From an uncultured bacterium (lineage in GTDB: Bacteria > Myxococcota > XYA12-FULL-58-9 > JABJBS01), in the NCBI GenBank assembly GCA_964013555.1, contig CAXGXL010000001.1:1-25666 (forward strand): a stretch of DNA of 25,666 nt, given 5' to 3'. Below are positions 1 to 25,666 of the stretch, piece by piece (within the stretch, counting starts at the first letter, position 1; the number at the start of each line of letters is the position of its first letter). The notes beneath the pieces were generated by a model. That model was not told where the DNA came from and ran no database searches. It worked only from the letters and a program-made list of their open reading frames with translations. A program made the translations under genes and the position numbers.

Positions 1-2
1 CT

Positions 3-1256
3 CCAGATCCCACCGAATTCTACACATCCTTGGTCGCAAATTATCGTAAGCGATGCGTCGGAGGAAGCGATCAGGTCGTGCTAGTAAGATACGGAAACGA
101 CGTCAGCGCTGATAATGAAGACCAACGCCTCCAAGCTATCTTGGAAAAACTGGGTGTAGAGACCGTTGTACTGCGGGACAACCCTGAAGATGGACGCTTC
201 AAAAACTCACTCGAAGTCAGACGTAACGGGGTCTACTTGAAAACCAAAGGCGAGCGAGCTCGCAAAGTGGGATTTGTTATAGCGGGTCTTGAGCCATCGG
301 AAATAGATCCAGCCCACCCCGCCGTTTACAGCGGAAATCTGCGCCGTTTAATCGCGGACGAAATCGAAGAAGTTGAAGAAAGCCTCTCAAAGTTAGTATC
401 GCTCTGCGCTAGCAATCCTAAACGCATGGCATTAGAGTCTCAATATAGAGAGTTAAAATCTCTTCTTAGACCAGGTCAAAAAGACGAGACGCAAACAAAA
501 GCTATCACCAATTACCTCGAAGCTAACAATCCCGATGCTCTTGAGGATCTCGAAGTGGGAGGAATTCCTGGTTTGTTGGATGCCTTTTACAATGGTCAAG
601 TAGGCATGAACAATGCCCCCGGCGCGGAGTTCATTGGAGACAAAGAACTCTACATGTACGTCGATAAAATGGTCGAATTCTACCTCAAAGAAGCACCGGT
701 CATCAAAAATTTACCAACACGTTCATTTAGAAGTTACAACGAAAAAGGCGATTGCATCTTAGATCGACCTCTTTTCGAGCAGGTCTTTGACAATGCCACA
801 AAGCCCAAAAATTCGTATGTAATAAAACGAGTTGATGGAAGAGGAGGTAAAGCCGTCTGGGTGGGTGCCAAGATGAAAAAGTGGGAAGATTTTGCTGCCT
901 TAAAATCAATGGTGCAGCGAGAGCCTAGTGCATTTATTGTCCAAGAATACACACCCCTTTCTCAAGTCGATGGTCACCTCGTTGATCTGAGGCTTCTGTC
1001 TGATGTGAACCCCATCGAAACCATCGTAGCACCCGTTCCTTGGGGGCGTGCTGTTCGCGCCAAAGGGAGCAATGGCAAAGTTAATATCTCTGATAACGGT
1101 GGAGAACAAGTCGTCATGATTTCAAGTACGGAACCGGCTGCCAGAAAAACCAAACGGGCTCGAGTAGTAACACCCACGCTGGCATCTACTCGATCTCGAC
1201 GCTCAGGAATTTACAGCTCCGCACAAAAGTTCACGATGAAACACAACGACGAATAA
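3..1256 (+). CDS. Circularly permuted type 2 ATP-grasp protein, 5'-truncated by the window
   Basis: The frame is open back to the window edge (cca gat ccc acc..., PDPTEFYTSL), so TTG at 30 is probably not the start. Motifs GIPGLL..NAPGAEFIGDKELY, VIKRVDGRGG, FIVQEY and VDLR parallel the GVPGL..NAxGTGVADDK, VVKPVDGSGG and HVDLR motifs of this family. Confidence 0.85.
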   Translation, partial: PDPTEFYTSLVANYRKRCVGGSDQVVLVRYGNDVSADNEDQRLQAILEKLGVETVVLRDNPEDGRFKNSLEVRRNGVYLKTKGERARKVGFVIAGLEPSEIDPAHPAVYSGNLRRLIADEIEEVEESLSKLVSLCASNPKRMALESQYRELKSLLRPGQKDETQTKAITNYLEANNPDALEDLEVGGIPGLLDAFYNGQVGMNNAPGAEFIGDKELYMYVDKMVEFYLKEAPVIKNLPTRSFRSYNEKGDCILDRPLFEQVFDNATKPKNSYVIKRVDGRGGKAVWVGAKMKKWEDFAALKSMVQREPSAFIVQEYTPLSQVDGHLVDLRLLSDVNPIETIVAPVPWGRAVRAKGSNGKVNISDNGGEQVVMISSTEPAARKTKRARVVTPTLASTRSRRSGIYSSAQKFTMKHNDE

Positions 1257-1391
1257 TGGTTCACAATTGAGCTTGCCTATTTCCTTAAGAGATCAGAGCG
1301 ATTGCGAAGTTCATGGGCTGTCCGCTCATCACCTAATCAGAGTGAGATGCGTCGGGCGGTTAGCTTACTCGTCCTATCCAGCAAGCTCTAT

Positions 1392-2327
1392 CTAATTGAA
1401 TAAGAAACCACCAACGACCACATCGGGAACATATCCAATCCCAAATGAGATCATGTAACTTGGATTATAACGGTCAGTTTTATCTAGGTTCCCACTGTCG
1501 GCACCCAATTGATAGGTTGGAATCAGCGCTTCAGTCTGAATGAACATGCGAATCGTACTAGCCCTTAGAATCTCATACCCAAGGCTGACCTTGAAATCAA
1601 AGCCCGCCCCGGTCCAGAGGTCGGTGCTCTTTGTTACCAAAGCCGTCGTGCCATAACCAACCCCAAGGCCAGCAAAGGCCGAATGACTAGACTCACCGTC
1701 GAAAAAATACAATCCGCCAAGATGGGCGCCAAAAGAAAAAGATCCTCCGTTATCACTCCGACTCGCATGATCGCTTAAACTAAAACCGAACGCAGATTCA
1801 GCTTCAATCGCCCAGTTATCTAGCTCTACCCGCATTCCCACACCAAGGTTTGGCCCCACCGGAACGCCCACCGTATGAACCATAGCACCACCGCGAAACA
1901 TCGTAAGAAAATCAGCTTTCTCCCTTTTGGGTTCAGCTTGTCCCTTGGTAACATTCGTGCGGTCCATACTCAATGCGAGTGGCTCGCCAGAAAGTAGAGA
2001 TTTAATTATTTGCGAGCAGACATTAGGAATATCGTCGAGCCCCTGAGCCACTAAGCGACGTTGGTCATCACCCCGAGTCGCCGAAAGAGTCACTGAAGTG
2101 CCGATCTTGACACTAGACAATACAATTTCATCCTCACACCCTTGACTGATTATCCGATAACCAGCTTCTTCGATCTCCTGTTTCGCTAACATTAAGACGG
2201 CTTTTCGATCTCCCTCCGACAAATTGTCTCGCTCCGTATCGATCGCAACACAGATTTCACTCGCATAAGCAGCTTCTAAGAAAAAGAGCGGAGCTACCAA
2301 ACCCAAAAAGATTCTAATGAAAGGCAT
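1392..2327 (-). CDS. Exported hypothetical protein with predicted C-terminal outer-membrane beta-barrel
   Basis: N-terminal signal-peptide-like segment (MPFIRIFLGLVAPLFFLEAAYA). The C-terminal half is Gly/aromatic-rich with alternating strands (GLGVGYG, VSLGYEI, ISFGIGY). Confidence 0.6.
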   Translation of the reverse strand: MPFIRIFLGLVAPLFFLEAAYASEICVAIDTERDNLSEGDRKAVLMLAKQEIEEAGYRIISQGCEDEIVLSSVKIGTSVTLSATRGDDQRRLVAQGLDDIPNVCSQIIKSLLSGEPLALSMDRTNVTKGQAEPKREKADFLTMFRGGAMVHTVGVPVGPNLGVGMRVELDNWAIEAESAFGFSLSDHASRSDNGGSFSFGAHLGGLYFFDGESSHSAFAGLGVGYGTTALVTKSTDLWTGAGFDFKVSLGYEILRASTIRMFIQTEALIPTYQLGADSGNLDKTDRYNPSYMISFGIGYVPDVVVGGFLFN

Positions 2328-2563
2328 ATGAAGTACTCCTTACTCCCCAAGGATAAATAGGGAGAGTTCCATGGCTGCGTACACAGACGTTTGTAGGCTC
2401 CGTATATTTACTCCCTCGTGAAAGTAAAAGAAAAAAAGAGCCAGCACGCCAGCAACTCCCCGGATTACAATGGGCTAGCCCCCCCCCATTAACTAAAACC
2501 AATAGGAACACGGATTTCACTTGCTGCTCTTGAATTACCAGAGCCAAATACAAGACACTCTCA

Positions 2564-3742
2564 CTAAATAGCCGTTTTCTCTTTTTTATCGCTCCCAAGT
2601 TCAATTAATACGGCTTCGGCCGGGCAATTCACTCGAAATGGCAACCAATGTCCTAGACCGGCTGATGTATAGAGATGACTTTGTCCTCGCTGATAATGGC
2701 CCATAAGGTAGCTCTTCGGCGCAAAAGGCTCAAACAAAGAGCGCCCACCGAAGCCAATCTGTCCACCGTGAGTATGGCCAGCCAAAGTTAAAGTTACGCC
2801 TCTTTCAGCTGCAGCGTCAAACCCCTGAGGCCGGTGACACAAGAGAATGGTTATTGGAATATCAACGGGCTTTTCAGCTAAGGCAGTGTCGACGGTTTCG
2901 TGGAAAAAAATTCGTCTACGCCTCCACTGTCGAGCAGGATCGTCCGCCCCGGCTAGCCAAAACTTAGAACCGTTTATCTCTAAAGCTACCCCTTTATTAC
3001 AAAGAAAACCCACACCTTTGTTCTGATAAATTCGTTCAGCTTCTTCACGTCCTCTATAAATTTCATGATTGCCAATACAAGCAAAGATTCCCAAAGGAGG
3101 CTCTAAGGTCGCCAAGGAATCAAGCGCAGGCTCTAATTTAGAGTAATCGTCAGCGATATCTCCCGTCAGAACAACCAAATCAGGCTTAGCTACCGCAGCA
3201 AGGCGCACTATCTTCTGAATTTGCTGGACGCCGATATGCAGTCCCAGGTGAACATCCGTTAGATGCAAGATCCGCATGCCTAGCAATCCCGCCGAGGCAG
3301 GGCCAAGGGACATGGAAACTCGTTTCAATATAGGATCCTGCAATGCAGCTCCTACCCCCAAAGGGGTGCATGCAAACGAGAGTGCCGGAACTGTAGCAGC
3401 CGACTTTAGAATAAGTGAACGTCTCCCAAGATCGACCTCTGGCGCCTTTGTATTGAGGCACTTGGCCCAGAATTTCAAAGGTAACCAGACCAAACCCGAA
3501 ACAACGATTGCCCACATTGCTAATCCAATAGTTTGTGCCAATACAGAAAAAAACTGCGCCGCATCGGGATGCGATTCTCGAAAGAGAAAAACCCCACTTA
3601 TGCCAATACCGATCAGCAAGTACGCCAAAAGCGTTCCACGGCTTAACCAACCACTCCAGCTCGCAGAAAAGCCGAACCGCAAAAACACAGCAGGGAGGGC
3701 CACAAACAACAAGCATCCAACGATAAAGCTAACCCAGACCAT
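2564..3742 (-). CDS. Membrane-anchored calcineurin-like metallophosphoesterase (YkuE/YaeI-like)
   Basis: Motifs HLTDVH, LTGDIAD, GNHE, LLCHRP, GHTHGGQ and TSAGLG are present, preceded by about three TM helices. ATG at 3742 has AAGGTG upstream; the ORF track uses GTG at 3751. Confidence 0.93.
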   Translation of the reverse strand: MVWVSFIVGCLLFVALPAVFLRFGFSASWSGWLSRGTLLAYLLIGIGISGVFLFRESHPDAAQFFSVLAQTIGLAMWAIVVSGLVWLPLKFWAKCLNTKAPEVDLGRRSLILKSAATVPALSFACTPLGVGAALQDPILKRVSMSLGPASAGLLGMRILHLTDVHLGLHIGVQQIQKIVRLAAVAKPDLVVLTGDIADDYSKLEPALDSLATLEPPLGIFACIGNHEIYRGREEAERIYQNKGVGFLCNKGVALEINGSKFWLAGADDPARQWRRRRIFFHETVDTALAEKPVDIPITILLCHRPQGFDAAAERGVTLTLAGHTHGGQIGFGGRSLFEPFAPKSYLMGHYQRGQSHLYTSAGLGHWLPFRVNCPAEAVLIELGSDKKEKTAI

Positions 3743-4135
3743 TCGCGTCACCTTGATTCATAGTTATTTATTCACACGCCTTAACACAAAATTGGAAATT
3801 GTCTCATACTTCAAGTGATTCCGCTACCGGTGTAAAAAAGTACCTCGCAGGTAAACCATTGTTTGTGGATACCCTAACCGAATAAAAGAGGTTAAAAACC
3901 AGACCTCTTCCCCAATTAAGTTGCTCCGATTCTAGAGTGAAAAGTCCACTAAGAGACAAAAGGGTAAGGTCGGAGAAGCTTTGGAAAGCCGTACCACAAC
4001 TCTACCGAGCCCAATAAACCAACCAACGGTCAGCCATCAAAGGACCAATATCCCCCCTCCAAAAAACTTGGATACTCCGGTGTCTCGCACTCGTCCCGAC
4101 GGTGCTCTAAGAAAGCCACAACCTACAGAAATAGA

Positions 4136-4162
4136 ACAACAATCTTGTCTAACAACCGATAA
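4136..4162 (+). promoter_or_regulatory. Putative sigma-28 (FliA-like) promoter
   Basis: ACAAC-N14-ACCGATAA, a 7/8 match to the GCCGATAA -10 box, ending 41 bp before the GTG at 4204. Same spacing as the sites at 10645 and 23689. Confidence 0.5.
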
Positions 4163-4203
4163 ACTACAAGTAGGCTAAGTGAAAAATAACCCTAGGATGT
4201 AAT

Positions 4204-5697
4204 GTGCAAATAGGTACCAATGCAGACTCTCCCATGCGCCCACCCGCTGAATCCCGCTCCTCACGTCCTAATAGTCCTAGCTCACCCGACGTTGCTTGCT
4301 CCACTAACGATCTCCCGGCCAGTCCTGCTTGTAGACACCGAGGTTCGGAACCCGAGTCAGACTCCTCCCTCTCTTCGGTGGCAATTCTAAACCCAGCTCC
4401 AACACGAAACCAGACGTCATCCCCAGGCCAGCGGGAACGGACCTTCGAAGCACAAAAACAAGCGTGGACAACGATCTTCTGGCCCTACGCCGATTCCTCG
4501 ACGGATGGAAGGGGACACCCTTCTTTCAATCTTTGGGCCGACGGAGGCTGTCTCGCCAAATTTGACCAAGTCCTAGGAAAACGTGGACTGCCCGTGGGCG
4601 CGGTACGCCACGAAAAACGCCCAGCCCTCGGATTCCTGAAGCCAGGCGCAGACAGCCCTCCTGGTTACTATATCCCCTCGAACACGGTGCGCGAAGATGA
4701 CGCCGAACAAACCACAGGCGTCTCTTTTTCTGGCGGCGACTCCCTCAGGCCTGATGTCAAAAAGGATTTTCTCGATGACTTCGGCAATTTTGGCACGAAT
4801 GGCAAAACGAATGGCACACTGGATGTTAGTTGGTGGGGGAGCTGCGATGCAGTTGCCCTGGCGGGAATCACGTTTCGCGAACCTCTAAAGCCAGTAACCT
4901 ACCATGGTGTTACTTTTACACCACAAGATATCAAGGGACTTTTGGTTGTTTGTGCCTATAGCGTAGCCCCAGATAGCGAAGTTGTAGGTCCTCGATTCAA
5001 CGGACTTCCCGACGAAGTAAAATTGCGAGATGGAAATGTGTTGCGGGGTGCCATCCAAAATATGCGATTGCGTGATTTTCGACAAAATCACTCCCGACGT
5101 GAAAAGCCAGGATTCATAACATTGTATAACCCCACGCAATCTATCGAACTTAAGCTGGTGGACGGAAGTCTTCGCAAGATCGACAAGATGAAAATTCAAT
5201 CGATATGTCGGGAAGATCCTGAAGCATTATCACCTGCGCTCTTTCACAAAACACTCAAAACATGGCTTCGCGACAAACGACCATTTGCAATGGACTATGA
5301 CCCAGGTCCGGATGTTTGGAATGACAACTATGACAAAGCCAAGGTTGTACGGAGCTCTAAACCACCCGCGGACGTCAAAATAGAAAGCCTGAACGGACAC
5401 TCTGGAGATTATTCAGGAGGGGCAATCCGATTTTATCACACAACCCTCTATCAAAAAGGAATGGCTTCAGGCTCTTACCACTACTGGATCGAAAAGAAGG
5501 ACAATGTCGTAGTCAACAGTGGGTGGCTAGATAAAGCCTCTTACAAATCGAATCCAGATTTCATGTGGCGACCTAAAGATGGCGCAAACGTAAATTTCAG
5601 TGGAGACAACAAACGAAATCCCTTTGTCTTACCCAGGCTCGTCAAAGAGATCTATCTTTCCAGCCTCGCTCCCCCTTCGCCCAATGGGGAAAGTTAG
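4204..5697 (+). CDS. Transglutaminase-elicitor (GP42-like) family cysteine enzyme with Ser/Pro-rich N-terminal extension
   Basis: Motifs FWPY, SWWGSC, REP..VT..GVTFTPQDIKGLL, PALFH, DVWN, YHYWIE, NPDFMWRP and NPFV match the family pattern. AGGA lies upstream of the GTG start. Confidence 0.75.
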   Translation: MQIGTNADSPMRPPAESRSSRPNSPSSPDVACSTNDLPASPACRHRGSEPESDSSLSSVAILNPAPTRNQTSSPGQRERTFEAQKQAWTTIFWPYADSSTDGRGHPSFNLWADGGCLAKFDQVLGKRGLPVGAVRHEKRPALGFLKPGADSPPGYYIPSNTVREDDAEQTTGVSFSGGDSLRPDVKKDFLDDFGNFGTNGKTNGTLDVSWWGSCDAVALAGITFREPLKPVTYHGVTFTPQDIKGLLVVCAYSVAPDSEVVGPRFNGLPDEVKLRDGNVLRGAIQNMRLRDFRQNHSRREKPGFITLYNPTQSIELKLVDGSLRKIDKMKIQSICREDPEALSPALFHKTLKTWLRDKRPFAMDYDPGPDVWNDNYDKAKVVRSSKPPADVKIESLNGHSGDYSGGAIRFYHTTLYQKGMASGSYHYWIEKKDNVVVNSGWLDKASYKSNPDFMWRPKDGANVNFSGDNKRNPFVLPRLVKEIYLSSLAPPSPNGES

Positions 5698-5921
5698 ACA
5701 AAGGAACATTTCTCCGATTGCCATCTCCCTTGCGCATACTACAAATCAAGTGCCTGGTTCTACTCGCCTACAGACTCTCATAAAAACAAACTACTTCAAC
5801 CATTCCTCGCTAGTATTGCCGACGGCTCCAAACCCACGACAGGCAGCCACCAGCCTAGGTCAGTTGAGACGCCGGTAAATCAAAGTTAATGCCGAATTAG
5901 AATCAAACACTTCAAAACGGT

Positions 5922-8702
5922 TTAAAGTAGTTTCCCACTTCCCTCTAGCTCAAATTTAATAAGTTTACGACTCAAGCGAACCACCCGTTCTAAGAACTTG
6001 TAATTGCGAAACGTGTGTCCCATTAAATATAGCCCTAGTCGATTGATAATAAAGTCGTTTAACCCATAAAGATAACCCTTGCGCCACAACTCTCTATCAA
6101 GCGTCACCTTCGCAGCTTTCTCCAAACTGACTCGGTGAAGTTCAATAAGAGAATCAACCTCCTTTTTCGTAACTGTTTCATGCAAACTAAACACCAAGAA
6201 TTCAGCTAAATCCCGTTGTGGAATATGCAGAGTAGCCAACTCCCAATCGTAAGCACACAAAGTCAGTTTACCATCTTCCCCGCGTCGAAAGCCCAAGTTA
6301 CGTGGGTTAAAATCGCCGTGAATTAGCGTGCGAGGCATGGCCTCTATTTCACTCCACCAAGTTCCAATCTCACGGATAAGCTCATTGGCATATTCTACAT
6401 CCGCTTGCTCAAACCAAGAGGAAAACTCTTCACCCGCATGGCCTGTCAATGCTTGCCACAGAGGCTTCATCTCAACCATTGCCTCTGCAGACATCACCTC
6501 CCCGATCCACGACTCTTCTTTCAGAGAATCTTCTTGCCCCAAGCCAATACTGTGTAAATCAGCTAAGCCTACTATAGCCGCTTCATAGTGTTCCTTAGTC
6601 CACTCCGTGATATCGTTGGCAGTATTCATCAGCTCCAGATTACTCAGATCTTCAAGCACTAAAACATATGCCTCGCGTTTTGGGTCTTGGTGACATGCGT
6701 GAACCTTCGGAGTCAAACGCTTAAAAAGAGGATGATTTTGGCTGTAAATTGCCAGTTCACGTATATGACATGCCTTAACGCCTACGCGATCCTTAAATTT
6801 ATTGTAGGCAGAAGCCAATTGTCCACCGCACATCTGAGCCATCCCGTTGCTCATGAGGATAACCTCTTGATCAATAGGTTTGACTTTCACCATCACCTTC
6901 ATGTCCCGAGAAATTCCTCGGCCATCCATATAGTGAATTCTCTTAGGAAAGAGGCCAACCAATTTGTCGACCTTACGAGCAGTCAGTTCGGTTATGATGC
7001 TACTGCCCATCACCATCTCGAAATCCTCAACCTCTTTGACTTCAAGAGCTAAGTCCCCCAACTCTCGCTGCAAATAAGGCTCAAAAAACTTAGAGTTCAA
7101 ATCGGATTGGGTAAACCAATCTACGGGCCTATTACGACCCAGCTTGTCGTGAGCGGAAGCAAATTGCCCCGACGCCATTGCCGAAAGAGTTGAAATATCC
7201 AAAGCCAGACAATACCCGGCGATTATTTCAGCCAACCTCCCTGACCGGTTGGCCCCCTTGCACCCCATTAATTCGAGATAGTTGCCCTGATTGGGAAGAT
7301 TGGTTCCCCCTCCTACACTACCTACAATCAACGCAGGCAAATCCAATGAAAAATGAACTGCCGTGTCACTAGCGTGCACCCGTAGGTTTCCCAAACTAGA
7401 TTCATGAACCGATGCGATATCCTGACCAGTAGCAGTAAAGATAGCCGCTATGGCGTTTGCAATATTCACATTGTTGCCAAGCATACCTATGCTTATACCT
7501 GCAGCTACTCCATTCTCGTGGGTTTCTCGCAACTGCCGCGGCGTTACCTTAAGAACCTTCTCCAAGATTTCGTTAGGAATAAGAGCCTCCGCAGAAACTC
7601 GGGTACCGCGCCCAACCAAGAAGGACTGAAAGTTGGCCTTCTTATCCCCGCTCATGTTCCCGTCGACAGCAAACCGTTCTACCACTATGTCCGGATAAAA
7701 CTGCAACTGCTCCAAAAGCCACTGGCACGCCTTCCACGTGCAAGAAGTCGTCATGTTCTGACCGGCCGCGTCCCCAGTTTCATACGCAAATGTAATGTTA
7801 ACCCTGGGGCCGACTTGGTCAGGTAAGACTGCGGTCAAACGGGCATGTTTTGACACGAGACGTGTTTGGGCCCGAATTTCCTCCACATGGTCTTCGACCC
7901 AAGCACGAAAAGTACTCGCGGCCTCCGTCGAATTAAAGACAAAAAGAGGCACTCGAAACATTCGTTGCCGATGCACCCTAGTAGTAACCCCGCCAGAACG
8001 CGAAATCGCAACAGCTCCCCGCGTAGCCGACGCAACTAAAGCTCCTTCTGTCGTAGCCATAGGAGCGTAAATGGGCCCAATTACGTTGTCTCCCTTGAAC
8101 CAGAGAGGGCCAGCAAGTCCAACCGGTATCTCAACACTCCCCACCAAGTTTTCGATGTTGCCCGTCAAGCTCTCGGCAACCAAGTCTATTTTGTCTAATG
8201 TCTCTAGGCTTGCCCCCGAAACTCTGCGCGCAAACGCAAGGCGCTCTACGCGCGCCTCTTCCGTATAGTGACCGCGCCCCGGAATACGCTCTAGTTTCTC
8301 AGGTTGAACAGCCTCATAAGCTTCCGCCTCCTTGATGGTCTGCAATTGATGAAAAACTCGCCACAAAGTAGCTCGTGTCTCAGAGTCTTCACCCAAAAGA
8401 CCCAATTCGACATTGCCATCGGCGACTCTGACCACACGAGTCACCGTCAAACGCTCGAGAACATGGCAACTCAGAGCCGTCCCTAAAGAAATTCTTTCCA
8501 TTAACGACCCGGGAGCCGGAAACGCAGAAGCGGGTAAATTAAAGAGCACCCTTAAACCGTTTTCCGAAACGTCCATCACTTTACCGATATGTGAATCCCC
8601 TCCTAGGCTCAGTTTGACATAAGCACTCTTAAGCCCACCAAAAGCCTCATCGACATCCTGCATTTCCAACCGTTTTTTGGCCCGTTCAAGAGAATTGGTC
8701 AT
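5922..8702 (-). CDS. hmgA: PilZ - class I HMG-CoA reductase - APH/choline-kinase-like phosphotransferase fusion
   Basis: HMGR motifs ENLVG, PMATTEGALVAS, DAAGQNM, GDKKA, TGQD, GSVGGGT and SAH. C-terminal HGDFNPRN and YDWE. N-terminal RAKKR and DVSENG. GAGGTG precedes TTG 8708 and ATG 8702, and the spacing favours the ATG. Confidence 0.92.
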   Translation of the reverse strand: MTNSLERAKKRLEMQDVDEAFGGLKSAYVKLSLGGDSHIGKVMDVSENGLRVLFNLPASAFPAPGSLMERISLGTALSCHVLERLTVTRVVRVADGNVELGLLGEDSETRATLWRVFHQLQTIKEAEAYEAVQPEKLERIPGRGHYTEEARVERLAFARRVSGASLETLDKIDLVAESLTGNIENLVGSVEIPVGLAGPLWFKGDNVIGPIYAPMATTEGALVASATRGAVAISRSGGVTTRVHRQRMFRVPLFVFNSTEAASTFRAWVEDHVEEIRAQTRLVSKHARLTAVLPDQVGPRVNITFAYETGDAAGQNMTTSCTWKACQWLLEQLQFYPDIVVERFAVDGNMSGDKKANFQSFLVGRGTRVSAEALIPNEILEKVLKVTPRQLRETHENGVAAGISIGMLGNNVNIANAIAAIFTATGQDIASVHESSLGNLRVHASDTAVHFSLDLPALIVGSVGGGTNLPNQGNYLELMGCKGANRSGRLAEIIAGYCLALDISTLSAMASGQFASAHDKLGRNRPVDWFTQSDLNSKFFEPYLQRELGDLALEVKEVEDFEMVMGSSIITELTARKVDKLVGLFPKRIHYMDGRGISRDMKVMVKVKPIDQEVILMSNGMAQMCGGQLASAYNKFKDRVGVKACHIRELAIYSQNHPLFKRLTPKVHACHQDPKREAYVLVLEDLSNLELMNTANDITEWTKEHYEAAIVGLADLHSIGLGQEDSLKEESWIGEVMSAEAMVEMKPLWQALTGHAGEEFSSWFEQADVEYANELIREIGTWWSEIEAMPRTLIHGDFNPRNLGFRRGEDGKLTLCAYDWELATLHIPQRDLAEFLVFSLHETVTKKEVDSLIELHRVSLEKAAKVTLDRELWRKGYLYGLNDFIINRLGLYLMGHTFRNYKFLERVVRLSRKLIKFELEGSGKLL

Positions 8703-9020
8703 AGACAAACACCTCGGATTTACTTCTTTGTCGTCCCATACGGGTTAAAATATTCTTTTCTCGGTACAAGACTCTACTCCCCCCAAAAACAGCCAATAGA
8801 GAACCTCCAACCAAGAGTCACTCACTCCATTTAGAAAAGTGCTAACTCGAGTTATCACCAAGGTAAAACCAGACAATCGCAGGGCTGCTAGTATGAATTC
8901 AGTGGCTTAATTTCAATATCGATGATTCCTTGATACAATTGCTTCAAAAGAGCAATAATTCAACAGATCTGGCGAATTCGAAGGGGTCTACTCCGCTAAC
9001 CACCCTCAACTAGGCATAAA

Positions 9021-10253
9021 ATGGTCGAATCTGATAAATATATCACCTATCAAAGCGAGGGCGGCTCTCCCATCAAAGCATGGACTCGGGGGGTTCCTTT
9101 TGACGCCAAGGCCCAAGAACAAGTAAGAAACGTAGCCAATCTGCCTTTCATCCATGGATGGATTGCCGTTATGCCTGATGTTCATTGGGGGATGGGCTCC
9201 ACTATTGGAAGTGTCATTCCAACCGTGGGAGCCATCATCCCGGCAACCGTTGGTGTGGATATAGGGTGTGGGATGATGGCCGCAAAAACCACACTCACGG
9301 CCTCTCAACTCCCCAATAGACTCTGCGATATTCGGCGTGGAATTGAAATGGCTGTGCCTCACGGCCGGTCTAAAGGGGGGCGCAAAGGAGACCGGGGCGC
9401 TTGGCAGAGCATACCCAAGCGAGTTTATAAAACATGGGATACACTCTCGGATCGATTCTCTTCCCTAGTCAATACTCACCCAAAACTCGCCAACGCCAAT
9501 AGCATAACTCATCTGGGCACACTCGGTACAGGAAATCACTTTATCGAGGTTTGTTTGGACGAAAGTGACGCAGTCTGGGTAATGCTGCACACCGGATCAC
9601 GTGGGATCGGCCACCGAATTGGCATGTATTTCATTGAACTCGCCAAAAAAGACATGCTGCAACACAAGAGTAATCTACCCGATGAAAATCTCGCGTATTT
9701 TAGCGAGGGGAGCATGCACTTTGACCAATATGTGGAAGCAATCGGATGGGCCCAGGACTTTGCCCATGCCAACCGCGCCACCATCATGGAATCTGTACTT
9801 AATACATTGCAGCAAGCCCATGAGCTTCCGAAATTCGAAGCGACCCGTATGGTAGTTGATTGTCATCACAATTACGTCAACCGTGAGACTCACTTGAACA
9901 AGGCCGTTTGGGTAACGCGCAAAGGAGCGGTCCGAGCTGGCGCCGGTGAGCTCGGCATTATTCCGGGAAGCATGGGCGCGCAGTCGTACATCGTGCGAGG
10001 CAAGGGCTCCGAAAACAGTTTTCATAGCTGCAGTCATGGTGCGGGGCGAGTGATGTCACGAACCGAAGCAAAGAAACGATTCAGTTTGTCAGACCACCTC
10101 AGAGCGACTAAAGGTATCGAATGCCGCAAAGATACTAACGTCCTTGACGAAACCCCGGGGGCCTATAAAAATATCGATGCAGTAATGAAAGCGCAATCAG
10201 ATCTAGTGGATATCGTCCACACCCTACGACAGGTCATATGCGTTAAAGGTTAA
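9021..10253 (+). CDS. rtcB: RtcB family RNA 3'-phosphate/5'-OH ligase
   Basis: Motifs MPDVH, GVDIGCGM, GTLGTGNHFIE, HTGSRG, HHNY, RKGA, PGSMG, SHGAGR, DETPGAYK and terminal VKG. Confidence 0.97.
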   Translation: MVESDKYITYQSEGGSPIKAWTRGVPFDAKAQEQVRNVANLPFIHGWIAVMPDVHWGMGSTIGSVIPTVGAIIPATVGVDIGCGMMAAKTTLTASQLPNRLCDIRRGIEMAVPHGRSKGGRKGDRGAWQSIPKRVYKTWDTLSDRFSSLVNTHPKLANANSITHLGTLGTGNHFIEVCLDESDAVWVMLHTGSRGIGHRIGMYFIELAKKDMLQHKSNLPDENLAYFSEGSMHFDQYVEAIGWAQDFAHANRATIMESVLNTLQQAHELPKFEATRMVVDCHHNYVNRETHLNKAVWVTRKGAVRAGAGELGIIPGSMGAQSYIVRGKGSENSFHSCSHGAGRVMSRTEAKKRFSLSDHLRATKGIECRKDTNVLDETPGAYKNIDAVMKAQSDLVDIVHTLRQVICVKG

Positions 10254-10644
10254 ATTCCACCCAGGCTTGTATTGCCAATAGATTAATGGGGCAGTGATTT
10301 TCCTAGGCAGTCTGAAATTACCACCGACTGCATCCCCTCCACTTTCTCTACATCCATGAATACCATAAACCCAAGCCCAACCAACCCCGAAGACATCTCA
10401 AGGAACCTCCTCGACAAGTCCATTGCGCCCATTGAGGGCATAGAATAGCCACATTTTGATATCAGCAACCTAGCCTTCAATGGCTTCTGGCAGACTCTCC
10501 ATGTACCCTTAGTTCAAAGGTTCGAGAACAAACGGTTGCACTTGAGTCACAAATTCTCTCTCCCCTGGCTAAGGAAGGCATTGAGGTCCACAAAGTCGAT
10601 TTTTTGAAAGCAGACGAAACATTATAAAACCCTAAAAAAAACGA

Positions 10645-10671
10645 GAAACAACCTTCCCCTACCGCCGATAA
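10645..10671 (+). promoter_or_regulatory. Putative sigma-28 (FliA-like) promoter
   Basis: GAAAC-N14-GCCGATAA: perfect -10 box, with GAAA at the TAAA-N15 position. Ends 104 bp upstream of ATG 10776. Confidence 0.6.
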
Positions 10672-10775
10672 AGACAACGTTAATTGCCGGTTGAAGCTCA
10701 CCCGGTTCCCAAAAATTAGCGAGCCCAAAGCACTAATATTCAATAGTAATAAGAATAATAATAGGACCTGTACCC

Positions 10776-12530
10776 ATGACTAGCATTAAACTAACTCCTA
10801 CAAATGAGAATACCTCTGCGTTCGCGTCGCCGGCAACTCAACCATCTACGTCTCCCGAAAATTCTGGTCAGAATAACGTAAACCAGGCCGATGCGAGTGA
10901 GCTTAGCCAAGGAAGGGTGGCTGCACCGACGACTAACAATGACCCAATTGGTTCCTCTTCTAAATACCTCCTGAACGGCTTGACACTACCTCATACCCAA
11001 GTAGTAACCTCCTCTGACTCGGTAAAGCAGCAAAAGGAAACAGATTTGGATCCCATCTTCCAAAAGCAACGACAAGCTTTGTGCCAACGATATGAAGCAG
11101 CAAAAGAGGGTGCCCCCATCCACTTCGTCTTTTTGCCCACCCGATGCCAAGGACTGCCTCCATCCGAATTGGACACTTTCTATCAAAGTCGTTATCTATG
11201 GGAGTGCGCAAGAGCTGTAACCGAATTCCCCAATGCACGCGTAAGCTATGTCACCAACGATCCGGTCCACCGAGAGAACTTTGCTGAGTTAGTGAAGTAC
11301 CATCCCGACGCCGATAAAATTCTCGCTCGTACAAACTTTGTTGCCATTGGAGGGAACGCGAGCGATGGCATCCAATCAAGCCTACTTCATAGCGAGGAAG
11401 CTCTAGAAACAATTCGTTCACTCGGTAAACCCGAGGAAACAATCATGCGATGCTTCGCCTCTCAACCTGAGCTCTTTTCTATTAGTGAAAAACTGGGCAA
11501 TATCCCAGTAGAAGCCTCCCACTCCCCATTATTAGATGGGTGTGGAACCAAAAGTGGTGGTCGAGAAATCTTCAGTCGAACCACCCTAGATACCATCGAT
11601 GGGGCAAATCATATTCACCACATGGACCAACTCGTCTCGGAAATGAGCAAGCTGTGGCTTAGAAACCCCACTAAAACCAAGTTCATGGTAAAACTCAACG
11701 AGGCTGTCAGTGGGCAAGGCAACGCTATTGTAAGCTTTCCTAAAGATGTAGATCCTGCCTCCTTAAGAGCATCAGAGCGCGCCGATATAGTGCGGAACTT
11801 AGTCACTAAAGTCGATTTTAGAAGTACTGCCGTCAATTCAGCTAACTTTCCGGAAGTTCTTGCGGAACTTGGTTGCGCGATTGAGGTCCGAGCCACGGGC
11901 GATTCCGTTGAAGAAGTCATGGGGCATGCCTTTATTCACCCCAATGGTGAAATCGAATTTCTCGCGCCTACTTTGCACCACGTTTTAAATGGTGCACATC
12001 AAGGCGCTGCTTTTCCGGCCCCCAAAGAATATAGTGATCAAATCCAACAAGCGACCATCAAGGTAGGAGAAGAACTCCGTGAACTAGGAGCCGTTGGCTA
12101 TTATGGACTAGATTACCTAGCCGTAAAAAACGATGGAAAGACTCGCTTTCTTCCATTGGAGATCAACCTGCGCCAAGGCGGCAGCGTACATGGACTCGGA
12201 CTCGCTAAATTGGTAACCGGCGCAAAATACGATCAAGCCACTGCAACGCTACGTACCGAATCTGGAGAATGTGTTCACTACCGATTGAATAATCACATTC
12301 TCGATCAGCATTCCAATCTTTGGAAAAACCGACCCGTCTCAGAGCTTGAAGCTGCCCTCAACAAAAGCGACCTCTTGTACAACGACACTAAAGGCTGTGG
12401 TGTCATTCTGCATCTAAAAGAAGCTCTTCAACCAACTGGCCATATAGGATTCCTCGTTGTGGGACGCAATAATGACGAGGTAGATAGTATCTACCAGCAA
12501 GCTTCCCAGATAATGCAGAACGGCCGTTAA
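10776..12530 (+). CDS. PGM1-related ATP-grasp peptide ligase with disordered N-terminal extension
   Basis: Motifs ARVSYVT, GTKSGGREIF, VKLNEAVSGQGNA, GLDYL, EINLRQGG and GVILHL..IGFLVVG parallel the pre-ATP-grasp, ATP-grasp and PGM1_C regions. AGGA lies upstream of the ATG. Confidence 0.85.
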   Translation: MTSIKLTPTNENTSAFASPATQPSTSPENSGQNNVNQADASELSQGRVAAPTTNNDPIGSSSKYLLNGLTLPHTQVVTSSDSVKQQKETDLDPIFQKQRQALCQRYEAAKEGAPIHFVFLPTRCQGLPPSELDTFYQSRYLWECARAVTEFPNARVSYVTNDPVHRENFAELVKYHPDADKILARTNFVAIGGNASDGIQSSLLHSEEALETIRSLGKPEETIMRCFASQPELFSISEKLGNIPVEASHSPLLDGCGTKSGGREIFSRTTLDTIDGANHIHHMDQLVSEMSKLWLRNPTKTKFMVKLNEAVSGQGNAIVSFPKDVDPASLRASERADIVRNLVTKVDFRSTAVNSANFPEVLAELGCAIEVRATGDSVEEVMGHAFIHPNGEIEFLAPTLHHVLNGAHQGAAFPAPKEYSDQIQQATIKVGEELRELGAVGYYGLDYLAVKNDGKTRFLPLEINLRQGGSVHGLGLAKLVTGAKYDQATATLRTESGECVHYRLNNHILDQHSNLWKNRPVSELEAALNKSDLLYNDTKGCGVILHLKEALQPTGHIGFLVVGRNNDEVDSIYQQASQIMQNGR

Positions 12531-12741
12531 TGTAATTGGGGCTGGCAGTGTCTTCCAAATTTAGCACTAAGATTCTTCGCTAGAAGATTCAGCAACAAAG
12601 CCCTCAACACGGTTATTCGAGAGGGATTTCATCCTCACTTTCATGTTCGATTCCCGGTGCATTTTCCCTGAATCGGACCAATCAGATCTAAACCAAATAG
12701 TTTCTTGGTCCCTTATCCCTTGGATTTAGGGGCCAAGTTAA

Positions 12742-14106
12742 CTATTCGCAGAGTTTCTCTTCGCATTCCTGTATCGTTTTGAACTCCGTTTCATGGGTAA
12801 CTTCCCCGCAAGCACATTCCTCAAACTGCCCCCAAGATACCCGACCAAAGCTTCGTTTCTGACAGCCCACCGCTAACTCACAACTCGATTTTGTAACAAA
12901 GGGAGTCTTATAGTCTACTCGCCCGCAATAGCAATTCGCTCCGGCTCCCCATCCCTTTCTAGCCCACGTCCCAACCAGGGGCGCTGGAGCCGAACACGGT
13001 TCCACATTGCATTCCGTCGATTCTGTCATGGGTCCCACACAGAACTTCCCTCCATCCGCAGGAGCCGGATTGTCACAACGCCTAGACCGTCTTTTCGTTC
13101 CACCTCCACACACCTTCGAGCACCATCCCCAATTTGACCAAGCAGACCAACCACCATCAATTTTTTCCCCTTTTTCACATGGCTCCGGGTTGCATGAAGC
13201 CTCCTCCCTTAAAGGCCCAACACAAGTAATTCGACCGTTTTTCGTAACCGAACTCGCGCAAGTTCGCGTTCGCTCTTTCGTTCCACCGCCGCATTTTTTT
13301 GAACACCCACTCCATCTAGACCAAGGAGACCAAGCAGCCTTCGTTACTTTTTGAGAAACACAAGGCTTCGTATTGCACGGTGATTCTTGTGATGAAATTC
13401 CAATACAATCGCGTCCCCCATTCTCCGGAGCCGGGCTTACACAACTTCGTGTCCGCCTTTTTGTTCCACCACCGCAACCTTTGGTACACGAGCTCCATTT
13501 TGACCAAGCAGACCAGCCACCGTCTACGACCTTTTCTAATGGCGTTCGCCACTCACATACCCCCTTTAGTTCCTCCATTTGACACGCTTGTTTGCTCCCC
13601 ACTTTGCACCTCTCAGAGTTGGTCTTCGTCGGCACTTTCTCTTGACACTTCCCAAGAAAATCACAACCAGAATCCTCAGCGCAACGGCCACGACTAATGG
13701 GTTCTTCCGAAAGGAGACACTCTGAAGACTCTATTTCCAACGAACCACGTTGACATAACACATCGCGTATATGAGTACTCTCGCCACACTCGCCCTCACA
13801 CATTCTCCATGCCGAAAACGACCATTGGCCACAGTTTTCCCCCACGCAGGGCCGGTTGGTCGCTGGTTTCTTCGCCGAACACAGAGAATCTTCCACCACC
13901 GCATGAGACTTTAATTCCTGACACGAAACCCTTCTTAACTGAGTTCCGTTATTGCACTGAACTGAGCATTCACCGTATTCACCTATTTCCCATCCATGTG
14001 TTTTGCGCTCACTGCAACTCTGGTTAAGCAACACAACGAACACGCATAGGAGGTAAGCAAAAAAAGCTAGTATGGTCCGTCTAGCCTTCTTATTGCACCC
14101 CATCAT
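12742..14106 (-). CDS. Exported, possibly lipid-anchored, thrombospondin type 1 (TSP1) repeat protein
   Basis: Basic plus hydrophobic N-terminus ending NQSC31, two ADAMTS-type TSRs, three classical TSRs (DGGWSxWSxWxxCxxxCGGGxxxRxRxC) and 45 Cys. GGAG spacing may favour the second ATG at 14103. Confidence 0.9.
   Translation of the reverse strand: MMGCNKKARRTILAFFAYLLCVFVVLLNQSCSERKTHGWEIGEYGECSVQCNNGTQLRRVSCQELKSHAVVEDSLCSAKKPATNRPCVGENCGQWSFSAWRMCEGECGESTHIRDVLCQRGSLEIESSECLLSEEPISRGRCAEDSGCDFLGKCQEKVPTKTNSERCKVGSKQACQMEELKGVCEWRTPLEKVVDGGWSAWSKWSSCTKGCGGGTKRRTRSCVSPAPENGGRDCIGISSQESPCNTKPCVSQKVTKAAWSPWSRWSGCSKKCGGGTKERTRTCASSVTKNGRITCVGPLREEASCNPEPCEKGEKIDGGWSAWSNWGWCSKVCGGGTKRRSRRCDNPAPADGGKFCVGPMTESTECNVEPCSAPAPLVGTWARKGWGAGANCYCGRVDYKTPFVTKSSCELAVGCQKRSFGRVSWGQFEECACGEVTHETEFKTIQECEEKLCE
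12994..13527 (-). repeat. Three tandem intragenic TSR-encoding units with a 183-bp period
   Basis: The first Trp of each unit is at aa 198, 259 and 320 (61-aa period). DNA similarity is visible: tttgaccaagcagacca near 13135 and 13500, and gttccacc near 13097, 13280 and 13463. Confidence 0.85.
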
Positions 14107-14580
14107 TCACTCCCCCCGCTCTTACAGCTTAAAACAGAAACGCCTTCCCAGAAGGGTCAAAAAAATTATACGATCCGGCGGCACGTCCAAGCTAGTCATC
14201 TCTTTAGGCGAACCTAAACCTACGATTAATTCCAGATCGTAACTACTCCTAAAAACAGTGACCTCTAGCCAATCCAAGAGCTATCCCACCACATTGGCAT
14301 ACGTTGAACCACCACCACTTACATCAACAATTACTGAATAACGTTAAGCGCTTAGAGAAAAGCATCTCCACCTCTGAATACGAAGGCAAAAAGGAAACCG
14401 TACTCCAACTCACTCCTCGCGATTTTACCTCGCCATTCCAACCAAACTTAGAAATTCGAACTCTAATCGAAACTATCGGTTCATGATCCTATTTGCAGAG
14501 TAGTTAGGCAATAAATGAAGTGAGCCACGTTCTCTTCTCACCACAAATGAGGGCAGTCGATACCTCGAATCGTAGGTCTC

Positions 14581-17500
14581 TCACACCATCTCGGTTTCCT
14601 TAACACCACCGAATGACCTAAGATCTTCAACGATCAGGTACAAAGCGGGAACAATGAGCAAAACAATAAAAGTAGCAAAAAGAACTCCAAAGCCCAAAGA
14701 AACCGCCATAGGAATTAGAAATCGCGCCTGCATCGAGCTCTCAAGAATCATCGGTGCCAAACCAAAAAAGGTCGTAAGCGAGGTCAAAACAATGGGGCGA
14801 AGCCGCCTCATCCCCCCCCAAACCACTGCGCCGTAAGTGTCAACGCCCCGCTGGCGAGCGGCATTGACGGCATGTATCAAAACGAGCGAATCGTTTACAA
14901 CGACGCCGCTCAAAGCAATAACGCCAAACATGCTTATAATCGATAAACTATATCCCATCACTAGATGCCCGATAATCGCTCCAACCATCCCGAACGGAAT
15001 TGCCGACATTATGATTAAGGGTTGTACATAACTTCCGAAAGGAATTGCCAAAAGCGCAAAGATAACAAAGAGCGCCAAAATATAGTTCGGTCCCAAGCTA
15101 GAAAGACTCTCCGAGCGATCACGTTGAGAACCCGTAAACTCCAGCTCCAGCGACGGGTATTTCGCCCGAAGTTCGGGAAAAACAGTCGCCTGAATATCCG
15201 CCAGAACCTGACGAGACGACTTTACCCCTGCAGCCAGCTCACCTTTAACATTAACGATTCGCTTTGCGTCCTCCCGGCGGATGTCGGTCGCAGCCCGGCC
15301 ACGGTCAAACTTCGCGACTGAACCCAGAGGAAGCAAACTCCCCGTTGGGGTTCGAATGGGAAGACGCTCGAGATCATACTCCGAACTTCTTTGCTCCTCT
15401 GGCAAACGAACCACGACTTTCACCTCATCCCTACCGCGCTGTTCACGCAACGCCTCAGCCCCAAAAAACGCCGACCGCATTTGTCGAGCAACAGACTCTG
15501 CAGTCAACCCAACAGTGCGGGCCAAAGGCAACAGATGAAAATTCAACTGCGGCTTGCCGGCGGCGTAGGTGTTTTCCACGTTCTTTAATTCTTTGTACTC
15601 CAAAAGAACGCTGGCTACTTCATCCGACGCCCTTGCCAGTACATCGGTATCGCGATGAGTCAATTGAACGTTGACCGCAGCCCCTGCTCCAGGCCCAGCA
15701 GAGCTATCGAATGTAAGAGCCTGAACACCAGGAAGTGTCGGGGTATTTTTCGCCCATAAATTTGAAAGCTCCACCGCTGAGATATCGCGTTCTTCACTGG
15801 GAACCAGATTGATTTCAATACTCACCAAATGGCTCCCTGATTCAGATCGGCCCCGGCCCGTGCGCATATTGCCCACTGTGGTATAGACCCCTCGAACAAT
15901 TCCGTCTTGCCCAAGGTTGTCGACAGTTTTTTGCCAAGACTTCTCTAACTCCCGACGGACTTCCTCTGTCCTCTCTAAGGAAACACCATAAGGAAGCCGA
16001 GCAGCTGCCCTGATTTCATTTCCCTCAAGCTTTGGAAAAAAGTTGAAAGGCAATAGACCGCTAGAAACCGCACCGAGACTCACAATAAGACAAGCAAAGG
16101 CAATGGAAAGAGCAAAATATCGACGATTTAAGACAGCCTTTAAGCACCGCTGATACGTAGTTCGGGTAAAGTTGTCCAACCAGCCGCTGGCTTTATTATG
16201 AACGGACTCGAGAGGCGAAAGCCATCTTGGTGTTTTGCGGCCAGCATGCGCTAGGTGAGCTGGCAAAATCCAAAATGATTCAATCAGGGAGAAGAGTAAG
16301 ACCGCAACGACAATCGAAGGAATAAAACGAAAAATTTTCCCAGTAAAACCCGGAACAAAAAAAAGGGGAGCAAAAGCAGCAACCGTAGTTAGGATGGAGA
16401 AAGTTACTGGCTTAGCCATCTCGCGGGCACCAGCAATAGCGGCATCCATTCTAGACTGTCCCTTCTTCATATGAATCTGTATGCTCTCACCAACCACAAT
16501 CGCATCATCCACCACCATCCCTAAGGTCACTATAAATGCAAAAAGAGTAACCATATTAATCGAAATATCAAACCCTGGCATCAAGACGAATGCCCCCATA
16601 AACGAAATGGGGATTCCCAATGCCACCCAACCGGCAAGAGAGAGGTCCAGAAAAAGCGTCAGTATAATCAAAACTAAAATCAATCCAGTTACCGCATTAC
16701 GCATAAGTAAATCGATTCGAGCCTCGAGCATTTCAGAGCTATCTTTGAGAACCGTGACTTTTACAGTATCAGGTAAGTCCTTTTTGAACTTTTCAATATA
16801 GGACTTTACCGCATCGGCGATGGCAGTAGGTGTTTCGTCACCGATTCGATAAGAAACCACGCGAACCGCCGGCTCACCGTTAAAATAGGTTTCCTGATCA
16901 GTGTCCGCATATCCATCTTTGACAGTCGCGATATCTCCAAGCCTTACTGTATAGCCTTTATCCGTGCCTCGAATGAGAATTTCTTCGAACTCACTTCCCC
17001 GCTTCCGGCGATCCGCCACCCTCAACAAGAACTCCCCCGAAGCCGCATCAATTCCCCCTCCGGGAAGCTCAACGGAAGCCTCCCGTATCTGTCGAGCAAC
17101 ATCTCTAAGATGAAGGCCATAGGACTCCAGGCTTTCCCTCGATATCTCGACAGCCACTTCCAGCGGTCTAACTCCATCAATTTCGACCAGGGTTACCGAC
17201 TTCGTATCTATAATTCCAGCGCGGGCTTTTTCCGCTAAGTGATGTAAAGTGTCAGGAGGTAGATCTCCAGATATCACCATGGAAATCACCTCTCTCCGAC
17301 CCGAAAGCAAAGAAACTCTTGGTCGCTCCACATCCCGAGGCATCGACACAATCCTATCCACAGCATTCTTCACATCAGCTAGCACCTTATCGGGTTCCTC
17401 GCCCACCAGAAGGGAGATATTTACAGTCCCCACCCCTTCAAGTGCGTAGGAAGTTACCCGCTTGACACCGTCCAATCCACGCACCGCTTCTTCGGTCACT

Positions 17501-17712
17501 AGTAAAATACCTTGCTCCACTTCGGCCGGACTCGCTCCCGGATAGGGAACGGTTACCTGTACAACATCGGTTTCAAATGCAGGAAAAACCTCTTGCTTGG
17601 TTTGGAAAGCCCCGAACACCCCTCCAAGAAGAATCACACACATCAAAAGATTTGCGGCAACTGGACTACGAGCCATCCACGCGATAACTCCTCGCTTGCT
17701 TGATTGCGACAT
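14581..17712 (-). CDS. RND efflux transporter permease (AcrB/AcrD/AcrF family)
   Basis: 1043 aa with motifs GMVVDDAIVVGE, GVVVND and RLRPIVLTSLTT, two TM clusters and large periplasmic loops. Confidence 0.96.
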   Translation of the reverse strand: MSQSSKRGVIAWMARSPVAANLLMCVILLGGVFGAFQTKQEVFPAFETDVVQVTVPYPGASPAEVEQGILLVTEEAVRGLDGVKRVTSYALEGVGTVNISLLVGEEPDKVLADVKNAVDRIVSMPRDVERPRVSLLSGRREVISMVISGDLPPDTLHHLAEKARAGIIDTKSVTLVEIDGVRPLEVAVEISRESLESYGLHLRDVARQIREASVELPGGGIDAASGEFLLRVADRRKRGSEFEEILIRGTDKGYTVRLGDIATVKDGYADTDQETYFNGEPAVRVVSYRIGDETPTAIADAVKSYIEKFKKDLPDTVKVTVLKDSSEMLEARIDLLMRNAVTGLILVLIILTLFLDLSLAGWVALGIPISFMGAFVLMPGFDISINMVTLFAFIVTLGMVVDDAIVVGESIQIHMKKGQSRMDAAIAGAREMAKPVTFSILTTVAAFAPLFFVPGFTGKIFRFIPSIVVAVLLFSLIESFWILPAHLAHAGRKTPRWLSPLESVHNKASGWLDNFTRTTYQRCLKAVLNRRYFALSIAFACLIVSLGAVSSGLLPFNFFPKLEGNEIRAAARLPYGVSLERTEEVRRELEKSWQKTVDNLGQDGIVRGVYTTVGNMRTGRGRSESGSHLVSIEINLVPSEERDISAVELSNLWAKNTPTLPGVQALTFDSSAGPGAGAAVNVQLTHRDTDVLARASDEVASVLLEYKELKNVENTYAAGKPQLNFHLLPLARTVGLTAESVARQMRSAFFGAEALREQRGRDEVKVVVRLPEEQRSSEYDLERLPIRTPTGSLLPLGSVAKFDRGRAATDIRREDAKRIVNVKGELAAGVKSSRQVLADIQATVFPELRAKYPSLELEFTGSQRDRSESLSSLGPNYILALFVIFALLAIPFGSYVQPLIIMSAIPFGMVGAIIGHLVMGYSLSIISMFGVIALSGVVVNDSLVLIHAVNAARQRGVDTYGAVVWGGMRRLRPIVLTSLTTFFGLAPMILESSMQARFLIPMAVSLGFGVLFATFIVLLIVPALYLIVEDLRSFGGVKETEMV

Positions 17713-17715
17713 TGG

Positions 17716-18909
17716 CTATTCCTCGCGACTTTCTAATCCAACTTCACTAACCCTACCGCCTGATTCCTGGTGCACATCTCGCACCCGAACTCGCATCCCC
17801 TCAATAGGAAGCGACAAAGAACTCACCAAGATACGGTGACCTCTTTCAACCCCTGCATCGACAAAAACCGATTCTTCCGTGGTCCATAGAGGTTCAACCT
17901 CTAAGCGTTTAAGTTTGTTATCCTCCACTAGCCAAACAATATTCCCATCTCGTAGAGCGGAACGAGGTAATTTCAACGAATTCTCAACGAGGTTTCCCTC
18001 AATCTGAACCGAAACAAATGCCCCTGCCAATAAAGGTACCCCACTATGCAAATCCATAGGACGTTCAACGGCAACCAAGACCTGTGCCCGTCTGGTCTGT
18101 GCATTCAATTGAGTTACGACTCTCAAGACGCGTCCCTTGCGTTGGGTTGTTCGGCCTTGCCCCAAATTGTGGGTAATCGTTACTACAGAAGGCTCTCCAT
18201 CCGCCTCAGTTTTAATCCATCGCAATGAAGACACCGGAACAGCCACAGTAACCCAAAACTCTTCGGTACCCATAAGGCGCGCAACTTTCGTGCCCGGCCC
18301 AACAAGCTGACCTACATCCACCGCTTCATTAACCACGGCCGCATCAAATGGAGCTACAAGTCTTGTTCTCTCCAGACTCAGTTTCGCCCGTTCGACTCCA
18401 CTTGCAGCTGCTCTCACTTTAAAGGCCGCCACCGCAAGCTGGGGTTTTCGAAGTGCCAACTCAACAGAATCCACATTTCTCCCGGTACCCAAAATCTCCC
18501 ATTCTTTTTTTGCGATTCCCTGACGTGCTTTTTCCCTCTCAAACTCAAGTTCCGCAGCTCGCAATTTGCTCTCTTCTTGTTGTAAAATAATATTGAAGTC
18601 TCTCGCATCGATGCGGGCAATGGTCTCCCCCATTGCAAAGCGGCCGCCTGGCATTAACTTCTCTGATATCCAAACAATGCTTCCGGTAATTTGTGGAATC
18701 AATTCGATCTGCTTACCAGGCACAACAATGCCTGTAGCAGAAACGAATGCCTTCCACGGGCCATCCGCAACTTCATAAACATCAACCGCTACCTCAAGAT
18801 CCTTTCCCTTTGAACGCTTCGCTTTCGGTCGCAACATTGTCATGGCAACAACTATGACAATTGCCAAAACGAGAACACCAGCAATTGGGACAATTCGCCT
18901 TAAGCTCAT
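17716..18909 (-). CDS. RND periplasmic adaptor (membrane fusion protein)
   Basis: N-terminal TM anchor, lipoyl-like PQITGSIV..GGRF and APFDAAV..VDVGQLV motifs flanking a coiled coil. Lies 3 bp from the permease. Confidence 0.93.
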   Translation of the reverse strand: MSLRRIVPIAGVLVLAIVIVVAMTMLRPKAKRSKGKDLEVAVDVYEVADGPWKAFVSATGIVVPGKQIELIPQITGSIVWISEKLMPGGRFAMGETIARIDARDFNIILQQEESKLRAAELEFEREKARQGIAKKEWEILGTGRNVDSVELALRKPQLAVAAFKVRAAASGVERAKLSLERTRLVAPFDAAVVNEAVDVGQLVGPGTKVARLMGTEEFWVTVAVPVSSLRWIKTEADGEPSVVTITHNLGQGRTTQRKGRVLRVVTQLNAQTRRAQVLVAVERPMDLHSGVPLLAGAFVSVQIEGNLVENSLKLPRSALRDGNIVWLVEDNKLKRLEVEPLWTTEESVFVDAGVERGHRILVSSLSLPIEGMRVRVRDVHQESGGRVSEVGLESREE

Positions 18910-18911
18910 GG

Positions 18912-20312
18912 TTATTTTCCTTTCACTTTTCCGAGTTCATTCACCCAAGGGCCGCCCACCGCTGCGCGCAATCGCACTTGAGAAACAACCTGGGTTCGCT
19001 TGGCTCCAATAGCCGTCAATTGGCTCTGGTGAAAACTCCTTAGAGCTGTAAGGGTCGCAACATAGTCGCCAACTCCGGACAGATACCGGTCTCGTAATTG
19101 CTCATATGCCAACCGAGTTGCCGACAAAACTTCGGTGACTGCTTGCATCTGTGCCTTCGCAGCGCGCACAGTAGCTAAAGAAGTATCCACTTCGCTAATG
19201 GCTTTCCTATAAAGCTGCTCATAAGTTAAACGCGCCGCATTCAGATTAGCCTCGAACTCCTCGACCGCTGCTTGATCAGAGAAACCGTTAAAGAGTGGCA
19301 AAGACAATATAACACTGGCCCTCCAAGCATCTGTCTTTTGCAACTCCCTTTGAATCATATATTGATAACCGTACTGGCCTGATAATCGTAAAGTTGGCAG
19401 ATGCCTTCCCAAACTGCTAGCAGCTCTTGCTTTCGCCGCCTCGTAAAGCATTGCAGCACGACGTAAATCTGGTCGATGAAAAGCCAAGTCGGAAGGAATC
19501 CCCGCCCCCTTGGTCTCAATTCCATCCGGTAGTTCTACCGGTGTTGGCACAAGCGTCGTAGAACTATGAAGGCCAAGCAGAATTCCGAGACGCCGCTGAC
19601 TGTTCTTAACTAGAGCGTCGGCCAACGGAAGACGAGAAGCCGCTGTGGCAACCTGTCCTTTTTGCTGAAGCACTTCTACTCCAGAGGCTTCGCCTCTTTC
19701 AAAACGCAAGTCGATTACTTCTAAGAAGTCTCTACTCACTTTAAGCTGTTCTTGCAGAACTACCAATTGCTCTTTTGCAAGAATTAAGTCGAGATAAGCC
19801 TCTGTAATACTGAGTGCCAACTTAAGAGCTGCATGGTCAACCTCCGCACTCGTAGCTCCTGCGTTTTTTCGAGCGGCCTGATAAGCCAAATAAGTTCGGG
19901 CAGCATAATCCACAATGTAATCTGCTCGAAGTCCGACATTGCCTGTATAATAAACTCTAGATTGATCCAAATTATCCAGGCCGGAGTCACTCATGTAACT
20001 CGGATTCTGAATTCTGAACGAAGCCATAGGAGCCGCATTTAGCGTAGTGTCAAAACTGACCGACGGTAATAAAGGTGAAAAGGCTTGTTCAGTTTGGGCC
20101 CTCGCTTTGCGAATCAGCGTTCGAGTCGCAGCAATATCTCCATTTTCTGATAGCCCCTCCTCAATCAAAGCCTCCAATCCCACTAAACCGGGCTCTGTCC
20201 ACCAGGCTATTTGTGGCAGAGGACCGGCCGCTGGCTCCACAAAAGTAGGAGGAAGCCAGGAGGGAATCGGAATAGTAAACAAAGCCGTCGCAATAAAAAT
20301 ACCAATGAACAT
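18912..20312 (-). CDS. TolC-family outer membrane efflux factor
   Basis: OEP repeats (RFERGEAS..EVLQ, RPDLRRA, LSLPLFNG, RYLSGV). AAGGA RBS before ATG 20312. Lies 2 bp from the adaptor gene. Confidence 0.92.
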   Translation of the reverse strand: MFIGIFIATALFTIPIPSWLPPTFVEPAAGPLPQIAWWTEPGLVGLEALIEEGLSENGDIAATRTLIRKARAQTEQAFSPLLPSVSFDTTLNAAPMASFRIQNPSYMSDSGLDNLDQSRVYYTGNVGLRADYIVDYAARTYLAYQAARKNAGATSAEVDHAALKLALSITEAYLDLILAKEQLVVLQEQLKVSRDFLEVIDLRFERGEASGVEVLQQKGQVATAASRLPLADALVKNSQRRLGILLGLHSSTTLVPTPVELPDGIETKGAGIPSDLAFHRPDLRRAAMLYEAAKARAASSLGRHLPTLRLSGQYGYQYMIQRELQKTDAWRASVILSLPLFNGFSDQAAVEEFEANLNAARLTYEQLYRKAISEVDTSLATVRAAKAQMQAVTEVLSATRLAYEQLRDRYLSGVGDYVATLTALRSFHQSQLTAIGAKRTQVVSQVRLRAAVGGPWVNELGKVKGK

Positions 20313-20498
20313 TAGCAGTCCTTATTCGAAAACGAATCCGCTAGTAGTCTCATAGAAGCTATATTGTACCTACCACCGCCTAGCGGGATGAGCCTGGTGG
20401 TTGGCGATGAAATTACGAGTCTAAACGCCATTGTTAATGGTCCCCTCCTTGCCGCTGCGCAAAAGTCATAATTGGGCGTTCTTGCTGGCCAGAGCAGA

Positions 20499-20516
20499 AG
20501 TTAGGTAAGACTAACT
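20499..20516. promoter_or_regulatory. Inverted repeat AGTTAG-N6-CTAACT, possible operator
   Basis: Perfect 6-bp arms in the divergent intergenic region between the efflux operon and the REC-FHA gene. Confidence 0.25.
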
Positions 20517-20655
20517 AGCGAATCAAACGCTCTCGATCAAGAAAGAAACGCAAATAAAATCAAGCACTTGAGAAAAAACAAGGTGCCCCCGGTAGAGTAT
20601 TTGTCTCCTAGGCTGTCTCGCGTTAGCCTTAAAAGCACAACGGCAGGAGGTTCTT

Positions 20656-21897
20656 GTGTCTAACAAATCCGTATTATGCGTTGATGATAGCCGCGCAATA
20701 CGACGGTACGTTTCGGAAATTCTCTCACCGGACATTCATTGCATCGAAGCCGCCAATGGGCACGAAGCACTCCAGGTTTTAGCAACCCAAAGAGTAGATT
20801 TGATTTTACTCGATTTGGAAATGCCGGAACTAAACGGAGAAAATACTCTCAAAGAAATTCGGTTAGAGGGTATAACAACTCCCGTCGCGCTTTTCACTGC
20901 TGCTCGACAATACAGTCGGCTCGAAGAGCTCTTCCAACTTGACGTTATTGATGTGCTACTCAAGCCCTTAGAGGCTGGATTTATGAGAGAAAAAATCAAA
21001 GCACTTCTGCGCATTTCCGACGCCTTAGCACCTGCGCCTCCAATAGAAACGGAAGCCGAAGGTGCCCAGACTAGTGCCCCATCCGGCAAAGGAATGCGAA
21101 CCGTGGGGGCCTCTGCCCAAATCGATGCCAACTCATCATCAGAAGTAGCGGAAGACACAAACCAAGCGATAGTTCGGTATCTCGTTATCCAACAAGTAGC
21201 GAAGCCACTCTCGGTATGGCCTATCGAATTGGACGAATTCATTATCGGCAGGAGTAAAATGTGCTCGCTCGTAACCCCCGACGTCACCATAAGCCGAAAA
21301 CACGTCCGAGCAACCCCACTAAGTGCTGGACTGCAATTGACGGACCTCGGAAGTCAAAATGGTATCGGGTTTGCCGGCGAAACGGTTAGAGAGGTAATTG
21401 TAACTTCTGGACAGCAATTTCAAATCGGTAGATTTCTTTTTACCTACGAAGAAAAAAACGAATTCGACACACAAGCCCATCTGGGAGACCAATACACCCT
21501 CGATGGAAACCCAGCTATTTTGGCAAGAGTTTGCAGTGATGAGGGAGATCCTCGGTCTCAATCAACCGTATTCCTCGAAAAAGAAGTAATGAAGGAGATT
21601 TCAAATCGAATTCGCTTTAAGCAAGCACGCCTGGTATCCGAAAATCACCTCGCAGCCCCTATTTTGCTAGGCGATTACAATTGGACCTTCAAACGTAAGA
21701 AATGGGAAAGAGCGAAGAATAAACCAACCACAGGAACCTGTGGCATTTACTTCGATGGCGACCGCCACATAATCCGCTCCAATAATTCTTGGGGAGCTAA
21801 AGTCCACCGCAATAACGAGCTTCTTGAAGAGCCGCAAACTCTAAAGGAGGGAGATCTCATTTCAATTGGTAAACTTACGTTTCAATATGTCCTCTAA
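20656..21897 (+). CDS. Response regulator: receiver + FHA + degenerate FHA-like domain
   Basis: AGGAGG RBS before the GTG start. Receiver residues DD10-11, D53, T81 and KP. FHA motifs IGRS, SRKH and DLGSQNG. C-terminal LKEGDLISIGKLTFQY. Confidence 0.88.
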   Translation: MSNKSVLCVDDSRAIRRYVSEILSPDIHCIEAANGHEALQVLATQRVDLILLDLEMPELNGENTLKEIRLEGITTPVALFTAARQYSRLEELFQLDVIDVLLKPLEAGFMREKIKALLRISDALAPAPPIETEAEGAQTSAPSGKGMRTVGASAQIDANSSSEVAEDTNQAIVRYLVIQQVAKPLSVWPIELDEFIIGRSKMCSLVTPDVTISRKHVRATPLSAGLQLTDLGSQNGIGFAGETVREVIVTSGQQFQIGRFLFTYEEKNEFDTQAHLGDQYTLDGNPAILARVCSDEGDPRSQSTVFLEKEVMKEISNRIRFKQARLVSENHLAAPILLGDYNWTFKRKKWERAKNKPTTGTCGIYFDGDRHIIRSNNSWGAKVHRNNELLEEPQTLKEGDLISIGKLTFQYVL

Positions 21898-21965
21898 ACC
21901 GAAGTAGAGAAGGGAGCTGCAAGACAACTGAGAATCCAACTTCCGGCCCCACATGAGTTAGTACA

Positions 21966-22619
21966 TCACACTTTCCTACGTCGTTTTGTAGGGCACAGCT
22001 TTGTCAATAGCTTGATAAATTGCTCTTCACTCGCTTGTTGCCAAAATACAGGAGCGGTCCGGATCAGAGTCATGGCTCGACTCGGATCGAGCTCGCTGTA
22101 AAGCTCGTTATCTGTATCCAGCGCTCCTCCTTCAACTGCCTGCCGCATTCCCTGCTCTACGTGAACACTACCAATAGTAAAGGAAATCATGGCATAAAAT
22201 GCCTCTGTTGCCTCTTCTTCTGAACCAACCAAAGCACTCAACTCGGCCAATATATCCTCTAACAACTCCAAGGATGTTTGAGAGATACTCCGCGCCGTTC
22301 CTAACAAGGGAATCACCCCGGGATGAGTCAAGAGTCCCTCCCTAATGCGCCTAAAACTTTCAATAACCCACTTCCGACCCTTCAATTCGGTATGGCTAGT
22401 TACATCAAAAGAAGCAATCACTTTGTTCAGGAGTTGTTTTTCAATATCTGCTTTACTCTTAAAATGGCCATAAATGGCCATAGGAGATACCCCGATCGAC
22501 GCAGCTAACCTTCTGACGGTGACCGAGTGCAACCCACTTTCGTTCCCAATTTTCAACGCTGCGTCGATTACTTTTTCAGGGGTCAATCCACCCCGAGGTG
22601 CGCGTTTGCGCTTCGCCAT
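21966..22619 (-). CDS. TetR/AcrR family transcriptional regulator
   Basis: HTH LTPEKVIDAALKI..SVTVRRLAASIGVSPMAIYGHFKSK plus a TetR_C-like C-terminus. ATG 22619 has an AAGGAG RBS; the ORF-track extension to 22829 is probably non-coding. Confidence 0.92.
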   Translation of the reverse strand: MAKRKRAPRGGLTPEKVIDAALKIGNESGLHSVTVRRLAASIGVSPMAIYGHFKSKADIEKQLLNKVIASFDVTSHTELKGRKWVIESFRRIREGLLTHPGVIPLLGTARSISQTSLELLEDILAELSALVGSEEEATEAFYAMISFTIGSVHVEQGMRQAVEGGALDTDNELYSELDPSRAMTLIRTAPVFWQQASEEQFIKLLTKLCPTKRRRKV

Positions 22620-23688
22620 CTCAGTGCTCCTTTCCTTATTCCCTAGCGAACCGCCTAGCGAAATTCGTCCTCCGGACGCGCTGTATCGAACGGCCCCGAA
22701 AACCCTAGCCCCACTATACTCAAAGAACATACTATGGTCCACCGCCCGGACGTTCCAAACAATATCCGGTAAAGCGACAGGTGACTCCAAATAAGCAAGT
22801 AATACGGTAAAGTCTATTGGTCTAAACAAACAAGAGGGCGTCCTCCGGATCCGAAGGTTGAGTTAGGTAGCCCCCTACCAGCTCAAGAAGCTCAGCTGCC
22901 GGGAAAAGCGGCTCGCCTCGCTTGTGCATAGAGAGAATCAAGTTCAAAACACCTTGTCCTAATAGCCGAAACGTCAACTTCTTCAAAATAGACTCCAAAC
23001 CCGACCTCTCCACATTACATATTTTCGCAATATTTTTGAAACACACCAGTGGTATAACTAAGAGTGCTCTACGTTTCATTCGCCGTCTATGCGCGTCCTA
23101 CGACCTTGGCCAAATAGTCAACCACCTGGTGGGCAGTGTTTTCACCGTCTGTCGAATCGCGAATTTCCGCAACCCTGCTATCCCTTTTTGGGGCCCTGCA
23201 CTCTATGCAATACAAAAGAACCTCAGGGTTCTTAGACAGAACACAGCTGGAGCTTAAAACTCGGTCCGGCCCGAAATTGTTTGGTGCTGCCTCTTTGCGC
23301 AATGCGTGAGCAAAACAACGAAACAAGACCAGTTTCGCGAGAATATATTGATTACACTTTCTCGATTGAAGAGAGAATCGAAATCTCTTTTTTCTCTGGT
23401 TGATTCTCAGAGCCAACCTAAATGGAGCGGGCTCTCAATGTAGTGCCTTGCACACTATCTACTCTTCATTTGGTCGACCCAACCATATTCCAAAGACACG
23501 TCTTATCCTCCAACTCCTCAGAACAATTACTCTTCGCAGTCGATAAGTTTATCGTAGAGCACATGTCATAAGTTGCGAAAAGCTGACGAGTGGTCGCAAA
23601 AACCGGTCCACGCTGCCTCTAGCTGCACTAAAATAATAGGCACCCACTCAATTCGAGACGAATTTATTGAGATTGTTATGCCAAATAC

Positions 23689-23715
23689 ACAACTTTGAGT
23701 GGTTAAAGCCGATAA
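23689..23715 (+). promoter_or_regulatory. Putative sigma-28 (FliA-like) promoter
   Basis: ACAACTTT-N11-GCCGATAA versus consensus TAAAGTTT-N11-GCCGATAA (5/8 and 8/8). Ends 84 bp upstream of ATG 23800. Confidence 0.62.
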
Positions 23716-23799
23716 GATGCAGAGTTAAAACCAGAAACTTGTCTTTTAACGAATATTTGAAGCAATTCACAATAACTGAAGTCTAAGGCTCGCCCCACT

Positions 23800-25666
23800 A
23801 TGAAGTTACGCACTCCTACACGCTCGCTCTCCAATCCATCTCAGACAGGCCCACTGAGTTCACTTGCCACAATGCAAAAAGCAAAGTCGGTACCGGCTCG
23901 ACTTTCGAAGCCAATTAGGTCGGTCTGCGCCAATCTGGGGGAGCCCCAGCCCGTTATTGATGCTTTTCGAGAGCAGAACAAACAAAGCGCAGAGCTTTCA
24001 CTTCTTTCATCACCTGGCTGTGGCGATAACACAAATGGTCTCCCAGAACGCATTACGCCAACACAAAGTCGAAAGGCCCAGGCCAATGATGAACAATCAG
24101 GGTCCTGGAATTTGCATGAACTGCGAAGTATCGCTTCACAAAATGAAAGAGGCCGCTCAATAGGCCGAAGCGACTATAAATTCTACCTACCATCCGAACT
24201 CAATCAGGTTGTGGCAGATGGTAAAAAACTCGCCGTTTTTACCTCCGGCTGGTCAGAATACCCCAAAGAGCAAATGTCATATTTCAAGACCTTCTCACAA
24301 CAAAGAATGCTCGCAGCCAACTACCTTATGGCCCATTCCATTGAAAAGAAGGGTGGAACTTCGGAAATCACGGCCTTAACAACGCTTCCATTCTCGACAG
24401 CTTTTCGTCAGTACCTCTACAAAATTAGTAATCAATCCATAAAGGGATTCGAGGAATTCGACCGCAAATCTTATGAGGTTGTGCGTGTTCCAAGAAACCC
24501 TTACGACGACGTCGACTCAAGTAAATCTCTGGCAGAACAAACACCACCGGTAGTTCTTAAATCACTCCAAGATAAGGTGGCTCGACTTCGATCTGAGTCC
24601 AAGACAAACCTAGTTGGGTTATCCGTCTACAAAACCGACCCAAATTGGGAGAAACTCGCATCAAGACTCAATTTAAAATACCTCTCGGTCAGGGCTGAAC
24701 TAAACGAGTGGGGAACCAAAAGTGGCAGTCGAAAGATATTCAGAGAAGCCGGTGTTCCTCACGCGCGAGGTAGCTATGATTTGGTTCATTCTCAAGAAGA
24801 TCTGGTACGAACCATTGTTGATCTGACTCAAGAATATGGGCTCAAGAAAGTCATCATCAAACTCGATGAAGGCTGCGCGGGCAACGGAAATATGGTGGTT
24901 GATCTTTCCGACATCCACGACTCGCTAACTAACCAGCCCGCTAGCAGCTGCCGCGCTCTTATTGCCCAAAAAATTGCCGAGTTACCCAAGGAATACTTGT
25001 CGCAACTACCTAAAAACGGTGCCATCATCGAAGAGTATTTCGAAGGAAAGGACTTTTGCTCTCCATCGGTTGACGTTCTTGTTCAAGATACCAGAGACAT
25101 TCGAGCACTCACCGCGTACGATATGACCATGGGGGGAGAACAAAACCTCTCCTTTCGCGGGATTTTCGGCCCCTTTCAGTGGGAGCAAGACCTCAAAGGA
25201 ATGTCCGTTCAAACCGCGCGCGCGCTCGCCCATAAAGGCATTAGAGATCACCTGGCCGTCGATTTCGTGGTATTCAGAGATCCCCAAGGGGTTCAACAAG
25301 CTTACGCCGTAGAAGTCAATATGAGAAAATCAGGTGGCACTCCGCCCTATAGGATTCTCTCTTATCTAACCGACGACGACAACCTCGCCGGAAAAAGTTA
25401 TTACTCCAATGAAAAAGTGCCGCTCCCAGCCTTTAGAGAAATCAGTCCAAAAATGTGGCAAAAACATGGTGAGCAGATTGAACGAGACTTTTTCGAATGG
25501 CTTTCAGAGCAATCATTTACCTTCAACCCGGAGCGAAAAGAAGGGTGCGTCGTGCATTTTCATTGCTTCCCCAACAGCTCAGTCGGTGTCACGTGCATGG
25601 GAGAGAGCGTCGAAGAGGCAAAACAATTTCTTGAGAAATTCAGAACTGCAGTAGCCTCATTTGCAG
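23800..25666 (+). CDS. Second PGM1-related ATP-grasp ligase, 3'-truncated and absent from the ORF track
   Basis: Manual translation gives 622 uninterrupted codons from ATG 23800 (in-frame TAA at 23773) to the window end. Motifs WGTKSGSRKIFREAGV, IKLDEGCAGNGN, FCSPSV, LAVDFV, EVNMRKSGG and GCVVHF..VGVTCMG. Confidence 0.88.
   Translation, partial: MKLRTPTRSLSNPSQTGPLSSLATMQKAKSVPARLSKPIRSVCANLGEPQPVIDAFREQNKQSAELSLLSSPGCGDNTNGLPERITPTQSRKAQANDEQSGSWNLHELRSIASQNERGRSIGRSDYKFYLPSELNQVVADGKKLAVFTSGWSEYPKEQMSYFKTFSQQRMLAANYLMAHSIEKKGGTSEITALTTLPFSTAFRQYLYKISNQSIKGFEEFDRKSYEVVRVPRNPYDDVDSSKSLAEQTPPVVLKSLQDKVARLRSESKTNLVGLSVYKTDPNWEKLASRLNLKYLSVRAELNEWGTKSGSRKIFREAGVPHARGSYDLVHSQEDLVRTIVDLTQEYGLKKVIIKLDEGCAGNGNMVVDLSDIHDSLTNQPASSCRALIAQKIAELPKEYLSQLPKNGAIIEEYFEGKDFCSPSVDVLVQDTRDIRALTAYDMTMGGEQNLSFRGIFGPFQWEQDLKGMSVQTARALAHKGIRDHLAVDFVVFRDPQGVQQAYAVEVNMRKSGGTPPYRILSYLTDDDNLAGKSYYSNEKVPLPAFREISPKMWQKHGEQIERDFFEWLSEQSFTFNPERKEGCVVHFHCFPNSSVGVTCMGESVEEAKQFLEKFRTAVASFA

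Follow-up and report, generated by a model that had tools for sequence, protein, structure and literature searches.

A sigma-28-type promoter ahead of candidate effector genes, and a type III-linked sigma factor that may read it

Three genes of the window and their promoters

The window, by which we mean the whole 25,666-nucleotide stretch analysed, contains three + strand genes, starting at 4204, 10776 and 23800, that are preceded by matches to the pattern [A/G][C/A]AAC-N15-CCGATAA lying 34–97 nt upstream. The promoter of the first gene, which encodes a transglutaminase (TGase)-like protein, occupies positions 4136–4162, with ACAAC at 4136–4140 and CCGATAA at 4156–4162, and has a PWM score of 22.2 bits. 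The first ATP-grasp gene has GAAAC at 10645–10649 and CCGATAA at 10665–10671 (promoter 10645–10671, 23.4 bits), and the second has ACAAC at 23689–23693 and CCGATAA at 23709–23715 (promoter 23689–23715, 20.1 bits). The −10 box is exact at all three genes, and its PWM columns stand at 0.7–0.96. The FliA-like promoter that a preliminary description of this DNA had assigned to the three genes is real, and its −10 box is of sigma-28 type. Scanning the window with the PWM gave no site of at least 18 bits at any other gene. A second, weaker site (17.2 bits) is present at 23515–23550 at the 23800 gene.

The gene at 4204–5697 (+ strand) encodes a protein of 497 aa with the GP42-type transglutaminase fold. 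It matches Pfam TGase_elicitor (PF16683) with 47 bits (cut-off 25) and PDB entry 3tw5 (GP42) with an E-value of 1e-9, C214 falling on the position of the catalytic cysteine. A Foldseek search with the model of the protein returned 3tw5 as the sole significant match (E 5e-8, probability 1.00, target-normalised TM-score 0.56). Fold and family signature are those of the Phytophthora GP42 transglutaminase, but the active sites differ: that of GP42 is Cys-His, whereas WWGSC214-D215 belongs to a WWGSC-D motif invariant in eight family members. Adjacent catalytic Cys-His residues were not found in this family, the invariant Asp aligning with the His of 3tw5. The product would be a GP42-fold cysteine enzyme with predicted transglutaminase, protease or deamidase chemistry.

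The genome holds five full-length TGase paralogues and two distant ones (C438 and C886). Sites of 20–22 bits precede the 4204 gene and paralogues C48 and C32, C183 has a site of 16.6 bits and C698 has none; the two distant paralogues have sites of 22.8 and 17.8 bits. A promoter of the same type also precedes TGase-family homologues in three relatives, from two genera. That in G001 fits best with a spacer of 16 nt, scoring only 13 bits when the spacer is set to 15 nt. The metatranscriptome match to the 4204 gene consisted of one 151-nt contig only.

The gene at 10776–12530 (+ strand) encodes a PGM1/BesA-like ATP-grasp ligase of 584 aa, with an ATP-grasp core (ATP-grasp_IQCH, PF24923, 53.8 bits) and a PGM1 C-terminal domain (PGM1_C, PF18105, 32.4 bits). 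It matches PDB entry 8yi6 (E 8e-23), and its AlphaFold model has a pTM of 0.77. A diverged ATP-grasp ligase of at least 622 aa is encoded at 23800–25666 (+ strand), its stop codon lying beyond the contig end; ATP-grasp_IQCH (68.6 bits) is the sole domain in the part on the contig. Both share folds and family signatures with the PGM1 (pheganomycin) and BesA ligases. The known enzymes of this kind belong to biosynthetic clusters and lack N-terminal extensions, whereas those of the window are extended, and no natural-product cluster with precursor or partner enzymes was found in the window, where the neighbours are RtcB, a TSP1-repeat protein, an RND efflux operon and a TetR regulator. As had been proposed, each of the three genes encodes an amide-bond enzyme fold; one is a GP42-type TGase and two are PGM1/BesA-like ATP-grasps.

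A genome-wide candidate regulon with polar N-termini

All three proteins begin with a polar extension. That of the TGase-like protein is unstructured and Ser/Pro-rich and spans approximately residues 1–80 (4204–4443, + strand), that of the 10776 protein comprises some 86–95 unstructured residues (10776–11060, + strand), and that of the 23800 protein approximately 115. Ser, Thr, Pro, Asn and Gln together make up 0.50, 0.58 and 0.43 of the first 60 residues in the 4204, 10776 and 23800 proteins (99th, 99.8th and 97th percentiles of the genome), against shares of at most 0.27 in the remaining complete genes of the window, and the maximum 12-aa hydropathy of the three is at most 0.6. The polar N-termini of 80–115 aa with no hydrophobic signal reported earlier are borne out by these values, as is the absence of their combination with the promoter from the other complete genes of the window. 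AlphaFold pLDDT values stay under 35 across residues 1–72 of the 4204 protein and under 50 across residues 1–86 of the 10776 protein, which partly reflects zero alignment depth in these extensions. Homologues of the 10776 protein elsewhere align only from about residue 89–136 onward, its paralogue C864 likewise has an extension, and the 23800 protein aligns to this family from about residue 118 onward.

The genome scanned was the 4.6-Mb MAG of a marine bacterium. Sites of at least 20 bits numbered 71, compared with 2 for the reversed PWM and 3–4 when the spacer was shifted by 3 nt, and the consensus reads a-c-G-C-A-A-C, 15 nt, C-C-G-A-T-A-A. Across the whole genome, 28 of 51 intergenic, gene-facing CCGATAA sites have AAC at a spacing of exactly 15. 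Of the 75 sites in a first tally, 71% lay between genes and pointed at one, intergenic DNA making up 11.6% of the genome. The median distance from site to ORF start was 36 nt (interquartile range 23–52 nt), with genes called by a crude longest-ORF rule. The exact pattern occurs 20 times in this genome, up to 48 times in relatives and 0–2 times in controls. The motif is not a chance occurrence, and the three window genes are members of a candidate regulon of some 60–70 genes set by one promoter.

Polar, signal-less N-termini were found in 30/65 genes with the motif and in 104/3489 others (odds ratio 28, p=7e-27), in agreement with the enrichment for disordered N-termini that the preliminary description predicted. 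Hydrophobic N-termini showed the opposite distribution (1/65 against 1151/3489, p=4e-10). The composition bias, with P, T, N and S increased and L, E and F decreased, was confined to residues 2–60 and was absent at 151–400. N-termini of the regulon are often extended to 50–250 unstructured residues without a Sec signal. By composition, they are of effector type, with no Sec signal and with first 20–25 residues in which Ser, Thr, Pro and Asn are abundant and Leu and acidic residues scarce.

Pfam domains are absent from roughly half of the regulon proteins. The remainder include ankyrin proteins, Ser/Thr kinases, an ABC1 kinase, PLD and a MafB19/Bd3614-type deaminase, together with a mitochondrial carrier, caleosin, chagasin, haem peroxidases, a cupin, racemases and ATP-grasps. 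The regulon copies of threonine dehydratase (IlvA) and alanine racemase (Alr) have N-terminal extensions of approximately 104 and 76 aa that are absent from their housekeeping paralogues, echoing the earlier idea that enzymes have been repurposed as exported effectors. Judged by its sequences, the content of the regulon is effector-like, and the promoter offers a testable list of candidate cargo for a type III machine.

The type III apparatus and the choice of sigma factor

The type III export genes that the preliminary description proposed to look for are present. SctV scores 722 bits with TIGR01399 (cut-off 692) and the SctN ATPase 612 bits (cut-off 604.75). The same SctV protein, the only FHIPEP protein found, was rejected as FlhA (TIGR01398, 607 bits, cut-off 772). 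An operon with the order sigma, sctI-like, sctJ, sctL, sctN also encodes a FliJ/SctO-like protein; its SctJ, SctL and FliJ/SctO-like matches and the weak SctI-like match are all under the equivalog cut-offs. This genome and five relatives that are 92–100% complete yielded no SctC secretin over the cut-off; here the best TIGR02516 (SctC) matches reached 142 bits (cut-off 238), and PilQ accounts for them better. The SctF model TIGR02105 gave 0 matches in five genomes and also 0 in every control genome. In G029, the T3SS cluster itself contains a 20.9-bit site, directly after an LcrH/SycD-type chaperone gene.

The sigma factor of this operon was called at 259 aa but probably starts at residue 12. 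Its best models are FliA and WhiG (158 and 142 bits), the former under the FliA cut-off of 189.6, and its regions 2, 3 and 4 align to FliA structures. The order sigma-sctI-sctJ is kept in 5/5 order-level loci inspected and also in a distant family, in which the sigma is 43% identical; in G018 this order is lost and the sigma gene is not beside T3SS genes.

We consider it probable that this T3SS-linked sigma-28 paralogue drives a candidate effector regulon, as opposed to control by flagellar FliA with flagellar export, and the paralogue, not FliA, is most likely the reader of the promoter. Its promoter would retain the sigma-28 sequence in the −10 half, with the −35 half shifted from TAAA to GCAAC. 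This shift matches the altered residues in the region 4.2 recognition helix, which reads SKSWTSR in the paralogue and SESRVCQ, like solved FliA, in FliA proper. The preliminary description had instead pointed to sigma-28 (FliA) as regulator and to flagellar or type III export; in the flagellar version, FliA would drive a late-flagellar or 'attack-phase' programme with products leaving through the flagellar gate, as in Campylobacter. The canonical sigma-28 −10 box CCGATAA fits this, the genome encodes flagellin and a bona fide FliA (C235; TIGR02479, 228 bits) in a flhG-fliA-flgF-flgG cluster, and in Bdellovibrio about two-thirds of the attack-phase promoters that were mapped are under FliA control, by way of TTAAG-N16-CCGATA (PMC3627812). 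However, the −35 consensus here is GCAAC, neither the TAAA(G) of the classical sigma-28 regulon nor TTAAG, the −35-reading helix of FliA is canonical, and TAAA-N12–18-CCGATA is without excess in the genome (9 sites at spacing 15 against 21 in the control). The flagellin gene of this genome starts at a contig edge, with its promoter off the contig. In three relatives (G018, G007 and G002) flagellin promoters form a different class, TAAAGG(T/C)(T/C)T-N11-(G/A)CGATG, of the classical TAAAGG...CGATGA type, and GCAAC-N15-CCGATAA was not found ahead of these genes. The motif is abundant in G006, G012 and G017 (95–100% complete; 17, 4 and 29 sites), which have the T3SS sigma and SctV and in which flagellin, FlhA and FliA were not found, whereas G024, G032 and G038, with FliA and without the T3SS sigma, have 0 sites, a pattern drawn from MAGs that are related and non-independent. 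Control by FliA with flagellar export is thus improbable, although FliA proper may read the motif too (dual recognition). What stands of the earlier reading is the promoter, fliA, the export apparatus and the N-terminal enrichment. In G008, which has 10 sites, a close orthologue of the T3SS sigma was not found.

As they lack a Sec signal and have type III-like N-termini, the regulon proteins are best read as T3SS substrates (effectors), their N-termini being composed as expected for a type III export signal with a linker behind it. The window ligases and the cysteine enzyme would then modify proteins, peptides or wall precursors of a target cell, be it prey or a eukaryotic host. It is less probable, though a more serious contender than FliA control, that the regulon is real and most of its products intracellular, forming a life-cycle or developmental programme co-activated with the T3SS, in which polar N-termini would serve regulated proteolysis, localisation or condensate formation. 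Many members have ordinary folds (threonine dehydratase, racemases, ABC1 and Ser/Thr kinases, cupin, ATP-grasps), an outer-membrane conduit was not found in this genome or the five near-complete relatives, and sigma-28 relatives run non-secretory programmes in Streptomyces (WhiG; PMC12871210) and in the Bdellovibrio attack phase (PMC3627812). Yet the bias goes no further than about residue 60 and is similar to the composition of T3SS signals, extended copies occur alongside unextended housekeeping paralogues, and the sigma gene is embedded in a T3SS operon; a mitochondrial carrier, ankyrin proteins, caleosin, PLD and a toxin-type deaminase are implausible in a bacterial cytoplasm. Very improbable is an annotation artefact, with true starts downstream, extensions that are untranslated leaders and an incidental link to the promoter. 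The 4204 gene does begin with GTG, approximately 41 nt past the end of the −10 box, and its nearest TGase homologues, in relatives, have just 10–20 residues ahead of the conserved core. The extensions are nevertheless open frames of 80–115 codons, for which base composition gives an estimated chance of approximately 0.003–0.02 each, and each, including that of the 23800 protein, has the best codon score of the three same-strand frames, the DNA upstream being clearly non-coding. Ribosome-binding-site-like AGGA lies 6 nt before the GTG at 4204 and within 6–9 nt of the start at 10776, first start codons follow the motif at a tightly distributed distance, and dozens of unrelated genes show this architecture as well. 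One antisense frame of the 4204 extension has a slightly higher codon score.

Comparison with known systems

HrpL reads a single two-block hrp-box ahead of the T3SS and of scattered effector genes, so that the box can serve to list effectors; the −35 block of the hrp-box is of GGAAC type, which the regulon −35 resembles. It is a dedicated T3SS-tied alternative sigma factor of Pseudomonas syringae and Erwinia (PMC5263251). The regulon described here is alike in having one promoter before many unlinked candidate effector genes and a T3SS-linked sigma gene. HrpL is however an ECF (group 4) sigma, whereas the factor here is FliA/WhiG-like, with a promoter that retains the −10 box of sigma-28; hosts and lineage also differ, and secretin and needle were not found here.

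The predator Bdellovibrio bacteriovorus has a sigma-28-type promoter at more than 90 promoters, mostly of non-flagellar genes, and neither a T3SS linkage nor an N-terminal signature was reported for its attack-phase regulon (PMC3627812). A single flagellar FliA with a TTAAG −35 box is proposed there, in contrast to the paralogue, the changed −35 box and the separate class of flagellin promoters found here. The sigma-28 regulon of Chlamydia is small, its sigma-28 is not a second paralogue beside a flagellar FliA, and its promoter keeps a TAAA-type −35 box. Chlamydia bears a T3SS, and its sigma-28 controls late non-flagellar genes (PMC12282069; 10.1101/2023.04.27.538638).

Similar in apparatus is T3SS* of Myxococcus xanthus (mxan_2434-2464), a 'needle-less' injectisome-type export apparatus and sorting platform conserved in a lineage of predators, whose effectors are reportedly unknown and for which neither a sigma factor nor a promoter is described (PMC10433427, PMC12075869). 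It has no detectable secretin, needle or translocon, and has LcrH-type chaperones in its cluster. We tentatively suggest that a sigma-28 paralogue with altered −35 recognition could govern, as master regulator, a T3SS without secretin and needle throughout a whole order, probably of Myxococcota, the promoter giving the first genome-readable catalogue of substrates. If so, the catalogue would comprise housekeeping enzymes, ligases and cross-linkers with disordered export leaders, together with organelle-directed eukaryote-like proteins. Compared with T3SS*, the lineage here is also flagellated and eukaryote-type domains abound in its regulon, and the system, if the suggestion holds, would be aimed at eukaryotic cells, besides or in place of bacterial prey.

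Three genes behind a common promoter

The three genes under study all lie on the + strand and encode enzyme folds recognised by Pfam: a TGase_elicitor ORF (4204-5697, 47 bits), an ORF with ATP-grasp_IQCH and PGM1_C domains (10776-12530) and an ATP-grasp_IQCH ORF running from 23800 to beyond 25665. CCGATAA is found 41, 104 and 84 nt from the respective start codons, in all three cases with an AAC-ending pentamer exactly 15 nt upstream. The first 80-115 residues of each protein are rich in Ser, Pro, Thr, Asn and Gln and free of hydrophobic stretches. The 4204 protein matched the Phytophthora GP42 transglutaminase (3tw5) in sequence, its C214 aligning with the catalytic Cys and its D215 with the His of GP42. 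When a model of this protein built on eight family members was searched with Foldseek, 3tw5 (E 5e-8) was the only significant match. The 10776 protein matched the ATP-grasp ligase 8yi6 (E 8e-23), and its fold was confident from residue 90 on (pTM 0.77). Motif, composition and fold searches thus bear out the combination of promoter, polar N-terminus and enzyme fold noted in the preliminary description, and a motif and N-terminus scan confirmed that all other complete genes of the window lack it. Two weaker motif-like sites on the + strand, at 23515-23550 (17.2 bits) and 22941-22976 (17.6 bits), precede the main 23800 promoter and may be a second start site or chance matches.

The extensions ahead of the catalytic domains are open frames of 80-115 codons. 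They gave the top codon score among same-strand frames, and the DNA upstream gave no such score; the picture is least clear for the 4204 extension, where one antisense frame scored slightly higher. Two of the three starts have an AGGA ribosome-binding site in front of them. By these features the extensions look translated. The nearest TGase homologues in relatives have no long extension, and no homologue of the 10776 protein was found within the same genus or family. Window DNA is present in marine metagenomes, and metatranscriptomes of the same samples or related marine ones yielded a single contig of 151 nt, identical to part of the TGase-like gene (4832-4979). It reveals no transcription start; it may reflect transcription in situ, but is weak evidence of expression because DNA carry-over is possible.

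Three other window genes were noted. A circularly permuted ATP-grasp gene (3-1256, +) is cut by the contig start, which leaves its promoter out of view; a 1152-aa regulon protein on contig C20 is another circularly permuted ATP-grasp. An HMG-CoA reductase fused to an EcKL/APH-type kinase domain (5922-8708, -; Pfam 345 and 47 bits) lacks the motif, and its N-terminus is ordinary. The protein encoded at 12742-14106 (-) contains four or more thrombospondin type 1 repeats; its signal peptide is of the classical hydrophobic kind, and it would be exported by Sec, outside the motif regulon.

The window makes up all of contig C1 of the source MAG, which comprises 4.6 Mb in 934 contigs (88.6% complete, 3.2% contamination, 48.7% G+C); the genomes of its relatives span 2-11 Mb, some with 62-68% G+C. 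Among 51 intergenic CCGATAA sites facing a gene within 300 nt, 28 had AAC at a spacing of exactly 15, as against about 3% at any spacing beside CCGATAA in coding regions. An iterated PWM gave the consensus a-c-GCAAC-N15-CCGATAA-t. In a first tally 75 sites reached at least 20 bits, 71% of them intergenic and gene-facing, compared with the 11.6% of the genome that is intergenic. A recount gave 71 such sites, against two with the reversed PWM and three to four when both blocks were kept and the spacer was shifted by 3 nt. The median distance from site to first start codon of the downstream ORF was 36 nt (interquartile range 23-52). Three relatives, belonging to two genera, keep a promoter of the same type at their closest TGase-family homologues, scoring 21.7 bits in G005 and 24.3 bits in G002; the promoter in G001 fits best with a 16-nt spacer and reaches only 13 bits in the 15-nt register. 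These counts show, at the level of sequence, that GCAAC-N15-CCGATAA is a conserved genome-wide promoter. A classical TAAA-N15-CCGATA class was also considered for the source genome and rejected for lack of enrichment, there being no excess of TAAA-N12-18-CCGATA.

Polar N-termini and regulon content

The preliminary description had proposed that motif hits be examined for enrichment in disordered N-termini, and the outcome was strongly positive. Genes were called by a crude longest-ORF rule, applied equally to motif genes and the rest of the genome; the test set comprised 65 genes of at least 120 aa with a site of at least 18 bits within 250 nt upstream. Polar, signal-less N-termini were found in 30 of these 65 and in 104 of 3489 others (odds ratio 28, p=7e-27), and signal-peptide-like hydrophobic N-termini in one of 65 against 1151 of 3489 (p=4e-10). 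Over the first 60 residues, the S/T/P/N/Q fraction had a median of 0.38 in motif genes and 0.25 in the rest (p=2.5e-22), and the hydrophobic fraction of N-termini was 0.25 compared with 0.37 (p=6e-29). Residues 2-25 and 26-60 were both enriched in P, T, N, S and Q and depleted in L, E, F, C, Y and W; the bias was gone in residues 151-400.

Seven TGase-fold family members were found in the genome, five of them full-length and two distant. All but the one on contig C698, which has no site, carry a site of about 16.6-23 bits; the member on C48 has no extension. The regulon further includes a circularly permuted ATP-grasp, an ABC1 kinase, two Ser/Thr kinases, three PLD proteins, one MafB19/Bd3614-type deaminase, two animal-type haem peroxidases, two caleosins, one chagasin-type protease inhibitor, two ankyrin proteins (one with a DnaJ domain), a mitochondrial-carrier protein (C585, 94.9 bits), alpha/beta hydrolases and one Asp/Glu racemase. 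For roughly half of the regulon proteins Pfam gave no match. Two enzyme pairs are natural controls: the motif-bearing threonine dehydratase (C202:4454-6274) has about 104 extra N-terminal residues relative to C8:1919-3421, and the motif-bearing alanine racemase (C128:5943-7388) about 76 relative to C342:1706-2818, while both motif-less housekeeping paralogues begin right at the catalytic domain. As predicted from the encoded proteins, this content is the architecture of an effector repertoire. The earlier proposal that enzymes were repurposed as effectors gains independent support from the extended copies; export itself we only infer.

Several regulon or family proteins (C183:2082-3557, C202:4454-6274, C95:2706-3416, C191, C97:1-1053 and C17:11377-12279) have Arg-rich, acid-free, amphipathic-looking starts, for example MLRALSRTLLHAPRAARTR, that resemble eukaryotic mitochondrial presequences. 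Together with the mitochondrial-carrier member, these starts hint at organelle-directed effectors.

Export apparatus and choice of sigma factor

A genome search for fliA and for flagellar and T3SS export genes recovered FliA, flagellin, FliF, FliI, SctV and SctN. The genome is thus flagellated as well, and its bona fide FliA lies in an flhG-fliA-flgF-flgG cluster. SctV was the sole FHIPEP protein recovered (722 bits, above the equivalog cut-off); it scored 607 bits against the FlhA model, below cut-off, and is therefore not FlhA. Contig C161 carries SctN (612 bits, above cut-off) within an operon ordered sigma factor, SctI-like, SctJ, FliG-like, SctL, SctN and FliJ/SctO-like. A SctC secretin above cut-off was found neither in the source genome nor in five relatives that are 92-100% complete, and a search for the needle protein SctF, run without a positive control, gave no match. 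Known here from its genes, the apparatus resembles the 'needle-less' T3SS* of Myxococcus xanthus, which reportedly has no secretin, needle or translocon and is required for prey lysis (PMC10433427, PMC12075869). The FliG-like gene (C161 3589-4662, -; 357 aa) has a faint match and occupies the sctK/sctD position; such a flagellum-like trait in a non-flagellar system would be expected of an early-branching T3SS.

[quoted passage not shown] Its best models are FliA/WhiG (158 bits, below the 189.6 cut-off), its start is probably residue 12 of the ORF as called, and Myxococcota is the commonest phylum in its nearest Atlas cluster, which gives a lead on the lineage rather than a firm placement. Where this ORF begins there is a 17.5-bit site (C161 7083-7119), but its -10 box runs into both the likely ATG and the preceding gene's stop codon; it was therefore not accepted as an autoregulatory promoter.

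The preliminary description had read the promoter as FliA-like and under sigma-28 control, and had named type III and flagellar export signals as precedents for the N-termini. The recognition helix reads SESRVCQ in FliA proper (SESRVSQ in the solved Pseudomonas FliA) and SKSWTSR in the paralogue, a change that fits an altered -35 box with the -10 box retained. The sigma-sctI-sctJ order is kept in all five order-level loci inspected (G001, G002, G005, G011 and G016) and in a distant family (G029), where the sigma factor is 43% identical; in G018 the order is lost and the sigma gene lies beside an RND efflux operon. Among 41 genomes, exact GCAAC-N15-CCGATAA has 20 copies in the source genome and as many as 48 in order-level relatives, against 0-2 copies of the reversed pattern. 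Three genomes with SctV and the paralogue, all 95-100% complete, have 17 (G006), 4 (G012) and 29 (G017) sites, and no flagellin, FlhA or FliA was found in them; G004, with five flagellin genes, was dropped from this aflagellate set, and G014 (89% complete, congeners flagellated) was used cautiously. Conversely, G024, G032 and G038 have FliA, no paralogue and no sites. Two exceptions were seen: G008 has 10 exact sites and SctV, yet the search for the T3SS sigma found no close orthologue there, and G003 has three sites. Since the genomes compared are related, this co-occurrence is a pattern rather than a statistic. Flagellin promoters in relatives with both sigma factors form a separate classical class, TAAAGG(T/C)(T/C)T-N11-(G/A)CGATG. 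Because of the helix, the gene order, the cross-genome counts and the flagellin promoters, it is probably the paralogue, rather than FliA, that reads the motif. With SctV as the only FHIPEP found, the reading by flagellar sigma factor and flagellar export gives way to one centred on the T3SS-linked paralogue.

In G029, a distant 9 Mb relative, a T3SS cluster (C57:146000-165999) encodes SctQ, SctT, SctU, an LcrH/SycD chaperone and SctV. Directly downstream of the chaperone gene, at 4611-4646 (-) of this locus, a site of 20.9 bits precedes two ORFs of no assigned function and then sctV. The sigma orthologue, with sctI and sctJ next to it, is about 17 kb away. This in-cluster site, together with the promoters kept at TGase homologues, ties the promoter type to the T3SS and to function.

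Proposed pathway and comparison with known systems

The genome establishes the N-terminal signature, the apparatus genes and the sigma genes, as read from sequence. In the pathway we propose, expression of the T3SS operon would supply the sigma-28 paralogue, which would guide RNA polymerase to GCAAC-N15-CCGATAA promoters and so produce a set of leader-bearing proteins. The SctV/SctN apparatus would recognise their polar N-termini, and the long disordered segments might keep the proteins unfolded or serve as spacers. We lean, by a modest degree, towards export of the regulon proteins by the T3SS. The Cys-Asp GP42-fold enzyme (4204) may cross-link, deamidate or cleave target proteins, and the two ATP-grasp ligases (10776 and 23800) may catalyse amide-bond formation on target peptides or metabolites; these activities, and the target itself, we infer. 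Mitochondrial-carrier, ankyrin and caleosin members and several presequence-like N-termini hint at a eukaryotic target, and the myxobacterial precedent would point to bacterial prey.

The substrates of the myxobacterial-type 'needle-less' T3SS were stated to be unknown (PMC10433427), and a further paper still writes of 'potential T3SS effectors' (PMC12075869). If the motif marks T3SS cargo, genome sequences throughout an order of uncultured marine bacteria would yield effector lists directly, and these could be tested in cultivable relatives. The cargo would be unusual: besides ATP-grasp ligases and a transglutaminase-fold family with Cys-Asp, it would take in racemases, a threonine dehydratase and a protein of the mitochondrial-carrier type, with long disordered leaders on many of the candidates. 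The system would also clearly exemplify sigma-factor duplication with the -10 half of the promoter kept and the -35 half rewritten, and the split promoter would insulate the secretion regulon from the flagellar regulon within one cell.

A T3SS regulon under a dedicated sigma factor is known from HrpL (PMC5263251), and it has a recognisable promoter, the hrp box. Large non-flagellar sigma-28 regulons are represented by the Bdellovibrio attack phase, with TTAAG-N16-CCGATA (PMC3627812), and non-flagellar sigma-28 control is described for Chlamydia late genes (PMC12282069, 10.1101/2023.04.27.538638). The literature searched contained no description of the combination seen here, in which a sigma-28 paralogue in a secretin-less T3SS cluster goes together with a hybrid promoter that marks 60-70 leader-bearing proteins and with a coexisting flagellar FliA that has a different promoter.

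Follow-up and report, generated by a model that had tools for sequence, protein, structure and literature searches.

The gene at positions 5922–8702 (minus strand, stop codon at 5922–5924) of the window, by which we mean the whole 25,666-nucleotide stretch of DNA that was analysed, codes for a protein with a PilZ fold, a class-I HMG-CoA-reductase-type domain and an APH/EcKL-type kinase, and its catalytic motifs are all intact. On the reading that we consider best, and to which we give somewhat better than even credence from the sequence, one fused protein would convert acyl-CoA to a fatty alcohol and then to an alkyl phosphate, for use in an undescribed lipid. The protein would be a soluble three-domain enzyme, in which the reductase domain, resembling the fatty acyl-CoA reductase FcrA, would act on a long-chain acyl-CoA instead of HMG-CoA and take it to the primary alcohol in a four-electron reduction, the APH/EcKL-type kinase would use ATP to turn this fatty alcohol into a long-chain alkyl phosphate, and the N-terminal PilZ domain would gate the enzyme by c-di-GMP. 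The alkyl phosphate would then feed an undescribed lipid pathway encoded by the partner genes, comprising an acyl-CoA ligase, a UbiA-type transferase, a PEP-synthase/Rph-like phosphotransferase, a DUF3419 protein, an MMPL exporter, and a CDP-alcohol phosphatidyltransferase with a weakly CTP-transferase-like companion. The identity of the acyl substrate, the use of the reductase's alcohol by the kinase, and all downstream steps are given here as we infer them.

The open reading frame spans positions 5922–8708 on the minus strand and is unbroken over 928 codons, giving a protein of 928 aa if translation starts at TTG 8708, and 926 aa if it starts at ATG 8702. ATG 8702 is the likely start, because a GAGG sits 8 nt before it, and the true residue numbers would therefore be 2 below those used throughout this text, which are counted from TTG 8708. 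An earlier reading of the same DNA, made from the letters alone (the sequence-only reading), had also numbered the catalytic residues from TTG; the residues themselves are present, and it is the choice of start codon, with a shift of 2 in the numbers, that we would revise. Its description of an HMGR-type domain fused to an APH-fold kinase agrees with the Pfam matches and the coordinate check, and the two domains are linked by a conserved segment, GRNRPV. A scan for promoters and terminators around the gene returned no more sites than were obtained in shuffled sequence.

The N-terminal domain (8319–8684, minus strand) was assigned to the PilZ fold from an AF2 model (pLDDT 85) and Foldseek, the best 40 Foldseek PDB matches all being PilZ (YcgR, PP4397, MrkH, BcsA, Alg44), with E-values down to 6.9e-6 and TM scores of 0.56–0.61; the Pfam PilZ match is weak (E 0.023). 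Two c-di-GMP-type motifs were read from the sequence on the minus strand, RAKKR (RxxxR motif, 8670–8684) and DVSENG ((D/N)xSxxG motif, 8556–8573), and both are kept only in part across the wider family. The enzyme is probably controlled by c-di-GMP through this domain.

The reductase domain (residues 154–525; 7134–8249, minus strand) matches Pfam PF00368 (HMG-CoA_red) with an E-value of 7.5e-103. The catalytic set that the sequence-only reading had called complete was found in full on the minus strand, with E221 seen in the translation (8046–8048, codon position computed from the frame), and K356 (7641–7643), D430 (7419–7421) and H520 (7149–7151) placed by coordinate check; the catalytic E, K, D and H are conserved in 117/117 members of the fusion family. 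Against the HMGR equivalog in NCBIfam, TIGR00533, the domain scores 276.7 bits, below the cut-off of 441.8. A class-I-HMGR-derived fatty acyl-CoA reductase, FcrA, has been described by Grossi et al. (2025, ISME J, PMC11948995), in which the signature residues of the N. pharaonis protein are Glu360, Gly411 and Trp528. The same paper reports that Pb-FcrA, from Ca. Promineifilum breve, reduces acyl-CoA of C14 and longer with NADPH, that it does not reduce HMG-CoA, and that simvastatin does not inhibit it (PMC11948995).

Alignment to solved HMGRs showed that all three FcrA-signature substitutions are present in the window protein (codons on the minus strand), with S684 of the human enzyme replaced by D349 (7662–7664), K735 by G400 (7509–7511), and L862 by F516 (7161–7163); the solved HMGRs from human, Arabidopsis and Methanothermococcus carry S, K and L at these positions. 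Position 349 is E in 103/117 and D in 14/117 members of the fusion family, positions 398–400 are mostly non-basic, with F, A, V or G as the equivalent of K735, and position 516, 4 residues before the catalytic His, is F in 117/117. G400 follows the catalytic Lys by 44 positions and precedes the catalytic Asp by 30, the same spacing as Gly411 of N. pharaonis. By these three signature positions, the domain is probably of the FcrA type. The reference for true HMGRs was restricted to the solved human, plant and archaeal enzymes, leaving out 120 standalone bacterial class I 'HMGRs', which are E/F-type at 684/862, that is, FcrA-like. An initial conclusion that the change of S684 to E is non-diagnostic had been drawn from these 120 proteins, and was dropped since they are E/F-type themselves. 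Fusion-family members differ from standalone FcrA-like proteins by H752N, M655A, M657Q and P693V, and the gene contexts of two standalone FcrA-like genes were uninformative. Of the polar residues that contact HMG, most are retained (R590, D690, K692 and N755, human numbering), and a short polar acyl-CoA is therefore a possible substrate.

The C-terminal domain (residues 531–928; 5925–7118, minus strand) is an APH/choline-kinase/EcKL-fold small-molecule kinase, as found by Pfam, AF2, Foldseek and VIA-align. Its best Pfam family is ecdysteroid-kinase-like (EcKL; residues 648–865, E 3.1e-12, 46.9 bits against a cut-off of 22), and it also matches APH (residues 666–838, E 5.7e-9, 36.5 bits against a cut-off of 23.2). 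The three kinase motifs picked out from the letters were located by coordinate check on the minus strand: KVK in the N-lobe, with K608 and K610 as candidates for the ATP-anchoring lysine (6879–6887), the catalytic loop HGDFNPRN (HxDxxxxN), with the catalytic base D799 and N804 (6297–6320), and the metal-binding aspartate motif DWE, with D821 (6240–6248). K608, K610, H797, D799, N804 and D821-W822-E823 are each kept in 121/121 family members, and among the motif residues of the window protein only G798 departs from the family consensus (N). With the motifs of both domains retained, the two activities look intact as far as sequence can tell, as had been supposed. The AF2 model of the kinase is confident (pLDDT 91.7), and aligns with solved small-molecule kinases (choline, ethanolamine, homoserine, glucosamine and MTR kinases, and antibiotic phosphotransferases) at Z 17–19 over about 290–320 residues; these Z scores are tied among choline, homoserine, sugar and antibiotic kinases, with no single nearest kinase by Foldseek or VIA-align. 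Among the matches listed, all are small-molecule O-kinases (EcKL, APH, choline, MTR, macrolide kinase), and none is a protein kinase.

Members of the fusion family are present in at least 537 species genomes, with carriers among oil-degrading marine Gammaproteobacteria, Myxococcota, Streptomyces, Photorhabdus and Spirochaetota, and in genomes other than this one the fusion lies in a conserved operon. Across 80 species loci, the partners were UbiA (57), PPDK-like (57), AMP-ligase (52), DUF3419 (47), MMPL (39) and CDP-OH transferase (35), and 42 of the 47 loci with full flanks had at least one of UbiA, PPDK-like, DUF3419 and AMP-ligase. The commonest gene order is MMPL, UbiA, fusion, PPDK-like (a PEP-synthase-like phosphotransferase), DUF3419, acyl-CoA ligase and CDP-alcohol transferase, with a median gap of 0 between the fusion and the PPDK-like gene. 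For the operon ligase, the nearest enzymes are fatty-acid CoA ligases (471 bits), and a weak similarity links the MMPL protein to the hopanoid transporter HpnN. A search for split forms of the fusion gave no convincing example, the shorter matches being mostly fragments at contig ends; two cases on long contigs, one a frameshifted cluster (L143) and the other a standalone kinase beside a radical SAM gene (L144), were uninformative on splitting. A small membrane protein, weakly CTP_transf_1-like, co-occurs in the cluster, and the pathway may therefore hold another lipid kinase; the idea that the fused kinase substitutes for a separate lipid kinase gene was unsupported, given this co-occurrence.

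A more specific proposal, possible but held with more doubt than belief, is that the fusion would be a c-di-GMP-gated 'fatty alcohol phosphate synthase' performing the committed step of a lipid pathway, so far undescribed and widespread in bacteria. The pathway would begin with activation of a fatty acid, whose reduction and phosphorylation would give the long-chain alkyl phosphate; this would proceed either as a diphosphate, with UbiA, or as a CDP form, with the CDP-alcohol transferase. In the first route, the PEP-synthase-like enzyme would make the alkyl diphosphate, followed by UbiA-type transfer, and in the second, a CDP-activated alkyl form would be made, followed by head-group transfer by the CDP-alcohol transferase. 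The end products of either route would be membrane lipids, alkyl-phosphate-based or of the ether type, which the MMPL protein would export. On this proposal, the fused domain would be the first natural long-chain fatty alcohol kinase.

The same cluster bears on an alternative that we judge unlikely, in which the reductase is of the FcrA type and the kinase acts elsewhere, on a hydroxyl of the acyl-CoA before reduction (as in ACAD10/ACAD11), on a later intermediate, or on a head group. Besides the fused kinase, the cluster holds two more candidate phosphoryl/cytidylyl transferases (the PPDK/Rph-like and the weakly CTP_transf_1-like proteins), so the steps could be assigned differently, and the structural neighbours of the kinase include choline, ethanolamine and homoserine kinases. 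An ACAD11 chain is the sole PDB sequence match of the kinase, but this match is not significant (E 0.036). Both the fusion, retained across the at least 537 species genomes, and the GRNRPV joint are conserved, for which consecutive steps catalysed by the two domains are the simplest explanation, and this argues for phosphorylation of the reductase's own alcohol.

The window copy has no partner gene near it: its neighbours are an RtcB gene, divergent from it, and a TGase-elicitor-like gene, convergent with it. The partner genes are found on other small contigs of the genome. A second copy of the fusion, 56% identical, lies on contig C421 beside a cluster gene, and the window copy is a solitary paralogue of this cluster-linked copy; the tree places the window copy closest to P0007, where DUF3419 is still found immediately downstream. 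The isolation of the window copy from partner genes, one of which adjoins the second copy, and the retention of DUF3419 by its nearest relative could be taken to mean that it is a redundant, decaying duplicate of the C421 copy without a function of its own. This is very unlikely, as the frame is open over its full length, the catalytic and signature residues are all intact with only G798 off consensus, and the level of identity between the copies points to long retention of both.

The fusion is independent of the mevalonate pathway. As noted in the sequence-only reading, there are no mevalonate-pathway genes nearby, and none was found on the 25.7-kb contig; among the conserved partner genes at the 80 fusion loci, neither PMK nor MVD occurs, and profile search gave no GHMP match in the window protein. 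Elsewhere in the genome, a class II HMGR (TIGR00532, 411 bits, cut-off 260) is continuous with a GHMP mevalonate kinase (TIGR00549, 201 bits, cut-off 163, match on contig C634), an MVD (TIGR01240, 299 bits against a cut-off of 171) and a type 1 IDI are present, and a PMK-like GHMP kinase and an HMG-CoA-synthase-like gene were found, both under their curated cut-offs. The class II HMGR–GHMP mevalonate kinase fusion, which this genome has in common with its order, is on contigs C10 and C634, is about 755 aa long in relatives, and adjoins MVD, PMK and IDI. A genome lacking mvk, pmk and mvd, for which the sequence-only reading had proposed to look, is thus not what was found, since MVK and MVD exceed their cut-offs and a PMK-like gene falls below, leaving the canonical pathway largely complete outside the window. 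In the five carrier genomes checked, Dxr is present, and there is no MVD or mevalonate kinase over cut-off.

These results make it highly improbable that the reductase makes mevalonate and that the APH-fold domain fused to it acts as a non-GHMP mevalonate kinase, serving an alternative isoprenoid route or a mevalonate-derived metabolite. The intact catalytic tetrad and the retained R590, D690, K692 and N755 are compatible with mevalonate formation, true HMGRs are the solved structures nearest to the domain in sequence (6hr7, E 2.4e-71), and the canonical HMGR of this genome is fused to its own kinase, so reductase–kinase fusion is a local habit. However, the ligands of the HMG carboxylate are altered as in FcrA, which is inactive on HMG-CoA, the TIGR00533 score is under its cut-off, and the fusion keeps company with an acyl-CoA ligase, UbiA, MMPL and other conserved partners, among which PMK and MVD never appear. 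A GHMP MVK, MVD and IDI are already present in the genome, with the PMK-like gene below cut-off, and this canonical pathway opposes both mevalonate as the phosphorylated product, together with the FcrA-type pocket, and an alternative isoprenoid route, together with the five MEP-pathway carriers. What survives of the original suggestion is the general idea that the kinase acts on the product of the reductase, which is the most economical, while mevalonate as that product does not; the FcrA marks in the reductase and the normal mevalonate pathway mean that the product is probably a phosphorylated fatty alcohol, not phosphomevalonate. Eukaryotic HMGR is phosphorylated by AMPK at a site near its C-terminus, and the reductase and kinase are covalently linked here; regulation of the enzyme by the kinase had also been suggested, and could work by a comparable phosphorylation of the protein, but this too is scarcely credible, because the kinase has a small-molecule and not a protein kinase fold, with small-molecule kinases alone among the matches listed, and a dedicated sensor domain, PilZ, is already present.

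If the preferred reading of a fused acyl-CoA reductase and fatty alcohol kinase is correct, the enzyme that at least 537 bacterial species genomes carry under the annotation "HMG-CoA reductase" or "phosphotransferase" would be neither in the usual sense, and a recently discovered fatty acyl-CoA reductase would be joined to a kinase without described counterpart. In practice, a single protein would then suffice to take acyl-CoA to alkyl phosphates, molecules of the surfactant type. To our knowledge, a long-chain alkyl phosphate is no known intermediate of bacterial lipid synthesis, so that the conserved operon would be a sign of a new class of lipid, in the membrane or envelope, that c-di-GMP may tune. 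No natural pathway for long-chain alkyl phosphates is known to us, and our literature search found no fatty alcohol kinase or natural pathway of this kind, and no paper on a kinase-fused FcrA or its operon. A non-GHMP mevalonate kinase would have mattered for the evolution of isoprenoid synthesis, but the evidence points the other way, and matches to class I HMGR in bacteria are poor ground for inferring a mevalonate pathway.

Compared with known systems, the window protein shares with class I HMGR (EC 1.1.1.34; 1dq8, 8ecg, 6hr7) the full-length PF00368 domain, the catalytic tetrad and the C-terminal helix bearing the catalytic His, but has S684 and the salt-bridging K735, which bind the HMG carboxylate, as well as L862 of the closing helix, replaced, falls below the equivalog cut-off, and lacks linkage to mevalonate genes. 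In ACAD10/ACAD11, an APH-type kinase is likewise fused to an enzyme acting on acyl-CoA, with a lipid-type substrate; there the kinase is N-terminal and phosphorylates 4-hydroxyacyl-CoA ahead of the dehydrogenase, whereas the window kinase is C-terminal to a reductase, and the sequence match is not significant. EcKL (PF02958) and the 25-hydroxy steroid kinase (9fsg, among the top Foldseek matches of the kinase) are APH-fold kinases for hydroxyls of lipophilic molecules, but have only about 12–14% identity to the window kinase, other substrates, and no reductase fusion. The HMGR–GHMP fusion of the same genome also places a thioester reductase before a kinase for its alcohol product; it is, however, a class II HMGR with a GHMP kinase, serving the real mevalonate route, and the Lipocone paper mentions only such ordinary HMGR–GHMP neighbourhoods.

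FcrA itself has the same fold, catalytic E/K/D/H, three pocket changes and residue spacings as the window protein, and its fusion family, like FcrA, occurs in bacteria without a mevalonate pathway, but the window protein has a PilZ N-terminus and a kinase C-terminus, neither mentioned in PMC11948995, and the fused family carries the H752N, M655A and M657Q changes. In that paper, FcrA is described by itself or behind N-terminal Lad or FadD+ACP domains, and is tied to wax esters (PMC11948995); a search for WS/DGAT (PF03007) gave no match in this genome, nor in any control genome. The same paper cites as a parallel to FcrA the myxobacterial ElbD (FadD-ACP-FAR-PlsC-like), which acts in the synthesis of alkyl ether lipids (PMC11948995). 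ElbD differs from the window protein in its FarA-type reductase fold, in having no kinase, and in its operon, and resembles it as a multidomain Myxococcota enzyme, one that takes a fatty acyl group to a fatty alcohol for a membrane lipid.

The fusion gene (5922–8708, minus strand) comes from a metagenome-assembled genome of 4.6 Mb (934 contigs, 88.6% completeness, 3.2% contamination), of which the window is all of contig C1, and its best-named protein relatives are supplied by Myxococcota. The open reading frame comprises 928 residues counted from TTG 8708, and this numbering was kept; ATG 8702, two codons into the frame, is the likelier start, since GAGG lies 8 nt upstream and the position agrees with where relatives begin. 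Pfam placed HMG-CoA_red at residues 154–525 (E 7.5e-103), and EcKL and APH, related kinase families, both scored above gathering thresholds at residues 648–865. Translation and a coordinate check recovered all catalytic residues listed by the sequence-only reading, so that, together with the Pfam domains, its observation of an APH-fold kinase behind an HMGR-type reductase was correct. A third domain occupies the first 150 residues (AlphaFold2 model, pLDDT 85); all of the top 40 PDB matches for this model were PilZ domains, and both PilZ motifs, RAKKR and DVSENG, were found. The PilZ domain suggests control of the fusion by c-di-GMP.

The reductase domain was compared with HMGR and with FcrA, a clade of class-I-HMGR homologues (Grossi et al., ISME J 2025, PMC11948995). 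FcrA of Ca. Promineifilum breve uses NADPH to reduce acyl-CoA of C14 and longer to the alcohol; it does not act on HMG-CoA, and simvastatin does not inhibit it. The catalytic tetrad of HMGR is retained, and the pocket differs in S684 (human HMGR numbering, as below), replaced by Glu, the salt-bridge Lys, by a small residue, and L862, by a bulky residue (PMC11948995). The salt-bridge Lys is K735, printed as 795 in that paper, and PMC9500038 confirms what S684 and K735 do in HMGR. In HMMER alignments, these positions are S, K and L in the solved HMGRs of human, Arabidopsis and Methanothermococcus, whereas the fusion has D349, G400 and F516. G400 lies 44 residues after the catalytic Lys and 30 before the catalytic Asp, the same spacings as in N. 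pharaonis FcrA (K367, G411, D441), and F516 lies four residues ahead of the catalytic His, like Trp528 of that enzyme. Every fused family member has an acidic residue (E or D) at position 349 and F at position 516 (117/117 each), positions 398–400 are mostly non-basic, and further differences are H752N, M655A, M657Q and P693V; the fusion itself falls far short of the NCBIfam HMGR equivalog (276.7 vs 441.8 bits). Judged by these residues, the pocket is FcrA-type, with membership resting on signature positions and not on phylogeny. Because R590, D690, K692 and N755 of HMGR are retained, a short polar acyl-CoA may still be the substrate.

Searching with the kinase part gave 956 proteins, and the best 120 of the 956 were almost all of ~900–930 aa with HMG-CoA_red and APH/EcKL. 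In a scan using one genome per species, a relative of the fusion was present in at least 537 species, with carriers among Myxococcota, many hydrocarbon-degrading Gammaproteobacteria, Photorhabdus, Zooshikella, Streptomyces, Nocardia, Rhodococcus, Spirochaetota, Oligoflexales and others. The reductase E, K, D and H were kept in 117/117 family members, and kinase K608, K610, H797, D799, N804 and D821-W822-E823 in 121/121; conservation in the family extends to GRNRPV, the segment between reductase and kinase. Streptomyces members (L085–L090, L096, L099) have no PilZ region, and their loci lack the usual partner genes within 10 kb, except for MMPL in two; the fusion of this clade may serve a different pathway, possibly one for a natural product.

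The sequence-only reading had proposed that the reductase makes mevalonate and that the fused kinase, as a non-GHMP mevalonate kinase, phosphorylates it, and had suggested testing the genome for absence of mvk, pmk and mvd. They are not absent: MVD lies on contig C10 (TIGR01240, 299 bits vs cut-off 171), along with a PMK-like GHMP kinase scoring under its cut-off and a class II HMGR (15435–17048, L008; TIGR00532, 411 bits vs cut-off 260), which continues in frame into the beginning of a GHMP mevalonate kinase where the contig ends. Contig C634 (L009, 2136–2867) opens with the remaining part of a mevalonate kinase of the GHMP type (TIGR00549, 201 bits vs 163), followed by IDI type 1, and an HMG-CoA-synthase-like gene on C300 scored under its cut-off; no Dxr was found in this bin, which at 88.6% completeness leaves its absence unproven. 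The link between C1 and the mevalonate contigs depends on the binning of a fragmented bin, and the same gene pair occurs in related genomes of the same family. Among 40 related genomes, an HMGR-containing frame of ~755 aa is the norm (24/40), and its size and the analogous C10/C634 gene make it a probable HMGR–MVK fusion; the 920–970-aa form is confined to the window's own family, where three of the four relatives with this longer form have the 755-aa form too. Dxr was present in each of five carriers belonging to other phyla (a complete Bacterioplanoides chromosome, Photorhabdus viridis, Fluviicoccus keumensis, Zooshikella ganghwensis and a Rhodococcus), and MVD or mevalonate kinase scored above cut-off in none of them; the fusion thus does not depend on the mevalonate pathway. 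Given these carriers and the canonical pathway elsewhere in the genome, a mevalonate kinase role is very improbable.

The kinase domain was modelled with a pLDDT of 91.7, and its structural neighbours are all small-molecule O-kinases at Z 17–19 with no clear best: corramycin and macrolide phosphotransferases, choline and ethanolamine kinases, type II homoserine kinase, glucosamine and MTR kinases, and 25-hydroxy steroid kinase. By sequence, the best Pfam family is ecdysteroid-kinase-like, and the sole PDB match, to an ACAD11 chain, is not significant (E 0.036). The predicted fold thus marks the domain as a kinase of small-molecule hydroxyl groups, and leaves the substrate unspecified. No protein kinase was among the listed matches, which argues against the earlier suggestion that the fused kinase regulates the reductase.

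In the window the fusion is solitary, with no lipid-related genes near it: an RtcB RNA ligase (9021–10253, plus strand, E 3.9e-128) is divergent upstream across a 312-bp intergenic region, and a TGase-elicitor-like gene is convergent downstream. Elsewhere, counting partners within 10 kb of the fusion at 80 species loci, we found UbiA and a PEP-synthase/Rph-like (PPDK-like) phosphotransferase at 57 each, an AMP-forming ligase at 52, DUF3419 at 47, MMPL at 39 and a CDP-alcohol phosphatidyltransferase at 35; at least one of UbiA, PPDK-like gene, DUF3419 and ligase was present at 42 of the 47 loci with full flanks. The most frequent order is MMPL, UbiA, fusion, PPDK-like, DUF3419, ligase, CDP-alcohol transferase, small membrane protein, with the genes codirectional and a median gap of 0 between fusion and PPDK-like gene. 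The nearest matches of the ligase are fatty-acid CoA ligases and OleC, the MMPL protein shows a weak resemblance to the hopanoid transporter HpnN, and the small membrane protein is weakly CTP_transf_1-like. In two relatives of ~1170 aa (P0029 and P0067), a DUF3419 domain is fused ahead of the reductase-kinase, a Rosetta-stone type link that, going by domain composition, ties DUF3419 to what is probably the same pathway.

The same bin holds a second fusion copy, 5'-truncated, on contig C421 (L010; 18–2774, plus strand), tail-to-tail with a cluster-type PPDK-like gene (2845–4152, minus strand). Cluster ligase and UbiA lie on C484, MMPL followed by DUF3419 on C103, and DUF3419 on C180; C137 also holds one or more cluster genes. 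In a kinase-domain tree the C421 copy clusters with relatives P0002 and P0004, the latter with DUF3419 directly after the fusion, and the window copy pairs with P0007, which has DUF3419 directly downstream. From its context, this placement and 56% identity to the C421 copy, the window gene is a solitary but intact paralogue.

The window also encodes a 454-aa protein (12742–14106, minus strand) with several thrombospondin type 1 repeats (TSP_1, E 1.2e-26), a domain known mostly from animals. Two paralogous large proteins (10776–12530 and 23800–25665, both plus strand) combine an IQCH-like ATP-grasp with a PGM1 C-terminal domain, and a circularly permuted ATP-grasp gene lies at 30–1256. A full RND efflux operon, comprising outer-membrane factor, HlyD-type adaptor and AcrB-type pump, with a TetR-family regulator near (together 14581–20312 and 21966–22829, minus strand), and a response-regulator–FHA protein (20656–21897) were also found.

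All three domains of the fusion are intact, its pocket is FcrA-type, its family's operon is conserved and of lipid type, and nothing ties it to mevalonate; we lean, by a narrow balance, towards an enzyme that couples the reduction of acyl-CoA with phosphorylation of the lipid alcohol so formed. The operon ligase would make a long-chain acyl-CoA, the reductase domain would convert it to a primary alcohol, and the fused kinase would produce an alkyl phosphate to be handed on. The PPDK-like enzyme might add a second phosphate, with alkyl transfer by the UbiA-type enzyme; since a saturated primary alkyl diphosphate would suit UbiA-type chemistry poorly, an allylic alcohol derived from a 2-enoyl-CoA is a conceivable alternative product. 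Otherwise, the alkyl phosphate could be handled by the CTP-transferase-like protein and the CDP-alcohol transferase as phosphatidate is by CdsA/PssA. The PilZ–FcrA–kinase architecture and its operon are without description in the literature searched; FcrA itself is already known (2025), and the add-ons reported for it are N-terminal ones only (Lad, FadD+ACP), with neither kinase nor PilZ (PMC11948995).
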